This document shows positions 1 through 64,000 of a stretch of DNA of 64,000 bases, piece by piece (within the stretch, counting starts at the first letter, position 1; each line of letters begins with the position of its first letter). Below the pieces are notes generated by a model. It was not told where the DNA came from. It saw nothing but the letters and a program-made list of their open reading frames with translations, and ran no database searches. The DNA lies in IMG/VR virus record IMGVR_UViG_3300032038_000034, positions 38,773-102,772 of that record, one strand, 5' to 3'. This DNA comes from a virus. Taxonomy: Duplodnaviria; Caudoviricetes. The translations under genes were made by a program, and so were the position numbers.

Positions 1-75
1 GTGCAACCAAGCACAAAACCTCGTATGAGGAATATCAATAAAACTTTAAGTTAAACTTTTTAAATCATTATCAAA

Positions 76-594
76 ATGGCAGAAAAGAAAGATGAAAAGA
101 AGGCTCCCGCAACAAAGGAAGCCGAGGAGACAACAGTTGATGCAATTCGCACCGGTAACCAGATTACAGACGACGCTATTACAGCCGCCCTGTCTGAGAT
201 CAACAAAGAAAAGGACGATAACAAGAAGCGCGAGGCTAAGAAGCAGCTCTGTATCGCTACCTATGTAAACCGTAAGACTGTGCTCCAGCTCCAGCAGCGC
301 CGTCGTGAGGATAAGATCACGAAGGAGAAGCTCGATGCTTCTAAGTCGCTTCTGGAAAGATTGCTCGGTGTCGAGTGTGAGATCAAGGATGGCGAATGCA
401 TCCCGACCAAGAAGAAGATTGACGCAAAATTGCGTCTCACACCCGTCCAGCATGAGGCCGAGACCAAAAAGATGGAGGAGGAGTTCTCTAAGAAGGTATC
501 TGAGTCCAACAAAGAGTTCGACACCGCTATGCGCGAGTTGCGTAACTCTTACGAGGGTCAGTACCGTCACTATGTAGAGAATTACTGGTATTAA
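76..594 (+). CDS. Hypothetical coiled-coil protein (172 aa), early region
   Basis: Open ORF with strong AAG/GAG codon bias; CATTATCAAA directly precedes the ATG; K/E-rich helical sequence. Confidence 0.85.
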   Translation: MAEKKDEKKAPATKEAEETTVDAIRTGNQITDDAITAALSEINKEKDDNKKREAKKQLCIATYVNRKTVLQLQQRRREDKITKEKLDASKSLLERLLGVECEIKDGECIPTKKKIDAKLRLTPVQHEAETKKMEEEFSKKVSESNKEFDTAMRELRNSYEGQYRHYVENYWY

Positions 595-609
595 TCCATC
601 ACCCAGGTC

Positions 610-1090
610 TTTAGACGTCGAGAACCTCCGAGTCAGTGACGTTAAAGTAATCGAAAAAGATGAGAGGCAGCGACCATTGCGTGTCCAGGAGCCTAGAGAT
701 CAAGTAGATACTATATATATGTGAATAGACACATACGTAGAGAGCCCCCGAGCCATTACGTAAAGACCGCCACCGTCCTCACGGTGTAATAATATGAGGC
801 CATTAGATCAAGTTTGCGATGTGCGAACCATGAGTCGGTGCTCCAGTCTGAGATGGTATCAAAAGATTGACACTGCGTTGTATATCAAGAATGCGAACAC
901 ATTCTATTGAGAACCCGCGAGTCAGTGATAGGGCAATGTGTTATTATTGAGGCAAAATAAAAAGTCGTTTCTAAGCGTTCGACATGCTTAAGTGGACCAG
1001 CTACCCACAAGAGCATAGAAAATGCGTCAGAATGGCTTAAAATAGCCTTAAATCGAGTGTTTTGACTGATCATCAAGACATTCACAAGTA
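610..1090 (+). ncRNA. Putative structured ncRNA or leader carrying four GA(A/G)C-N4-5-AG(T/C)C hairpins
   Basis: No + strand ORF. Motif copies at 621-635, 741-755, 824-836 and 910-924; three sit on stems of different sequence (e.g. GACGTCG/TGACGTT, TACGTAG/TTACGTA). Confidence 0.5.
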
Positions 1091-1095
1091 AGAAT

Positions 1096-1318
1096 CTTAG
1101 CGTGTGTGAGGTAAACTGTTGTGACACGGGTTCGACCCCCGTACGCTCCACTAACAATAATAAAATTGGGGCGTAATTGGTATAGAACGCAGTGGAAGTA
1201 AACACATTAAGCGCTTTGATATAAAAATTAACTGGCAATATTAACATTGCAGACTACACGGGCCTCCAGGAGGCAGCGTGAAGTCGGTGTACAGGCTACC
1301 TAAGTGCCTGTGAAACGA
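1096..1318 (+). ncRNA. ssrA: Circularly permuted (two-piece) tmRNA; predicted tag GNINIADYTGLQEAA*
   Basis: The 3' tRNA-like half (GAC, T-arm ACGGG-TTCGACC-CCCGT 1126-1142, ACGCTCC-A 1143-1150) precedes the 5' half (GGGGCGT 1168-1174). Together they form a 7-bp acceptor stem with G3:U70 and A73. Resume context TAACT-GGC; tag ORF 1234-1281 ends Ala-Ala-TGA. Outer boundaries are approximate. Confidence 0.88.
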
Positions 1319-1376
1319 GAGTGAGTTAAACTGGGCATCTTCGGATGCGGTGGGTTCGAGTCCCACACTCACTCCA
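1319..1376 (+). ncRNA. tRNA-like mini-RNA (no D stem; UUCG hairpin in place of the anticodon arm)
   Basis: 8-bp stem GAGTGAGT/ACTCACTC, hairpin GCATC-TTCG-GATGC, canonical T-arm GTGGG-TTCGAGT-CCCAC. Confidence 0.7.
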
Positions 1377-1440
1377 AAACGTCGTGAGACGCCGTATCTT
1401 TCGAATCTAATTACTTTTGCTCCACAGCGGTGGAGCATTT

Positions 1441-1514
1441 GGTTCCTTAGCTCAGCTGGATAGAGCAACAGATTTCTAATCTGTGGGTCAAAGGTTCGAA
1501 TCCTTTAGGAATCA
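1441..1514 (+). tRNA. tRNA-Arg (anticodon TCT)
   Basis: Full cloverleaf: GGTTCCT/AGGAATC, D arm GCTC..GAGC, anticodon arm ACAGA-TTTCTAA-TCTGT, T arm AAAGG-TTCGAAT-CCTTT. Confidence 0.95.
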
Positions 1515-1535
1515 CAAATTTAAAACATAATCAAT

Positions 1536-1931
1536 ATGAGAACAATATCCTACGATTATTTCTGTAACATCTCAGTAAAATTAGAAAAATTTGTTACAGA
1601 GAACCCAAAAGTATTAAGTTCACCAGGCAAATTGCAAAACAAATTACACCTTGCATCAAATAATTGTAAGGAATTACACAAAATTGCTCAACTTTATTGG
1701 AGTGGTTGTGTACCATTGAGAAGATTAGTATTGTCCATCATTGTTGTAAAATTTTGGAAAGATAGTGTAATATTTGAAAATTGTATGGGAGATTGTGCAG
1801 TATACCAATATATGGTAGCTAGATACGAACCACATCTGCCATATGCAAGGGCAGATATATACACAAAAGCAAAAAGCTTGGAAAAATTTATGTTTGATAC
1901 ATGGGAAAACAAGGATATCGAGAAATGTTGA
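1536..1931 (+). CDS. Hypothetical protein
   Basis: 131-aa ORF preceded by ATCAAT; overlaps the next gene. Confidence 0.7.
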   Translation: MRTISYDYFCNISVKLEKFVTENPKVLSSPGKLQNKLHLASNNCKELHKIAQLYWSGCVPLRRLVLSIIVVKFWKDSVIFENCMGDCAVYQYMVARYEPHLPYARADIYTKAKSLEKFMFDTWENKDIEKC

Positions 1932-2437
1932 GGGACAGATGTCCTAAAACAGTCGATGACGCTTTGAAATGGCAAAAAGCCAAAGATAAGTGGGTAGAAC
2001 ATACTTATTGTCATTTTGTACGTATTGTAGGTGACAAATACAGTTCTGAGAACAAATTGTTACAGAAAGCTCCTGAGAATAAGAAGGAGATTGTACGTGC
2101 AATTCTCGGTATTGTAAAAGGGAAACCGAAGAATTTCGTATTCGACAAAAGTATTGATTGGGACGACCTTACTGATGAAGAACGTGTATTTTGGAAGCGC
2201 GTTTCATCATGGGTATCGTGGTTCAGCTCTGAGTATGCATATATCCAAAATGCATACAATATCTCTAAAAAGGCAGGTAAAGATGATATGTCTATTAAAG
2301 TAGAAATCATCAATACCTACCTGAACGCATTTATGCCTTCAAAAAATGCTGATGAAGAAGAAAAACAAGCTAAATACGCATATGTAGATAGGCTTGTGAA
2401 TTATTTGATTCGGTGCTTAGAAAGGGATTATGTGTAG
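1925..2437 (+). CDS. Hypothetical protein
   Basis: ORF; the ATG at 1925 overlaps the upstream stop (alternative start 1901). Confidence 0.7.
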   Translation: MLRDRCPKTVDDALKWQKAKDKWVEHTYCHFVRIVGDKYSSENKLLQKAPENKKEIVRAILGIVKGKPKNFVFDKSIDWDDLTDEERVFWKRVSSWVSWFSSEYAYIQNAYNISKKAGKDDMSIKVEIINTYLNAFMPSKNADEEEKQAKYAYVDRLVNYLIRCLERDYV

Positions 2438-2852
2438 TATATTTTCCAAATATTTGTTACCCTTAGGGGTAAACGATGCAGATGCTAAGCCTAGCGTAGT
2501 TTATGATCATTTGCGTATCGCATACAATCAAGGCGCAAGGGGTATATTAGACAACGCTAACGTGTTTGCATTAGAGGACGGTGAAATTAATTGTGACGTG
2601 TTGTATGAAATCTGGAGGAATGAAGGCCTTCATGATGTTCTAACGTGGGTAAATAAAAAGATTACTCTACGTTTGGGAATCGCTGACTATCGAACGATAG
2701 GTGTTCGAATGCGAATTGCAACCGGTATGCTAAATAAATTAGTAAGTGAAGGACGTTTATCTAGAAAAATGAATATAACAATTCACAACAATTTCATTAC
2801 AGTGATCAATGGTGAGCTTTCTGCTATAAATACAGAAGACTTGCCATTTTAG
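2430..2852 (+). CDS. Hypothetical protein with SSB-like acidic C-terminal tip (EDLPF)
   Basis: 140-aa ORF coupled to the upstream gene; ends in TAG. Confidence 0.7.
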   Translation: MCSIFSKYLLPLGVNDADAKPSVVYDHLRIAYNQGARGILDNANVFALEDGEINCDVLYEIWRNEGLHDVLTWVNKKITLRLGIADYRTIGVRMRIATGMLNKLVSEGRLSRKMNITIHNNFITVINGELSAINTEDLPF

Positions 2853-2954
2853 CCCCGACAACCTAACCCGGATTGGTATTCCGGCGGGGCACTAAGCGTT
2901 TCGGTTCCGCGTACAGGAGTGACACCTTAATAAACCGAGTAAATTTGTTTGATT

Positions 2955-3518
2955 ATGAACCCACGTATTACCCCCGAGGAAGTTGGGATGATCAAAAGAG
3001 CTCAAGCAGGTGATGAATCTGCATTTAATGCGCTTTTCTATAGGTACAAAGGATTTGTGGAGAATCTCCTCTTTCACTATCTTAAAGATATGGATGAGGC
3101 CAAAGACGTTGCAAATATCGTCTTTTTGAAAGTGCATCAAAAACTCTCTAAATTCACAGCATATGACTCCTTTGGAGGATGGCTGAGAATTTTAACTAAT
3201 CGTACTGCTATTGACTATTTGCGTTCACAAGAAAACAAAAGAGTGGCACCTGATGCGAAAGAAGAAAGACTAACTTCAGACGTTCAGGGTTCTACTGAAG
3301 ATGACCTAGTCAACCATCTGACGTATAAAGAACTGCTACCTGAGTTCAACAAGTTGCCAGAGATCACTCGTAAGATCTTCACAATGTTCTATGTGAATAA
3401 TAATACCATAGAAGAGATTAGTAATTCGTTCAATCCGAAAATCCCAACAGGAACTATTAAGTCAACGTTGTCGAGAACTAGGAAAAAGTTAAAACAACGC
3501 TTAAAATTAAAAGTATGA
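2955..3518 (+). CDS. ECF-type RNA polymerase sigma-70 factor
   Basis: Region 2 motifs (AQAGDESAFNALF, DEAKDV..VFLKV, FGGWL..L..RTAIDYLR) and region 4 HTH (TIEEIS..IPTGTIKSTLSR). Confidence 0.92.
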   Translation: MNPRITPEEVGMIKRAQAGDESAFNALFYRYKGFVENLLFHYLKDMDEAKDVANIVFLKVHQKLSKFTAYDSFGGWLRILTNRTAIDYLRSQENKRVAPDAKEERLTSDVQGSTEDDLVNHLTYKELLPEFNKLPEITRKIFTMFYVNNNTIEEISNSFNPKIPTGTIKSTLSRTRKKLKQRLKLKV

Positions 3519-3928
3519 CATTCTTAATGTTCGTTCTCGGAATAATTATTATTGCCGGTATCGCACGATACAATCAAAGCAATAAGTTATTCTGGACCCT
3601 GTTCATAGCCTTTGTATTAGGCTTTGCAGGTAAGAAGCTCGTGAATGACACGTTCTTCTCGGAGAAGGAACAAAGTGGAACGTCGCTCAACCAGGCGTAC
3701 CCCACACAAGGGCTCGCAGTATCGTTAGACTCAAACATGTGTCTATTCACAAACGAAAACTGTTCAGCAACCGATGTGGAAACACAAAACCTTGTGAGTC
3801 AGGAATATACGCCTGATTTTGTTGAGCATACTCCCACTTTGAGTAATGTCCCTGGGGTGACTCAGTGGATAAACCTTCACATTCTTCCAAACCCACCAAA
3901 TGATATAATACCTCATGATACCTCATGA
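3515..3928 (+). CDS. Membrane protein with two N-terminal TM helices, coupled to the sigma gene
   Basis: Hydrophobic segments at aa ~2-17 and ~24-38; start overlaps the sigma stop codon. Confidence 0.75.
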   Translation: MTFLMFVLGIIIIAGIARYNQSNKLFWTLFIAFVLGFAGKKLVNDTFFSEKEQSGTSLNQAYPTQGLAVSLDSNMCLFTNENCSATDVETQNLVSQEYTPDFVEHTPTLSNVPGVTQWINLHILPNPPNDIIPHDTS

Positions 3929-4012
3929 AAGTATCATCTATCTACGTGGAATTGGTTATAGTTAAGCAGACTAACCACCTGCAAGTAATTAATTTATAAA
4001 CACATTATCAAA

Positions 4013-5395
4013 ATGGGTAAAAACACTAAAAGTGCTGCACAAGCTGCAGCAGAACAGGCTGCTCCCGCAACTACCACTCGTCTTGACGGAGGTAAGTTAG
4101 AGACTCCTGCAACAAAGGGTCTCTCACAGGGAGAAAAAGTAAACTACATCGCAGCCATTCAGACTGAGCGCGCATTCATGATGCAGAACGTCGAGAATCC
4201 GTCTCAGAGCATGATCGATGGCTTCACGTTGCTCGCACAGGCAACTATTCTCGATGTAGCAGTTGGCGAAATCGCCACTGGTAGAAGTGTTGTCGGAAAC
4301 ATTATTACCGCAAACGAGAACAATTACAAGGCGCTTCAGGCAATGGCTTTGGAGCGTGGTATTAAACTTCCTGAGTACAAGGCTCTGCCTGCTCCTACAG
4401 AAGAGCAGCTGAAGATTCACGGCCTTCTCGACATTAAGCCCGCCGACGCTAAGGTTCTTAACGTTGAAGCGAGTAACGTGTCTGACCGCGCAATCGAGCA
4501 GAAGAAGAAGGAGATCGCCGCTGTCGCCAAGGCAGTTGACAATCCTGCAGAGATAAAGACGAAGGAACAGTTGAAGGCCTCTTTGACCGCTATGCTGGTT
4601 AAGCCTATCACAGACGGTATCGACCGTCCTGATGCTCGTGTACAGCGCACTATCAAGTTCTATCGTGGTTATTTGACCATCCAGGCCAATGCCGCAGAGG
4701 ACAAGAAGACTGCTCTGGAGGAGATGAAGGCTAAGACTCGCCAGGATATGCTGAACGAGATTGCCGAGATCGTTGGTCCATGTCCGTTCTCTCTTAACGG
4801 TACCGCCTACTTTCTTCGCAAGCGTGCCATTGAGACCGGTTCTCCTATCTCCGCATTCTGCCTCTATCGTCGTAGTGCCGTTCCTGAAAAGGATAATGCC
4901 ATTGACGATTCTTACGTGGCTGACATAACACGTATTCTCTTGCTCTGGTCTTGCAACAGCCGTATCGCTGAATGCAATTCTATCCTGAAGGAGCAGAAGA
5001 AGCACGTTGAGAACGAGACTGGCGCTGCTAAGGCAGCTACAGAAGCCGCTATTCGTTACAACGAAGCAGCTATCGAAGAGATGAAGCAGGTTATCGAGTG
5101 GGTTAACAATCCTACATTCGATATCGTAGACAGTCTGGTTGAAGACTACAATGCAGAAGACCAGGAGTCTGAGAAGTGCAAACTTGCTCACCGCATCGTC
5201 TCTAACATCATGTCCACCTATTATCCTGAGATCGATATCAAGAAGGCAGACAAGGATAGCATGTTGAAGAATGTTCAGCAGCGTGCTGGTATCATTATCA
5301 ACATGTTCCGTGGTCCTCTTGCTCAGTCTATCTCTTACGCAGAGGGTAACCTGACGGATATCATTGTTTCTGAGGAGGAGAATGGAGGCGAATAA
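4013..5395 (+). CDS. Hypothetical alpha-helical protein (460 aa), probably highly expressed
   Basis: Long ORF with strong codon bias; CATTATCAAA-ATG start context identical to the gene at 76. Confidence 0.9.
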   Translation: MGKNTKSAAQAAAEQAAPATTTRLDGGKLETPATKGLSQGEKVNYIAAIQTERAFMMQNVENPSQSMIDGFTLLAQATILDVAVGEIATGRSVVGNIITANENNYKALQAMALERGIKLPEYKALPAPTEEQLKIHGLLDIKPADAKVLNVEASNVSDRAIEQKKKEIAAVAKAVDNPAEIKTKEQLKASLTAMLVKPITDGIDRPDARVQRTIKFYRGYLTIQANAAEDKKTALEEMKAKTRQDMLNEIAEIVGPCPFSLNGTAYFLRKRAIETGSPISAFCLYRRSAVPEKDNAIDDSYVADITRILLLWSCNSRIAECNSILKEQKKHVENETGAAKAATEAAIRYNEAAIEEMKQVIEWVNNPTFDIVDSLVEDYNAEDQESEKCKLAHRIVSNIMSTYYPEIDIKKADKDSMLKNVQQRAGIIINMFRGPLAQSISYAEGNLTDIIVSEEENGGE

Positions 5396-5424
5396 TATTT
5401 GTTCTCTCTAAATCTATCAAAGAC

Positions 5425-5886
5425 ATGAAATTAATAACAACGTTTCTGTGTGCGCTCGCATTTGCCATCGCAGGCATTTCGCTGGCGGATACAGAAGCAA
5501 ACAAGACGTTAGCTCTGAAACATCAGACGCTAAACGCAGCGACCATTACCGCTCAGCCGGTATTGCCTGCGCTGAATTTCGGGACTCGGGTGAATCCGAG
5601 TGTGAAAGACAAAACGGAGAAAGAGTATGTCCCATATGAGGTAATCGTAGTTAAGGACACTACTGCAAAAGCTCCGAAAGTAATAACCAAGAAGCTCAAG
5701 GGTAAGCGTACACCACCAAGGGCTACTGTAAAGCGTCAGGGATACAGCATTCCAGCTGCAATTCCTGATTCTGCAGTCCAAAACCAAGTACGTGAGGTTC
5801 GTGAGGAGCATACCTCGGACAGTGTTGGACCTCCTAAAGGTTCCATTTGCCTTATTGTCGACGATAAGGTAGTCTATAAACGATAA
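5425..5886 (+). CDS. Putative exported protein with signal peptide
   Basis: MKLITTFLCALAFAIAGISLA is a Sec-type signal sequence. Confidence 0.75.
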   Translation: MKLITTFLCALAFAIAGISLADTEANKTLALKHQTLNAATITAQPVLPALNFGTRVNPSVKDKTEKEYVPYEVIVVKDTTAKAPKVITKKLKGKRTPPRATVKRQGYSIPAAIPDSAVQNQVREVREEHTSDSVGPPKGSICLIVDDKVVYKR

Positions 5887-8030
5887 TCACTCCGGTGTGG
5901 GGGATGCATGAGGATTTGTGTGTCCCCCGGCCAGATTGGCAACACGTCAGAGCTATGTAAACGGTCTCATTAGCCGGGCTCGAAATAGTACAACTTGATC
6001 TGAGAATATGTTAGCCTGCTCAACAGGTGAGAAATGCAAAAGGTAGGATGAAATGCTGTAAGTTTATGCGTACTACATAACTGAATCGCTTACAGTAAGA
6101 GGACAGAGCGTTTGTATCAAGTCCTTTGGCCCTTGAGAACCGACTGGTGAAGGATAACCATAAAAACGCGTAAGACCCCTAGGGGCAAAATGATGCCGTA
6201 TTCGACACACTAACTGATGATACATAAGGTTAGCATAACGATACAGGAGTTGCAACATTAAGTTTGACACCAACCACTTAATGATGTATCAATAAGCTGT
6301 AGCTTAGTCCTTCATCCGGGCTCTTCGGAGGTCCAACCGGATGTGTAAGGGAGTGAAAATTATCTGAGTATATTCGCCTAGCAGAAGGTGTGACTGTCTG
6401 CGCCGTACCGTAACTACGGTCCTTGGAGAAATCCTTGCCGTTCGATTCGTGCACAACTCCGTTGAAGGGGTGCCAGGGATGGGGTACAGAGGAAAATATG
6501 ATGAAGATGACCGCCAGGCCTTGGTCGTTCATGCGGTATATAAAAGTAGAATGACTGCCAGTGGATGCAACACTTGAAGTTCTTGTGGTTCTGGAGCCCA
6601 AGGATGCGCGACTGAAGCCCGCGAAGAAAGGCTATTGTAAATGATAACACGCATTGGTAAGCGAATGTGATGTTTGAAATAGGAAATGCAATTAGATGAC
6701 AACTTGACAGTCAGACGTTTGTTTTGGGTGGTCGATTCGAAGCCTATACATTCCAGTATAGAGGGAGATCGCTTCCTTCGAAAGTAAGATGATAGTTAGA
6801 TGACGAACTGTATGCGATATACCGTCATACTTTATCGGGAGAAGATTCTAACGAAGATAATACGTAGTAGAAAACAAAAGAGATATTAACATGTTTAACA
6901 AAAATTGATGTTCCCAGCTGGTGGAAGGAATAAAGACAACTTTGTATGTATGCGCCATCACGCCTGGAGTTCGAGTGCCAACCGTTCCTGAGAAGCAAGT
7001 AGCAGAATGAGATACAACGATCGCTATCTAAGCTTGAGTCGCCAAAAGAGCAATCGAATAGGTAGCCGTGGGTAGCGACTTGAAGTAGGACAGCAAATCC
7101 TTTGTAGTCCATAAAGCAATATACATTTAATCGATGGGCAGCTTATCGTGAAGTTATTAGCCACCTCCCTGTCTCGGAGGGGTAAAGAAAATGAGTAATT
7201 AGTCTGTCGAAAGACAGTTCGCTGATGAAAAGGATTCGGCAAATATGAATCTTTAAGTGGGTGACAAGAAGCGATGTATGAGGTGAAATCCCTCCAGTAT
7301 TCGTGCACTATAAACAAATGAGGCAAGCACTTGCCAAGAGAAGAAAACAAGCCGTAGAGTTATTTGGTTCTGGAGCCTAGACTGTCCGATAACGAAGCAC
7401 GTCCCGTGCAATGACACACGCACGTCATGATGAAAAGGGAAAAGGTAAACAGTAGCGTACGCCTTAAAGTATGCGACATCAGAGAAAATCTGTGGTTAAG
7501 TAACAATCACTGTGTAATAACTCGTAGTAGCTTGGGAAATATACTTACAGAGAAATTACGCAATCTTTTGAGGGGTCCTATGAGCATTAGTTGGCCTAGC
7601 CAAAATTTTGCCAACGGACAAAAAGACGTCGGAACTAGTACGCAAGGAACGTATTCGATGCATGTTTTACGAAAAATAGACATAACTACATATGGTTCTA
7701 GTAAACTTAGTGATTGAATTCACATATTCAGCATTTAAAGCTTTAGCACCTGTTGATGATGATGGGCATGGATGATTCTACCGTTGAATCCCCGTTACAC
7801 GAGTTGAGCTTCATTTTAAGGAATATAGAAGTGTAACTAGTCGTCAATAAAAACGTGCTTCCCATTAGCACAGCAACTGAAAACATAATAGGTTGAACAA
7901 ACCGCATCCAGTAGAACCTCCGAGTCGGATGTAAAACTATTTTAGAGGTCACGGACACACCCAGAAGTGTCCATAGTTTTTAATCTTATCGTTGGTGGAT
8001 CAACCACGATATCAAACAGGATAAGAAAAA
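5887..8030 (+). ncRNA. Large (~2.1 kb) structured non-coding RNA region, unclassified
   Basis: No credible ORF in an otherwise gene-dense arm. Many stems with GNRA/UUCG loops: CATCCGG..CTC-TTCG-GAG..CCGGATG 6313-6343, CTGTC-GAAA-GACAG 7204-7217, T-loop-like GAGG-TGAAATC-CCTC 7280-7294, SRL-like 7627-7660. Strand inferred from flanking genes and tetraloop polarity. Confidence 0.65.
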
Positions 8031-8705
8031 ATGAGTAACGAAAAAACAATTGATGTAAACATCAAAACCGTATTGGCCGACAACCGTCAGGCCGCAAGTT
8101 TAATTGGCGCGCTGATTGGTAAGGCTTACGCCAAAGTAGAAAGCCGCGACTGCTGGCAGGGTGGTAAAGAAGGTTTCGAGAACGATAAAGCCAAGGCAAC
8201 AGCTCCTGGTGCAGCAGGTCTCATTCTCAATCGCTCTCCTCGCAAGTTCATGTTGAAGATTCAGGACATCCTCGGCGCCCAGATGTACGTACAGCCTCTG
8301 ACCAAGCAGGTCGGCGTTGTAGTAAATCTGGACAGTTCCAATGGTTCCTACGACATGTTCTTCCCGCTGGACGGCTCTAACCCCACTGTCGCTGAGAAGC
8401 CTATGGCAGAAGCCATTTCTGATGCTCTGAAGGGTGAAGGTCAGAACTTCTTCCTGGAGCCCTCTAAGGTTGTCGCTGTTGTCAACGAGGGTAACCGCGC
8501 TGAGGTCAAGAACATTGACACTCTGATCGGTGCTCTGAACAAGATGAAGCAGAACATCATCACGACAATCAACGAGAACGAGAAGAAGGCTATCGAGATC
8601 GATAAGGAGTGGGCCACTTCTAAGGTTAATGGTGTTGACATCAAGGATGTCGTAGCCAGCGCATCTAGTGCTGTACTCAACGTTCATACTGCTACTGAGG
8701 AATAG
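8031..8705 (+). CDS. Hypothetical protein
   Basis: 224-aa ORF with strong codon bias; ends in TAG. Confidence 0.85.
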   Translation: MSNEKTIDVNIKTVLADNRQAASLIGALIGKAYAKVESRDCWQGGKEGFENDKAKATAPGAAGLILNRSPRKFMLKIQDILGAQMYVQPLTKQVGVVVNLDSSNGSYDMFFPLDGSNPTVAEKPMAEAISDALKGEGQNFFLEPSKVVAVVNEGNRAEVKNIDTLIGALNKMKQNIITTINENEKKAIEIDKEWATSKVNGVDIKDVVASASSAVLNVHTATEE

Positions 8706-8707
8706 GT

Positions 8708-9298
8708 ATGAACAAAAAGACCCTCACAAACAGATCTATCCAGCTGATTGGTCTGTTGATGTTAGATGAAACAATTGCAGCCAAAGTTAAGGCTGCGGCT
8801 AGCGAGGGCAAATCATTTGAAATATTTGAAGTTGATGACACTACAGGAGTTATTACCCTGGGTGTCACTCGCTTCAGATGGTGGAATCAACTCATCGGAT
8901 GTCAGGTAAAACTGCCATTCACGAGTTGGGCACTTGCCGTATGGGATGCCCTTGTGAGTCTTTCTAAAAATGGCAACGCTGTTGCTATTGAAGAAGGGCT
9001 AAGTGTGGAAATCGCTAAGAAAGCACAGCGCGAAAGTGAGTTTAATTGGGTTGTGGAACGACTCAACGATATCTATGATCATGTAGTTAACAATAAGAAC
9101 GGTGGAGCGTCTCTCGAGGGAGACCCGGGGAAGTCAGGCCCAAGCGTAGTCGTTCGCGAACATGATCACGGAGAAACGGTGGTAAACGTACACATAAACA
9201 ACGAAACTCCTCGCGTGTTCCGCTTTCCTGACGCAACAGGTAAAGCATTTCTTGACTTAGAAATGGGTATTGTAAACGTAACACGATCGCGGAAATAA
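8708..9298 (+). CDS. Hypothetical protein
   Basis: 196-aa ORF starting 2 nt after the upstream stop. Confidence 0.8.
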   Translation: MNKKTLTNRSIQLIGLLMLDETIAAKVKAAASEGKSFEIFEVDDTTGVITLGVTRFRWWNQLIGCQVKLPFTSWALAVWDALVSLSKNGNAVAIEEGLSVEIAKKAQRESEFNWVVERLNDIYDHVVNNKNGGASLEGDPGKSGPSVVVREHDHGETVVNVHINNETPRVFRFPDATGKAFLDLEMGIVNVTRSRK

Positions 9299-9467
9299 CG
9301 ATCCCGTGGGATCAGTTCATATAATATCGAGGTATAATATGAACACTCTAAGAAACTGTTATACAGCAATACTTGGTTCTTTGCCGAGAAATGTATTAAA
9401 TAAAAAACAATCTCATCTATAATACTCGAGGGTATTCGGGGAGTAGGGGATCGAGGTCCCCCTCCCC
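9109..9467. repeat. Four hairpins with an identical TCGAGG loop and unrelated stems
   Basis: Loops at 9114, 9327, 9426 and 9451; stems GTCTC/GAGAC, GTTCATAT-ATA/TAT-ATATGAAC, AATAC/GTATT, GGGGA/TCCCC. Confidence 0.75.
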
Positions 9468-9572
9468 AGAGATTTGTTTTGCTTTGTATTAATTTGTTTT
9501 GATGCAAGGTACGTGTAGGTAATCTCGAATTCAACTAATTAACGGATGTCTAACTAAATCAAATGTTTATAT

Positions 9573-10115
9573 ATGACGAAATCAATTAAGTTGAACGCGA
9601 GTAAGATTATTTCTATCCGACAGGATATTGATAGCAAGAAGAAGAAGTACTGGAGCTATATTAAAGCCGAGAACCTTATGAGTAAAAAGGACATTAAGAA
9701 TGGCTACCGTACACACGATCTGAAGAATCTTTATAATGAGATTACTCAGATGGCACAGAAGCTTGTATACATCAAGGGTATGTTGTTCTACCTGAATATG
9801 GGTATCACAACCTTTGATAAGGAGGCTTTTAAGAAGACCAACAATTATAGTATTTTCATGGCCTGCGAGATGAAGGAGGCCATCTGTCAGCTCAAGATGA
9901 TTCCTACCCTGGACCAGAAGACTAAGGCTCAGAAGGGTCTGAAGAATATTGGTAAGGAGGAGGTATTCACTTCTGCAAAGATTGCTTCTATGATTAAGGA
10001 GTTGCAGTTGAAGGCTAACAAGTTCGATACTGACATGGAGAAGTTTAATAGCGATACAACAATCACTATCGACGAGACTATGATTCCTATGGTAGAGACT
10101 GACTTGACAGCATAG
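9573..10115 (+). CDS. Hypothetical coiled-coil protein
   Basis: 180-aa ORF with biased codons; ends in TAG. Confidence 0.85.
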   Translation: MTKSIKLNASKIISIRQDIDSKKKKYWSYIKAENLMSKKDIKNGYRTHDLKNLYNEITQMAQKLVYIKGMLFYLNMGITTFDKEAFKKTNNYSIFMACEMKEAICQLKMIPTLDQKTKAQKGLKNIGKEEVFTSAKIASMIKELQLKANKFDTDMEKFNSDTTITIDETMIPMVETDLTA

Positions 10116-10126
10116 AAAATAATCCC

Positions 10127-10187
10127 GATCAGAAAGCTGGTGCATGTGTTTATACACATGAGCGGATCGTTCCCGTAACTGATCACA
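10127..10187 (+). ncRNA. tRNA-like mini-element
   Basis: Outer stem GATCAG/CTGATC, hairpin CATGTGT-TTAT-ACACATG, T-arm-like GCGG-ATCGTTC-CCGT; same layout as 1319-1376. Confidence 0.45.
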
Positions 10188-10232
10188 ATATTTCCCAATA
10201 AATAACATGTTTAACAAATTCATTTATCAAAG

Positions 10233-10403
10233 ATGAAAACAAGATACAAACAACTTATCGTTTCATTTGCTCTGTCTAACGAAAGATTAGAGCGAGAAAC
10301 AAAAGATTACGATATCCTTCATGTCGTAAACACTACCGAAGGTATCGTATACGTAATGAAGAAGAAAAGCTTCATTAAGAGACTTATTAACAAGATTTTT
10401 TAA
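10233..10403 (+). CDS. Small hypothetical protein (56 aa, MKTRYKQLIV...), not in the ORF track
   Basis: Translated by hand; preceded by TTATCAAAG like neighbouring genes. Confidence 0.65.
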   Translation: MKTRYKQLIVSFALSNERLERETKDYDILHVVNTTEGIVYVMKKKSFIKRLINKIF

Positions 10404-10423
10404 TTTAATTATATTATCAAAAT

Positions 10424-11137
10424 ATGAGTAAGAATAACACCGTAGACACTGCCCAGAAGGGTCAGACTGCAACTAAGAATAATATCCCCACAGGTAAAGT
10501 AAAAACTCTTGCTGACGCTACAGAGCGTCGTAAGACACGTGAAGAACAGTTCCGTAATTTCCGTATCAACGCCTTGCGTCGTCGTTGTAAACGCATGGGC
10601 TTCGATGAGGAGAAGACGGAAGAGCTCGTAAAGAAGCTCATAGAACAGATGAATGCTCCCAAAGAGTATAACATCGTAGTAATGTTCGATAACTCCGACT
10701 ATAACATGCTTAAGGAAGCTGTTGAGAACGCCAAGATTAAATACAACGTTCTGATAAGCGGAAACACCAAGGCCCGAGTATCACTTGCATACATGTCTCT
10801 TGAGGGCGACCAGAATGTTCTGGCCAAGTTGCGAGAGATTGCACCGCCTAGCGCCAAGATATATCCGTATGCCAAGAAGATGGAATCCGTGCTGCCAAAG
10901 GCAGAGCCGAAGAAGAAGAAACCTTCTAACAACAGTAAGGAGAAGGCCGCTGCTGTAAAAGCTGCACGCAAGGAGAAGAATATTCACATCCATCGCAGCA
11001 AGAAGACCGGAAAGGTCACTAAGAGAGTAGTGCTAAAAACGCTCTCTGCCGTGAAGAAACGTAAGCCTAGTGTAGTTGTCCACCTGAACCCTAAAAAGGC
11101 GTCAGAAGGCTCTAAAACAGCTAAGAAGGCCGCTTAA
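10424..11137 (+). CDS. Lys-rich basic protein, possible nucleic-acid binder; ends KKAA
   Basis: 237-aa ORF; the central segment has an alternating beta/alpha pattern and the tail is very basic. Confidence 0.85.
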   Translation: MSKNNTVDTAQKGQTATKNNIPTGKVKTLADATERRKTREEQFRNFRINALRRRCKRMGFDEEKTEELVKKLIEQMNAPKEYNIVVMFDNSDYNMLKEAVENAKIKYNVLISGNTKARVSLAYMSLEGDQNVLAKLREIAPPSAKIYPYAKKMESVLPKAEPKKKKPSNNSKEKAAAVKAARKEKNIHIHRSKKTGKVTKRVVLKTLSAVKKRKPSVVVHLNPKKASEGSKTAKKAA

Positions 11138-11166
11138 CGTATGTTTAACTTAATCGCAGAAATAAT

Positions 11167-11940
11167 ATGGGAAGTAGCAACGTACGTATTAAGGTTCGTA
11201 GAAGAAAAGTAGCGAATCTTGCAGCCTATAGCCGTCAGCATACCGTTAACAATATACCAAAGAAGAAACCAACGTTTGAACAGAAGGATCTTCTCAAGGT
11301 AGAGTTCAATGATGGTAAGGATGTACATTTTGTACAAAAGAGCACCAAATGGGACGAGAAAAAATATCCACAACCTAAGAATCTCCGTAAGAGATGCCAC
11401 GGCCAAAAGTGGGTAAAATACAAAGACGGTACCGTAGAACTTAAGAAGTGGGATCATCCGTCAGAGTTCCCTAATCCACGCGACTATCAAAAGAAGTTGT
11501 GGAAGAACCTAGGCAAAGCCGCCAAGATGAAGGCATATGAGGACGAGAAGATGAAGAAATGGGAGCGTAAGCACCCTAAGCCTTGTCCTACTGACGACCT
11601 CTTTAAAGACGAATTTATCCCTATGTGGGAGAAGGAACGTGAAGAGGCCTTGATACGCATTAGAGACTTCGTCGTCTCGATGTTTGACAAATTACCGCTG
11701 ACTGGACGCTTTAAGATGAGCGAAAAGAATGCGGTCTACCAAGAGAAGAAGATAGCCGACATAAAGGATATCAACGGGGAAGGTCATAAAGTAAACGAAC
11801 TTGGACCTGAATCCAAACTTCTCAATAAGGCCCAAAAGATTACTAATAAGACACACGCGAAGAATCCTTCGCTAGTGGCTACTAATCTGAAGGACCACAA
11901 GCGCAAGAAAGGTCGTATGATATTGCCAAAAGCGGCATAA
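11167..11940 (+). CDS. Lys/Arg-rich basic protein; ends PKAA
   Basis: 257-aa ORF. Confidence 0.85.
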   Translation: MGSSNVRIKVRRRKVANLAAYSRQHTVNNIPKKKPTFEQKDLLKVEFNDGKDVHFVQKSTKWDEKKYPQPKNLRKRCHGQKWVKYKDGTVELKKWDHPSEFPNPRDYQKKLWKNLGKAAKMKAYEDEKMKKWERKHPKPCPTDDLFKDEFIPMWEKEREEALIRIRDFVVSMFDKLPLTGRFKMSEKNAVYQEKKIADIKDINGEGHKVNELGPESKLLNKAQKITNKTHAKNPSLVATNLKDHKRKKGRMILPKAA

Positions 11941-12157
11941 ATACGATAGATAAAAGATAGGAATAGGTACACCTCTCAATGATGTGTAAAATACTGATAA
12001 ATATGCGTATCGGCAGACCTAAGAGTGTAGGGATCGCTATTTGGTTAATGGTTAATGTCACTCTATTGCCAGGATAAATCCAAGTAAACTCCGATGTCCT
12101 ATCTTTCTAATATAATGCACAGTAAAGCCTCTACATAGTACGTAACTGTGTGTAAAA

Positions 12158-12231
12158 GAGTGAGTTAGCTCAGTTGGTAGAGCAGCGAGTTAAGTCGGCT
12201 ATGTCGCAGGTTCGAGCCCTGCACTCACTCC
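12158..12231 (+). tRNA. tRNA-like gene with intact acceptor, D and T arms but a defective anticodon arm
   Basis: GAGTGAGT/ACTCACTC stem (identical to the 1319 element), GCTC-AGTTGGTA-GAGC, GCAGG-TTCGAGC-CCTGC. The segment AGCGAGTTAAGTCGGCT cannot form a 5-bp stem with a 7-nt loop. Confidence 0.7.
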
Positions 12232-12258
12232 TAGTATTAACTAAAGAACCTATGAGTC

Positions 12259-14151
12259 ATGTGGATACGAAATCGAATAGTCTACGTATACGACGTAGAG
12301 ATATTCCCTAATTGTTTCCACTGTTGCTGTAAAGATACAGAGACCGGTAGACTATACAAATTTGAAATATCAGAAAGAAGGAATCAGCTAGAAGATCTAG
12401 TTGATTTCTTTTATTATACACACGAAGATTATTTCAAATTGTTTTGTGGTTACAATAATCATCACTATGATGATGTAATCATAAACTATATGATAGACTA
12501 CAGGAAAAAACTAGCAAGTTTACCTTACTGGAAAATTTGTAATTCTTTGTTTAATCTATCTACTACGATAGTGGAAGACGAAGATGGGAGCCGTGAGAAG
12601 CTCAAACGATGGAAGTATGCACATTGCTTCGAATCGATGGACTTGCTCACAATGCAGTTTAGTCAAAAGCTTAGAGTGGGTTTGAAAACCATGCAGGTTA
12701 CAATGCACTATAAGAATGTCTATGAGTACGAAGGAGACTTCGATCAACCTTTGCCTGTAGATAAAATTGACGAAATGATAGCATACAACATAAACGATGT
12801 TGAGTCGACTACAGAGTTATTAAACCGCTTGAAAGAGCAAATCGATTTGAGGTTGTTTATCGAGAAAGAACACGGCATAGATTGTCTTTCTATGGACAGT
12901 GTTAAGATGGCAGAGACCTTCCTGTTAGAAGAATATTCTAAGAAGTCAGGTATTCCTAAAAATGTTATAAAGGAAATGCGTTCTCCTATGGATTATATTC
13001 CGTTGAAGGATGTTATTCTGCCATTTATAAAATACAAAAATCCAAAGTTACAAGACGTTCTTGAGGATATGAAGAAACAGGTCGTATACTCTAAAGAGCG
13101 CAAAGGCTATGAGAAGAAGTTTGTTCTCTCAAATGTGGTGTATTCAGTAGGTGTAGGTGGAATCCATTCCATCCACACTCCAAAGATATTCCTCCCTAAA
13201 GATGACGAGCACATTGGACACGCCGATGTTACGTCCATGTATCCGTCCTTATTGATTAAATATCAATTTGGCCCTCGTCACTTAGGAAAACTTTTTTGCG
13301 ATATATTCGAAGGTATTTACTATGAACGAATAGAAGCAAAACGTACTGGTCAAAAGATTAAGAATCTGTTTCTAAAGATCGTGCTTAATTCTCCTACAGG
13401 AAAGATGCAACAGGAGGTAAGTTGGATGTACGATCCGTTCAATGTTTTTAAGATTAGGATAAACGGTCAACTAATTCTTTTAATGCTCGTAGACAGGCTT
13501 TTAGAGCTCGGCTGTGAAATTATACAGGTGAACACTGACGGCGTTGTCTACAGGGCTAAAAACAGCCTTAAAGATGGAATTGAGAGAGCCATTAAAGAGG
13601 TAGAACAGATCACTCAACTTGGTTTTGAAGTGGATGAGTACGAAGCATTCTATCAATATGCCATCAATGACTACTTTGGGGTCATGAAGGGATATTCAGA
13701 GTCGAAAGACCCAGATCTGATAGAGAGAAAAGGTATGTTTATAACTAAAACAAAGCTTGGGAAGGGATTAGCACCTGTAATCATTCCCAAAGCTGTTATA
13801 GAATACTTTGTCAACAAGATACCGGTGACAGAAACTATTGAGAAGGATAGAGATATCCGTGATTTCTTAATGTCTCAAGCTGTAGATAAGAAATTTAAAG
13901 TTGTACACGGTGAAAAACCTATACAACGTATCAATAGATTTTATGCAAGCACAGATGGTCCTTATCTCTATAAAGTAGATCCAAATGGAGACAGAGATAA
14001 AACCAATATGTTAACTAAATCAGGAGTAACAATCCTGAATAAATTTGATGATACCCCGATAGAAGATCGCAAGATTAACTATCGTTACTATATCAGTGAA
14101 GCCAAAAAAGTGATAGCAGACTTTACTGAACAACAGCTATCGTTATTTTAG
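12259..14151 (+). CDS. Family B DNA polymerase
   Basis: ExoI YDVE, ExoII GYNNHHYD, PolB motifs DVTSMYP, KIVLNSPTGK, NTDG; ends TAG-TAA. Confidence 0.95.
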   Translation: MWIRNRIVYVYDVEIFPNCFHCCCKDTETGRLYKFEISERRNQLEDLVDFFYYTHEDYFKLFCGYNNHHYDDVIINYMIDYRKKLASLPYWKICNSLFNLSTTIVEDEDGSREKLKRWKYAHCFESMDLLTMQFSQKLRVGLKTMQVTMHYKNVYEYEGDFDQPLPVDKIDEMIAYNINDVESTTELLNRLKEQIDLRLFIEKEHGIDCLSMDSVKMAETFLLEEYSKKSGIPKNVIKEMRSPMDYIPLKDVILPFIKYKNPKLQDVLEDMKKQVVYSKERKGYEKKFVLSNVVYSVGVGGIHSIHTPKIFLPKDDEHIGHADVTSMYPSLLIKYQFGPRHLGKLFCDIFEGIYYERIEAKRTGQKIKNLFLKIVLNSPTGKMQQEVSWMYDPFNVFKIRINGQLILLMLVDRLLELGCEIIQVNTDGVVYRAKNSLKDGIERAIKEVEQITQLGFEVDEYEAFYQYAINDYFGVMKGYSESKDPDLIERKGMFITKTKLGKGLAPVIIPKAVIEYFVNKIPVTETIEKDRDIRDFLMSQAVDKKFKVVHGEKPIQRINRFYASTDGPYLYKVDPNGDRDKTNMLTKSGVTILNKFDDTPIEDRKINYRYYISEAKKVIADFTEQQLSLF

Positions 14152-14181
14152 TAACCAACTTAGAGCCCCCGAGTCAATAGT

Positions 14182-14748
14182 ATGATTATTGAAGTAAATA
14201 CAAGACTTCTGGATGCAAATCCAGAACTGAATTCAAATCAATTATTGTTCCTAAGTATTGTATTGGATAAGAATCAGCCAAAATATCAAGACGTCCAAAA
14301 GGTCATCAACCTTGTCAGTGATGACGATATACAGTACTTAGTCGACCAACATTTGGTCACCTCGATAGAGAGAGGTGATTCAGTTACATATGAGCCAACG
14401 GAAGAGTTAAAGCAAAGTATAGCACCTAAGAAGGACTATTTTGACCTCTTCTACGATATGTATCCCGTGTATGTTGTTCGAGCAGATGGCAGTAAATCTT
14501 ATTTGCGTGCGAACGTAAACAAGTGTCGTCATTTCTTTAACCTCAAATGTGGTCGTAGCTCAGCTATGGCAGAACATATCATCAAGTGTCTGGATTATGA
14601 AATATCTAAACGGATGCGTGAAGGTAGCCTTAGTTATATGATGACTATGTGGAATTGGTTAACACGTAGTCAATGGGAGGCCATTGAAGATGAAATGAAC
14701 GACAAGAAGCAAACACCAGTAAACTCTTATGGAACAGAACTTATCTAA
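14182..14748 (+). CDS. Putative replication initiation or helicase-loader protein
   Basis: Lies between the polymerase and helicase; wHTH-like N-terminus with 'FDLFYDMYP' and 'WNWL..SQWE' segments typical of phage replisome organisers. Confidence 0.6.
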   Translation: MIIEVNTRLLDANPELNSNQLLFLSIVLDKNQPKYQDVQKVINLVSDDDIQYLVDQHLVTSIERGDSVTYEPTEELKQSIAPKKDYFDLFYDMYPVYVVRADGSKSYLRANVNKCRHFFNLKCGRSSAMAEHIIKCLDYEISKRMREGSLSYMMTMWNWLTRSQWEAIEDEMNDKKQTPVNSYGTELI

Positions 14749-15652
14749 CATACGTCCAATGAGCGTTGTTGCTCAAGAAGCAATCAACTATATCAAAGGA
14801 CGAAGAGAGCATAACATTGTTTCTCTTAAAACTAGATGGGAAAAGTTTAATAAGCAGTGTATGGGAGGTATAGAACCAAATACCGTTTACACCATAGCTG
14901 GTATATCTGGAACTGGTAAGTCGAGCTGGGTTAATAGTTTGACAACCGATATAATTGATTTGAATCCAACTGAAGACATAGTCATTCTAAACTTCTCGTT
15001 AGAGATGGTTGGATTTAGGCAAGTAGGAAGGACGCTTTCGAGTAAACTTCGTAAAACGACTTCTGACTTGTATAGTTCTGAAAAGGACCTGGATGACGAA
15101 ACGTTTAAACGTGTTATTGCAGTATCTAATCAGCTGAAGGAATATCCTATATATTTTGTGGATAACCCAAGCACTCCTTCAGAGGTAGAAAAAACTATAA
15201 AGAATTTCTATGAAACGTATGTAAAGGGTTCTAAGAAACACTTTATTATCGTATACGATCACACGTTGCTGACTAAACAAGTAGGTTCTGTAATAGAGAC
15301 TACTTCGGAACTTGAGCGAGTATTTATACAAGCTAAAAAGTATCCGATGACATCAGTGATTCAGATTGCACAAATGAATAGAAATATCGAGTCTTCAGAA
15401 AGGATAAATAACCCATCGAGTCATTACCCGATGCGAAGTGATTTATCGTCATCTGATGCGATGTTTCAGGCAAGTGATTACGTGCTTGTCATGCATAGAC
15501 CAGAGATATTGAACATTCAAGAGTACGGACCAAACCGTTTACCTACACAAAATAAGGTTTACATGCATATGTTGAAAAACAGAGACGCAGGCAAACCTTG
15601 TATTCTTGAATTCGAGAACGATTTGATGTACAATAACCTGATCGAACGTTAA
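14729..15652 (+). CDS. dnaB: DnaB-like (SF4) replicative helicase
   Basis: Walker A AGISGTGKS, FSLEM, IVYDH, AQMNR, SDL..S..MFQASD, KNR. Confidence 0.93.
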   Translation: MEQNLSNIRPMSVVAQEAINYIKGRREHNIVSLKTRWEKFNKQCMGGIEPNTVYTIAGISGTGKSSWVNSLTTDIIDLNPTEDIVILNFSLEMVGFRQVGRTLSSKLRKTTSDLYSSEKDLDDETFKRVIAVSNQLKEYPIYFVDNPSTPSEVEKTIKNFYETYVKGSKKHFIIVYDHTLLTKQVGSVIETTSELERVFIQAKKYPMTSVIQIAQMNRNIESSERINNPSSHYPMRSDLSSSDAMFQASDYVLVMHRPEILNIQEYGPNRLPTQNKVYMHMLKNRDAGKPCILEFENDLMYNNLIER

Positions 15653-15693
15653 TGCTCAGATGACAAGTATTAACAATTAAAATAGGCTGATTT

Positions 15694-16161
15694 ATGATTA
15701 CGACATATACTTTTGGTAAGAAGAATAATAATAGTTACAATCCCTTTCACACTAGTAGCAAACCCAACTATTCTAAGATTCTTGATGATATCATTATTGC
15801 TGATGTAATTAAGAAGAATAGTTATCTGTTCAATAAGACGGACAATACGGCAGCTATCGACACCACTCTCCTGGGTGCATCGTACGATTCTGATTTCGAT
15901 AAGGCTGTTAAGTTCCTTGCCAATTACAAGAAGCCGAAGAAGAATTATATTCTCCCCTTCGCGCTGAATAAAATGTATACTCTTTCTGACGGTACTCCCA
16001 TTATCTTCTACGATGATGAGATTCAGATTGGTTTTGATACGTATAGCTACGCTGATTTCAGCGACATTTCGTTCATTAACGCTCTGACACCTAAGAAAAA
16101 GAAGATTATTATTGATATCTATACGTTTGGCAACGCTAATATCAATATTAATATTCTTTAA
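15694..16161 (+). CDS. Hypothetical protein
   Basis: 155-aa ORF within the replication operon. Confidence 0.8.
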   Translation: MITTYTFGKKNNNSYNPFHTSSKPNYSKILDDIIIADVIKKNSYLFNKTDNTAAIDTTLLGASYDSDFDKAVKFLANYKKPKKNYILPFALNKMYTLSDGTPIIFYDDEIQIGFDTYSYADFSDISFINALTPKKKKIIIDIYTFGNANININIL

Positions 16162-16182
16162 TCATTAGAACTATAAGTCAAT

Positions 16183-16929
16183 ATGATAACATTACCTACT
16201 CAAAAAGTTCCTGCAACTTCAACTAATCCGCAGTATTTAATCTTATACGGTCTTCCTAAGAGCGGTAAGACGAGTGCTGTAGCTCAGTTGGAGAATAATC
16301 TCATCATAGACCTTGAAGGCGGATCTAAGTTTATTGATGCGCTAGCTGTTCAGGCACGTACCATCAATGATCTTGGAGAGATTGCACAAGCCATTCGAGC
16401 TAAGAACGATGAGGTAGGACATAATTTTTATAGACACATTACTATCGACAATGCTACACGTCTCGAAGATATTTGTATGAGCTACGCGTGCACACTTTAC
16501 AGACAGACCGAATTAGGAAAGAACTGGAAAGGAAACGATGTTACAACACTTGCACGAGGAGCAGGTTATAAGTATTTAAGAGATGCAGTAAAGAAGGTAA
16601 TTGATATGTTCAAGGACCTTTGTGACGAATTTATTCTGATAGGACACGTTAAAGATTCTATTACTGATAAGGATGGACAAGAAGTCAATGCTAGAGAAAT
16701 CGACCTTGTTGGAAAACTCGGACGAATTGTATGCGGACTCGCAGATGCGGTCGGCTACGTTTATCGAAAAGAAAATGAGACTCATGTCTCGTTTAAAGGC
16801 GGCGATGGAGACTCCGTCCTCGAAGCAAGAGCGAAACATCTTGCGGGAAAAGATATCATCATTTCTACAGGAAATGAAGACGGATCAATAACAACCTATT
16901 GGGATCGTGTTTACAAACCAGAAGTATAA
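16183..16929 (+). CDS. Sak4-like / AAA_24 P-loop ATPase (single-strand annealing)
   Basis: YGLPKSGKTS, IIDLEGGS, ITIDN, ILIGH, ADAVGY; adjacent to the SSB gene. Confidence 0.85.
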   Translation: MITLPTQKVPATSTNPQYLILYGLPKSGKTSAVAQLENNLIIDLEGGSKFIDALAVQARTINDLGEIAQAIRAKNDEVGHNFYRHITIDNATRLEDICMSYACTLYRQTELGKNWKGNDVTTLARGAGYKYLRDAVKKVIDMFKDLCDEFILIGHVKDSITDKDGQEVNAREIDLVGKLGRIVCGLADAVGYVYRKENETHVSFKGGDGDSVLEARAKHLAGKDIIISTGNEDGSITTYWDRVYKPEV

Positions 16930-16946
16930 CTCAGAGTTTAAGAATT

Positions 16947-17555
16947 ATGTATAGTACAAAAACAGCAACAACAAATAACCAGGAGTTTAATAGCTCCTAT
17001 ATGCCTGTAGGCATCAACGAGAATGTAACCTTGAAAGAGGTTAATGTAAACAAAACACCTAATGGTCGTGACTTCTTGGAGATAATCTTTGAGAATGAGA
17101 ACGGTCAGACAGCAACTATGACAGAGTGGAAGAACGAAAAGAATCAGTGGATTGCTACCGACGAAGATTTGCAGCGTCGTGACGATGCACAGTTTGGTCG
17201 TATTCTGCAGGTTATAGATGCAGCAAACGGTAACCATACCGACTTCGAAGGAAGTTCGTTTGTGGAGATGATTAACTGGGTAAAAGCTCAGCTTGAACCA
17301 GCTACAAATCCTGCAAACATGCGTCAAGGTATGCGTTTGAAGGTTGTTTACGACAAGAAGGGTTATACGAAAGTTAGCTCTCTTGGTACTTTTGTTGAAC
17401 CTATGAGTGTAGAAGAGTCTCAGATTAAGCTTTGGAAGAATGATCTTCTTGAGCGTCCTGTTGTAGCAGATGTTGAACCTGCTGCAGATCCGCTCGGTGT
17501 AACTACCGCTCCGGTGACTGAGACTTCAACAGGTGCTGACGACCTGCCTTTTTGA
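16947..17555 (+). CDS. Single-stranded DNA-binding protein
   Basis: Beta-rich core and acidic tail ending DDLPF; start placed at MYSTKTA (ATG 16947). Confidence 0.75.
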   Translation: MYSTKTATTNNQEFNSSYMPVGINENVTLKEVNVNKTPNGRDFLEIIFENENGQTATMTEWKNEKNQWIATDEDLQRRDDAQFGRILQVIDAANGNHTDFEGSSFVEMINWVKAQLEPATNPANMRQGMRLKVVYDKKGYTKVSSLGTFVEPMSVEESQIKLWKNDLLERPVVADVEPAADPLGVTTAPVTETSTGADDLPF

Positions 17556-17652
17556 TTCGTGGTATTATAAACCACGAAAAATGTATATCGGAAACGGTTT
17601 ACTAGAGCAAATGGTCAGTGGTGGAGGTTGACTTCTGGTCAACCCTTGGTTA

Positions 17653-17747
17653 AGTATAGATGCTAAAGCGGCCGAGTACCCTAGAGGGAAAGCATTTGAC
17701 GTCTAAGGCGTGCGGTGCACACAGAGGTTCGAGTCCTCTCTATACTA
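17653..17747 (+). ncRNA. tRNA-like element with expanded, non-canonical interior
   Basis: Perfect AGTATAG/CTATACT acceptor stem plus A, and T-arm AGAGG-TTCGAGT-CCTCT. The interior has ATGCT/AGCAT, ACGTC-TAA-GGCGT and GTGC-GGT-GCAC hairpins. Confidence 0.6.
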
Positions 17748-17768
17748 CAATAATTTAAATTAAGTACT

Positions 17769-18047
17769 ATGATATCAGAAAAGTTAAGAAGATGTTCTAA
17801 TTGTGGAAGGTTCATGAATGAAGGTTATCTTCTTGGGGTTTATTACGCCTGTAGTGATAAGTGTAGAAATAAAATTTACAGAAAACATAATGGCGTAAAA
17901 ACAGACGAAGAGGCTAAAATAATGTACCTGAAAGACTGTTATATGCTTGAAGATAAGGACATCGAAGGACTTACTTCTGAGCAAATATCAGAGAAATACA
18001 AAGATTGTGAAATATCAGATGATGTATTTTGGACACAGTGGTGGTAA
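17769..18047 (+). CDS. Small Zn-finger-like protein
   Basis: CSNC...CSDKC motif. Confidence 0.7.
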   Translation: MISEKLRRCSNCGRFMNEGYLLGVYYACSDKCRNKIYRKHNGVKTDEEAKIMYLKDCYMLEDKDIEGLTSEQISEKYKDCEISDDVFWTQWW

Positions 18048-18053
18048 ATAATT

Positions 18054-18191
18054 ATGAAGAAAAAAGATTATCACAAACCAGGATATTGGAAAGACTGGTA
18101 TTGGAACAAAGGCGGACGAGAAAAAGTCCAAGCAACACGTTATATTGCAGAATATGAACGTGAAAAAAGGAAAAATGGTTGTGAGGCTTAA
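18054..18191 (+). CDS. Small basic protein (45 aa, MKKKDYHKPGYWKDWYW...), not in the ORF track
   Basis: Translated by hand; fills the gap after 18047. Confidence 0.55.
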   Translation: MKKKDYHKPGYWKDWYWNKGGREKVQATRYIAEYEREKRKNGCEA

Positions 18192-18245
18192 AAGTAGGAA
18201 TAAAGCTAGTGCGCGCGCTAAGTGGTTCGAATCCACCCACAACTT
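18177..18245 (+). ncRNA. tRNA-like element with a tetraloop in place of the anticodon loop
   Basis: GGTTGTG/CACAACT acceptor, GCTT/AAGC D stem, TAGTG-CGCG-CGCTA, GTGG-TTCGAAT-CCAC. Confidence 0.55.
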
Positions 18246-18268
18246 CAATACAAAAGAGCTTATAAGCC

Positions 18269-19243
18269 ATGTATAGTACAAAAACAGCTATTACAATGAG
18301 TCTTAGAGACTTGTTGGATAAAGTGGATGACTATACTATCTATTCTTATTATCTTGGAGCATTTAAGCCCGGAAAACTTATGAATAGTCCTTTACGAAGT
18401 GATGATAGAATGCCGTCTTTTGCTATATTTCCTACAAAAGATGGTGCACTCCTATTCAAAGACCACGGTACTGGAATAGCGGGAAACGCATTGAAGTTCT
18501 TAAAGCTTTATAGAGACATTCAAACAAGAGAAGAACTTGAACGAGAATTGTTGAGGATTGTACGAAAAGTAAATCCAAACTTAAACGTTGTTACTAAGAC
18601 TAATGGTCATTTGGTAACATCGGGATTACCAGCAGATATCGGAATAGTTCGTCAACCATTTACAGAAGTTGATAAACAGTATTGGAAGCAATTCCATATA
18701 TCTATTGATACGTTGAAGAAATTCAATGTGTTTAGCATTAAATATTTTCTTTGTAATAGAGTCGTCAGAGGAACCTACAAAGAAACTAGTCCTATGTATG
18801 CATATAAGGTTTATGATCGATTTAAGATTTATAGACCTTTAGCTTCAAAGTATACTAAATGGCGTACCAATCTGACAAATAGGCACGTTCAGGGATTAGC
18901 CGAGTTGCCCGAAGCAGGCGGAGATCTACTTATAATCACAAAGTCTTTAAAAGATGTTATGTGTTTATATGAGATGGGTTTTAATGCTATATCGCCTTCT
19001 AGTGAGACTACATTTATCCCAGAAGATATATTGAAGTCTCTACGTAGTAAGTGGAAGAAGATTGTTATACTGTTCGATCGAGATGCAACGGGGATGAAAA
19101 AAGCTCGAGAGTATAGTAAACAATATAAGATGGATGCTATATTTGTCCATAAGAAGTTTAAATCGAAAGATATTTCAGACGCAGTAAAAAACAATAATTT
19201 TAACACGGTCAAAGATTGGCTGTATAAAACGTTGAACATATGA
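18269..19243 (+). CDS. dnaG: DnaG-type primase
   Basis: N-terminal SPLR.D..PSF...FKDHG segment and Toprim-like IITKSLKDVM...LFDRDATG. Confidence 0.88.
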   Translation: MYSTKTAITMSLRDLLDKVDDYTIYSYYLGAFKPGKLMNSPLRSDDRMPSFAIFPTKDGALLFKDHGTGIAGNALKFLKLYRDIQTREELERELLRIVRKVNPNLNVVTKTNGHLVTSGLPADIGIVRQPFTEVDKQYWKQFHISIDTLKKFNVFSIKYFLCNRVVRGTYKETSPMYAYKVYDRFKIYRPLASKYTKWRTNLTNRHVQGLAELPEAGGDLLIITKSLKDVMCLYEMGFNAISPSSETTFIPEDILKSLRSKWKKIVILFDRDATGMKKAREYSKQYKMDAIFVHKKFKSKDISDAVKNNNFNTVKDWLYKTLNI

Positions 19244-19494
19244 TAGAGACATTGATCCTCGGCATAGTGATTGGTATCGTAGGTACTATTGCTGGAGCCG
19301 CATATGCAGCATATAAGTGGAGTAAAAACCCATATGTGCTGAAAAAGTTTAATAGTGGTTATAGTGTACTTGCTTGCGATATTGGTTTCGAAGGAGATCC
19401 GAATGGCTACATTGGATTGAGAAAGAACAATAAAATAATCGCAGGCATTAAATACAACGATAACGGAGTTACAGATATCGTATATGATATCTAA
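19240..19494 (+). CDS. Small membrane protein
   Basis: N-terminal TM helix; overlaps both neighbours. Confidence 0.7.
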   Translation: MIETLILGIVIGIVGTIAGAAYAAYKWSKNPYVLKKFNSGYSVLACDIGFEGDPNGYIGLRKNNKIIAGIKYNDNGVTDIVYDI

Positions 19495-19879
19495 ATCTAA
19501 AAGCAGAGTTAAGAATGCGACAGCAGTCGATAAGTATGGAATCCATTTCAGGAGCAAACTCGAACTCTATACTTATGAAGCTTTTATGGATGCAGGGATA
19601 CCTGTAAAATATGAGCCAAAGCATTTTACTCTGTTACCTAAGTTCGAGTATCTTGGAGAGAAAATACGTCCTATTACATATCTTCCAGACTTTATAGGCA
19701 GAGGATTTGTAGTAGAATGTAAAGGTCTTATGGGAGATTCGTTTCCTCTAAGATACAAACTCTTCAAGTATTATTTAAAGCGTCATCATTCCAAGATGCG
19801 CTGCTACCTGGTGAGAAATCATAAACAGGTAGATGAAATGATCCAAGAACTAAAAAGTCAGAGACAAGATGGAAAATAA
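19484..19879 (+). CDS. PD-(D/E)xK endonuclease (DUF1064 / T7 endonuclease I-like resolvase)
   Basis: FRSKLE...YEP...YLPDF...VVECKG. Confidence 0.88.
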   Translation: MISKSKSRVKNATAVDKYGIHFRSKLELYTYEAFMDAGIPVKYEPKHFTLLPKFEYLGEKIRPITYLPDFIGRGFVVECKGLMGDSFPLRYKLFKYYLKRHHSKMRCYLVRNHKQVDEMIQELKSQRQDGK

Positions 19880-20639
19880 ATTTTCGTTTATAAAAAACGG
19901 TGACAAGATTATGCCAGTGCCTTCGGGTATTAATTACTCATTAAAGGCTGGTAAAGTTTATGAACTTCACAATACACCAATGGATGAGCCATGTTTATCT
20001 GAAATAGACTCGTTTATTTTCCCTGAGGACTATTATCTTAGTGACTCAGATGAGAAGTTTATGAACAAGATTGTTACTACATACAGAAAGACTGATAAAC
20101 TTACCACAGGTGTATTGTTTAGTGGTCTTAAAGGTAGCGGTAAGACTCTTATGGCTAAAGCAACAGCTATGAGATCTAACCTTCCCATCATTGTAATTAG
20201 CGGTTCTGTACGAGCAAATGACATAGAATCATTCTTTTCACAAGTAAGTGATGACGTATGTATCATTATGGATGAACTTGACAAAAACTGGTATCTGCCA
20301 GCATTGTTAGGATTCTTCGATGGTGTTAAACCTACGTGTAAAAAGTTGATTCTTTGCACTGCAAACGACGAACAAGATATCAATAAGTACTTAAATGATC
20401 GTTGCTCTCGTATACGTTATAAGCGTACATTTAAGAGTATCGATAAGAATGTAGCTAAAACTGTATTGTTGAAGTATTTCGATACAGAAGAGGCCGCAGA
20501 TGGTGCTGCTGAGTTTTGTTGTAGTGCAATGGGTGTAGTATCGTACGATAATGTTGTTATCTTCGGAGAAGAACATCAAAATAACCCTAATGAATCTTTT
20601 GATGATATACTTAAAGATCTTAACATTGCACACAAATGA
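19869..20639 (+). CDS. AAA+ ATPase
   Basis: GLKGSGKT, IIMDELDK, TAN, DRCSRIRY. Confidence 0.88.
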   Translation: MENKFSFIKNGDKIMPVPSGINYSLKAGKVYELHNTPMDEPCLSEIDSFIFPEDYYLSDSDEKFMNKIVTTYRKTDKLTTGVLFSGLKGSGKTLMAKATAMRSNLPIIVISGSVRANDIESFFSQVSDDVCIIMDELDKNWYLPALLGFFDGVKPTCKKLILCTANDEQDINKYLNDRCSRIRYKRTFKSIDKNVAKTVLLKYFDTEEAADGAAEFCCSAMGVVSYDNVVIFGEEHQNNPNESFDDILKDLNIAHK

Positions 20640-21631
20640 TGGACATATCAGTTCCTTATTACGAAGATAAAACTAGAATATCCAATTCGAACATAGGCTG
20701 GTTCCTAAACAAGGGGCCAGCCTTTTTACATAAGATGCTAACAGAAGATGTTCCTGAAGAAAAGAATCCAGTACTCGAAAGAGGAACGATGATTCATGAA
20801 TATATTCTGCAACCTGAAGAGTTCCGAAAAGACTATGTGATCTGGGACAAAAGTAGGCCTACTTCTGCACAGCAGGAGAAGTTCTGTCAGGCACTTGCAT
20901 CTTCACTAGAAATAGAGCCAAATAGAGCCATTCTAGACGCTTATAAACAAGCATATAGTACAGCAGGAAAGTCAGAAGACAAAATGCTATCAGAAGGCCT
21001 TAAAATAGCCTCTACGTTGAAGGATTATATTGACTTCCTGAAAGAAAATGATGGAAGGATTATGATCTCCCATTGGGATTATCAGATGCTTGAGAAAATC
21101 AAGCATAATATACGCAATCATAAACTTGCTTGGAACATAATAGATGCACCATTAAGGGCAACTGAATTATGTGATTACGAAGCACACCACGAATTCCATA
21201 TAAATTGGGAGTGGGAAATGCAAGTAGCATGCAAGTCTCTATTAGACGGTCTTACTCTTGATTTTAAGAATAAGAAAGCTATTATCTATGACTTAAAGAC
21301 TACAGCCAAGCTGTGGCACTTTGAGGATAGTATAGAGATGTATGATTACTGTAGACAGCTTGCATATTATACAATGGCTGTTAAATGGTATCTCAAGAAC
21401 GAATGTAACGAAAACACAGATGATTGGACATTTGAATATTATATCATTGGAATCGACACTACTGGATCGTATGAAATACGTGTATTCAGGATTGAAGAGT
21501 TCATGGTGCAAAGCCGCAACTATGTCATACAGGACGCGTTGACGGATATTGCTTGGCACCAAACCAATGATAAGTGGGAACATAGTAGAAGTTATTATGA
21601 AGGCGATGGCTCAGAGTCATTGAACCTATGA
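20636..21631 (+). CDS. PD-(D/E)xK exonuclease (RecE / ExoVIII-like)
   Basis: ISNS, GTMIHEYILQP, KSLLD, YDLKTT, YCRQLAYY. Confidence 0.88.
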   Translation: MMDISVPYYEDKTRISNSNIGWFLNKGPAFLHKMLTEDVPEEKNPVLERGTMIHEYILQPEEFRKDYVIWDKSRPTSAQQEKFCQALASSLEIEPNRAILDAYKQAYSTAGKSEDKMLSEGLKIASTLKDYIDFLKENDGRIMISHWDYQMLEKIKHNIRNHKLAWNIIDAPLRATELCDYEAHHEFHINWEWEMQVACKSLLDGLTLDFKNKKAIIYDLKTTAKLWHFEDSIEMYDYCRQLAYYTMAVKWYLKNECNENTDDWTFEYYIIGIDTTGSYEIRVFRIEEFMVQSRNYVIQDALTDIAWHQTNDKWEHSRSYYEGDGSESLNL

Positions 21632-22122
21632 GTACACAGATGAAACTAATAATCCCCCTTCTTGATAAAAATATCACGAAGGAGGATTTAAGTAGTAAAG
21701 CAGGATTTGTAGATGCATATATATTTGATAAAAACAGACCTGCAATAGACAATTGTATATTTTTAATGTACGATATGTCAAAAACAACAGCTGAAACCGG
21801 AAAGCGAGAACACAATTTCGCAAAATGTACAAATATTCACAGCATTAAAGTAGAATATATTGGCGGCAAACCATTTAAAATTTTTGCTTTTAAAATAATT
21901 GGCAAAGATGTAAAGGATTTGTTAAACGGTTATAAGCCAAAACAGTATAACAATGTAGTTCGTATATTATCGTTCTGGAGAGGTTATGATGATGATGTCA
22001 ATAAAACAATGTTGATAAATAAACCAGAACGAATTAGTCGTGACTGGAAGACAATTCCAGAATACGACTACCGCCCATCGCCACAGATGGGTTTTGGAAT
22101 AAATAAAGGCGAGGCTCTGTAA
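21628..22122 (+). CDS. Hypothetical protein
   Basis: 164-aa ORF, last gene of the + arm. Confidence 0.8.
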   Translation: MSTQMKLIIPLLDKNITKEDLSSKAGFVDAYIFDKNRPAIDNCIFLMYDMSKTTAETGKREHNFAKCTNIHSIKVEYIGGKPFKIFAFKIIGKDVKDLLNGYKPKQYNNVVRILSFWRGYDDDVNKTMLINKPERISRDWKTIPEYDYRPSPQMGFGINKGEAL

Positions 22123-22145
22123 AAAGAGTCCCGCCTTTTATTTTT
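22105..22145. terminator. Intrinsic terminator (probably bidirectional) between the convergent arms
   Basis: AAAGGCGAGGCTCT / AGAGTCCCGCCTTT stem, T-tract on the + side, A-rich left flank. Confidence 0.8.
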
Positions 22146-22170
22146 CCATTAGAGTTTATTTTTACGCTCG

Positions 22171-25100
22171 TTATAATCCTCCTAAACCAGAAAATTCGTT
22201 CATTCCACCTAAGTTATTGAGTCCGCCTAGATCGTTAAGATTTCCAAATTCAGAACTATTTTTACTTGAACCAGAAGATTTCTTTCCTGGGGCAGCTTCG
22301 TGCCAGTAACCTTCCCACCAAACCATCTTCTTAAACCATTTTGTCTTGGCTTTAACACCTTCAGTGCTCTTAGAAGTATAGATGTTATGCAAACCTAAGC
22401 TTGAAAATGTCTAAAGCAAATCTCTAAAAGCTTTTGGTGTATTCTTATAACCGCCAGATTTGACTTTTTCCCAATCTTCATATTGAGTACCGTGTTCTTG
22501 AAATCCTTTGTAGGCGTCTTTTACAAGGTCAATAAATTTAAGTTTCTTGTCGATATCGCTCTTAGATGGCGTAATACTATTTATAAGGTCCATAAACGTA
22601 TTTGCATCAAACCACGTATAACGAACAATAGCAAGTCTGATTAATATGTGGTCTATTACTTGATTCCAGTATTCGTCATCGCTTCCGTCATCTACCATTT
22701 TGTTATGAAACGTTGTCTGAATCAAAGCCAACACACCAATGGCAGCAAGTTCGGAAACTATTCTATTGAACGCGTAAATATCAGATTCTGGAATTTCAAG
22801 CTCCTCCCTCTTCTACTTTGATTTCTCGTTGTAGCGAGATCTGAATGGATGCACCAGCGTATATAGACCGTATTTAATTGCGTTCTTTGTATGACTAGGA
22901 GTGTCTACTCCTTTTGGAGTTATTTTAAATTGACGTATTTGCTGCCAAATATAATTAAACAGTTCTCCAAATGCACACATGTGGAATGCAGCAGAGACAA
23001 TACCATCTTCTATCTCTCCGGTTTGGAAGTTATATCCGCCTTTATCAGCCCAATAGTCTTGTTTAAGTTCAGCCCTAGCTTTTGATGCTCTGTTCTCGTC
23101 GATTGGTGAATCATCGTCAATCTGGAAGTCTCGTAGAGATCTAAAACGTTCACTTATACCTACAAGCATAAATGTACGCATAACAACAGTAAACGCTGTA
23201 ATTACATTAGACTGAATCTTTGTACGCTCATTTCCAGGCACTATAAGGTTTGATACTGTAGCACGGTTACGCATACGTTTACCTACACGATTCTCAAGTT
23301 CGGGAGTAACAGCACGACCATATTTGTTATTTGTCGTTACAAATTCTCCGTTCTTGTCTGTTTTATACGCATCAAATAACGTGTGCGTTGACATAAAGAA
23401 CTTTCGCTTAGCAACGCTCATAGGAATACCTTTAGATTGTGCATACTCGTAGTACTCTTGGCGATTCATATACGCATTAGCATCTTCTATATACCTATAG
23501 CTATTCATAGTAATAGCAAACACCTATGCGTTTATAGTATGCTCTCCTAAAGAGAACGGAAGCATTAGTACTCCATCTCCTAAGAAACGTCCAAGCTGAC
23601 TTCTATCCATACCTCTGAAGTTAACCGCTCCGGTTTTAGCAAGTCCAAACTTAACCATGCCGGAAGAAATCTTATCGTACGATTTACTCTTACCGGCGCT
23701 TATAATAGCAGCTGGTAATCTACCAAGCATTTTAAGCGTGCCAATAATATAATCGTCTGCGCCCATATATCTTCCAGCTACAGCATCCATTGCTATCTAT
23801 ACAGCTGGATCTAAATAGGCTACTAGACCAGCAAGCCAGTTTAATGCAAGTAAACCGGTAGTAGTAAGAGCTCTTAAACCAGGTATCCACTTCAACATTT
23901 GACGAACCCATTTATCAGTATAAGTTACAAGGTTGTCCTCGTTTATATCGAAGTTTCTCTGACGTTCATAGAATGCTCTGTTTACAATACCTTTCAAGAA
24001 TGTCTTTTGGCGATCTCTATTTGTTTTAGCACGTTCTAGTTTATCAATAGCTGTCAAGAATAATGGAAGCATCTTAGACTTTGCTTTGTAGTTCTATGAC
24101 ATTTCATAGAAATCTATAACGGATCCAAGGATATCAGAATTAATCTCATTTGGATTATCCAATCTTCTGAGATATCTGACAGGAATATTCATAGCACGAG
24201 TACCATCAGGTCTAAGCTCATAGTCTACGTTGATATCCGTATCAGACTCATTTATTCCAAAATGACGTCTAAACCAGTATAGAATGGGTTTACCTATATT
24301 CCACCATCTATTTCTATGGAACATCTGACCAGTTCTAGCTCCTTGTTGCGGCAATCTTCCATCATACGTGCCTGCAAACGGTATATCCTCATAAGCATTG
24401 CGCATAGTATTCATAAGCGCTGTATAGTATGTTTTTAGGGCCGCAGGGCCGTTTTCTATGTATTTCTTATACTTTTCATTAGTATAGCTTACATCGTCGC
24501 TAGAACGCTTTGTATCATCTGTAATAGGCTGTATAGGCTTATTGGCTGTAGCATCAAATCTCTCGTCCACATAGTCCTTATCTGAAGCTTCTGCATCGAT
24601 TACAGAATATGCCTGTGTTGGTTGTTTGATAGTAGCATCTATAAGACCTTTAGATGTGCTAACCTGTTGTGCAGGTGGCTGCGTGATAGAGAATATACTA
24701 AGCTGGCCTTTTTTAGACATTTGTCCATTTGCGCCGCGTATGGTATATTGAAAATTCTCCATCTCTCTAGCTAATTCTGTAGCCACACGAGGATCGTTTG
24801 TGCCATATTTATTCTCCAAACGTTTCTTAATCTTCTTTTGTATATGAACATACATTGTTTCCTGCGTGCCGCCTGGAAGATTTACCATTATAGGCAACGA
24901 TGTCATTAAAGACTTATACATCTAGGCTTGTGCTTTCGTCCATTTAGAACCAGTATTGGTATGTTTTAGATTTTCAATAAGCTCGTCATAATGTCTAAGA
25001 TTGGCCCAAAACTCTTCATATCCAGGACGAATCTCACCAGTTTCCAAATTAAGTACCTGTTCCAATCTAGGACTATATAATCCTTTCTTGGTTTTTATTA

Positions 25101-28100
25101 TGGAAATGAGTTTATTGCGAGTGTAACGTAAATCAGCAATAGTTGATGATGCTGTCTTAGGGAACAAGCGTCCAATTTCTTCCCATATCTCTGGGTTTAT
25201 TACTGTATATGTATTATCGCGTTCAAACTGGTCTTTGTCTTTAGCATTTCGCTTAGCCTCTTCGAATGCATCATAATCAAGCTTGTTCTTTACATGCTCG
25301 CTTTGCCATTTGTTCCATTCAGTAAGTTCTTTAGCAATTAAAGCTTCTTCAGTACCATCTGCCTTTTTACGACCAAATTGATCAAATGGATTAGATAATT
25401 GACTCTTACGATAATACAACAACTGTAAATCTCTTACTTTCGTAGGAGTTAACAGTTCTGTATGAACTTTACCGTCAATCGTACAAGCGCGTATGATATC
25501 ATTTATTTGATTCTGTATCTATGTTTGAGCTTTTCTAGTGACAGATGATAACATGTCAATTCGCTTATCATAATAAGCTACTGTAAAACGCCTTACAGCA
25601 TGTTTGCCCATCCAGTGATTCTGCTCGTGTAAGAATTCTTTCTCGATATCATCTTGTCCTTCTGGGAACACAGGCTCTCCGCGAGAATCTATTTCCAATT
25701 CATAATCAGGGTCGCCTAACGCAGTTCTAAGTTTATCTTGAATTCCACCTTTGCTAAATAGCAGCTTGTCAATAAACTTTGCACGATCGTTATAGAACTT
25801 ACCTTCGTTTACAGCAGTAATAAAGTTGCCTGTAAATCCATCTTCATCACGCTCCATAAGAAGTTTGTCGATGTTGAACGGAGAAATCCATCCATAAAAC
25901 TTGCCGTCACCGGTCACGCTCTTATTTAAAGCATTCATTGCGGCAATACGAAGTTGTCTAAGTTCAAATCCCTTACTGTTGACCGCATCGTTGAGTTCTT
26001 GTGACGAATTGTCGATTATATCTTGCATCAGTCGTATAAGACTCGACTTAGAATTTGATGCTAAACCAAGCCAAGTTTCGATTGCGCCGATATCACCAAA
26101 CGCATTCTGATTCTCGAGCCACGTATTAATAGAATATATCAGCTTTTCCTTCTTCTCGTCGCTGAGACCAGGAGTATTTTCTTTAACATATTGATTTACA
26201 AATTGATGAAGTCTTTCTGTGATTGCATCGTCATAGCAAGCTTTCAGATTAGTAAGCATATCAAGCATACGAATTCCACCAGTAGCCGTACTATTTACAG
26301 ATGTAAGCTCTGCGAGAAGCTCCTATTGTGCATCTTCTCCATATAAAATCTTGAACTATGGAGAACGTACGGCATCGTATAAGCTCTTGATTGTCTTATC
26401 GTAGAAACCAAGTATGTTCTGGTTAATGTCACTAAGCTCTTTAAAGTCTATTTGCGTAACCGTTACATCAGGATCGTTTACGTGACTTGCATCCAAATAT
26501 TCTGTGGTCGTGTCGCCTGTTATTGGATTTACAACTTCTTTGGTTATATAATAAGCCCATTTGGCACTCTCCATTGATGTGAAGCGTTCCGCAATATCAT
26601 ACAACTCGTCCCTAGCCTGACTAACAAAACCTCTAATAAGCTCTAGATTAGCATTTAGCTCTTCTGGAGTATATACACTGTCTCTACGTTGTTTACTGGT
26701 AGGTCTGCGAGTTAATCCTAGAGAAGATAAATAGTTTTTTCTGTATTCATTTATATCTTCTACAAACTTACGAACCCTATCTTCTGCAATTTGCATGTCT
26801 ACGAGAATCTTTGGATTCTATATGTCATTTTTGCGGAAGTTTTTGTTTCTTGAAACAGAACCTTGCACAATAGACTTAATTGCTTTTTGGGTCTTATCTT
26901 CACCAACCTGTTCGTAATCTATAAGCGACTTGTTCCTATGAGCAGCTTCTCTAGCAGCTTTTACCTTTTCACGATATGTCTTTTTGAACATTCGCTTATC
27001 TGCCATTTGGAATACTTTATTTTGACTATTTATTATACGTTGCTTTTCATTCAAAACAAACGCTTTTGTTATATTTCTAAACAACGCATTTCTTATAGCC
27101 TCGTTTTCTATTCCAAATGTATTGTAAAGGATGTTAGCAAGAGCTCCCCAGAACTTCTAAACAAACGATTGGCTTTCGATTGAACTCATGAAATTTGTAT
27201 CGTTTGTCTTTGCTGTAATAATATCTACCAAAGCCTCTTCACGCTCTTCATCGGTCATACCGGATTTGTCTACTGCACGCAAAGCGGTTTGAATAAGCTT
27301 ACTGCGCCAGAACATACGAACATAATGGTGAGCTAACTCGTGACTGAATGTACTAGGGTCTCCATTTGTCAAGCTTATGGCTATTACATGATGTGCAGCA
27401 GTAGATTTACTGTTATGATCGTAGTAGCCTTCTGTATCGCCAGATATATAATCTAAGAAGTCTATGATTAGACGTGACTTTTCATCATCTGTATCAGAAA
27501 CAAATCGTATTCTTCCGTCTTCTCCAACTTCTTGACGTAAACCGTAAGCTTCTGCTAGACGCATTTGAGTATCATTTAAAATCTGTTTTTGACGATTTTC
27601 AACCCATTCACGTTTAGCGTTTTGAGCTGTCTGTATAATGCTCGAAGGATTGGACGGGCGCTCTTTGATTAAAGAATTTACAACCGACTGTATTTCATCG
27701 TCGTCTAAATTATTTATATCGCTTACAGTAACCTAATCTCCGTTTTCATCAAAATATATATCACCGAACGATTTTGTATAGTGAGTATTTTCGAGCTGCC
27801 CTGTCGATACTAATTCTATATAAGATTCTCTTTCTAACTCTATTACTTTTTCTACAATATCTCGCGCCTGTTCGTATGCAGAATTGTGATCAGTAAATCC
27901 TAGCAACTGCATTATCTTATCGATAACTTCATGAAAAATAGAAACTAATTTACTATTTTCTACAGGCTTTACTTTCTTTAGAAGTTCTCTAAAGCCGTCA
28001 TTTGACATAAACTCAGCTATAAATTCGTGACAATTGGTGAATCCGTACGGAATAGCTGTTGTTATGTACTATGGAACGCGTTGTCTTAATAGCTCAACGT

Positions 28101-29505
28101 ATTCATTAAATGACTTTTCGAATTCAGGATTTTTTACTAAGTAAAAAGTAGTTATTGCGTGAAACAGTTCATGAATAGTAGTTTGCTCTGGAGTCTCAGA
28201 ATACAAAATAGAATCTACATTCATATATACACTGTGATCATTAGGGTCATAAAATCCGCCTAATCCGCGAGATTCCATCTTCACGCCGAACACTTTAATG
28301 TCGCCAAGTTTATCTAACGTTTTAGATATAATTTCGCATTCGCTTTTGTATTGAGAATTATTAGATAGTGTGGCAAGTATGTCTTTTGCAGAATATACTT
28401 TTCCTTTTTGTATCATGCCGGATGTATACTTTACAATACCGTCTGTATTATATACATTATCTGCACGATTGACTTCTTCAGGAGAAATATCATCTCTCCA
28501 CGACATAGGGAACGCATTTTTCTTCCAAGATTCAAACTCAAACCGTCTATCAATCTCATTAAACAACCTGTTTTTTATTCTTCTTTTTGCGCTTGGATAT
28601 GCACTAAGAAAATAATCAACAGTTTGTAATTTTTTGATTCTTTGTATGGTGGCGAGTCGATTTATATTTTGGCTGTTTGCAATTTTATATATATTTTCGT
28701 ACGTGTTTCCTCGTTTTGATAACAATGCGTGTTTGTATAGACCAAAAATACTATTTATATTGACACCATCTCTGTGGTTAAACAGCTTTGGAAATAGTTT
28801 TTGTATATCTTCTTGTGTTTTTTTATCATATTCATCTAAAACAGAAAGGTCCATTCTCTCTAAGAACCGATACATGTTTTGTAAATATTGATCTATAGGT
28901 ATATACTCGGTAGAATTATATATTGACTGCAATTCCTAAAGGCGTTGTTTAATTTTAGCCTACAATTCGTTGTTTATAAAAAACTCAACATTATCTTTTA
29001 TTTGCTGTTTTACGTCTCCTTGCAAAGTATCGTCAGCGTCAAACTCTAAGTCTACGCCAAGAAGATCTCTAAAAAACGCCTTAAGATCGCTAATTAATTC
29101 ATATCTATCAGAATTCGCTTTTTTTGTAGAACGATATGGACGATGTTTTAATAACAATTTATCAACAAATCTGTCAATCCGTTCTTGATCTTTAAATAAA
29201 TCAGGTTCTCCATTTTCATCTACATCTATTTCTGATTTTTGATTAGTCCAATCTCCAAACTTATCGAAAAATGACTTTGCGTACATCTTTGCTTTTGCTT
29301 TTATTGCGTCAAGCATTACAAAATCAAATTTCATAAGCAGACGTTTAAACAGCTTAGACTCAGCCCCGTTTGGGGCCTTGTCTATACCGTTTCCATTATT
29401 GAGCGACCATATAGCATAAGCTGCCCGCTCGTTTGTTGCTGCTTTTAATTCATTAAATTCCCTAGCAACATCGGGATTACTCATATTAGGACATATTATA
29501 CTCAT
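22171..29505 (-). CDS. Giant virion cargo protein (~2444 aa with TAG=Gln) with two zincin-like HExxH motifs
   Basis: 14 track fragments share one frame; the junctions I checked are TAG; ends TAA. Motifs IHELFH and SHELAHH. Confidence 0.88.
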
Positions 29506-29507
29506 AA

Positions 29508-32500
29508 TCACTCGGGTCTATTTTTACATATATTCATTGCTTCATCTAAGAACTCATCGTCATCATCAAAGATGTCGTCACTTATTGTAGTAGGTTGTTG
29601 TTCAGCAGACTCTTCTGAAGATTCAGGTTTGTTTATCTTGATTTCTTCATCTTCTCCAAATACATCTCCAACAGTAACCTTCTGTTCTACTTGTTTTGTC
29701 TTCTTTTCTGTTTTCTTAGACTTCTTCTTTCCTCTATTACCAGCCTTACCGCCTTCTTCTGAAACGGCCATTTTACTTTTAACCCACTTTATTGCAGCGT
29801 CAAGTTGCTCCTTAGTATATTCGAAGTCACGTTCCTCAAATTCACGTTCAAGAACGTCTTCAAGCTCTTCTTCGCTCAACGCAACACCCATATCGTTGAG
29901 TGCATTTACGAACTCTTTAAGAGCGTCGTTCATATCTGTTTCTGTTGTTAAAACATCTTCTCTAAGTTTTTGCATAATTTCTTGCATTTCTAGTGGGTAC
30001 GCTGGTGATTTCTCGCCAAAGTTAAATATCTGGTAGTCGTAAGAACCAGCACGAATAGTAGCTACGGCAGGAGAAACGAGTTCATATATAGGATATGTAA
30101 CACTATTAGGATCTGTTGGATCTACTGCTTTAAATTCTCTAAACTTATACAGCAAGTAGTTGTCCGCATCGTATTTAGTTGCAGTTGGTCTGCGCATCTT
30201 TATATACGAAGGATATTTGTCATCATTACAACGATGTATAGTTTCTTCAAATCCTTTTTGTGTTTTCTTTACACCGCCAATCAACAAATGTACAGTTTTT
30301 ACAAGAGTTTCTTTACGGAATCCTACTTTGCCGCTCTTCTTCTTATACGATACAGTTTGTTGTGATTTAGAAGTAATGGTACCAAAGCTTGTATGAGCTT
30401 GTATACGCTTACCCTTACGCTTAACTGTCATCTTTATCTGCTTAACAAAGTCGTTGTCTTGCCAGTTTTGTTCGATGATACTGTCTATATCAGCGTCAGA
30501 GAAATCATATTCGCCATTTGTGAACTGATCTTGTAGTCTACGTATATACTGAGCGTATGACACGTCTTGATTATCTACCTTTATGGATAAAGCTGTTCTA
30601 ATTGTATTTGGAACATATTTAAAGAATTTTGTAGTACCATTCTTATCTCCAGAGGTAAGGAATGCATATATTGCCAGATCTTCCGCAAATTCTTTGATGT
30701 AGTAGTGGCGCGTACCGTCTTCATCGTCGTAATAATGTTCTTCGTCTCTATAAAGTTCATCCCATGCGCGCTCTAATGCATTCGCGTTATCAGAATCGTC
30801 AAGAAGGGCATTTTCAAGCTTTATGAACTGCGGACTATCAAAACCTTTAGTGGTTTCGTATACATCTGGTTGTAAAGCTTTCAATAACGGGTTAGTTATT
30901 GTACCGTTTTCACCTAACGTAATTCCGCCATCTTCTCCAAACTTAGAGAATTTGCCAGTCTTGTCTCTCTTAATCTCATTTTGGATCTTAATGAGTCTCG
31001 CTTGAATCGTCTTGTCTCCGTAGAACAAACTATTGTAATAGCCGTCACCACGTTGAGATACATATTCTTCAAAGAACTTACTCTTGAGCCAAGTCATTAT
31101 AGCTGTGGTAACCTTCTTACTAAGAGTTTTATTTTGAGATGACGAGTTAAGTCTTTCGAGAATCTTATCATGAGCATCTTTAAATGTTGCAGTAGATTGT
31201 ATTGAGAATTGACTTAGAATTCGTTCGTACAAATCTACAGCATTCTTAGTCTTCTTGTCAACATAAGAATCATTCTTAAGCGCAGTAAGACCTTCGTCCT
31301 CAAACATACCATCTTCATTGTCAAACAGCTGGTTGTATTTATCCATATATGCACGCTGTTCTACATAACTCTTACCTTGCTTCTTTGTATCAATCTTACA
31401 AGAGTTTACAAGATCTGAGAGCTTCTGTCCATATTTACCAAGTGCATTTTGTATAAAATATACATACAACTAAACATCTTTTGGACTCATATCTACAGGC
31501 TGAATAACTCCATCACGGTCTTTAACATATACTCTATATAACGGACGATTTGATTGCATGTTCTGGAATGTGTATCCGTCCTTTGCGCTATTTAGAGCTT
31601 CAGGGTTAGTAAGAATATCTTCCAGGATACATCCTTCGCGCTCTACAACATCTCCAGTTGCGGGATCTATATAATCGAAAGAATTGATATATTTTCCGTC
31701 TTCGTCTATACCAAACAAAGCTTGTGCATATGAACCAAGAACTTCTTCCGTAACTCTATTTTGTTCGTCAGAGTTTTTGCCAGACATCAACATTTCCTCT
31801 ATGAACTTGATGTCTCCGTTTGTAGAATTACCCCTCTTATACGAATCGATAACAAACTTTTTAGTTTCAGCTTTTTGACGTGACGATTTAGATCTACTTA
31901 CATCGACCATGTACTATCCAGACGCATCGTCATAAACACGTGCAAGTTCTACCATAATCGGTTGAGCCGTAAATAACAACGTACGCTCACCCATACCAGT
32001 TCTAATAAGAAGGTTTGTAAGATTGTATGTGAACGTATTAATATTCAACCGTCTGATATATGGGTCTTTTGCTACGTCAACGTGCGCATTGATAAGTCCT
32101 GACAGCCACGATAAAATAGGTTTATTCTGCTTATCACGAGGATTAGCTAAGCTTAAACATCCAAGCGAATCGAGTATATTCTTATGATCAGTGCTCTTTG
32201 CAAACTTAACTCCGTACAACTGTGTAAGTATTTGGCTGTTGTTGTTAAGAGCAAACGGTCCGATACCAAACTTACCAATCATAAACGCAGCTTTTGTAGC
32301 AACTTGGAATGCGATGTTTCCAAACTTGTAAGCATAACTACGTTCAACAGGTCTATCCTTTTCGATACGTTTCAGCAAATTCTTAATAAGGTTTGTATCG
32401 TCGTCGATAGAACGCATAGATATATGAATACTGTCTCCGTTTTCAAATACTCCGCTCTTCTTATCATACTTACCATGACTCTTTAACAACGTCAAGTAGT

Positions 32501-35500
32501 CGTTTATAAGCTTGTTACGATAGTAATCTGTAGGATTCTTGTCCTTATCGTATTCTGTAGATACAATGTCGTGTTTTTTGCCATCTTCTCCCTTCGTGGT
32601 AGAAACGTGGTAGCCAAGTCTAACAAGATAGAGTTTATCAATATCAAAGTCAGAACCTGTTGTCTTTGTAAATTCTTTTGGCAGAATTATAGTATCTCTT
32701 ACTACAGGTAGAACGTCTACGAATCTGAGAGCGTGTATAGAAGATTGTGCCTGTGTAGGAATACGCGAAGCTATGGTATTTGCTTTTGCGTTTGGACCAA
32801 TTATCTCGTGATCGATCAGCCATTTTCTAGCTGCATTGAAGTTTCCACGAAGGCCTTGTGGAATTATTTCATCGAAGAAATCCATGGATATTACAGCGTC
32901 CATGCTACCATCTTCATTGATAGGTAGCAAGTCTTCTCCGTTGTTGATATTATTCATCTTGAAGTTAACTTGCTTATCGCTAAGAACTCTAGGATGGCCT
33001 TCCATTCCCCAAACAGATCTCTGATAGAATGCGTTGCCTTTAACGTTGATATCACAAACTTCGCTGTTAATCTTAGATACAATAATACTCTATATCCAGT
33101 CTACAGAAGACATTGCTTCTAGAGGAACTTTAAAGTGCTATACTCCGTCTTTGGTTTCTACTTCAATTCCGTCAAGCATGTTTGCATCGGCATCTCTACG
33201 CTCAAGCTCACTTTCTAAGAAGGCAGAGAATTTATTTAAATCGAGCTCTCCATCAGTAAAGAACTCGCGTTCGATCTTCGCTTTTCCGATATCAGATAAC
33301 TAATTAATAGACTCCATTATGTCTTTAAGTAGATCTCTACCTCGAACTTTACTTCCGTCTGCTCTGGTATATTCTCTATTCTTACTCAAGTTTGTAAGAG
33401 CAATCTTAGTCATCTGTGTACCCATAGCAACGGTTTCTCTCTCGTGAGGATCTGTGTTTAGCTGTCGTCTAATGAAAGCAAAATCTTGTTCGTATGTCTT
33501 AAATTGGAAGTTCTTGAACGAATCAGCAGTTATTGTGTTTGGATCACATTGTGCCGCTTCTTGAGAACCGGTCTTTACTGCCGAGTGCATCATCAGCATA
33601 TCTATACCCTGCTTCTCCATCTTGTCAAGAACGTCTGCGGTAAATCCTGTAGCTATCTGTGGAAATAACGGCTGTAATGCATATTTATTATAATAGTGTA
33701 CAGGAATATCACCGGTAGACTCGTCTATACGATATCCATACGCACTATACTTTTGTGCACCAATTAACGCATCCATTATAACCAAATAAGCTCTTTCATT
33801 GCTAAGCGGATTTACATGCTTACCATCTTCGAATACTTTACCTTCAAGAATGTCAAACGCTTCTTTTACTTTAGATGTAAATCTACCACGTTGTCTAAGA
33901 AGATCTTTTGTCATCTTTGGAGTAATTAATGCAGCACCGTCTGCAACATTAATATCTCCAGAATAAGCTGACGCGTCAGTTTCTGCGCTCTGTACAGCAA
34001 TACTGTAGGCAGAAATCATATTCGCATCTTCAAATTCCTTCTTAATTTGATCGATAGAAAGTAGGTTTTTCTTTGTAACTTCGTCTTTTGCATATACCGC
34101 ATCGTTTAGCTTATCGAGTTCTTCTTGCTTCTGCTCTTCAGAAAGATCTTGGTTGTTGTTTATCTCAGACTCTTTCCATGAAATATAAGCCTCGCGGACA
34201 TAGTTGTCAACAAATGAGTTCTTCATATCATCAAACAGTTTGGATTTTACCATTTGATCTTCTATTTCTGCACATTTGTATGTTCTCCTCATGTTTGCAA
34301 GGTCTGTTCTGTTTCTGTCACCAGTAGAACCAAGACCACCCAAACGCTTAGATTCGTCACTATGTCTATCCGTAAGAACGTGCATTTTCTTTCCAGTTAA
34401 TGCATCCTTAATTTCTCCGTGCTTCCATTTAAAGAATTGTGGCTGTCCTGTATACATGCGTTCCGTTTCTTCCCCTGATATAACTCCTCGAAGATACATA
34501 TCCCATACATACGCACACACAGCTTGAGATTCCGCTCTACGCGCCTACTCAAGACTTATGTTTGTACCTTTCGCAATCTTATATTCTGCTATATACAACT
34601 GTTTTAATGAATTGATAACTTCAGAATCAAGACCTATGTTCCTATACTGCATTAAACGGTTCTGTGGCCTTGTTTTCCCTTCAACAGGATTTCCGTTGGA
34701 ATCGAGAACCTGTTCTCTAAGGTCGTCAGAAGCAACTATAAGCCCCGCACGTTCAAGCATAGCCATATTCTTTAGGAATCCCTGTTCGAGCGTCATTGCC
34801 ATAATCTTACGCTTCTCCGCAGAAGTCTTATTGAAGAATAGATCATCTGCTCGCGTTAAGCAGTCCTTTGGAGATTTATTATAATCATTAATAATTTCAA
34901 GAGTAGCTTCTCCGTTCTTATTAAGAACTACAACTTCACACAAACCACCAAAGCGTTGTCTATTTTCGTCAAAAAATTCTATAAACGGAAGTTTCTTTAA
35001 GAACTCCCACTTAGTACCCTTCTTTCCACGATTAATCTCACGCTCTATGGCGGCACGTTCACACTCTGCATATTCAATCATCTGATCTAACTGCGCATTT
35101 GGAACAGTAAAATCAAACTTTATATGCATTTCTGTAGAATTTGCCTTCTACTCTGTGTGCAAGCCTAAATGTAATAGCTAGTTACCTGGTGTTTGTGACA
35201 ACGCTCCGTAGTTTAGACCTGGAACGTTTGCGCCTGTAAGATAGAACCATGTTGATTTATCTGACAATGTAGGAAATATTATACCTCCCTACTTAAGAAT
35301 AGCAGCCTTTGCCAGCCAGTCTTCTCTTTCGGTGATCTTACGATATGACATTCCTCCATCATAGTTGGAATCTACCTTTACACCGCCGTGTGTATGAAGA
35401 ACCAAGTGTAATTTATGATCTTTCGCAAAGAACAACTACTTGATAAGCAAAGACCCCTTAGGTATACCGCGCAAACCTTTTATTGTATTATACAAGTAGT

Positions 35501-38500
35501 TTGCCATATCCTTGAGCATTCTACTGCCTTTAATCTCTCCGTCTACTAGTTCAGCTTTGTTGTAGTTGTCTGTCATATCAGAAGCCGTATGAGATTGTGC
35601 AAGCATATAGCGCTTTGTTCCTTCTGGACCATTTGTCATAATCTCAGAAGCAGCTTTATTATATCTACTTACAGCTCTAGACAACCACTTGACAAATCCG
35701 TTCTAAGAATAAATATACGTACCTGAACGTCTTACCTTCTTAGCATTTCTACCGTAACCAACAGTCTCCTCGTCAGTATCTTGAGTAAGGATTGTATTAT
35801 TTCCTTTCTCTGTCAACTGTGTTTTAAGATATTGTAAGTCTTCTACAAACTTAGCAAAACTAGTATCGGCCTCTTTTCTAGAAATGAGCTTACCAAACGA
35901 CTGACGTATTGTATTATCTCTACCAAACTGTTCTTGTAAATAATATTCCAGCGCTTCTCTTGTTATATCAATACCAAGTGTGTTAAGAGCTTTAATAAAC
36001 TCGTTTTCGATAACTCTGAAACCTTCATCTGTATTCTTGTCTACACTTTTACCGTTTAGTTTGGCAACACCGCTTGTCTAGAATATATTGTGTATTCGAC
36101 TGAGAGTAGATATTGCATTGGATAATATAGTTTTACCTGTGTCTGTAAATGTATATTTAGCTCCGTTTGTAATACGGAAGATTCCACTTACACCGCTACG
36201 CAATCTAGTAAACCAAGATGCAGGATATACACTTGCTGCATAATCACTATCACTAGATCTTACGACAGCGGTATAACTACCTTCTATAGGATCACCATCG
36301 CTATCAATCTCTTGTTGTAGACTTACCATGATGAAATCAAGCTTCTAGCAAGCTACATAGTTAAATAACTGTGTAACAAACGATTCCATGTCTGGATTTG
36401 TTTGTGTTACAGCACCTTCTATACGCTGCCCTGGGTTTTCTCCAGCATCGTTCCATGTATAATACCAACCAAATTCATCTTTAGCTTGTTCATACATGTC
36501 CTAATCAACAACCTTTCCGTTTAGTGTAATTTGGTTTTTGCCGTTGGGAGTTTTCTTAATTTCGTTTTGTAATGCAGATCTGTACTTTTTGGCTATTCTA
36601 TAGAATATCGGATCAGTATTAGATAGCTTCTGCAAACGCTCGTCCAACTCGTTTACGTCACTTACATCATGACATGCAAGAAGAAGTTTGTTAGATACAA
36701 CCTTCATGCTCAGATATTGCTGATATCCAAGAAGATTGGTGGAATTACTGATAGTGATTGGATTTCCCTCCTTATCTTCAACACTACGTACAAGTCCGTT
36801 TTCAACGTCATCTTCTGTAGCAAATCTTTCGTCTGGGATACTGCTTAAGAAGAATCTTACAGCAGCTGTGGCATCGTCTGTTCTGGCGTGGTCGTAGAAT
36901 TCATCTTTATGATCACCAACATCCTTAGAAACAATATTCTCCTCTTCTGGATCATCAATATTCTCTGGGCCATTGTCCATCTTATCTACGTAATCCTCTT
37001 CAGTACGACGTTCAGAGTCTATAGACATTTTTGCAAGTCTGTCGTTGATCTTTTTCTCAACAATCCACCATGTCTTTTCGTCAAACAATTGAGCCATCAT
37101 CTTCTGATTTTGGTTCAACGTATCTTCTGTTCTAGCAGACTCGTTTTCAAAAATCTTATTTAACAACTCTACTTTAAGAGCCTTTTTATCGTTTCTAATA
37201 TCCGGATTTTCTTCAAGAATTTGATCTACATACGTTGCCACTTCTTCCGTATGCTTATACAGTCTGAAGTATGTGTTTGCATCGTGTATAGTAAACTTCT
37301 CGCCTCCGGTAGCATACTCCCCAGTAATAACTCTAAACCAAGAAGAATGCTCTGTTTCCTCTTTGCCGTGGAACAGTTTTGCAATTTCGTCTCTAGATGT
37401 CTTCAGTCTTGCAGCATTCGAAGCAAGCATGTCTATACTATATCCTGTACATAGAGCATAAACAATACCGCTTATTGCGTCATTAAACAAGCTTCTACCG
37501 CCAAACGCAGGGAACTTATCAAGTTCAATCGTAACCATTTCACCATTTGAGTTTCTAGCAGATATACGCATATCGGCAACACCGCCTAAAACTTCCATAA
37601 AATGCTTCACATTGGCTTGATCTGGTTTATACCAGCGATATATTCCACTATTTGCTTTAACAAACAACCAGGCAAATCTACGGTCGCCGAGAGCTTTTAA
37701 TCCATCTATATAGTTCTTAATCTCTTTAAACGTTTTAAGAATATTCCAATGAAGTTTGATCTCAGTCTTATCCATTACCCATTGTCTAAACATTTCGGCA
37801 AAATCTTCAGATATATCTCTATCAGTGAGATCTCTGCCGTTAGCACGTTTAAATTGATCATTATATTTAGCTCTGTATACGTCGTATAATTTCTGTCTAT
37901 ATTTATTAGATACTAGGATCTCGAATATTCTGTGGAACGCCTCGTGCAATTCTGTACCTTCGTTCATATTGTCACTGAGCTAGAATCCACTTACAGCAGT
38001 TCTACCAGCTACATTTGGACCAAGTTTTAAAGCTGCGTCTATAACCTCAGAATCCCACTTTAACCCAACATTTCCAACAAGACGTTGTAGGCGCTTCTTA
38101 ACTTGTGCTTTTTCCTTGTCGGTCAAAGGTGTAGGTCTGAGGCTTTCTACAACTCTTCTACCTCCACCAGGAAGATCATCATCATCAAGTTCGTCTATCA
38201 AAGCTCGAATACGCTTCTTTCTTTCAGACTCTTCCTAATCAATTATAGGTTTCTGTTTTGGTGCAGGTTCGCTTTCTACAGGATTGACAGTTTTAGTTTC
38301 CTCCTTCTTTTCCTCTTTGGCTTTTGCAGCAGCCTTTTTAGACTTGCTATGAACACCGAGTTCATGAATCGATATAATGGGGTTTTCAAGCCCGTCAGCG
38401 TTAGTTCCAGCATATCCGTGCTTAATTGCCCACGCGATGCCAGTGAGGCCCTTAGACGCGTCATTTTCGTCTGCAAACACATCATCTACGTCAATCTGAG

Positions 38501-41500
38501 TATCTCCGTTCAGTACGATGCTTTGTACATCCTGATTATTCTCGTCCAAGAAGAACGTTCTTAATGCTCCAAATGGAGAATCTTCGTTGTCGGTATTTAA
38601 GCTTGCGCGCATCGTACCCATCTAGTTGATGTGCATTTGTGTAAGGGACAGAATCTCTAACAGTTGATTTACATCTTCTTGTTTACGTAGATCTAAATCG
38701 ATAGTAGGACGATGTAAGTTACCGTCTTGATCTTCCACAGGAGTTGCTCGCATGTCTGTAATACGAACGATCTTATGGCCAGCAATAGGGCTCATATCGT
38801 CTTTTCTAGCATAGTCAAAAATAAATTCATCATTTGCATATTCTGCCTGCTGTCCAAAACGAACAAGTAATTTGAGAACTTTCATGTTCGTAAGACCTGG
38901 AATAGTAGCGTCTCGTAACTGTCCGTTTTTTGTTCTTACTTTAACTGTAAACAAAGATTTTTCGTCTTTACTTGGAGTTTTGCTATTAGCCAAGTCTAAA
39001 AGTATTTTTGCAATAAGCTTTCCGTCGTATTCACTGAGAGTTTTTCCTTGAAGTACGAGCGGCACGGTACGCATTTCATCGCTTTCAGAATCCTCTTCGT
39101 TCTTGAACTTGTGTAAGAAAATAACAACACCGTCTGGTATAGACTCATTGCCAACGTTTCCAGGAACAACTTTTTCACGTATTTTTTGAACAATCAAATG
39201 TCCTTCTGGATCTGTCTTTGGAGACCATATAGCTTCGCGGTTGCCACTACCAACTTCAACAACGATTCCGCCATCAGAAACACCAATAAGACTATCTGTT
39301 CCATTTATTAAAGATAACAGTCTTGGGTCGTTCTTAGACATGAACTGAGTGTCTGTAAGTTTTTTATTCTTACCTGCATACCTAATAGTACCGTTTGTTC
39401 TTGTAATCTTAGTAGCAACAATCTGCTCTCCAGGTTTTAAAGTTTTTGCAAGTTGATAATATTGACGTAAGAAATTACGCCCCATTGCACCAAGATATGC
39501 GTCTAACACCATACGCTGATTACGCATATCTTCTGGACATGCGTCGTTTTTGCCAATATTTAATTCTATTGGGCGGAAAGTAATCCCTCTATACGTAATT
39601 GTAACTGTAAAGACATCTAGATCATTTTTATCATCTCGTTCGACAACAAATGTAGCGTTTTTAAGGAAATCAGATTTTATATTATTCTTCATATAATCTT
39701 TCATGTCCTTAACTGCTTTACTAAACGAATGCAAACTATTAAAGTGCCACCATCTAGACTATTCTTCTGGCATAACATCTTCTGTTTCTTCGTTAAGCCA
39801 TGATCTATTTCCGTCCTGGTTAATTGGTTCCTTATTTATTGGTTCTGGCTCTTTATTAAATTCACTAATCTATTCGTCTGCCAGCTACATTTGATAATTT
39901 AACTCTTTGACAAGCTCGTCTCGCTGTGTATATAAACCGTTTATATAAACTTCATCTGCAAGTTTTATATTATCGTCTTTTATAGAATCAAGAATGTCTA
40001 CAAGATTACTAAGTTGTTCTATCAACTCTATTAATTTTGATAATGTATCCGGTTTAATACCAGCAGTACTGGATTTTGCACGAGATTCAGAAATGTATTC
40101 GCGTATATCAGAAACTACATCTTCTATTTCTTGCATAGAAACAACCTTCGATTCACTATTTAAATAGTTATCTACTTCTCTTATCTCAGATTGTAACTTT
40201 GGTTCTTTTGTAAGATCTATTGGGTCGTATACACGAACATTCGAAATATTTTTAACCTTTTGGTCTTTTGTGTTATATTCTACAGCAAATGGAATAACTT
40301 CCAATGACGTGACGTTTCGTCCGGTCTGCTATTGAATTAATAATCTATATGCTTCAAGCTATCTTGTATACTAAGCTGCGTATGTACGTTTGCCTAACTA
40401 TCCTTGTTTTGTAGCGACGTCGTCAAGGAATGATGAAGATGTTTTTGTTTCTGCACCTTCTGGCAGATTTTCTTTGCTGATAGGCATCCATACATCGTTG
40501 CCCTATAAATCCTTTGTCTTGTAATATAACTAAGTATCAAATTTAGAAAGATCACTTGTTGTCTTAAAGTCAAGTATGTGTAAGTTTCCTTGCTTATCGA
40601 TTGCGATCATGTCGGTTTCACCAGCCATTCTCATGCCGTTACCAAGCTGACCGTACCAAGTATAACTATTTGTATCAACTACCCAACCGAGGTTATTAAA
40701 TCTTTCTTGTAGTTTGTTTAACTGCTTGATTATACTATTAAATGTAACATCAGACATATGATAAGCCTTCTTGTTTTCCACATCTGTCTATGGATCAAAG
40801 AAGTCTCTCGCTATTTCGTCTATTATAGAACCTACTACTACAGCAGGACCTGGGCGTTCGGATGTGAGTATAGATGATATTGCTGCAACAATATCAGGAT
40901 CATTTAACACATTTCCACGCAAATAATACGATAAATCGATTGAATAATAATCATATTCTTCACTATCAATTCCATATTGTTGTGCAACACCATCGTTGTA
41001 TTCTTCTTGCAGTTGTGTAACTCTATCTTGGAATTCTTTTTTGCTCTTAGAATAAAGATCACTCAGTTCGAGAGATAATGTTCTACGCCGTGTTCTTTGA
41101 ACTTCGTCTTCGTCGAAGATGTTATCTAGAACTCCGTGCACACGAGTAAATCGCTAGATTTTATTTTTAATTTTGATAAAATAATCGTGACCTGTTCTAC
41201 GTTTTTTGCCGTTGGTAAGCTCAGTACTTTTTTTATCAGACTATTTCTTCTAAGAAAGCTAATCTATTACTGAGGTTTGTTTTTTGTTTGGTTTTACGGT
41301 AGAACCTGTTTTGCTTTCAGGCTCAACAGACGTCAAAGCTTTAATTTGCTCTGATGTTTGTGCAGCAAGAACCTCCCCGTTATCTATGTTTACAAGGTCG
41401 TATGTATATTTTGCTTCATACGTATCAGGATCGATAGATTCTAAATAAGACTGTCCGACCGTGTATTTATTTCCGTCGTTTGCTACAATAATATCTCCTA

Positions 41501-44500
41501 CCGAGTATGCTTCTTGATTTATAGGAGAAGTAATCTTCTTTGCGGTCATTGGGTGAACCGTTTCAACATCAGGTCTACTTGCGCCATAAGATACAACTAA
41601 CGAACCATCTTCGTTTTCGCCAATAACCTTACCTACTCCACTGTCTGTAGTTACATAGTCATCAATGTGAATGACATCTGGAGATTCTACAACATCTTCT
41701 ACTTCTTCTACAGGTTCTTCTTGTGCCTCTACTGTAACATTTCCCGTCTATATGTTCTCATTTGCCTTTTTAGACGCAGCACGTTTTTGTATTGCAGCCT
41801 CTTCTGATTTTTTAGCCTAGTCGTATTCTATAGGATTAAATTGTAGAACCTGGTCATCTATTTTTCTAGATCCTGGGTGATAGCGGTGTTTTTCTATAGT
41901 CTCTCCGTTCCTCTTAGTTATATACCAATAACCATCGTCGCCAACGTATATGTCGTTGTCTTTTACATCTCTTGCTGCAGCCGATTCATAGTCACGAATT
42001 GTGCTTACATAATCGTCTTCTAAGATAGCTTCTAACTGTTCATCTGATTTTACCCTATCGTCCCATAGTTTTACATAGTATTCCGGATCTTGCGAAAAAT
42101 CTTGTAGAAGTTGATCTTGTAATACAAAATCAAATTCCGCAAGTTCTCTTTCTCGCATCATTCCCATATACGTTTGTATATAATCCTACAGAGATGATAC
42201 TTTTTGTTCTTCAGGGAGAGTTCTATCTATCAGTTGTTGTATTATGCTGCCTTCTTCCGACATCGATAATACATTAAATACGTCGTCTTGCGTTTCAATA
42301 TTATATCCTAACTTTTTAAGTTGTGATTTTATTTCTGCAAGTTTAGCTTTAGATCTACTTAAGAATACGTCGTCATTTCCTGTTAGTTTTTGTAAAGACG
42401 AATAATCATCTACGATTTCCATCAAAGTCGCAGCGTGAACAAGCATTTTTGCGGTTTCATTTTTCTGAAGAGTATCTTTAACTTTGTTTGTAGACTCTTC
42501 ATTTGGAGATTCTGAAGTAATGTAATCCTCTTCAAAATTACCATTTCTTACTTCTCTTTCAATAGAAGCTCTTACGTAATCCTCTACCGCATCTTGACCC
42601 AAAGCAGCCATTTGTTGTGCTTCTAGATCTTGAAAAGCTGCAAAAGCCTCTGCGCGCTTTTTACGTCTAAAATTTAACTGAGATACTATTTTTGCATATT
42701 TATCGGAACCAAATTTAGCATTGGCTCTGGCGCCTAAAATTTTTGCATAATCGGAATTAGCAAGAGCATAAATATCTTCGTAATCTTGCTCTTGCTCGTC
42801 TATTAACTCTACAGGTATATATTTATCATCCTCCTACATAAGTTGATCTTGTGTGTAAGAAGGATTTAATTTCATCTGAGCGTCTTCGTGTGCTGCCGCA
42901 AGACGTCTAAACTGAGCAAATTTCTCTTTCATTTGCTCTCTGTCTTCTTTTGTTGACAGTTTTGCATAAGAACGAGCCTACTCTAATTCAGCAATGTTTC
43001 CTCTTCGTTCAGCGTCTATATTGTTTTGTATCGCCTGAATCAGTTTGTAATCGTGTATACCTTTTCTTGTTTGCACATATACTTGACTCAACCCAGGACC
43101 AAACAATGTAAGAAGCGGTGTGGCGTTCATTTGTGAGTATGTCTCAGCTTCAGATCTCATCTCTGGAGAATTTTGATTCATCCAAATGTACGCAGCATCC
43201 TTGGCATGCATTAAATCTTCGAATATACGATCAGAAAGATCTCTATTGTGCTAAACGTCATATTCTGGTTCTGCTAATGATGTTCTAGCTTGAACACCTT
43301 CTTGCATCATTTCAGAAGCCGTATCTACACCTAGTCTGGCAGCTATGTTCAATCCAGTTTTTCCGACAGTAGCAGCTTTCATCCACGCGCTAGGAACGCG
43401 AGTTGCAAATTCTCTGACAGCTTGATATGCTTTGGATATCCTTGGTTCTATTCCTAACGTCTTGAGTCCTACATGCAAAGCCGTTCCGCTAACTGCACCT
43501 AACGTCGCGCCGATTGATGCACCGAGTCCAGATCCGTCAGAAGCAGCATAGCCAGCTTCTGCTCCTATAACACTTCCAGCTACAGTACCAAGTGGTATTT
43601 TAGACGCCGCTTTTCCGGTTTTAATTACTCCGTTTTTAACAAGTTGAGCAATTTTACCGTCAATTACGTCGATGTATCTATTATGTATACCCTTTTTAAA
43701 TCCTTGATATGCAATACCTGTAGCGGTTTTCTTAAATCCCATTCTAGCAGCTCTGCCGACTAATTTTGTGGAATGCGCTAAGTATTTAACCGGTTCCAAA
43801 TTTGCTATATCGGCTATTGCACCCACAGCGGCGTCTGTGGTGTTTACAGGTTGATTGTTATAAAATTGATTATTTGTTCCTATAACAGCATCCGCGTGCA
43901 TCTTAGTGATCTTTGGATCTTTAGAATGCCACATTCCAGCTAAAAATGCATCTGTTATTATGTCAACGTTTTTATTATCGTCTTTAGATGTATTTAAAGC
44001 AGCCTTTAGTTCTGGATATTTATTACTAGAGTTAATCTATTTTTTACCCTCTTCTATAAAATCGTTATATTTTTCAGAAGATATCAGTTTTGCACGTAAT
44101 AAAGATTTTGTTCTTTCGTTGGCTTCTATATTATTTTCATCAGAACCTGCTGATTTATCGGCTTCAAACGCAGTTCCGATAGCAATAGCCTATATTGCGG
44201 CAGAAGTACCACCAGTGGTTAAGGCTCCGGCAACAGAACCTCCTATTTTTGATCCAGCACTGATTATACTCTTCCACCAAGAAGAATTCGATCCACCTGC
44301 AATACCAGACCATCCAAACTAGGCCATTTTAACAGGATCAGACCAGTCAAAATTACTTTGTTCAAGTAATGTTTTCTGAGATTTATAGTAAGGATCTACT
44401 TCTAAGTGGACACCAAATATATTGTTTCCATTTCTCCAATCTGCCAAATCCTAAGCATCTGTTAATGCCTACTTTCTCCAGTCTTCTTGTCTATTGTTTG

Positions 44501-45881
44501 TATATATATCAAATTCTGCAAGTTGTTTTTTGGCCGAACCTATCTCTTTTGTAATCTTATTTAACCAATCCTAGTTGTTATCGTTTGAATACAAAAGACC
44601 TTGTATGTTATCTAATTTCTTATCTAATCCGTATAAATTTCCTCTAATTCCACCAAGGTCGTCGTCAACAATCTTGTCAATTCTCTAAGCTATTCTAGAA
44701 GGTATAGATGTTGGTGCCCAACTTGCTAAATTATTGGCCACCTTCCACCAATCTTGCTATTGTAACTATTCTCGGATATCTCTATTTCTATAAAGTAAAT
44801 CTGCGTATAGTTTACGTTTTTCTTCGCTTAGCCCAGAAAGAGAATATTCGTTGTTTACAAATCTGCTGCCGCCTTCTAATGTTTTTGTGTTGGCTTCGTT
44901 TTCTCTATTAAATCTCTACAGTTGCGCTAAGTTATTAGCATATTCTTCTATAAGGTCTAAATTATCTTTTGTGCTCTACGATAAACCTAATAATTCATTA
45001 GATCTTTGTATTTGGCCAACAGGAACTTTTAATTGGCTTGCGTTTGTTTCTTCCATGAAGTCAGAAGCAAAACTTTTAGTCCACGCGGATTTTACTAATT
45101 CGGCAAGCTTTAAGCCCAAGTTCATAGTTCCTCCCGTTCCTACAGGAAGATTAACGCTTTTTCCAAAATAATCAGTAGGTTTTTCTACCGGTTTAGAATT
45201 GTCATCAGACATTAAATCTAATTGGATTTCAGCATCGTTTATTCTATCCTACAGGTATATAGGATCTGTTATCATCTTATAAGAATCTATCTCTCGATAC
45301 TCCTCATTTGAAAGTTGATAATCCTTGTTTAATTTACCAAACGTATTATTTTCTCTAATACGGCGGTTCATTCTATCTGTAGCAAGTTCTTTACCGGCTT
45401 TATCGTCCTCTTTAAACAGCTAGTTCATCTTAACTGCAGCTTTTGCAGCAATACTAGCCGGACTCATGTCTTTATTTGTTATTGCACGCAAAGATTGTCT
45501 TGAAGCCCATTGATTATATCTCGGATCCAACGGAGAAGGAATAAACTGGTCTTGAAACGCTGTAGGATCCGATGTTCTTGCAAGATAACTTTCAGGCGAT
45601 TCTGCGGTATAAGATTTTCCTCCTATACCGCTTTTCGCTGTTGAGCTGGGCTCTACTGTTTTTTTATCTTGTGCAACAGCATCCTTACGCTCAGATTCCT
45701 CTCTGTTGTTATTCTACGTTTCTTCACTCTATGCTGGCTGCGACAAAGATTCAACTTGCTCTTTTATTCTTTTTGCTTCATAATAAGCATCTAACGCCTC
45801 TTTAGCTTTTTGTAAAGTTTGTCTGTCTTCAGCAACTTTTCTTTGTTGCCAGCCTGGTGTATATTTATTCTTCTTTTTCAT
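29508..45881 (-). CDS. Giant virion RNA polymerase polyprotein (~5457 aa with TAG=Gln)
   Basis: About 20 fragments share one frame; the gaps I read contain TAG but no in-frame TAA/TGA. Catalytic GSDFDIDK (DFDID at 32637-32651), RIPTQAQSS, NVADGA, zincin HEAFH, a PD-(D/E)xK domain and a Gly/Ala-rich hydrophobic region. ATG at 45881. Confidence 0.88.
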
Positions 45882-45889
45882 AATCGTTA

Positions 45890-47578
45890 TTATTGAGCCC
45901 AACTAGGTTCTTCTGATAATATTGCATCTGTACCATATATAGTACCTTTTACAATATCGTCTGTAGTTTCTTTATCTGAATGTACAGCATTTTGATATCT
46001 TGTATCCTAAGTATTAACTATTTTTTGTCCTTTAGGTGCATGAAGCGTACCAAGTCTGCTATCATTTTTTACAGACGTAATGTTAGAATCAAGATACAAC
46101 GTTCTTGTTTTAATGTTGTCATAATCTACTTGTTGATTTCCTTTTTCATCAAGCAAAAAATTACCGTTATTATCTCTTTTGTATTTTACAGCCTAAACAA
46201 CACCTTCGAAGTGAGCCTCGTTTCTAGAATTTTTCATAAACGCCTAATAAGAACCTTCTGTGGGAGTATATACAATAACGTCAGCATCTTTCAAATCTTG
46301 TAAAGATGTTCCGATTTTTCTATTTCTGTATCCAGCCGTTCTTGATGCAAGTGTTTGCAAAGAATTAAGTTTGCCTAGATCTGATTTTGGTATTGCGATA
46401 GACTGCCCGTCAGACGTAGGTTTATATCCCATATTGACAAAATAGTTTATAATATCTTTTCTTCTATAAATATTTTGACCATAATGTTCTTTATACATCA
46501 AAATACCCTTATTAGAATATGATTTAGATCCTGTAGCATTCATTACCTGTTTGCCAAAATCAATCTGAGAATCTCTTTGTTGTCCAACAAGTTTATCAGA
46601 ATATTCCTAAACCTGTTTACCAAGTATAGCTGTAGTACCGCTTCTTCTAACAAGTTCAGCAAAACTCCACTGCGAATTTTGAGGATTTTGTTCTGCTCTA
46701 GATGCACGTGCGGCACGCATCCTAGAAGCGTCCTCTTGTTGCATTTTCCATAGTTCGTTAAGTTTTTTATCTTGATGAACTCTCTCGTGATTTGCAGCGA
46801 CTATATTTTTTCTAAACTGCTCCATTTTTTGAGCTTCTGTTGGATCTGTTATACCTTGTGCTGCTAAATCTTTAATTGCATTCTGATAATGAAATTGTCC
46901 CAAACTTGTGTTTAACAATCCGCCGAGTTTATCTGGGGTTAGCGATTTATACAAATCATTTTCAGTAACGCCATACCAATCGTAATGGTTTTTATCTGTA
47001 CCGATATACGAATCTTTTAGGTTATCAAATATATGTGTTGTATACTAATTTAAGTCTTGATATTTAGAAGTCTTACTAGCGCTCCATACACCACTCGGAC
47101 TTATGCCATTTGCAGGATCTCCTAAAGTACTCCAAGAACTTAAATCCCTGCCCAAGAATTTTTCAAGTTCCGGGTTTGTGTCGTCATCAAAAGAATCTAG
47201 ATATTTTTTTGCTGTCTCTGCACTCTATCTAACCTTAGCAATATCTCCAGTAGGCATAGAATATATTAACTATGCTACGGCAGCTCTACCTTCAGCACTT
47301 CTAAGAGGGTCTATACCTTGTGCATAAGCGTTTGTAATAAAGTCACGAACTTTGCCAGTAACATTTTTGTCGTACCAGTCCATATCTTTTTGAATAGGAC
47401 TCATAAAATCTCCATAGGTCTTGTTAAACTCTTTCATGTCTTCAAGACCTCTGAGATAATCATTGTATACAGCGTTTACATAGTCTGATTGCGCACTTAA
47501 GACCATGTTCGCTGTAGTTGGATCAAATATCTACTATCTTTGATATTCAACCGGTCTTTCTAATCCTAAAAAAGTCAT
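45890..47578 (-). CDS. Virion cargo/ejection protein (~562 aa with TAG=Gln)
   Basis: Fragments 46244, 46607 and 47270 are in frame; starts MTFLGLERPVEYQR(TAG)(TAG)IFDP; ends TAA TAA. Confidence 0.8.
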
Positions 47579-47580
47579 AA

Positions 47581-49830
47581 TTATGCGATTCCTCCTCTAA
47601 GGCGATATAGTCTTTGTAATTCTTCTAACTACGGAGACATAAAATTATAATACGAATTAGTTGGTACAGTTGTATTCGTGTTGGTTGTAGAATTATTATT
47701 TAATCCTTGCAATGCCTTTATTCTATCGATGCCAATCTGTTGATTAAATAATCCAAGTTTCTTATTCTCCAATGCTATTGCTTCTCTGTATTGGTTTTCT
47801 CTCATTACATCAGACGCAAGACTAGATGCAACAGTATATTTATCTTTTCGTACTTGATCTAACCAACCCTCTTTCATAGCATTTTGCTGTTGCTCCCACT
47901 GGAATTGATTATTTATACCTGCAGTCCTATACTGTCTGTTCTGAGCTCCAAGCTTTGCCAAAGCATCTGCATACATTGCAGTGTACTTGTTGTCAGCTTC
48001 ATTTTTAGCGTTGTACACATTAGCAAGATTATTTAAATATGCCTAGAAGTTAGCATTTTGTGCTATAGCTCTACCTCCTAAGCCAAGTCCTACGTTTCTA
48101 CGTACATTCCAATTTTGTTGATTTAACGCTCTTTGCGCGTCTCTCAAATACGGAGTTACATCATAACGAAGATTAGCCAGTTGATTTACGGCTGCACGAC
48201 CTTCTGCATCGTCTACATATAAATTAGGAGCATATGTATCTGCATTTTCGGCCCTTCTCTATCTAATAATATTTTCCATCAAACCTTCTAGATGAGGTAG
48301 TGCAGACAATGCATATTCTCCAATTAAACCTAATTTAAACCCGGGTAATTTGCCGTTTTTATATTTATTTATTTTCATATTATTTCTTACAATGTTTTGT
48401 TCTTCACTAAGAGCCAACAGTTTTTGGTGGTTATTCTCCATAGCTTTTTCTGCCATCATTGTTTGAAACTGCTTTTGTTTTGAAGACCCGCTTGCATTGG
48501 CTATTATATTTTTTAATCTATTTTGTTCTTCTATTATAGGATTCGCTATTTTTGCAAAACCAAGTTTATCGCTAAACACCACTGTTGGATCTCCAGGAGA
48601 TATTGACGACGGGATTATATCGCCATTTCCTTTACCTTTCGCAACGCTTCCGTCCATGGTTAAAGTATTATATAAGCCTTCATTTGGTGCAATCATACTC
48701 TGCGCTTTTCCAAAAGAATATCCCTCTGGACCCTATAGCATTTCTGATTTTCTTCCATGTTTTTTATCGCCGTCCATTTTACCGTATGGCGATTTACCAT
48801 ATTTAGCATGCGCTTCTAAGTCTTTTGACTTACCAACAGCTTGTGCCATCATATTTTGTCTGGCCGTAGCGTCTGCTTCATTTCGCATTTCTTCTCTAAC
48901 CTCGTCTTCGTTATCGCCAAATCCAAACAAACTGCCGAGACCGCCGATAAGAGCACCAACTCCTGCACCAATTCCGGTACCAAGAAGGTTTCCTAGACCG
49001 GGAATAATACTTCCTGCAAGTCCACCAATAGAAGCGCCTGTCCCTATCGAATTTATAGCAAAGCTTGTTTGTTTTGTTTTTCTTGCTTCATTTTCGTACG
49101 CAAGCTCAGCGTTTAAGTTTGGATTTCCATATATATCATACGTATTTCCTCCTGCAGTCGTATACGTACTTTTGCTTCTTGTGTTCTGCATGTCTGCTGC
49201 AGTTCTGTGGCTTCCAGCATTGGCTATATCATTATACATACTATAACCGCCGTACGCAGCACCAATTGCGTTTAAAGCAATTCCTGCACCGCCAAGCACG
49301 CCAGATGCGGATTTTGATGCCGCACCAGACGAAGCTCCTGCGGCAGTACTACCTGCTGTACTAGAAGTTGTTCCGAAAAATGCCTATGGCGAACTAGCGC
49401 TAAGACTTCCGAGCTGGCTTGCGCCATTGCTCAAAGATGACATAGAAGATCCTAAAAAGCCGCCTCCTCCGACACCAGACGTAGGCATCCATGTTGGCAG
49501 TGTAGTCGAAAATGATCGCAGTGGAGTGTTTGCAAACGTATTTATAGTAGTTAAGTTTGTTTTTGGCAAAAACGATGTTGCTGTACTAGCAGTAGAACCG
49601 TGCTACAATGCCTATAGAGGATAGCCAAAAGTTTGTGACGCTTGATTTATTGCGTTTGGCACGCGATTTTCACGCATCGCTCGTATTTCTGGCTCAATAC
49701 TCTACCCCTATTCTACGCTAAACGTAGCATCGCCAATTCCTTTTGTAGGTTGATAGCCTAAAGGAAGACCGCGTTTCATAGTTCCAAGGTCATATCGCGG
49801 TAATTTTTTATTTGTTTTCTTCTTTTTCAT
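47581..49830 (-). CDS. Virion cargo/ejection protein with Gly-rich TM helices (~749 aa with TAG=Gln)
   Basis: Four fragments in frame; GxxxG-rich hydrophobic stretch; ATG at 49830. Confidence 0.8.
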
Positions 49831-49831
49831 A

Positions 49832-52800
49832 TCAGCTGTAAGATTGTCTTATTTTTGTTATTACGTGCGATATAGTAAAGAACTCGTGTGGTGTTTGTTC
49901 AAAACTTGTCCTTAACCACTTACCGCGCATTCTGTTTCCCCACACATTTTCTCCGTATCTAGGAATGTTGTATATTATATTTCCCTCTCTATCTGTATGT
50001 GGTTCTATTGAGTTGGTGTTTGTGTTGTTTATGTCTGTTTCAAATTCGGTAGTTGCCACAAACGGAATGTTCTCTCCTTTGTATTGTGACCTTTTTACAG
50101 GAATTATTTGCTACGAATCAAACACTTTTGTAGTAGACACCGATGGATTTACAATGAAAGATAGTTGTATTGGTGACAAGAATAACTTATCTTTTTCTAT
50201 ATTTTTTATATTTTCTGTATCGATATAATTAAACTTTACAAAACTATCGTCTACAATACCGTAAATATGATTTTTTATATACACAATATCTTCATATCGT
50301 CTTGTGTATATAGACGTAGCAATATTATACTTTATATTAAATATAATCTGCTATTCGTCTTTTAAACATTTACAAAGAAGTTCGTTATTCTATAAATCGT
50401 AATCTACTTTTGGAATACGATCTATTTCTATATTGTTGTTTATGATGTTCTAAACATTAAGAACCTCTCCTAGATTTATAGCTTCTTGCGAATTTCCTGC
50501 AACAATAGCCCTATTGTTTATATCAACCCAATAAACTTTTCCTTCTGCAGCAATAGCACAATAATCATATGGTCTCATTCCATACTTAGTACTTATATAA
50601 TCGTATCTGCTAAGAATACCTGCTTGTCCCAGCATGATAGTGTTGCCATTCTAATCGTTTATAAGCGATCGCTCATTCACACTAAACTTACCAAAAGCTG
50701 TATTCTGCCAGTAATATAATACGTTCTTGTCGGTCAGAAGGTTTGTAATTTCTCCATACTTGCTGTCTACATCGATAAAACTCGAAGGTTTAAATATATT
50801 AAAATTGTCTATAAACTCTCCGTTTATCTTCGGTTCAGAATAATATGTTCTGTGAGGAAACGTATTTGTTTCATTTGGATCTGTGTATATCGTTGAATAT
50901 ACATCGTTTGACACATCGTTGTTTGAGTATATCATGTTATATTGATGTGCGGCTCTATTTTGAGACACTAAACCATCAATAGATCCCGGCTCGTATAACA
51001 AATTTGCACTTTGGGTATTTAAATAATTCATTCCATAATCAAAGAACGTATTTACTTTAGATTCCATTGGAACGTAGTTTGTAACCTAATTGGATTCTAA
51101 CGTGTCTTTTGAGTTGAAATCGTAAGCCTTGTACATAGTTGTTATTTCGTGCGGAGTGATATATATATCTCCGTCAAAGACGATCATTGAATCGTCGTAT
51201 ACAACATTGTCATTTCCGTCTTTATAGTTGTGCTTTACAAGATATTTATCATCACCGTTTACGTTCTTCAACTCAAGGTTAAAATAGTTTCCAAATCCAA
51301 AATATTGTACTAATTCTTCCGATTCAGAATTTTGAAATTCTATGTCATGTTCTATATTACACAGATACGTTCCAAGAGGTGTATTTGTTGTTAAACTGTC
51401 GGCAAAATCAAAAGTATCGTTCGCATTTGTACCATACATTTTCGTTTTATCTAGAGCAATTAACAAACAGGACGGTCCTGGACCAATAAACCCTTTGGAA
51501 TAAATACCGTAATCGGCATAACCTATTGGTGTTGCTGCTGTTACAACGCTATCTCTACTACCTCCGTTCGTATCGCCAAAATCTTTTCCATAAACAAATT
51601 GAGCAGTTCCCCAACTATCTTCCGAGTAGTCTCTTGGTGTGTTTGGCTATCTTTCGTCGTATATTTGCAAATCATATAACCCAAACGAAACCCAGTTATT
51701 GAATACATACTCATCTATAGAACTTTCATATTGTTTGTATTGTTTTATACCGCCAGATATTTCTATTCCATTATACTAAATATTACTAAATCCTTCATAC
51801 CACTTTGGTATTTTTACATCACTTTGCGATATTATTTTATAACGATATGGTGTGTTAGATAGGCTTTGCGTATAATAATTATATATATATCGTTCTGACG
51901 TTTTGTCTTTCTGTCGAAGATATGCCTAATCACTTTGAATGTTGCGTTCTTCGTCTATTTTTGGAATATACAACGGGTATTGTACTGTTCCAATAGCATC
52001 TGCGTCTGATGGATTGATATTACGATCTAAATAATCGTTTGACTCTGCAGACGTGTCTTTTATTGAATATCTAGAAAATTTAATACCCCATTTGTTTTCT
52101 GTAGCAAACTGCTGTCTATTTAATTCGTTTAATTTATCAAATAAATTCTCTAGATCAGGAGACACGCCATAGTACTGTAGACCTTCAGTATCATTCTATA
52201 CCTATATTATATCAGTACTAGGACATAATATCTGTACAGGATTTAAGTAAACATTATTGTTTGATATTTTTCCGGAAACGTCATCTCGTCTAAAATCTAT
52301 TTCTGAAGAAAAAATCTAAAATAGTGCTGTATTATCGATTGTTGTTGCGTGGCCAAACTTATCGAGTGGCGGCGTAGTCAGATAATATCCATCTAAGATC
52401 GCATGATTTGATGTTAAAAATCCAAGAGGATAATACGGAGATTGCTTAAATGTATTATTTGTTCCCTATTGATATGTCTATTGATATAATCTTTGTCGCA
52501 GCGGTCTTGCTATTGCAACCTATAATAAAGTTTTTTGATAAATATCTTTTGACGATCTACGAACTATCTAACAACCTACAATATTTGAAACAAGGTTCTA
52601 GTTTATTTTTGGCTGCGGTAATGTTATTTTTATACCTATAGGAATTGCGTTAGTTGTTACTTTGTTAGAATTAAAAACACTTTCAAAAAAACTACTAGGT
52701 GAATTCGGAATTATAGTTTCTATTTCAATATCTCCAAGACTAAGCACGTCGCTTCGTCTTCCTAAACTGTCGTAGTAAACAATACCGTATTTATAAGTTT

Positions 52801-54097
52801 CACCTCTACGCAAAGATCTCAACAAGCTAGATGTAAAGATATCGTTATAAGAATTTTTTGCAAGCGTCGAATTTATATTTCGATCCTCCATATAATCCTT
52901 AATAGATATAATCTAATTCCCAGCATCATCTAAGATATAATCAGAATTCGAAAACTATTCTCCTTGTGTGTTCGGCAATGAATAATCCGTAACTCCTTTG
53001 TGAATACAAACCTTTGTTTTCACCGGAGATATATATGTATTATTGGTGTCTAACTAGACATTTTTTATTATAGTATCGTCCGTAACATTTGAAGCAAACA
53101 TGTAATCTTGGTTATTTTCTATAGCTTTTGGAATTATTTGTATTCCTGACAGACTAGAAAATTCTTCCATTGTTAGTGTTTGCAGTGCTTCTGTACCTAC
53201 GTCGTTAAATGTACTTTGCTTGTCTCCGTCGTAAATTAGACATACTTCTGCATCCTGATTTTCTTTTATATATTGAAGACGGTAAATCTACATTCTGCCA
53301 AAGTTATAATCTTCGACATTTTTTATCACAAGCTTAAATCCCACTGTCGTCGTTGTATCTTCCGCGTTTCCAGTCTCCTTTCTTCTGTTCGAGTCTATAA
53401 CTTGTATTTTGTTGGTAAGTGGGGCAAGTTGTGTAGTTATTCCGTATTTATTGTAAAATCTATACGTATATTGTATTTGTGACGTTTTTAGTTGTCCGCC
53501 TATTTTTTGTGATATGTATATAGGATTATTTGGTTTTATTCTGTTGTTTATCAACAAATCTATATCGGCATCTTCAACGTATTGTTGTTCGTCGTCAACT
53601 CTTATTGTTAATATAGGCCAAATACCAGTTGCAATATATGCTTTTGTTACATTATCCAACTCTTTGTATAATACAACAGATACTTGTGTTAACGTAGATA
53701 TTTCGGCATATTGTTTTGTTTTTAAAACTTCTTTATAAGATGTTAAAACGTCGTTTTCTATAGAAAACTTATATACGCATAGGCGCTGCCCAGAATCGTC
53801 TTTTCCAACAACAATACCTATGTTGTCTACTGTAGCTGTTCCTAAAATAGATCCTGGTATATCTACAATTACATCATTGTTAAGTTTATTTATTGTAAAT
53901 CCGCTGTATACCGGAGTAACTATTCCTTCGTGTACCGAGGAGTAATCTTCAGCAGTATCTCCAATAAGCTAATTCTTTGTTATACGTATGTTTTTTGCGT
54001 ACGTATACTATGCATTCTAAAGCTGGTCATAGGCTTGATCGGAGTTCATTCCTTTTGTAAAGGAGTTTATGTATGAATTATTTTCATTAATAACCAT
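49832..54097 (-). CDS. Tail stabilisation/muzzle protein (~1421 aa with TAG=Gln)
   Basis: Seven fragments in frame. N-terminus NSFTKGMNSD...YTYAKNIR, SLRRGETYKYGIV, DVDSKYGEI and RMRGKWL are typical of this crAss tail protein. Confidence 0.82.
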
Positions 54098-54938
54098 AAT
54101 AATAATCGTTGTAGAACTGCTGATCGTCTCCTTGATGCTTGAAGAACGTATCGTCTTCATCAATCTCAGGTATCAGCCTATTCCATTCATTCTTTATATT
54201 TTGTATATCGTCTGCTGTAGGCATCATTGCTTCAGCGTATGCTTGGTTTCTATAGAAATTCCATTGCTGTTGTATATAAGCATACATATTCTATCCAGCA
54301 TTTACACCTTTACCTCCCAATGTACCTTTCATCCACTTAGAGAAAGAAAGCTTCATTACAACGTACCAGTATACAGCTTCTTGATATGAAGCGAGGTCTG
54401 GTATCAGAGGATAACCTCTCTCATCTGTTGCAATAGCCTTATAGGCAAGCTTTATAAATCCGTCTCGCTTATTTGTAACCAACCAACCAGGCTTAATAAA
54501 GTATTGAGGATCTTCTGTTGGTTTATATTCCTTCAAATGTCTTGCTTTATCTAAGAACAATTGAGCTTGCGTTGTATACGCTTTGACTCTCATTGGTTGA
54601 TGTGGATCATGTGGATGTCTGTCTGGTTTTGGGTTTTTAAATATACCAGTCATAGTTCTCATTGGTACCCATCTGCCTTTTGGTTTGTCGCAATAAGCAA
54701 CACCGTCTAGATGCTATAAATCATCAGGCAACGGTACCTGATGATCCTATATCTTCAATAGTGGCACACCATCTGATCCAGATTCTTTGTGGATATACTA
54801 CATTGGTGCACCTATCTTTTCAACAGCTTCAAATATCCATTCACGTATATCTGTAGTACGCTATCTGACTTCTGTTGAGTCTAAATCTGCCATAACCTTT
54901 GCTATGATAGACTCACATTTTGTATAATTGTATATCAT
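54087..54938 (-). CDS. Tail ring/tubular protein (~283 aa with TAG=Gln)
   Basis: Read through by hand: MIYNYTKCESIIAKV...IREWIFEAVEKIGA...DERGYPLIPD...EAVYWY. Confidence 0.8.
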
Positions 54939-55350
54939 TGATATCTATATAATCTTGTTTGTTGAATATTAGTTGAGCTAATTTTCGCTTATTTTGTCTA
55001 ACGAGACACAGTTGATATTTGTATCTATCTGGAAATGTCCTAGGTATCTTAGACCAATATAGTCTATATTTATATCCATCAGAGTGTTCGTTTAGGTGAT
55101 ATATACGTTTATCAAACTCTTTTGAACTCTTATAGTCGACTGATAATGATTGTGGAGATAATGTCTTAGGTCTGTATTTTCCGACCTGTATAAAACCTAA
55201 TCCGTAAGGCATTTTAAAGCCTTCTGAGCGCTCTAATACGCATTCTAGGATAACTTTACACATCTCCTCTAAAATGCGTTTATAGAGGCCGTAATTGACC
55301 TCTATTGGCATTTCCTTGTACATATCTCTAAACGTACGCGATTGTTTCAT
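54913..55350 (-). CDS. IHF/HU-like DNA-binding protein of the crAss tail module
   Basis: Helical N-terminus followed by FKMPYGLGFIQV; typical position. Confidence 0.7.
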   Translation of the reverse strand: MKQSRTFRDMYKEMPIEVNYGLYKRILEEMCKVILECVLERSEGFKMPYGLGFIQVGKYRPKTLSPQSLSVDYKSSKEFDKRIYHLNEHSDGYKYRLYWSKIPRTFPDRYKYQLCLVRQNKRKLAQLIFNKQDYIDINDIQLYKM

Positions 55351-56087
55351 TATTCTTCGTCGTCTTGTGGTCCATGTGGCTTAACACTTGCCAACGTAGC
55401 ATTATTACTATCGTCGCTAGGTCTGTTAAGCATGAACGCAAGTTCATTATTTAAAATAAGCTTTTTGATAGGAGGAACCATCCATGCTGGAATCTTTACG
55501 TCGTCCTCGTCGTCCGGATCTTTATCTTCGTCGTTATCATCGTCGTTCTGTACTTCGTATACAGCTAATACATATACGTATTCCAACAATCCGCCGTCTT
55601 GTAAACCTTGCACATATACGTGCTTGTCGTCTTTGTAGAACGCTGTCATCTCTCCGAATGTGTATCTACGGAAGTTTTGATAATGTCTACGGATGTGGTT
55701 CATATATTGTATATTCTCGCCGGCCTCATCGTGTACAGCAAGTATACTGCTTGGAGCATTGTCTACGATGTCTTCGAACGTATCTTCTGTACGTTTAGTA
55801 TACGATTCACGACCTTCATCTTCAGATTCTACAACCTCTAGTTTGTGTGGACCAGTCTCTCGCATCTCGAAGAACTCGTTGTCTATAAGATCTTCCCAAT
55901 CGAGGTTATACTTCTTCTTACGGTCCTTGAGTTCATCCAACCGCTGCTTCCACAACTATCTACGATAAGCATTGACCCACGAGGCTATTTGAGCTCTTGA
56001 TAAGTCCTCACTCTCACTAATATTGTTGTTTCTCACAAGGAGCAGTATATCATCAATGATTTCCTTTAGTGATATTTTAGCAACCAT
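55350..56087 (-). CDS. Tail ring protein (~245 aa, one TAG)
   Basis: Extends upstream through a TAG at 55956-55958 to MVAKISLKEIIDDILLL. Confidence 0.78.
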
Positions 56088-56091
56088 ATTA

Positions 56092-56751
56092 TTATTTGTT
56101 TGATACAACAACTCTTACATCTCCTGTATTAACCAAATCGTTGGTGTTGTATACCTCGTATTTAGTCTTTGTTACCTTCTTAAAGTCTAATGTAAAGAGT
56201 CGTTGAAAAAAGTTCTTTTTATTCTTATACTCTCGGGTATTGTATATATAGAAGAACTATTCGTTCTATAACTTAATGCCTATACTTACTGTATCTTTTC
56301 CTATAGTATAGTTTACTTTAGTTAAGTCATTATATTGTATACTATCATTATAAACAGTATCTTTAAGTATAGTTAATAGATCCCCCTATACCCCCTTACT
56401 CTTATTAACGTCTAAAACCTGTGTTTGAGTTGCAGCAGCAGAAACATGCTTTGATTTTATTTTTAATTCTTCTCTAACACTATCGAGCTTTTGTAACGTT
56501 TTGTCGTTTTGGTCTTGTAAAGTTTCGATATCTAGCTTTAAAACATTATTGGCCTACTAGGAGTCGTCTAGCAACCCCTAATAGGCCTCAATGTTGTTCT
56601 GAGCCATTTCTAGGCCCTCTGACAGCTTTTTATTCTTGCTGTTAAGAGTTATCCCCCACGACAGCAAAATTGCAACAGCGAGGCCGCAAACAGCCTTAAA
56701 TGCGATATCACGATTCTTTACTATCCACTTTAGAATCGTCATTATTTCCAT
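56092..56751 (-). CDS. Putative spanin-like lysis protein (219 aa, six TAG), absent from the ORF track
   Basis: Read through by hand: N-terminal TM (AVCGLAVAILLSWGITL) then coiled coil; overlaps the end of the holin gene. Confidence 0.72.
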
Positions 56752-57226
56752 TGTTAAAATCGATTTCTGTTCCTATGTAATCTTCACCTTTTTTCTTTAA
56801 GAAGTTGCCTAGTGCTTTCCAAGGTCCCTCTGGATTAAGGGTGTTTAGGTTCTCTAGGATAGACCACAGTTCAGTCAAACTGATTATAACCGTGGCGCCT
56901 CCTGTCAACACAAATACGCCTTGTTCTCCAAGCACTGCTAGTTCCAGAAGACGAGCTAGCGATATGATCGTAAACTCGTCTATAAGTTTAACTAAGGTAC
57001 CCTTCCAATTCTTATGACTATCTATCTTTTTCTTAGTCTTTATAGCAATCTTTATTCCGTATATCATATCGGTAACGGTAAAAGCAAAGCAAGCTAAAAG
57101 TAAAAGCATAATTGGAGAATAAAATCCTGCGGCTATAGAGCCAGCTCCGATCAACACCTTTCCCCACCATGTGCCGGCAGAGAGAGATTCGAACATATTT
57201 CCAATTGCGGTTAAAAGCTTAGCCAT
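56708..57226 (-). CDS. Holin (phage holin family 4-like)
   Basis: Several TM segments, D...G motif, ELWSILENL; start placed at MAKLL. Confidence 0.85.
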   Translation of the reverse strand: MAKLLTAIGNMFESLSAGTWWGKVLIGAGSIAAGFYSPIMLLLLACFAFTVTDMIYGIKIAIKTKKKIDSHKNWKGTLVKLIDEFTIISLARLLELAVLGEQGVFVLTGGATVIISLTELWSILENLNTLNPEGPWKALGNFLKKKGEDYIGTEIDFNNGNNDDSKVDSKES

Positions 57227-57228
57227 AA

Positions 57229-57966
57229 TTATAAATCTTCTTCTTCGTACCAACCGGTAGCAGATGATATATCTACAGCAACAATTGCGTTATCGCTCCT
57301 ACCAAGATTAATGTTATTATTGCTATATCGCCCAGATACAACGTATATGTCGCTTGAAACAAGATCGCTATCAACATTATTTATCTCGATGAGAGCTGAA
57401 TTATCCATTATCGTTTGTCCTTCGTTGTCCTGCTCTTCGGTAGTACTAACAATTTCAAAAAGATCGGTTGCGTTTACTGTAACAGTTCTTTTGTTACCTT
57501 TGTATCCGGCATCATATATCTCTCCAACTACTACGAGAGAATACTTTCCAGGAAAGCGTTGTGCAGCAGCGGGGAATGATACAATAATCTTGTCTCTATC
57601 TCCTGTATATTCGATATCAGATTCGTATCTTGTTAGATTTACATCCTTAAACGGAAAGCATTCTTTCCAATTAGGATATACACCAAATCCCTTATATTCA
57701 TTGTGCACATATGCATGATATTTAGGATAACCAGAACAATTTATATTGTGCTTAGTTGGCTCAAATTCGTTTACAAAAGGTTCGATAGGAAATCTACCAA
57801 TAAATCTATTCTTCTTAATATACTTATCCTTCAACTCCTTCTCAAGCGTAGAATTTATAAAGAAAGCTCTGGCAGAGAGGATTTGAGTCGGTTGTTGTTC
57901 TCCTGACTCGTTTTTTAAAGGAAGTTGTATCTTAAGACGTATATCGTTTCCTATTCTTATCTTCAT
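57229..57966 (-). CDS. Virion structural protein (tail/fibre-associated)
   Basis: 245-aa beta-rich ORF starting MKIRIGNDI, within the structural operon. Confidence 0.7.
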   Translation of the reverse strand: MKIRIGNDIRLKIQLPLKNESGEQQPTQILSARAFFINSTLEKELKDKYIKKNRFIGRFPIEPFVNEFEPTKHNINCSGYPKYHAYVHNEYKGFGVYPNWKECFPFKDVNLTRYESDIEYTGDRDKIIVSFPAAAQRFPGKYSLVVVGEIYDAGYKGNKRTVTVNATDLFEIVSTTEEQDNEGQTIMDNSALIEINNVDSDLVSSDIYVVSGRYSNNNINLGRSDNAIVAVDISSATGWYEEEDL

Positions 57967-57972
57967 GGTGAT

Positions 57973-58012
57973 AAAATAAAAAAGCCGAGATGGGCGTAGC
58001 CCACCCCAGCTT
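57973..58012 (-). terminator. Intrinsic terminator
   Basis: On the - strand: GCTGGGGTGGGC-TAC-GCCCATCTCGGC followed by TTTTTTATTTT. Confidence 0.88.
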
Positions 58013-58027
58013 AGTTAATTTTTGTTA

Positions 58028-59059
58028 TCAAGGATTAGCAGGTTCAACTGCTTCGATGGTCTTATCAACGATGCCGGTCAGCTTGTCAAGCTCGTTGGTA
58101 ATAACAGAAGTAGCACCAGTAGTATAGATCTCTACGGTCTGCTTTGTCTTACGGAACAAGTCGTCAGCAGTGCGATACATGTTCTCAAATTCGAGCGTAA
58201 CAACGTTGTAATGACCTTCGAGGCTGGTCTCCATAGCGGGCTTGATGATTGGCCAAGTACCCTCACCACGGTTCAGGATTCCTTCGTAACCCATAGCCTG
58301 AGCTTCACGATCGCGAACCAGCTTAGCGCTAGCCTGATAGGTCTTACCAGGAGTTTTAACAATCGTAACGCCTTTGGGGAAATGCTTATTCAAAGACTCC
58401 CAGCCTTCTGCAGCGGGATCAGTGTAATAAACATTAGCGTTGAAGCGAACCTTGTTGTACCAGTTCAGAGAGTCAACAGACTCATCGTCGTCGTACTTCA
58501 TAGCGGTAAGAGTCAGTACGCCAGAAGCAGCGGTAGCCTCTACACGAGCGCGCTTCCACTCCTTGTTAATCATATTGGCAATGCCAGTAGCAATAGTAGC
58601 TGCAGTATCGCCTTCTGCGGTAACGTACTCATAGCTCTCAGTCCACTTGCGGAAACGAGTGGGCAGATCTTTAAAGGTCAGACGTACGATGATGCGCTTG
58701 CCAGCCTGAGACAACAGCTTGCCACTACCAATAAGCGTTGTAGCACCAGTGAAGTCAATCACGATCTGATCCTCGGTGTCAGCAGCATAGTCAGCCTTCG
58801 TCCAACCCTTGATGTCAGCTACGTTGATGATGTTTGACCACTTGATTACGGGAACATTAGTAGTAGCGCCAGTGCTAGGATTAACCTGCTTAGCGGTCTT
58901 ACCAGTACCCATACCAATCTTAAAACGAACAGTGTTTGCGTCGATTGCAGCGTTGGTATCAACGTCAACAAAAACGAACTGACCCTTTGCGGGATTTGCG
59001 ATGTCCGAAGCCTTCGTACCTACGTTGCTTACGAACACAGTATTTACGTATGTAATCAT
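58028..59059 (-). CDS. Abundant virion structural protein (auxiliary capsid-like)
   Basis: 343 aa, no TAG, capsid-like codon bias, own terminator. Confidence 0.75.
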   Translation of the reverse strand: MITYVNTVFVSNVGTKASDIANPAKGQFVFVDVDTNAAIDANTVRFKIGMGTGKTAKQVNPSTGATTNVPVIKWSNIINVADIKGWTKADYAADTEDQIVIDFTGATTLIGSGKLLSQAGKRIIVRLTFKDLPTRFRKWTESYEYVTAEGDTAATIATGIANMINKEWKRARVEATAASGVLTLTAMKYDDDESVDSLNWYNKVRFNANVYYTDPAAEGWESLNKHFPKGVTIVKTPGKTYQASAKLVRDREAQAMGYEGILNRGEGTWPIIKPAMETSLEGHYNVVTLEFENMYRTADDLFRKTKQTVEIYTTGATSVITNELDKLTGIVDKTIEAVEPANP

Positions 59060-59135
59060 ATTGTTAAATTAATTTATTCTACTCCCCCTATATTTCAATG
59101 TCTAGACCTAACTAGCTGGGGTTTCCACGTTTAAA

Positions 59136-59825
59136 TTATTCTTGTGTTAGAACTTCATTTGTAATAGTCTTATACCGAGGATCTGATTGATTCTCTATGT
59201 ACATTTGGGCGGCTATTTTAATTATTTCCAACCAAGTGTTATCTTCGAAATCCTCATAGTTTTTAAGAGGATTTTCGCTTGTTATTTCTTCTGGAATAGC
59301 TAAGTATCCCAGTGTATATCTATGAATCTTATAATTCTTATCTGTTAGAAGTCTAAAACCATCCTTAGTCCTTACTCTCAGCGGTCTTGCTCTATGATAC
59401 TTATAATGAAAGTCTGTAAGAGAATTATTCACTCTATACATAAAACTATCAGCAGTACATTCAAACACACAGGTATCCATTGTGTGATTGTCCTCCATGT
59501 CTGATATAATCACGTCTTCGTTGAGTACGTACAACATATCTTCTGGATAAGTGTACTCATATTCATCGTATGACGGATGTGTACTGTCATAATCGCTGTT
59601 AGTTATTATTTCTTCGCGGAGCAGCTTAATTAAGTCTCTGGTCCTCTTCTCGTTCTGTTCGTAGGACGTTCGTTTCGGAGCATTTCCGTTGAAGCGATCT
59701 TTTACAAACTTTGCTATAGCCTGGTTGATCCAATATAGAGAATCATCGGTAAGAGGCTTCTACAATGTGTCATTGATCTTGTTTATCTCAAGTTCAAATC
59801 CGGCTAATATATCTACTCCTTTCAT
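59136..59825 (-). CDS. Tail ring protein (~229 aa, one TAG)
   Basis: Reads through a TAG at 59760 to MKGVDILAGFELEINK...WINQA. Confidence 0.78.
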
Positions 59826-60772
59826 TGTTCATCCTCCTTCTTATTTCTCTTTTGCTGTTCTTGCATCTGACGTTTTCTGGCTTCTGCACCTGCTACATAT
59901 TGTACATACAAATCTACTGCTCCAGATACCAAATCGTCAAATGCATCCATTGGTAATTCACATGCAGTGTTTGTAAACAGATTCATGTATCTTGGAGTTC
60001 TGTAGTATGTAATATTAAACGATACTGGTGTAGTATATCTATCATAATACACTGTGATATTATCGTCGTTTAATGTAGCAACAGGAGTTCTCATTATTCT
60101 CATGCTGTCTTGCGGGCGAGAAATAAACTCTATTAGCTTAGATCTTGATACAAGTGTATTTGGTACAACACCAGAACCGTTGCCGTTTCTAGTATATGAA
60201 CTTGACACGTTTGTCGTACTATCTACATATAATCCAAAATTTTCTGGATAATTTGTAGTATAACTAAAATCAGATAGTGCCTAAAAATGATACGTTTGTG
60301 TGTATAATTCGTCAACGTTTTCTATTTCAACAGCTATTTGTATGATGTCTCCATCATTTAGAGAATCTAGGTCAATACTGTCATCTCCAAATGCTTCCTT
60401 GATCTGTTCTGCAGAATATACCGTATTATAAACAAATTCCGTTTCGCTTGGCTCCAACTCTACAACATGAAGTTTTATATCGTCTGAATTGTATGTTTGT
60501 ATATACCTATACTTACGAGTAGCAATAGGTCTGTCTGTGATAATAGTAAGTAGCTCCTTGATTATATTCTCTACATATGCAGATGGCTTTGAAGGGCTAG
60601 GTATATTATCCAACGCTTTGTATATATCGTGGATAAACTTATCCTGATACTAATTCAAATAAGAGTATATCGTTTCCGTATCCAGCTTTGAAACAAGTTC
60701 TGTTTCGGGAATCATAGTCTGTACTCTACGTTCAAACTCTATTCCAAGCTGTCTTGTTTGGTTTAGTGTCAT
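59822..60772 (-). CDS. Tail ring protein (~316 aa, two TAG)
   Basis: Fragments 59822 and 60281 are in frame; MTLNQTRQLGIEFERR...YLN(TAG)YQ; ATGA overlaps at both ends. Confidence 0.78.
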
Positions 60773-61647
60773 GCTTCAAGTCCTCTTGTATTAAGTTTAG
60801 AATTAAGTCTAGAAGATTCTACGTTCTCTAGTGCAAATATAATAGCCAGGTTTATAAGCTCCTCTGCAATAGTATCAGACAACTGAAATACAGTCTAGTC
60901 AGAAAAGTCTACTGTTTCTACAGAGTTTTCTTTTATAGCAAATTTGTTTGGTTGTTTTATATATACAAGTTTTGCTGTATCACCTATTTCTACATGTGGT
61001 TTTTTCAAAAGATCATACACAACGTATATCTTACCGCCTTCTATAAAACACAATGGAGATTTTATCCACGGCATATTATATGGGGTAGTAAAGAACTTCT
61101 CGGCTATTTCGTGAGATACTAATTTAACAGGGAGAGATCTAACTTGTACGTTGTCGTATGCAGCCCCGTATACCAAGTCTACTTGATTTTCAAACGGAAC
61201 TTCTCCATAATATACATCGACCTTCTTTACCCAGATATCAGGATCTTCTTCTTTGTATCTAAGATTTTCCGGATCATATACATCATCTTCCTCCAATCGG
61301 TCTCCGACTATATTTGTAGGCTCGTATGATATAAGCAGTTGTACAAAATACATGTGGTCGTTTGGCAATGTGAGCGCAGAAACATTTGGAGCGTGCAGGT
61401 CGAAGTCTTCGTCGAACGCTATACTTGTTCTAGTCAGCAATCCTTTTAAGTCCTCTACAGCCTTTAAATCCGCCTCAAACGGAGCTCTACGTACATTATT
61501 ACCTGTAACCTTTTGTGCAATTAACGCATTGTATGCTTTGTCAAGAATGGTAGCAACTTCATATTCTGTTAACGATGGATATGACGAAGTAACATTAGCC
61601 TTGTCATACTCTATCATGAATTTAGTATATATGTCTTTATGCGTCAT
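60769..61647 (-). CDS. Tail ring protein (~292 aa, one TAG)
   Basis: Readthrough of the TAG at 60895 gives ...EELINLAIIFALENVESSRL...; the TGA overlaps the next ATG. Confidence 0.8.
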
Positions 61648-61668
61648 ATCTCATGTGTTTAACACAGA

Positions 61669-62421
61669 TTATTTATTCTGTGTTTCGTTAATAATTGAAA
61701 GTCTTAGATCCTGATTCTTCTTACTGTCAAGGTATGCAATTGCGTCCTCAAGGCTATCTGCAAACATATCGCTTCCATAGAAGTAATGTGTCTTATCTTT
61801 ACGGATAACGCCTTTTGCAATAGCTTCCTCAAGAATAAACTCTGTCTCCTTGGAATGGTTATCAACCCACTTCTCAAAGAATCTCTTCGGCTGCTTGTCT
61901 ACAATACCGAACAGCGTAGATTCAACGAGCTCGTTAGACATATTATCGGCCTTAACGCCAAACAGGCGCAGACATTTACGCATTTGCTCAAGTGACAGTT
62001 TATCAAACTCTTTAATAGCTTCACGGCGCTGCTTATTGATCTTGTTAGCCTCTACTGCTTCTGCTTCTCTATTAATCAAAAGGTAATCTTTACCTGCAGT
62101 GAGTTTGTCAAGGGAAGTAGCTACTCTCTTATGTCCGCTAAGGAATTTAATAATCATCTCCTGACGGGGGATAGAATCATCAAGAATGAGACCACGAGAA
62201 CCAACTTTTACACAGAATGTATTCCAGAAATCGCTGGTCTTTGCGAGGTGGCCCTCTTCATAACCTAAAACCTTTTCGTAATATTTTTCATCTTCGGGCG
62301 TCAATCCCGTATATATCGACCCAGATCTTGTGAAATAAGGAGCAATGTAATCAAAACAAGCTTTATACTTAATCAATCCAACCCAGGGATTCTTTTTCTT
62401 AATTTTTAATTCAACTACCAT
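61669..62421 (-). CDS. Conserved crAss protein downstream of the capsid gene
   Basis: 250-aa ORF, no TAG. Confidence 0.8.
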   Translation of the reverse strand: MVVELKIKKKNPWVGLIKYKACFDYIAPYFTRSGSIYTGLTPEDEKYYEKVLGYEEGHLAKTSDFWNTFCVKVGSRGLILDDSIPRQEMIIKFLSGHKRVATSLDKLTAGKDYLLINREAEAVEANKINKQRREAIKEFDKLSLEQMRKCLRLFGVKADNMSNELVESTLFGIVDKQPKRFFEKWVDNHSKETEFILEEAIAKGVIRKDKTHYFYGSDMFADSLEDAIAYLDSKKNQDLRLSIINETQNK

Positions 62422-62442
62422 AATGTTACATTAGTATGTTGT

Positions 62443-62477
62443 GATGCCGGACGGGGGCCGAAGCCCCCTCGGTCATC
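62443..62477 (-). other. Stable UUCG hairpin downstream of the capsid gene (mRNA stabiliser or attenuator)
   Basis: GGGGGC-TTCG-GCCCCC on the - strand with an extended stem; no U-tract. Confidence 0.55.
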
Positions 62478-62498
62478 ATTTATATCTTTGTTTTATAA

Positions 62499-63998
62499 TC
62501 AGATACCGCTGTTGCTGATTTCAGTATCTTCAGCATCGCAGTACAGGATACCACAAGACAGCGGGTTGCGCAGCATGATACCCATCTCACCCAAGAAGTG
62601 AACCTGGTAACCATCGCGGCTGTTAGAACGCATAGTGGTAATGCTGTTAGCATATCCGTTAGGAGCTACAGAACCACCGGTGAACCACTGTACGAACTCA
62701 CGACCCTTACGACAAACCTTTACAACGTTTGCCTGACCGTCACGCTGACCGAGATCAACGAACAGGAAGGTGTAAGACATAAGGGGTTTACCAGTCAGTG
62801 GGTGCAACTGACGGAAGATCTCCATGTTATCGAACAGAGCGCAACGCTTCAGAGTCAGCTCAATACCGTTCGTCATCTTGTAAGTGGTGAACTGACCACC
62901 GAGAGTCAAGTTCTGACCAGAACCAGTTACGAATACGGTGTCGATCATATGGAAGCTAGCAACCTTCTCCTTCAGGATGCGGTCGAACTCACGAATACCC
63001 ATCTCACCAGTCAAGGCAATGAACTTACGCTCATTAGTACCCAGCAGGTTGTAGCAGAGGTCGAAGAGGAAGTCCTCGAGCAACTCAGCAGTCAGAGTGG
63101 TGTAGTAACGTACGTTAGCCGGAGAAATCTGCTCGAACAGACCAGACATCTTAGCAACATAACGACCGTTGGTACCCTTCAGGTTATAAGTACCATCTTG
63201 CTGACGGTTACCCTTAGCGAACAGCAATTCCTTCTCCTCACGACGCTTCCACTCACGGAGAGCAATCCAGTACTGATAGTCAGACCACAGATAAGAAGTC
63301 TTACCAGACTCGGGATCTTTCAGAGCGATAGCCAATACAGTGCTGTAAGCATCACCGGTGATGTCATAAGACAGACGGAGAGTCTGCAGTTGGTTACGCA
63401 TCTTAAATGGAGTCTGATATCCAATGATATCTGCCTCATCGCTGTACTCCTCGTAAGCAGAACCCATACGGCTTACCTGACGACCAGGAAGCAGGAACTC
63501 ACCAGGAATATAAGCAGCGTTAGACTGGTCAACTACATAGCACTCGTATACCCAAGCGCTACCATCCTGATAAGGAGTACCGCTTACACGTACCTGGAAC
63601 TTGTAGTCATCGAAAGAAAGGATTGCACCAGGACCAAACCACTTCTCCTCAAGAGCGAGGAAGATAGGCTGACCATTAGCACCAGGAGTTACAGAGCTGT
63701 AGTTAGCAGTAGTAATCTCCTGACCGTTAGCCTTTGCCCAACGGATGTTAATAGCGTGCTCGCTATCGATCATTACAGACCACTCAAACTCGCGGTTCTC
63801 AATGATCATTGTTTTGCCAAGACCACCAGTAATCAGGTCAATAGCAGTTGATACGCCGTCGTCCTTAGTACCAAATACCAGTGAAAGCAGACCAGAAACC
63901 TCATGAGGCTTAGTCAGCAGGGCGTTAGAAATCATGTTCTCATCTACCAGGTCGCTGAAACGACGTCCGCGATACAGCTGGAGATTATTAAGTAAACT
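62499..63998 (-). CDS. Major capsid protein (5'-truncated by the window edge)
   Basis: The frame stays open to the edge (SLLNNLQLYRGRRFSDLVDENMIS...). crAss MCP-like motifs AYEEYS, MRNQL..LR, SGLFEQI; no TAG. Confidence 0.9.
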   Translation of the reverse strand, partial: SLLNNLQLYRGRRFSDLVDENMISNALLTKPHEVSGLLSLVFGTKDDGVSTAIDLITGGLGKTMIIENREFEWSVMIDSEHAINIRWAKANGQEITTANYSSVTPGANGQPIFLALEEKWFGPGAILSFDDYKFQVRVSGTPYQDGSAWVYECYVVDQSNAAYIPGEFLLPGRQVSRMGSAYEEYSDEADIIGYQTPFKMRNQLQTLRLSYDITGDAYSTVLAIALKDPESGKTSYLWSDYQYWIALREWKRREEKELLFAKGNRQQDGTYNLKGTNGRYVAKMSGLFEQISPANVRYYTTLTAELLEDFLFDLCYNLLGTNERKFIALTGEMGIREFDRILKEKVASFHMIDTVFVTGSGQNLTLGGQFTTYKMTNGIELTLKRCALFDNMEIFRQLHPLTGKPLMSYTFLFVDLGQRDGQANVVKVCRKGREFVQWFTGGSVAPNGYANSITTMRSNSRDGYQVHFLGEMGIMLRNPLSCGILYCDAEDTEISNSGI

Positions 63999-64000
63999 AT

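Follow-up and report, generated by a model that had tools for sequence, protein, structure and literature searches.

A mini-hairpin of 12-15 nt with four covarying base pairs recurs in the genome of a rumen crAss-like phage. At least eight replication genes (DNA polymerase, 14182, an AAA_24/Sak4-like ATPase, SSB, primase, 19240, 19869 and 21628) have a copy no more than about 20 nt from the start codon, and five further copies are non-coding (622, 742, 825, 911 and 7914), most of them at the apex of longer stems. On sequence evidence, the element very probably acts as an RNA site bound by a putative regulator. That it serves as the RNA operator for a trans-acting, probably dimeric protein controlling translation initiation of the replication module is a more specific reading, which we hold with about even confidence. 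All coordinates refer to the window, a 64,000-nt stretch of an IMG/VR record (IMGVR_UViG_3300032038_000034, positions 38,773 to 102,772). We found the motif described nowhere in the literature that we searched.

The mini-hairpin reads 5'-G-A-N-N-Y, a loop of 2-5 nt, and R-A-N'-N'-C-3'. Each strand carries one invariant unpaired, bulged A, giving the helix two-fold symmetry. Conservation resides in the stem ends and in these two As; the loop has no conserved letters, and the base directly after the hairpin is usually a purine. The combination A,A at the two unpaired positions occurs at 212 sense versus 32 antisense sites, and all remaining combinations are at background. In fold predictions, isolated hairpin cores show no stability, whereas the outer stems of the non-coding copies do fold. 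No copy has an Rfam match at E<=1 over positions 1-23000, with RAGATH-20 and RAGATH-22 among the families compared; over 560-1080 with E<=10, the sole match is a 14.6-bit chance match to a snoRNA model.

Several scans agree on the enrichment of the element and on its strand. The literal pattern proposed by an earlier, sequence-only reading of this DNA gives 15 matches, compared to 4.8 +/- 2.1 in shuffled sequences (0 of 100 shuffles reach 15), and a tighter pattern gives 13 matches over the whole 102.8-kb genome, every one on the + strand. A purely structural pattern finds 27 matches on the + strand of positions 528-22122, compared to 8.2 +/- 3.1, with a maximum of 17, in 200 dinucleotide shuffles. 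When sites are scored by position and pair, 11 of the 12 strongest matches in the genome are sense-strand copies within positions 619-21629, and 1.07 Mb of related loci contain 293 sense versus 6 antisense copies with scores of at least 15. The 10 best matches of a covariance model in the window are likewise all on the + strand. The 12 kb of rightward genes upstream of the non-coding cluster contain no copy.

Every copy listed by the sequence-only reading (622, 742, 825, 911, 7914, 12246, 14163, 16168, 18256 and 21614) is present, and its list lacked those at 19847, 19246 and 20915. All copies described here are on the + strand. The DNA polymerase copy (12246-12258; 25.1 bits) abuts ATG 12259 and begins 14 nt after a tRNA-Leu, and the primase copy (18256-18268; 20.9 bits) abuts ATG 18269, following a tRNA-like T-arm/acceptor remnant. 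Copies also precede the ScpB-like gene at 14182 (14163-14175, 6 nt before the ATG, with a G-U at pair 3-12), the AAA_24/Sak4-like gene (16168-16179, 3 nt before ATG 16183) and an AAA ATPase gene (19847-19859, 9 nt before ATG 19869 and inside the 3' end of a DUF1064 gene; 20.7 bits). The copy at 21614-21626 (18.7 bits) falls within the exonuclease gene at its 3' end, 1 nt before ATG 21628, with its two strands swapped relative to the common form. The weaker SSB copy that had been proposed does exist at 16934-16946, abutting ATG 16947, and needs three G-U pairs; the orthologue of the copies in relatives is instead the neighboring hairpin at 16921-16932, 14 nt before the same ATG, in which pair 4-11 is G-C. 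The copy at 19246-19258 (12.7 bits; pair 4-11 is A-U) occupies codons 2-6 of an 84-aa gene (19240-19494), and its equivalent in cr272_1 abuts an ATG. An uncertain copy in the exonuclease ORF (20915-20929, with a 5-nt loop) has a broken pair in one relative and is probably kept by a conserved peptide. A further match at 3451 was rejected as a coding coincidence within sigma region 4.

Among the non-coding copies, the first (609-647; score 21.4) folds with its core (622-634) capping an outer stem of 7+4 bp, and in the second (734-762; score 21.2; fold z -4.4) the core (742-754) caps one of 7 bp. The third (825-836; score 13.9) is a weaker 12-nt form with a 2-nt loop and has orthologous copies in cr272_1 and other relatives. 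In the fourth (898-941; score 22.7), the core (911-923) is flanked by complementary arms that were read by eye, the minimum-free-energy fold preferring another pairing. The fifth (7904-7932; core 7914-7926, 6-bp outer stem) is close to the 3' end of a 2.1-kb ORF-free region, upstream of a terminator-like hairpin (7953-7972), and has orthologues in more than 10 relatives, with covarying outer stems; at 105 nt from the next ATG, it is too far to act as an operator.

The proposed tie between the motif and replication-gene start codons extends to related phages, in which orthologous starts hold copies. Of the 293 sense copies in the related loci, 195 are no more than 40 nt from a mapped orthologous start, and 190 of these belong to the seven mapped replication genes; control genes show random AT-rich matches only. 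At the eight genes, the hairpin is located between -21 and +18 of the start codon. The distance from hairpin to ATG ranges from 0 to 21 nt, and is 0 for the polymerase in nearly all relatives. Some copies lie inside the upstream overlapping gene, and in some relatives the Sak4-like ATG falls inside the hairpin loop.

The covariation of two base pairs noted in the sequence-only reading is real and wider than claimed, encompassing four pairs (1-13, 3-12, 4-11 and 5-9) and all Watson-Crick types. When sites are selected by their outer G/C and inner C/G letters alone, Watson-Crick pairing at both inner pairs is seen in 123 of 255 sense sites compared to 11 of 110 antisense controls. In 80 sequences upstream of seven genes, picked only by the four invariant letters, 90% of the pairing cells are paired versus 73% in shuffles (0 of 500 as high), double-sided changes number 59 versus 17 +/- 3 expected, and slid registers pair in only 10-33% of cases. 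Pairing at orthologous sites is preserved through double changes. Pair 4-11 is C-G, U-A, A-U or G-C at different genes of this one genome, indicating that the identity of the pair is not read. The asymmetry between G-U and A-C, meant to fix the folding strand, gives thin wobble evidence for the sense strand, with sparse counts at true sites (two or three versus one).

These differences in base pairing among copies of one genome, together with the 2-5-nt loop, bear out the earlier claim of a folded single-stranded structure rather than a double-stranded DNA site, and we infer that RNA is the active form. Variable loop length and free loop sequence exclude a duplex site of fixed spacing. More generally, it is very improbable that the element is a duplex-DNA site with two direct G-A-R-Y-C half-sites for a transcription factor or origin-binding protein, with the cluster acting as iterons: many copies do look like a pentamer repeated directly every 8 nt, and four are clustered in non-coding DNA, but the half-sites are complementary, not identical, wherever they depart from the R-Y pattern (inner pairs C-G, U-A, A-U and G-C), position 1 covaries with position 13 and not with position 9, the spacer varies, and the copies are strongly biased to one strand and track start codons.

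The multi-copy non-coding version of the motif (622-923), also proposed earlier, is conserved and present in RNA-library contigs. Relatives carry 3-5 cluster copies, compared here to four at 622-923 and one at 7914. Contigs from rumen RNA libraries (four libraries from four studies) cover 77-1241, 282-1110 and 477-1154 and run through gene-proximal copies as well, although such contigs are no proof of transcription and provide no usable transcript ends, 5' ends or depth ranking. In phi14:2, the whole rightward replicative module forms one early class, and early non-coding RNAs are abundant (bioRxiv 10.1101/2020.03.07.982082). Two related genomes, G001 and G003, have three cluster hairpins upstream of the tmRNA and no copies at replication genes, whereas a third, G002, has neither. 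In the Loutivirinae phages cr4_1 and cr52_1 we found neither the motif nor another shared one in its place, whether at the corresponding genes or in the gap leading up to the tmRNA. The retention of the cluster in G001 and G003 without gene-proximal copies indicates that it has a role of its own and that start-codon control is not the sole function of the element, and perhaps not the ancestral one. The repressor and sponge circuit suggested by the sequence-only reading finds partial support: the cluster itself stands, and this distribution counts against a pure decoy.

In the operator reading, we infer a protein as the reader, control at the level of translation, and the direction of that control. 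The mini-hairpin would form in sense RNA transcribed from the rightward replication module. Being too weak to fold stably alone and carrying invariant unpaired As, it points to a trans-acting factor that reads its shape plus the two As, and its two-fold symmetry suggests an RNA-binding homodimer as the simplest candidate. Since the hairpin lies within the footprint of the initiating ribosome (-21 to +18), binding would gate translation initiation, most likely by repressing it, and such gating would couple synthesis of the polymerase, helicase partner, recombinase-like ATPase, SSB, primase and accessory proteins. The five non-coding copies would present the same element on stable outer stems to the same factor, for its titration or for another purpose. 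Only tentatively do we propose the complete circuit for Oafivirinae-type crAss-like phages, in which a phage homodimer would read the double-bulged-A mini-helix and gate replisome translation, while copies already folded on early non-coding RNAs next to the tmRNA would buffer the unbound protein or set its timing.

Two further explanations have to be weighed against a translational operator. The element could be a promoter, or an initiation signal, that serves the virion-packaged RNA polymerase or another phage-directed polymerase and is read on transiently single-stranded DNA, with the cluster at 622-923 acting as tandem strong promoters of the tmRNA/tRNA/early operon and the gene-proximal copies as internal promoters of leaderless or very short-leader mRNAs. 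In phi14:2 the virion polymerase transcribes the replicative module and prefers single-stranded templates, acting on denatured DNA in vitro, and no promoter motif is known for the crAss enzyme (bioRxiv 10.1101/2020.03.07.982082). The strict strand specificity of the element, its restriction to the rightward block and the purine that usually follows it fit such a signal, yet a stem of only 4 bp, interrupted by two bulges, cannot be extruded from double-stranded DNA, and covariation shows pairing to matter at precisely these weak gene-proximal copies. Similarly, the zero gap at the polymerase and primase would yield a leaderless AUG, but the gap is variable elsewhere, the start codon is in the loop in some relatives, and the hairpin at 19246 comes after the ATG. 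The nested distribution across genomes (both sets, cluster only, neither) is what essential main and optional internal promoters would produce; set against this are the terminator-like hairpin about 30 nt after copy 7914, the lack of copies in the rightward genes upstream of the cluster, and the RNA-library contigs that continue through several copies. We regard a promoter as unlikely. An ECF-sigma promoter with G-A-A-C as its -35 box was rejected, because no -10 box is conserved at 16-17 nt and transcripts would lack the start codon.

We assign a similarly low probability to a signal for RNA processing or decay at which a structure-specific endoribonuclease would act (cf. T4 RegB, T7 RNase III sites and Cas6-type enzymes), with cuts that would punctuate a polycistronic early RNA and the non-coding/tmRNA precursor, alongside tRNA-like elements. 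The evidence for RNA-level structure applies equally to this explanation, and copies are found at cistron boundaries and beside tRNA or tRNA-like elements before the polymerase and primase. Cluster survival without gene-proximal copies also agrees with it, but the tmRNA of G002 and the Loutivirinae phages occurs without the cluster, which is therefore not needed for tmRNA maturation as such. One RNA-library contig starts at 14167, inside the hairpin at 14163-14175, a weak hint; contig ends are unreliable, other contigs cross copies 16168 and 16921 uncut, and no nuclease candidate was identified.

Searches for the putative reader by phyletic profiles, Pfam, PHROGs and structure comparison found no binding protein for the hairpin. 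No gene within 10 kb on either side of the polymerase has a presence that tracks the motif. A wider profile compared six IMG/VR genomes, each represented by about 35-40 kb, together with cr272_1, cr52_1 and cr4_1; its best fits are the ORFs at 15694 and 21628 and a basic 78-aa ORF at genome position 35320, but motif-less phages have positional counterparts of these. The model of the 21628 protein is confident (pLDDT 88.7), with weak matches only (best Foldseek E 0.05, to ribosomal uL23; VIA-align Z <=4.9; profile match to DnaA domain I, E 0.2), and that of the 15694 protein is poor (pLDDT 63). The basic proteins encoded at 10424 and 11167 have no match in the ESM Atlas, and SSB is the only gene named by PHROGs. 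Pfam detects no CsrA-like or RegA-family protein among the 27 sense-strand ORFs scanned in the window.

Among known systems, the proposed operator resembles T4 RegA (with gp43 and gp32 autoregulation) in placing one element over many replication-gene initiation regions of a lytic phage, with coordination possible. In contrast with the unstructured, AU-rich RegA sites, the element here is a covarying bulged hairpin with a multi-copy non-coding version, in a host phylum independent of Shine-Dalgarno pairing, and a RegA-family protein is lacking from the scanned ORFs. The coat-protein operators of MS2 and PP7 are likewise small start-codon hairpins recognized through shape and unpaired adenines, as the putative reader would do here; a symmetric coat dimer reads two adenines, and the pairs covary freely. 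Those operators have one loop A and one bulged A on a longer stem, at one site per genome of an RNA phage, whereas here two symmetric bulges and a free loop occur at no fewer than 13 sites of a DNA phage, and no coat-like reader was identified. With CsrA/RsmA and CsrB/RsmZ the element shares its occurrence both at translation starts and as multiple pre-folded non-coding copies. The CsrB-like sponge of the earlier proposal nevertheless holds as an analogy only: a multi-copy non-coding RNA does carry the mRNA motif, but there is no GGA (A-N-G-G-A) loop motif, the loop being the variable part here, a CsrA-like protein is absent from the scan, and persistence of the cluster in relatives without mRNA sites is not expected of a pure sponge. 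Promoters of the N4 virion RNA polymerase are also clustered, small hairpins with 3-nt loops in the early region of a phage that injects its own RNA polymerase. In N4 the stem is 5-7 perfect pairs long, the loop bases are conserved and the spacing to the start site is fixed, in contrast to the 4 pairs, two bulges, unconstrained loop, variable ATG gap and possible start-codon overlap seen here, and the crAss polymerase belongs to a two-barrel family different from that of N4. Lambda boxB/nut differs in its GNRA-like pentaloop on a 5-bp stem, at one or two sites per operon start, compared to a non-conserved loop at 13 or more sites, mostly at start codons.

Crassvirales are among the most abundant gut viruses; to our knowledge nothing is known of their post-transcriptional control, and little of how phages infecting Bacteroidota control translation without Shine-Dalgarno sites. 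The motif groups eight or more genes into a compact regulon, for which the effects of mutations can be clearly predicted, and the hairpin may be used as bait for finding its putative reader. Should the promoter explanation instead be true, the element would reveal the promoter of the crAss virion RNA polymerase.

All copies of the bulged mini-hairpin listed in the sequence-only reading, at replication-gene start codons and in non-coding DNA, were found in the window sequence. The literal motif pattern matches 15 times against 4.8 expected, a count reached in 0 of 100 shuffles, and a tighter form of the motif matches 13 times genome-wide, 13/13 on the plus strand. A purely structural pattern yielded 27 sense matches between 528 and 22122, compared to 8.2 ± 3.1 in shuffles. 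Additional copies lie at 19847, 19246 and 16921, with an uncertain one at 20915; a candidate at 3451 was dropped, since its sequence codes for a conserved sigma region 4 peptide. The sole strong antisense match (15062-15081, minus strand; score 17.0, 4-nt loop) falls within the helicase ORF and is probably due to chance.

The window covers the right-hand 64 kb of a crAss-like phage genome of 102,772 bp, whose DNA polymerase shares 78% identity with that of cr272_1 (Suoliviridae, Oafivirinae); IMG/VR holds a 99% identical fragment. Sense-strand genes span ~76 to 22122, and the remainder consists of antisense late genes. On the plus strand, Pfam matches define an ECF-type sigma factor (Sigma70 regions 2 and 4; 2955-3518) that is conserved in both Oafivirinae and Loutivirinae, a DnaB-like helicase (14729-15652), an AAA_24 ATPase (16183-16929, the Sak4-like gene), a Toprim primase (18269-19243), a DUF1064 protein (19484-19879), an AAA ATPase (19869-20639) and a PDDEXK exonuclease (20636-21631). 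The late genes (minus strand, 22171-64000) are broken up under the standard code. Because TAG readthrough in this arm opens frames of 5487, 2450 and 1446 codons, and TGA readthrough brings no change, a TAG reassignment confined to the late arm is very probable.

Comparison of 80 related loci surrounding the polymerase gene defines an element composed of G-A-N-N-Y, a 2-5-nt loop and R-A-N'-N'-C, with pairs 1-13, 3-12, 4-11 and 5-9 and no partner for positions 2 and 10. Double changes maintain pairing at orthologous sites: at the polymerase start (12259), lineages vary from the common form by exchanging both pairs 3-12 and 4-11, and at the ScpB-like gene (14182) some relatives have U-A or A-U in place of G-C at pair 1-13. 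Since pair 4-11 takes the forms C-G, U-A, A-U and G-C across the genes of this one genome, the constraint is on complementarity only, the identity of the pairs not being read.

When sites were chosen on the outer and loop-closing letters only, leaving the inner pairs unselected, 123 of 255 sense sites had two Watson-Crick inner pairs, compared to 11 of 110 antisense controls. A second test on 80 sequences upstream of seven genes, picked on four invariant letters only, showed pairing in 90% of cells versus 73% in shuffles (0/500 as high) and 59 double-sided changes against 17 ± 3 expected, with only 10-33% pairing in slid registers. The unpaired positions are A,A in 212 sense versus 32 antisense sites, other combinations remaining at background. 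The cores by themselves are not predicted to be stable; in the non-coding copies, the outer stems are predicted to fold.

A position-and-pair scoring scan of 1.07 Mb of loci returned 293 sense versus 6 antisense copies. Mapped orthologous starts lie within 40 nt of 195 of the 293, and 190 of these 195 are at seven replication genes; the remaining copies mostly fall in the cluster upstream of the tmRNA, at the orthologue of the non-coding copy 7914 or at an exonuclease-internal site. Control genes present random AT-rich matches only. The gap between hairpin and ATG is 0 at the polymerase and mostly 0 at the primase (18269), 2-8 nt at the ScpB-like gene, 9-21 at the SSB gene (16947) and -4 to 6 at the Sak4-like gene, the ATG of which lies within the loop in some relatives. 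The motif is present in the Oafivirinae (cr272_1, cr130_1 and a Bohxovirus) and related rumen phages, and absent from the Loutivirinae cr4_1 and cr52_1 despite common synteny.

In two motif-less Loutivirinae loci, a different, perfect 7-bp hairpin directly 5' of the ScpB-like ATG (L089 13975-14001, L090 13945-13969) occupies the same place as the Oafivirinae element. The first 20 coding bases of the SSB and primase genes (16947-16966 and 18269-18288; peptide MYSTKTA) are identical, and almost all relatives retain this common start, hairpin-less ones included. T-arm plus acceptor-like sequences with no ARAGORN tRNA call precede the primase (18170-18245) and the 17769 gene (17700-17760), and may punctuate the early transcript; a true tRNA-Leu is located 5' of the polymerase. 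A T-A-G-T-A-T-T-A-A-C-like box recurs ~15-25 nt before ATGs (12232-12245, 15665-15675 and many other sense genes) and a T-A-T-C-A-A box lies directly 5' of several other early ATGs. Both are found in Loutivirinae too and may represent a promoter or leader signal separate from the hairpin.

The four cluster copies (622, 742, 825 and 911) are situated between the 76-594 ORF and a circularly permuted tmRNA (1061-1372; Rfam RF04321, 53.7 bits, gathering score 47) with a 15-residue tag peptide according to ARAGORN, followed by a tRNA-Arg (1441-1515). Relatives carry the tmRNA gene with or without the cluster, and the cluster position is kept where flanking sequence differs, including an upstream protein only 37-40% identical. 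Outer stems vary between non-coding copies. The fifth copy, at 7914, lies at the end of a 2.1-kb region lacking ORFs, with a terminator-like hairpin after it. The ORF-free sense stretch (5887-8030) has an equal-size, equal-position gap in cr272_1, cr4_1 and cr52_1; it is therefore conserved across Suoliviridae subfamilies, and may encode a long non-coding RNA of the kind reported for phi14:2.

Rumen RNA-library contigs from four libraries of four studies cover the upstream ORF and the cluster without a break, which indicates presence in RNA libraries, not proof of transcription; these contigs show no separate small RNA from the cluster. Two related genomes (G001 and G003) keep three cluster hairpins upstream of the tmRNA with zero copies at replication genes, and a complete genome (G002) has the tmRNA without either. 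Because cluster-only genomes exist and gene copies without a cluster were not seen in any genome compared, the cluster is the better-retained component and must serve a function of its own. Hence, the proposal that its RNA acts as a titrating sponge retains the multi-copy, conserved non-coding cluster, but in its pure form is doubtful, as the cluster-only genomes count against it.

Free covariation, variable loop length and offset register fit the folded single-stranded structure originally proposed, and exclude a duplex-DNA site. RNA, as a naturally single-stranded molecule, is the more plausible carrier, because a 4-bp, two-bulge stem cannot extrude from duplex, yet the weak gene-proximal copies keep pairing; G-U versus A-C counts are too low to tell which strand folds. 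A promoter-like signal is unlikely, even though in phi14:2 the virion RNA polymerase transcribes the entire replicative module from no known promoter motif and uses denatured DNA in vitro (bioRxiv 10.1101/2020.03.07.982082), and main promoters supplemented by optional ones would also fit the nested phyletic pattern. Start codons within or upstream of the hairpin, copies within overlapping upstream genes and RNA-library contigs continuing across copies all argue against a simple promoter.

We infer instead that the hairpin is probably an RNA-level element recognized by a trans-acting reader. Translational control of the replication genes by such a factor is about as likely as not; an RNA-processing role is improbable. 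Phyletic profiles and structure models identified no reader protein, the profiles weakly favoring ORFs 15694 and 21628 and a basic ORF of 78 aa located upstream of the window. The 21628 protein has a confident model with no clear match to a known fold, and the 15694 model is poor.

No Rfam family matches the element, and we found no description of it in the literature. In scope it is closest to the T4 RegA regulon, in its recognition logic to MS2/PP7 coat-protein operators and, through its non-coding copies, to Csr sponges, but it lacks the defining features of each. The hairpin is thus a genuine and conserved structured element with strong covariation, and it defines a regulon of replication genes in a crAss-like phage subfamily.

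What the first reader, a model, noticed from the sequence alone, without database searches (positions are those of the whole stretch)
1096..1318. Circularly permuted, extremely reduced phage tmRNA with its own tag
Seen: the acceptor piece (T-arm + ACGCTCCA) lies upstream of the coding piece (GGGGCGT...), separated by a 17-nt A-rich spacer. The G3:U70 Ala determinant is intact and helix-2 pairings are present (GCAGT/ACTGT, ACACATTAAG/CTTAGCGTGT). The tag GNINIADYTGLQEAA* starts with a Bacteroidota-style TAACT-GGC resume context. Only ~22 nt separate helix 2 from the resume codon, leaving little room for pseudoknot 1, and under 40 nt follow the stop. Known: two-piece tmRNAs occur in alphaproteobacteria and some cyanobacteria and betaproteobacteria, while Bacteroidota tmRNA is normally one-piece. 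Inference: an independent permutation in a phage, which standard annotation could miss.
Basis: partly seen in the sequence, partly recalled or inferred. Interest (0 to 1): 0.85.

Follow-up and report, generated by a model that had tools for sequence, protein, structure and literature searches.

The report
Two-piece mini tmRNA, crAss-like phage
This crAss-like gut or rumen phage carries a real, back-to-front and roughly half-sized gene for tmRNA, the RNA that frees stalled ribosomes; public records of related phages already label the gene, but I found no paper describing its stripped-down build or the tRNA-like piece that ends it.

Summary
Confirmed. ARAGORN calls a permuted tmRNA here with the tag GNINIADYTGLQEAA*. 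Rfam RF04321 (tmRNA_permuted) scores 53.7 bits against a cut-off of 47.

In 33 distinct homologues from crAss-like phages, 96% of cells in the proposed helices pair and 38 of 60 pairs show compensatory change. G3:U70 is kept in all 33. The DYT codons of the tag vary only synonymously, so the frame is read.

The RNA is stripped down. A four-part helix 2 ends 14 nt before the resume codon, so there is no room for pseudoknot 1. Three hairpins stand where pseudoknots 2-4 would be.

A conserved acceptor-plus-T-arm minihelix (1319-1376) follows the coding piece. It probably sets that piece's 3' end through RNase P.

The tRNA-like domain, resume context and Gly/Asp-first tag resemble Bacteroidota one-piece tmRNAs, not the alpha or beta two-piece types. 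This suggests a fourth, independent permutation.

It is not missed by standard annotation. RefSeq relatives (cr273_1, cr7_1 and others) carry tmRNA features, and Buchholz 2022 Table S1 lists 13 crAss phages as 'Permuted'.

This scan has already reported the same family many times on other DNA: 96 notes match the search words, in at least 65 genomes.

New here: some relatives also carry a group I intron in the T-loop.

The parts
1055..1083 (+). Conserved upstream hairpin: 11-bp stem 1055-1065/1073-1083 with an invariant 7-nt loop CUGAUCA (1066-1072). It lies at a variable distance from the acceptor piece in relatives, so it is probably a separate element (a 5' processing or regulatory signal) and not an obligatory part of the tmRNA.
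   Evidence: Helices 1-2: 95% of cells paired, 7 of 11 pairs with compensatory change. In L044 it sits about 60 nt further upstream, and it is not next to the acceptor piece in L052 or L024. It occurs once in the window.
1095..1150 (+). Acceptor piece: 3'-side strands of helix 2 (P2d 1095-1097, P2c 1099-1103, P2b 1104-1107, internal loop GAGGUAA, P2a 1115-1122), T arm 1126-1130/1138-1142, acceptor 3' strand 1143-1149, discriminator A1150. The exact 5' end is not known.
   Evidence: ARAGORN 3' tRNA domain 1115-1151. Rfam RF04321 alignment. Covariation in helices 3-7.
1151..1167 (+). Intervening segment, 17 nt and A-rich, expected to be removed. It is among the shortest in the family, where it ranges from 13 to 179 nt. 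It lacks the conserved hairpin UAGGCA-UGUUGUAAAAC-UGCCUA that most relatives have just before the coding piece.
1168..1318 (+). Coding piece: acceptor 5' strand GGGGCGU 1168-1174, D-loop analogue 1175-1185, 5'-side strands of helix 2 (1186-1219), 14-nt linker, tag frame, three hairpins. These are the ORF hairpin 1235-1239/1246-1250, a long helix-5-like hairpin about 1252-1285 that holds the last codons and the stop, and a post-ORF hairpin 1292-1296/1306-1310 with the invariant loop CUACCWAAGUG. The 3' end at about 1318 is inferred.
   Evidence: ARAGORN 5' domain 1168-1193. Covariation. RNAcofold.
1234..1281 (+). Tag reading frame: GGC resume codon, GNINIADYTGLQEAA, UGA stop.
   Evidence: The frame is conserved in 46 homologues with synonymous variation: Asp GAC/GAU, Tyr UAU/UAC, Thr ACU/ACG/ACC/ACA. 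Stops are UAA 38, UGA 8, UAG 0.
1319..1376 (+). tRNA-like minihelix with no anticodon arm: 8-bp acceptor-type stem 1319-1326/1367-1374, UUCG-capped hairpin 1335-1348, T arm 1350-1354/1362-1366, then CA. It is a candidate RNase P / RNase Z punctuation signal that defines the 3' end of the coding piece.
   Evidence: It is present after the coding piece in every complete homologue. At least 8 different acceptor stems are fully compensated. The part between the stem and the T arm ranges from 10 to 66 nt, and some copies are called tRNA-Cys(aca). The T arm covaries (helices 10-11).
1441..1515 (+). tRNA-Arg(UCU), the next gene downstream on the same strand. Context only.
   Evidence: ARAGORN. Rfam RF00005, 69.6 bits.

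Best explanation
The region is a functional, circularly permuted (two-piece) ssrA gene of a crAss-like phage (Crassvirales, near Suoliviridae/Oafivirinae).

Proposed mechanism (all steps inferred):
1. One precursor is transcribed on the + strand.
2. The strands 1143-1149 and 1168-1174 pair to form an alanine-type acceptor stem (G3:U70, discriminator A). This stacks on a normal T arm and is held by a four-segment helix 2.
3. Host RNase P cuts 5' of G1168.
4. The 17-nt spacer is trimmed back to A1150 and CCA is completed by host enzymes.
5. RNase P also cuts 5' of the downstream minihelix at about 1318/1319. That frees a coding piece of about 151 nt. The acceptor piece is about 56 nt.
6. Host AlaRS charges the RNA. 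The phage has no SmpB, so host SmpB and EF-Tu deliver it to ribosomes stalled on broken mRNAs.
7. Translation resumes at GGC 1234, adds Ala-GNINIADYTGLQEAA, and stops at UGA.

The RNA has no pseudoknots; simple hairpins take their place.

What is shown: the sequence features, the conserved base-paired structure, and the coding constraint on the tag.

What is inferred: processing, charging, SmpB use, tagging, and the fate of tagged proteins.
For: - ARAGORN calls a permuted tmRNA with a full tRNA-like domain and tag.
- Rfam RF04321 scores above its gathering score.
- 52 of 67 viral contigs found with one 18-nt pattern carry the same gene.
- At least six different acceptor-stem sequences all keep G3:U70.
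- On 33 distinct sequences, 96.2% of cells pair, 38 of 60 pairs are compensatory, and 0 of 500 shuffles score as high.
- Tag codons vary synonymously and the frame never breaks.
- The D-loop analogue, the helix-2 motifs and the resume context resemble Bacteroidales tmRNAs.
- The downstream minihelix is conserved with compensated stems while its middle degenerates, down to 10-11 nt in L041 and L059.
- In relatives the minihelix ends 8-15 nt before the next gene's start codon.
- No SmpB gene is in the 102.8-kb phage genome.
Against: - There are no expression or end-mapping data.
- Pseudoknot 1 matters for activity in model tmRNAs, although stem-loop replacements are tolerated (my own knowledge, not checked here). 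So a form without pseudoknots is unproven as a tagger.
- The tag end (EAA here; VA in many relatives) differs from the host's LAA, so the proteolytic fate of tagged proteins is uncertain.
- The window's helix 2a has only 5-6 good pairs out of 8.
- No lineage-specific Rfam model passes its cut-off (cyano_tmRNA 34.4 bits against 70).
- RNase P cleavage at the minihelix rests on analogy only.
Confidence: 0.85

Rival explanations
1. It is a tmRNA mimic or decoy. The RNA is made and perhaps charged. Its role would be to soak up host SmpB or block host trans-translation, as reported for the tag-less tmRNA-like RNA of mycobacteriophage DS6A. On this view the tag frame is not used.
For: The RNA is very reduced, with no pseudoknots. 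The phage has no SmpB, so it must compete for the host's. PMC11915505 cites the DS6A case.
Against: The tag frame is intact in all 46 called homologues, and Asp, Tyr and Thr codons change only synonymously. The resume context is conserved and host-like. A decoy would not need either.
Confidence: 0.08
2. It is a decaying relic: a rearranged host ssrA fragment picked up by the phage, with no present function.
For: It is much shorter than host tmRNA (371-397 nt in four Bacteroidales MAGs). Some relatives have disrupted or odd T-loops.
Against: There is strong compensatory covariation across divergent phages. The tag is conserved. The position upstream of the same gene block is fixed. The 'disrupted' copies hold a group I intron, which can splice out.
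Confidence: 0.03
3. It is really a one-piece tmRNA. The coding piece would use the downstream T arm and 3' strand (1350-1376) as its own 3' half, and the upstream 'acceptor piece' would be a separate tRNA fragment.
For: A T arm and an acceptor-type 3' strand do lie downstream, in the order a standard gene would have.
Against: The downstream 3' strand ACUCACUC pairs with GAGUGAGU at 1319-1326, not with GGGGCGU. That local pairing is compensated in at least 8 variants. The upstream strand ACGCUCC pairs with GGGGCGU and covaries with it.
Confidence: 0.01
4. The gene is a working two-piece tmRNA, but the downstream minihelix is not a processing signal. It could stay attached as a protective 3' cap. 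It could be a degenerate tRNA of the phage's tRNA cluster. It could be a chargeable non-decoding acceptor with its own role.
For: Similar anticodon-less tRNA-like elements were noted elsewhere in this genome by first-stage readers. The tRNA-Leu at 12159 shares the same acceptor stem. In L024 a full tRNA-Met follows the coding piece.
Against: Only the acceptor and T arms are under selection, and these are the minimal RNase P / RNase Z / CCA-enzyme substrate (established knowledge). The element sits in the same place, right after the post-ORF hairpin, in all homologues.
Confidence: 0.25

Closest known systems
tmRNA features annotated in RefSeq crAss-like phages cr273_1 (NC_055904), cr272_1 (NC_055903), cr131_1 (NC_055902), cr7_1 (NC_055895) and cr124_1 (NC_055899). 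All are Suoliviridae, Oafivirinae. They are listed as 'Permuted' in Table S1 of Buchholz et al. 2022 (PMC9004378).
   Same: A homologous gene at the same genomic place. It has the same architecture and the same tag family; cr273_1 and cr272_1 encode GNINVVDYTGLQEAA. Identity is about 83% over the aligned parts.
   Different: The window's spacer is 17 nt against 69-78 nt, and it lacks the spacer hairpin. Its acceptor stem is GGGGCGU/ACGCUCC. The tag reads IA where those read VV. The public features simply copy ARAGORN's arbitrary span (54 nt before the 3' tRNA domain and 91 nt after the stop, as I inferred). None of the papers I searched describes the structure.
Two-piece tmRNAs of Alphaproteobacteria, one betaproteobacterial lineage and marine cyanobacteria (Rfam RF01849, RF01850, RF01851, merged in RF04321). 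This includes the phage-borne alpha-type copy of phage Melnitz (PMC9004378).
   Same: Permuted gene order, with the acceptor piece first. The acceptor stem is formed in trans. The spacer is excised by tRNA-processing enzymes. The number of pseudoknots is reduced.
   Different: Alpha forms have the T-loop GGCRGUA, and both alpha and beta tags begin with Ala. The window has a canonical UUCGACC loop and a Gly-first tag. Only the general model passes its cut-off. No pseudoknot is left here. A tRNA-like minihelix follows the coding piece.
One-piece tmRNA (RF00023) of Bacteroidales such as Segatella and Prevotella, with tags GENNYALAA and GNNEYALAA
   Same: GGC resume codon after (A)AUUAAYU, and a Gly/Asp-Asn start to the tag. 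The D-loop analogue UGGUUUUGACAG, GUUUGGAC before the T arm, and the helix-2 motifs (UAAGCA; GUGUAUGAAA against GCAUGUAGAAAG) are shared.
   Different: Host genes are not permuted, are 371-397 nt long in the four MAGs read, and match the full-length standard tmRNA model. Their tags end in LAA. None of 151 sampled Bacteroidota genomes had a permuted-model hit over the cut-off.
tRNA punctuation, and tRNA-like 3'-end signals such as the mascRNA element of MALAT1 (from my own knowledge, not checked here)
   Same: A tRNA-like fold placed directly after a non-coding RNA, where RNase P cleavage would create that RNA's 3' end.
   Different: This is a bacterial phage setting. Only the acceptor and T arms are kept. 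Cleavage is not shown here.

Membership tests
tmRNA, permuted (two-piece) form | The 3' half of the tRNA-like domain (T arm and acceptor 3' strand) is encoded upstream of the 5' half, and the two form the acceptor stem in trans | tested here: met
   ARAGORN 'Permuted' call. RF04321 at 53.7 bits against a cut-off of 47. P1 and the T arm covary.
tmRNA, permuted (two-piece) form | Alanine identity: G3:U70 wobble pair and discriminator A | tested here: met
   G1170:U1147 and A1150. The U:G pair is kept in 33 of 33 sequences (pair 125/328).
tmRNA, permuted (two-piece) form | A short tag reading frame with a defined resume codon and a stop, conserved as a coding sequence and ending in small or hydrophobic residues | tested here: met
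   Frame 1234-1281. All 46 homologues are in frame with synonymous variation. Tags end in AA, VA or IA.
tmRNA, permuted (two-piece) form | A long helix 2 joins the tRNA-like domain to the mRNA-like part | tested here: met
   P2a-P2d, 20 pairs, 16 of them with compensatory change (helices 3-5).
tmRNA, permuted (two-piece) form | Pseudoknots: PK1 before the resume codon. Standard tmRNAs have about four; known two-piece forms have fewer. | tested here: not met
   Only 14 nt lie between P2d and the resume codon. An all-against-all scan of alignment columns found no covarying pseudoknot stem. The one candidate, GGUG 1286-1289 with UACC 1297-1300, is invariant and so untestable.
tmRNA, permuted (two-piece) form | Processing into two RNAs, alanylation, SmpB binding, trans-translation | not testable with these tools
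   No expression or biochemical data were available.
Alpha-, beta- or cyanobacterial two-piece lineage | Passes the lineage-specific covariance model and shares the lineage's T-loop and tag type | tested here: not met
   cyano_tmRNA scored 34.4 bits against a cut-off of 70. Four lower-scoring overlapping matches of the same clan were left out of the listing. The alpha T-loop GGCRGUA and the Ala-first tags are absent.
tRNA (for the element at 1319-1376) | Cloverleaf with D arm and an anticodon arm carrying a 7-nt loop | tested here: not met
   Neither ARAGORN nor Rfam tRNA calls it. The middle is a UUCG tetraloop hairpin. Only the acceptor and T arms are conserved.

The most novel reading that the evidence does not exclude
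The crAss-like phage tmRNAs are a fourth, independently permuted lineage that arose from the one-piece tmRNA of Bacteroidota hosts.

On this reading they work with no pseudoknot at all. The 3' end of their coding piece is cut out by RNase P at a purpose-kept tRNA-like minihelix. [quoted passage not shown]

Their role would be to keep ribosomes free during infection by phages that read UAG as sense. In such infections, read-through of UAG-terminated messages and decay of host mRNA should raise the load of non-stop ribosomes.
Probability: 0.3. Interest if true: 0.7.

Novelty: new variant of a known kind. Interest (0 to 1): 0.5.

Why it matters
tmRNA is a textbook RNA whose pseudoknots and gene permutation have been studied in three bacterial lineages. 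This phage-borne family adds four things:
- A likely fourth origin of the permuted form, from a phylum whose own tmRNA is one-piece.
- A natural tmRNA that still encodes a tag but is about half the usual size and has no pseudoknots. That bears on what the pseudoknots are for.
- A clear candidate for how the unexplained 3' end of a coding piece is made.
- A handle on why abundant gut phages, many of which reassign the UAG stop codon, bring their own ribosome-rescue RNA.

It also shows that annotation tools miss the relatives with odd T-loops or introns.

Tried and rejected
1. One-piece reading using the downstream T arm. Rejected: the downstream strand pairs locally, not with GGGGCGU.

2. Pseudoknot search over all column pairs. 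No covarying stem was found beyond the nested helices. GGUG/UACC next to the post-ORF hairpin is invariant, and its loops would be very short.

3. Idea that host tmRNA tags end in UAG and are therefore broken by the phage's amber suppressor. Two Prevotella-type MAGs do end in UAG. One of them is the Segatella copri MAG that holds a binned crAss-like contig, L175. In samples, however, only 2 of 26 tags (Segatella genus) and 3 of 28 (family) end in UAG. It is not general. The figure of 0 of 46 phage tags ending in UAG is not independent evidence, because the phages are related.

4. Co-occurrence with the suppressor tRNA(CUA). BLAST with this phage's tRNA (genome 25316-25389, complement) found a CUA tRNA in 6 of 26 relatives that bear the tmRNA, and a tRNA-Gln(UUG) homologue in 2 more. 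The search is insensitive and there is no tmRNA-free control set, so this is inconclusive.

5. Cyanobacterial two-piece genes for the comparison panel could not be fetched (no hits, and the control was silent). The cyano comparison therefore rests only on the Rfam score.

6. The identity ranking of the tRNA-like domain plus the resume context favours Bacteroidota only modestly. The best hits also include an Ignavibacterium, a Lachnospiraceae and a Planctomycetota sequence. The domain is too conserved to settle the origin.

7. The upstream CUGAUCA hairpin is not repeated in the window.

8. The sigma-70 promoter and terminator scan gave nothing above chance, apart from a weak terminator-like hairpin at 1418-1437.

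9. No SmpB gene is in the phage genome.

10. Bacterial genomes holding the phage-type gene: 1 of 120 pattern hits, and that one is a binned phage contig.

Full report
**What is there**

ARAGORN calls a permuted tmRNA at 1061-1372 with the tag GNINIADYTGLQEAA*. Its detailed output gives these parts:
- the 3' tRNA domain at 1115-1151;
- the 5' tRNA domain at 1168-1193;
- the resume context AUUAACU-GGC;
- the tag at 1234-1281.

The ARAGORN span looks arbitrary. From I inferred that it always runs from 54 nt before the 3' domain to 91 nt after the stop. The same spans appear in the RefSeq features of relatives.

Rfam's general permuted model RF04321 matches 1102-1281 at 53.7 bits (cut-off 47). In E-value mode only cyano_tmRNA also aligns, at 34.4 bits, below its cut-off of 70.

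Exact coordinates:
- T arm 1126-1130/1138-1142;
- acceptor 3' strand 1143-1149;
- discriminator A1150;
- spacer 1151-1167;
- acceptor 5' strand 1168-1174;
- G3:U70 = G1170:U1147.

Only C1151 of a CCA end is encoded.

**Whose genome**

The window is bases 38773-102772 of a 102,772-bp viral record that CheckV rates complete. The nearest public phages are crAss-like (Crassvirales, Suoliviridae, Oafivirinae): cr273_1, cr272_1, cr131_1, cr7_1 and cr124_1. Each already carries a 'transfer-messenger RNA, SsrA' feature at the homologous place.

Reading TAG as sense joins the minus-strand late genes into long frames. One frame of 5487 codons has 53 in-frame TAGs. The plus-strand arm that holds the tmRNA does not need this. 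The genome also has a tRNA with anticodon CUA. It has no SmpB gene.

**Is it known?**

Buchholz et al. 2022 (PMC9004378) surveyed 18,146 phage genomes with ARAGORN. Their Table S1 marks 13 crAssphage records as 'Permuted', including cr273_1, cr272_1, cr131_1, cr124_1 and cr7_1. The text does not discuss them.

The 2025 tmRNA database paper (PMC11915505) treats permuted genes as alpha, beta or cyano types. It counts 48 permuted genes in Bacteroidota assemblies without comment and lists 79 phage sequences.

Five full-text searches found no paper describing the crAss-like form. So the gene's existence is public, and its anatomy is not described.

This scan's own index holds 96 notes matching the search words, in at least 65 genomes. 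The follow-up verdicts shown agree with mine.

**Comparative evidence**

One 18-nt pattern from helix 2 found 67 viral contigs.
- ARAGORN calls the same permuted gene in 40 of them.
- 12 more have the coding piece but are missed by ARAGORN.
- 15 are chance matches.

At least six different acceptor stems occur, all with G3:U70, and helix 2a and the T stem covary.

On 33 distinct sequences (alignment A2), the structure I derived from RNAalifold and a column-pair scan gives:
- 96.2% paired cells;
- 38 of 60 pairs with compensatory change;
- a covariation score of 0.437, against at most 0.101 when the partners are slid;
- no shuffle of 500 as high.

The same controls show that my first P1 register was one base off. 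I corrected it.

**Structure**

Helix 2 has four segments:
- P2a 1115-1122/1186-1193;
- an internal loop GAGGUAA/GGAAGUAA;
- P2b 1104-1107/1202-1205;
- an invariant bulge AUUAA;
- P2c 1099-1103/1211-1215;
- P2d 1095-1097/1217-1219.

Only 14 nt (UAUAAAAAUUAACU) then lead to the resume codon, so pseudoknot 1 cannot be present.

The tag region forms a small hairpin starting at the second base of the resume codon. A long hairpin follows that holds the last codons and the stop. It varies with compensation between tag subfamilies, and the window's 'GLQEA' is an inserted stem extension. Then comes a short hairpin with the invariant loop CUACCWAAGUG.

No pseudoknot has covariation support.

With ends at about 1095, 1150, 1168 and 1318, the two pieces total about 210 nt. 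The four Bacteroidales tmRNAs read are 371-397 nt.

**The tag is read**

Across 46 homologues the frame is intact.
- The first codon is GGC or GAC.
- The DYT core uses GAC/GAU, UAU/UAC and all four Thr codons.
- Stops are UAA (38) or UGA (8), never UAG.

The tag families are GN[IN][NK][IV][AV]DYTGLQEAA, GNINVNDYTKLAA, [GD]NYNV[VI]DYTHVA and [GD]N[VA]NNIVDYT[NCH][VI]A.

**The downstream minihelix**

Right after the post-ORF hairpin, every complete homologue has a T arm flanked by a 7-8-bp acceptor-type stem. At least eight stem sequences are fully compensated.

The part between the stem and the T arm ranges from a near-cloverleaf, which ARAGORN calls tRNA-Cys(aca), down to 10-11 nt. In L024 a full tRNA-Met stands there. 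In most relatives the next protein gene starts 8-15 nt after it.

Selection on the acceptor and T arms alone fits a substrate for RNase P, RNase Z and the CCA enzyme. The simplest reading is that RNase P cleavage at its 5' side makes the 3' end of the coding piece. This is inference.

**Origin**

Four Bacteroidales MAGs have one-piece tmRNAs with tags GENNYALAA, GNNEYALAA, GENRFALAA and GDNFAYRLAA. Their resume contexts, such as AUUAAUU-GGC, are close to the phage's.

I compared the phage sequences with a panel of 68 tmRNAs: 33 Bacteroidota, 23 other standard, 10 alpha and 2 beta permuted.
- The best matches to the phage tRNA-like domain plus resume context are mostly Bacteroidota (0.74-0.84 identity).
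- Alpha two-piece genes are the least similar (0.55-0.65) and have a different T-loop.
- Gly or Asp as the first tag residue occurs only in Bacteroidota, an Ignavibacterium and one Coriobacteriia genome.
- All alpha and beta two-piece tags start with Ala.

None of 151 sampled Bacteroidota genomes has a permuted-model hit over the cut-off. The only bacterial record with the phage-type gene is a 101.5-kb crAss-like contig binned into a Segatella copri MAG.

I put a Bacteroidota origin, and hence a fourth independent permutation, at about 0.65. Adaptation to host SmpB, AlaRS and ribosomes could also produce the resemblance. I could not fetch cyanobacterial two-piece genes for the panel.

**Function**

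I considered a link to UAG reassignment.

The strong form is that host tmRNA tags end in UAG and are broken by the suppressor. This fails as a general rule: 2 of 26 Segatella tags and 3 of 28 family-level tags end in UAG.

A homologous tRNA(CUA) was found in 6 of 26 relatives that bear the tmRNA, by an insensitive search with no control set. That is inconclusive.

The general idea remains speculative. It is that extra rescue capacity is needed when host mRNAs are degraded or read through.

**Verdict**

This copy is a new member of a family that public records already label. The family as a whole is an undescribed variant of two-piece tmRNA.

Noticed in passing
L054:7863-8143 (IMGVR_UViG_3300045988_089093); also L022 and L072: In three relatives the acceptor piece of the permuted tmRNA is split inside its T-loop (GGACAGGGGU | ... 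| UCGACUCCCCUCACGUCCAC). The insert is about 272 nt in L054 and about 800 nt in L022 and L072. Rfam Intron_gpI matches the L054 insert at 87.2 bits, E 1e-22. This gene is both permuted and intron-bearing. The 2025 tmRNA database paper (PMC11915505) lists these as separate forms. ARAGORN misses these copies.
   Followed up: partly
L024, L052, L044, L047 (acceptor pieces): Four relatives have non-canonical T-loops (AGACAUA, AGGCAUA, GGUCGCA, GGCAGAG) in an otherwise intact acceptor piece, and ARAGORN misses them. Three of them (L024, L044, L052) are the window's closest kin by tag (GNINIADYTGLKEAA). Alphaproteobacterial two-piece tmRNAs also have an odd T-loop (GGCRGUA). L024 has a small ORF inside its intervening segment.
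   Followed up: partly
Relatives in alignment A2, columns about 286-320 (for example within L003:1500-1886): Most relatives have a conserved hairpin UAGGCA-UGUUGUAAAAC-UGCCUA in the intervening segment, 3-4 nt before the 5' G of the coding piece. It is duplicated in the longest spacers (L011, L041, L060). It is absent from the window, L025 and L044.
   Followed up: no
window 1055-1083: A conserved 11-bp hairpin with the invariant 7-nt loop CUGAUCA and conserved flanks (GCUUAAAUCGAAUG ... UUUACAAG) lies upstream of the acceptor piece. Its stem covaries. Its distance from the tmRNA varies between relatives. Its role is unknown.
   Followed up: partly
whole genome G000:C1 (window = 38773-102772); tRNA at G000:C1:25316-25389, complement: The late, minus-strand genes need TAG read as sense; one frame of 5487 codons has 53 in-frame TAGs. 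The genome has a tRNA with anticodon CUA. In cr131_1 and a close relative (L070's record), the similar tRNA found by BLAST is tRNA-Gln(UUG), which fits TAG being read as Gln.
   Followed up: partly
L175 (JAJWOH010000001.1, 101,563 bp, in a Segatella copri MAG): A whole crAss-like phage genome with the GNVNNIVDYTNVA-type tmRNA is binned into a Segatella copri MAG. This is a weak hint at the host of the cr7-like group. That MAG's own tmRNA tag, GENNYALAA, ends in UAG.
   Followed up: partly
window 1418-1437: A GC-rich hairpin UGCUCCAC-AGCG-GUGGAGCA lies between the minihelix and tRNA-Arg and abuts the tRNA's 5' end. It is terminator-like by the simple scan but lacks a good U-tract.
   Followed up: no
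window 12159-12231: tRNA-Leu(UAA) has the same acceptor stem (AGUGAGU/ACUCACU, then C) as the minihelix at 1319-1376. First-stage notes list further anticodon-less tRNA-like elements at 10127-10187, 17653-17747 and 18177-18245.
   Followed up: no

Follow-up and report, generated by a model that had tools for sequence, protein, structure and literature searches.

GOLLD (~800 nt) and ROOL (~580 nt) are large "ornate" non-coding RNAs encoded by phages and prophages and by bacteria of the gut or rumen. By cryo-EM, both are RNA-only homo-oligomeric cages (PMC12286853). OLE RNA, an ornate large extremophilic RNA of ~600 nt, works at the membrane with partner proteins (PMC3413148). In the crAss-like phage phi14:2 (Steigviridae), two long intergenic regions yielded more transcript than most genes, already at the earliest time point and persistently (bioRxiv 10.1101/2020.03.07.982082); this locus corresponds to the CDS-free stretch 2905-4601 of NC_021806 (~1.7 kb), in the + strand early block. 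Recoding, introns and ORF-poor regions of crAss-like phages were described by Yutin et al., with no mention of the RNA reported here (PMC7886860), and literature searches gave no description of it.

The locus analysed in this work was a gap between genes of a crAss-like phage of the Suoliviridae with an amber-recoded genome of 102.8 kb (102,772 bp, one contig). The Suoliviridae, or "delta" crAss-like phages, rank with the most abundant gut viruses of humans and animals. The window, i.e. the whole stretch of 64,000 nucleotides that was analysed, corresponded to genome positions 38773-102772, and the gap (5887-8030 of the window, to which all coordinates below refer) to genome positions 44659-46802. 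Amber recoding was deduced from the frames of 2450, 1496, 3990 and 1446 aa that appeared at 16-64 kb of the window when TAG was read as an amino acid, together with a tRNA with anticodon CUA encoded by the genome. Reading TAG as sense changed little over 0-16 kb: the early/replication block, including the gap, uses the standard code, and the late genes use TAG as a sense codon.

The place and size of the gap were conserved. Eighty-two full copies, falling into 37 lineages of the subfamilies Oafivirinae and Loutivirinae (every related genome that could be checked), measured 1.95-2.6 kb and had the same flanking genes, and the order and spacing of the anchor words were constant across the 37 lineages. 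In eight reference genomes (five Oafivirinae genera and two unclassified phages), 2.0-2.2 kb separated the same genes, with no annotated CDS or merely scattered small ORF calls; the gene order was ECF sigma factor, small membrane protein, ~460 aa protein, ~150 aa protein, gap, two ~200 aa proteins and, further downstream, the DNA polymerase. Blastn searches with the gap gave matches solely in crAss-like phages of the Suoliviridae/Oafivirinae and two unclassified relatives; cr53_1 (Loutivirinae), whose genes are in the same order around a gap of 2125 nt, was not detected by blastn. The search for related loci by the downstream protein alone found none, but DNA motifs recovered them: 78 IMG/VR loci with the domain-1 motif, and more than 101 with a core motif unrelated to it. 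In every recovered locus with both edges present, the motif was located inside a + strand ORF-free gap of 1.95-2.6 kb.

The initial annotation had described ~2.1 kb free of ORFs, the largest non-coding stretch of the genome, with neither an intron ORF nor an interrupted host gene. This description was borne out, in the case of the size ranking once the late genes were read with TAG as sense: ORFs then covered 92% of the genome, and the gaps next in size measured 852 and 749 nt. Under table 11, the longest ORF within 5887-8030 was 108 aa, on the minus strand, and reading TAG, TGA or TAA as sense opened no long + strand frame (four codes examined), leaving no credible ORF. ORFs inside the gap had no Pfam match and a single weak PHROG match. 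Codon periodicity was absent: relative to the median, the period-3 power of column entropy was 103-fold in the downstream gene and 0.4- to 2.4-fold in five gap sections. The mean entropy was 0.85-1.16 bits in the gap vs. 1.05-1.62 bits in the downstream gene; the gap is conserved at the nucleotide level at least as well as the neighbouring protein gene. No intron signature was present and the flanking genes were whole. ORFs of 60-130 aa were seen repeatedly on the + strand near 7415-7715 in several lineages, in differing frames and often lacking an ATG; they shared no protein similarity, were rejected as genes and were read as chance.

The features of the locus are listed below (parts A, B and C of the alignment, and the models R1 and R2, are described after the list).

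5887-5954, + strand: 5' leader (-22.8 kcal/mol, z -4.3)
5955-6150, + strand: domain 1, the most widely conserved module (39 pairs; matched by R2)
about 5960-5977, + strand: domain 1, hairpin with loop UCUCAUUAG
5995-6001/6046-6052, + strand: domain 1, helix; nested hairpin 6014-6018/6024-6028
6054-6097 and 6100-6125, + strand: domain 1, hairpins; invariant UGAGAACCG..UGG.GA
6142-6520, + strand: domain 2 (covariation, part A)
6166-6199, 6201-6248, 6256-6283, 6302-6354, 6381-6401 and 6402-6420, + strand: domain 2, covarying hairpins
6436-6453, + strand: domain 2, tRNA-T-arm-like hairpin (5-bp stem, loop UUCGAUU)
6456-6471, + strand: domain 2, hairpin; GNRA-capped stem
6521-6665, + strand: section with the nearly invariant hairpin 6521-6558 (GACCGCCAGGC...GCGGUAUAUAAAAGU)
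6559-6576 and 6611-6638, + strand: covarying hairpins of the section 6521-6665
6690-6890, + strand: middle section (part B), with hairpin 6697-6713
6727-6731/6773-6777, + strand: middle section, helix around 6746-6759, followed by a variable A/T-rich hairpin and a linker
6888-7400, + strand: domain 3 (covariation, part B), with conserved AACAUGUUUAACAAAAAU and GAGUGCCAACCGU
6914-6919/6962-6967 and 7032-7056, + strand: domain 3, helices
7163-7181, + strand: domain 3, hairpin with a CUGUCUC loop
7256-7264/7301-7309, 7276-7300 and 7353-7361/7380-7388, + strand: domain 3, further pairings
about 7375-7735, + strand: fast-evolving section, non-coding, with only 6 family-wide consensus pairs
7735-7982, + strand: 3' module (covariation, part C)
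7740-7744/7850-7854, 7764-7793 and 7794-7799/7832-7837, + strand: 3' module, helices
7904-7932, + strand: 3' module, hairpin
7984-8030, + strand: conserved structure before the downstream ATG (8031), with 7 of 9 pairs changed on both sides

Several of these features differed between lineages. The long leader hairpin (5893-5932), which starts right behind the stop codon of the 153-aa gene upstream, varied in sequence by lineage; a hairpin of 13-20 bp was found in many, several of them with the apical word GCTWTGCGC, and it may serve for processing or protect the 5' end. In domain 2, the UUCG cap (6321-6330) appears to have been inserted in this lineage; the GAAA hairpin of domain 3 (about 7202-7217) was common only to this lineage and its nearest relative. 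The fast-evolving section (~350 nt) kept its length at 300-410 nt, and the short words AAUCUG.GGUUAA, GGGAAAUA and AAAUUUUGCC were conserved in it. In the 3' module, a small covarying hairpin (7953-7972) was followed by a T-run; relatives kept the hairpin but not the T-run, and the two together look like a terminator in this genome. The outer stem of the last structure (7984-7993/8017-8026) surrounded AUCGUUGG..AUCAA..CGAU and covaried (CUUAU/AUAAG, CAUAU/AUAUG, UUCAU/AUGAA); this structure forms the RNA's 3' end or else a 5' UTR element of the next gene. A candidate closing helix, CUGGUG/CGCCAG (6142-6149 with 6512-6519), was conserved without covariation and would be mismatched in the lineages with CCGACAG.

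Covariation in syntenic relatives, an analysis proposed in the initial annotation, revealed strong compensatory change that exceeded both slid and shuffled controls. RNAalifold folded the whole gap from 23 lineages into 258 pairs at -288 kcal/mol, and 153 pairs were changed on both sides; four column shuffles gave 50-72 pairs at -18 to -31 kcal/mol, with 7-19 compensatory pairs. A second alignment, in three parts (A, B and C) from 36 lineages, contained ~286 consensus pairs; its control was to slide the pairing partner by 1-3 columns. In all three parts 89-91% of cells paired vs. 31-49% after sliding, and double changes were 4-5 times those of the control: part A had 112 pairs (89.5% paired vs. 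38-46% slid; 579 vs. 113-144 double-change cells), part B 130 pairs (88.7% vs. 31-43%; 739 vs. 137-191) and part C 44 pairs (90.6% vs. 34-49%; 198 vs. 25-55), counts that come from related sequences and overstate independence. In the case of domain 1, 88.6% of cells paired over its 39 pairs vs. 32-48% slid, and on four of the five measures none of 500 shuffles reached it.

Model R2 represented domain 1 and was built from 23 seed lineages. Among lineages outside the seed it matched 14 from IMG/VR (81-149 bits) as well as the gap of cr53_1 (78.5 bits, E 5e-18), with no match in three Intestiviridae genomes. The seed structure, placed on 15 unseen sequences, paired in 89.5% of cells vs. 35-50% slid; both sides had changed in 30 of the 39 pairs, and no shuffle out of 500 equalled it on any of the five measures. 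The alignment used for this count was fitted to R2, which favours the structure somewhat. Model R1 covered the core (6376-6568) and scored 163 bits on the window, with no match in cr53_1 or the three Intestiviridae genomes; the Loutivirinae phage was reached by the domain-1 model only. The gap shared both the syntenic slot of the Suoliviridae RNA family and matches to domain-1 and core models made from relatives.

The claim of continuous hairpins was upheld in part. The seven hairpins named in the initial annotation all folded as described (one of them, 6313-6343, falls inside the domain-2 hairpin 6302-6354), but "continuous" was an overstatement in view of the 6 family-wide pairs at ~7375-7735. 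Three of the seven clearly beat shuffles (z -4.3, -2.2 and -2.8); the other four were weak (z -0.7 to -1.4), so that their weight comes from covariation.

The + polarity given for these hairpins agreed with the strand-specific features. Consensus energies for the + vs. the - strand were -129.8 vs. -95.5 (part A), -131.1 vs. -113.1 (part B) and -41.1 vs. -37.3 kcal/mol (part C). Among pairs predicted for both strands, 152 were G-U vs. 104 A-C (G-U if the other strand were the RNA). GNRA tetraloops capped 33 consensus hairpins vs. 0 in reverse-complement form, and T-loops (UUCRANN) 25 vs. 1.

Comparison with known RNAs, likewise suggested beforehand, matched no described family. Cmscan with 4227 Rfam 15 models gave no match in the gap at the gathering score and noise alone at E up to 10; in 13 related loci, the sole matches were tRNAs and tmRNAs lying outside the gap. 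Group I and group II introns had no match even at E up to 10, either in the gap or in the 13 related loci.

Parts of the locus sequence were present in runs that several ruminant-gut studies had deposited as metatranscriptomes, and the runs with the gap sequence (RNA libraries and others) came from cattle and sheep gut. Contigs from RNA libraries of four ruminant-gut studies covered the locus, some of them spanning ORF/RNA borders; these data are assembled contigs in which strand, ends and level are not readable and DNA carry-over is possible. One RNA-library run was flat across genes and gap and may be DNA. Summed contig depth was higher in the gap than in the flanks in 3 of 4 runs; such depth does not allow genes to be ranked, may add up related phages and is not counted as evidence of expression. 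Transcription of the locus appears plausible.

Neighbouring proteins gave no functional clue and no basis for naming a partner. The only Pfam family among them was the ECF-type sigma factor. The proteins encoded at 10424 and 11167, put forward earlier as candidate partners, were indeed very basic (pI 10.3 and 10.0), but the partnership found no support. The 10424 protein had many uncharacterised relatives and an AlphaFold model (pLDDT 72) with a ferredoxin-like core and weak generic matches (PII, ACT, RRM); by tblastn it was present in only 3 of the 8 reference phages bearing the RNA, so that co-occurrence with the RNA cannot be argued. The AlphaFold model of the 8031 protein (pLDDT 75) had no fold match in the PDB.

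Sequence comparison thus identifies the gap as a conserved structured non-coding RNA locus of an apparently undescribed family, and the earlier proposal of an undescribed RNA class, as a single very large molecule or as a cluster, was sustained by synteny, covariation, + strand signatures, the lack of periodicity and the lack of Rfam matches. A functional structured RNA on the + strand is highly probable, and the locus probably encodes, as one gene or as several tightly clustered ones, a very large structured ncRNA specific to the Suoliviridae. For a single transcript of about 2 kb, the chances are nearly even. The well-supported helices were all local (span of at most 430 nt) and, for helices spanning more than 700 nt, covarying stacks were as many as in the parallel-stack control; none is claimed, so that nothing ties the domains into one molecule. 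Moreover, the domains diverge at different rates, domain 1 being present in Loutivirinae and the domain-2 core not found there, and the structure-free 350-nt section divides the locus into a 1.45-kb body and the 3' module. These observations are what a string of independent smaller RNAs would give (e.g. domains 1, 2, 3 and the 3' module, of 150-500 nt, with their own roles and held by gene order), a possible but somewhat doubtful reading, since total length (1.95-2.6 kb) and module order were constant in 37 lineages, no conserved internal terminators or promoters were found, and neither conserved RNA words nor RNA modules occurred elsewhere in the genome, nor any module alone.

The gap shares its orientation with the gene that immediately follows it, a conserved stem with covariation reaches to within 5-10 nt of the ATG, and in most lineages no conserved terminator lies between, as would be the case if the locus were a giant cis-acting 5' UTR controlling translation or stability of the operon from 8031. 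We regard this as improbable: 2 kb with ~286 conserved pairs exceeds known bacterial leaders by far, the A-rich stretch before the ATG is unpaired in the fold, and the element at the 3' end might be a small UTR structure in its own right. Less probable still is an element acting as DNA (replication origin, packaging site or single-stranded DNA structure). The gap does lie among the replication genes, with the DNA polymerase 4 kb downstream, but its G-U pairs, GNRA loops and T-loops are features of RNA that single out one strand, compensatory change over ~286 pairs is unexpected for protein-binding DNA, and the gap contained no iterons or repeat arrays (a single 13-nt word was present twice) and was located in the middle of a + strand gene block, with flanking genes all on the + strand and no GC-skew turn. 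Lastly, a decayed mobile element, a self-splicing intron or hidden coding (pseudogenes, small ORFs) is largely refuted and scarcely credible: delta-group crAss-like phages have many introns (PMC7886860) and automatic annotation put small ORFs here in some records, but group I and II introns did not match, every relative has intact, separate flanking genes, the ORFs show no conservation, a period-3 signal is lacking, and the nucleotide sequence is at least as well conserved as that of the flanking gene.

The preferred reading is a + strand gene, or tight gene cluster, for a very large structured RNA. The RNA would be read in the same direction as the flanking sigma-factor/replication block and would comprise at least three covarying multi-helix domains (about 5955-7400), the fast-evolving 350-nt section and the 3' module (7735-7980). 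It might be made within an operon transcript or from a promoter unrecognised by the tools used (a sigma-70-type promoter scan of the locus was at chance level and recognised none), be trimmed at the long 5' hairpin and the 3' hairpins, and build up as a stable particle during infection. It would encode nothing and act as a folded scaffold, RNA-only or with proteins, its tertiary fold presumably held together by the T-loops and GNRA loops. A scaffold or particle role like that of the ornate phage RNAs is proposed tentatively. A more specific version is speculative and unlikely: that the whole 2.1 kb is one transcript forming a particle the size of a ribosomal subunit (an RNA-only multimer or an RNP), which would act on the host gene-expression machinery, e.g. 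in the switch to amber-recoded late translation, or serve as a decoy against RNA-sensing defence.

Because the gap takes up 2% of a tightly packed genome and is conserved at least as well as the neighbouring gene, the RNA very likely does something important in infection. It may offer a new large target for RNA structural biology and a defined, deletable element for crAss-like phage biology. New in this work are the Loutivirinae match, the structure test in unseen lineages, the period-3 analysis, the strand evidence from loop motifs, the comparison with phi14:2 and the amber recoding.

Compared with the described systems, the gap RNA resembles GOLLD and ROOL in being phage-encoded, very large and non-coding, with many covarying local helices and an origin in gut or rumen samples. 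It differs from them in sequence family, their covariance models matching neither the gap nor the 13 relatives, and in size (locus of 2.1 kb, core of ~1.45 kb). GOLLD and ROOL are commonly located beside tRNA genes; the tRNA/tmRNA genes nearest to the gap are ~4 kb off on either side. A structured RNA of 2 kb would be, to our knowledge, the largest non-ribosomal one known in a phage, 2-3 times the size of GOLLD. With OLE, a ribonucleoprotein scaffold and not an enzyme of known type, it shares a large multi-domain structure; OLE differs in being bacterial, not phage-encoded, and in having its partner genes adjacent, whereas no partner can be named for the gap RNA, and the OLE model had no match in the gap. 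The long ncRNAs of Cellulophaga phage phi14:2 are alike in belonging to a crAss-like phage and in occupying a long CDS-free stretch of a + strand early block. They differ in family (Steigviridae), in that conserved structure was not reported for them, and in that their expression was seen experimentally whereas the gap RNA is known from sequence and RNA-library contigs. Since R1 and R2, run with filters off on NC_021806 1200-4700, gave at most 8 bits (blastn of the gap also had no match there), the phi14:2 locus is an analogue, not a relative, of the gap RNA, and the abundant ncRNAs of phi14:2 thereby look like part of a wider habit in the crAss-like phage order.

The region upstream of the RNA locus, the ORF-free structured non-coding RNA region, was occupied by a gene block whose order (sigma factor, 137-aa protein, two further genes, RNA) was kept in Oafivirinae and Loutivirinae. 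The hydrophobic N-terminus of the 137-aa protein was noted, and this protein may be an anti-sigma factor. A tmRNA upstream of the same gene block was also present in related phages. These and other features along the genome were as follows:

window 1061-1515, permuted, phage-encoded tmRNA (tag GNINIADYTGLQEAA), followed by tRNA-Arg(UCU)
window 2949-3928, ECF-type sigma factor gene, followed by the gene for the 137-aa protein, with two genes between this pair and the RNA
window 12159-12231, tRNA-Leu(UAA), immediately ahead of the DNA polymerase gene
window 54164-54912, 749-nt ORF-free gap (TAG read as sense)
genome 25316-25389, complement, outside the window, tRNA with anticodon CUA
genome 32556-33407, outside the window, 852-nt ORF-free gap (TAG read as sense)

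The late genes (window 16000-64000) were amber-recoded: frames of 2450, 1496, 3990 and 1446 aa were obtained in this part only with TAG as sense, and the genome encoded the tRNA with anticodon CUA listed above. The standard code was used in the window's initial 16 kb, RNA locus included. With TAG read as sense, the 749-nt and 852-nt gaps were the next-largest ORF-free gaps of the genome.

An exact 13-nt word (TGGTTCTGGAGCC) was confined within the genome to the RNA locus, where it was found twice, once per half (window 6586-6598 and 7365-7377); one or both copies were retained in the nearest relatives. A 66-aa minus-strand ORF within the RNA (window 6073-6273) gave a weak match to PHROG 28408 (E 0.003), a family of unknown function that may itself have been assembled from spurious ORF calls on the RNA locus.

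The RNA core was also found in contigs of about 101 kb (L133 and L151, together with L144, L148, L141 and L146), with scores of 116-181 bits for R1, the covariance model of the core. The metagenome bins containing these contigs were labelled Segatella copri, Bacteroidaceae and Lachnospiraceae, a hint of a Segatella/Prevotella-type host that is weak because binning is no evidence of infection. In the related Loutivirinae phage cr53_1 (L127), an HNH endonuclease gene separated the family B DNA polymerase gene into two parts (L127 12001-14813), the arrangement that insertion of an intron or intein would be expected to give.

In June 2020, about ten small ORF annotations at positions 2905-4601 were deleted from the reference record of the crAss-like Cellulophaga phage phi14:2 (NC_021806, L153). 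The resulting CDS-free region of 1.7 kb corresponds to the abundant non-coding transcripts published for this phage.
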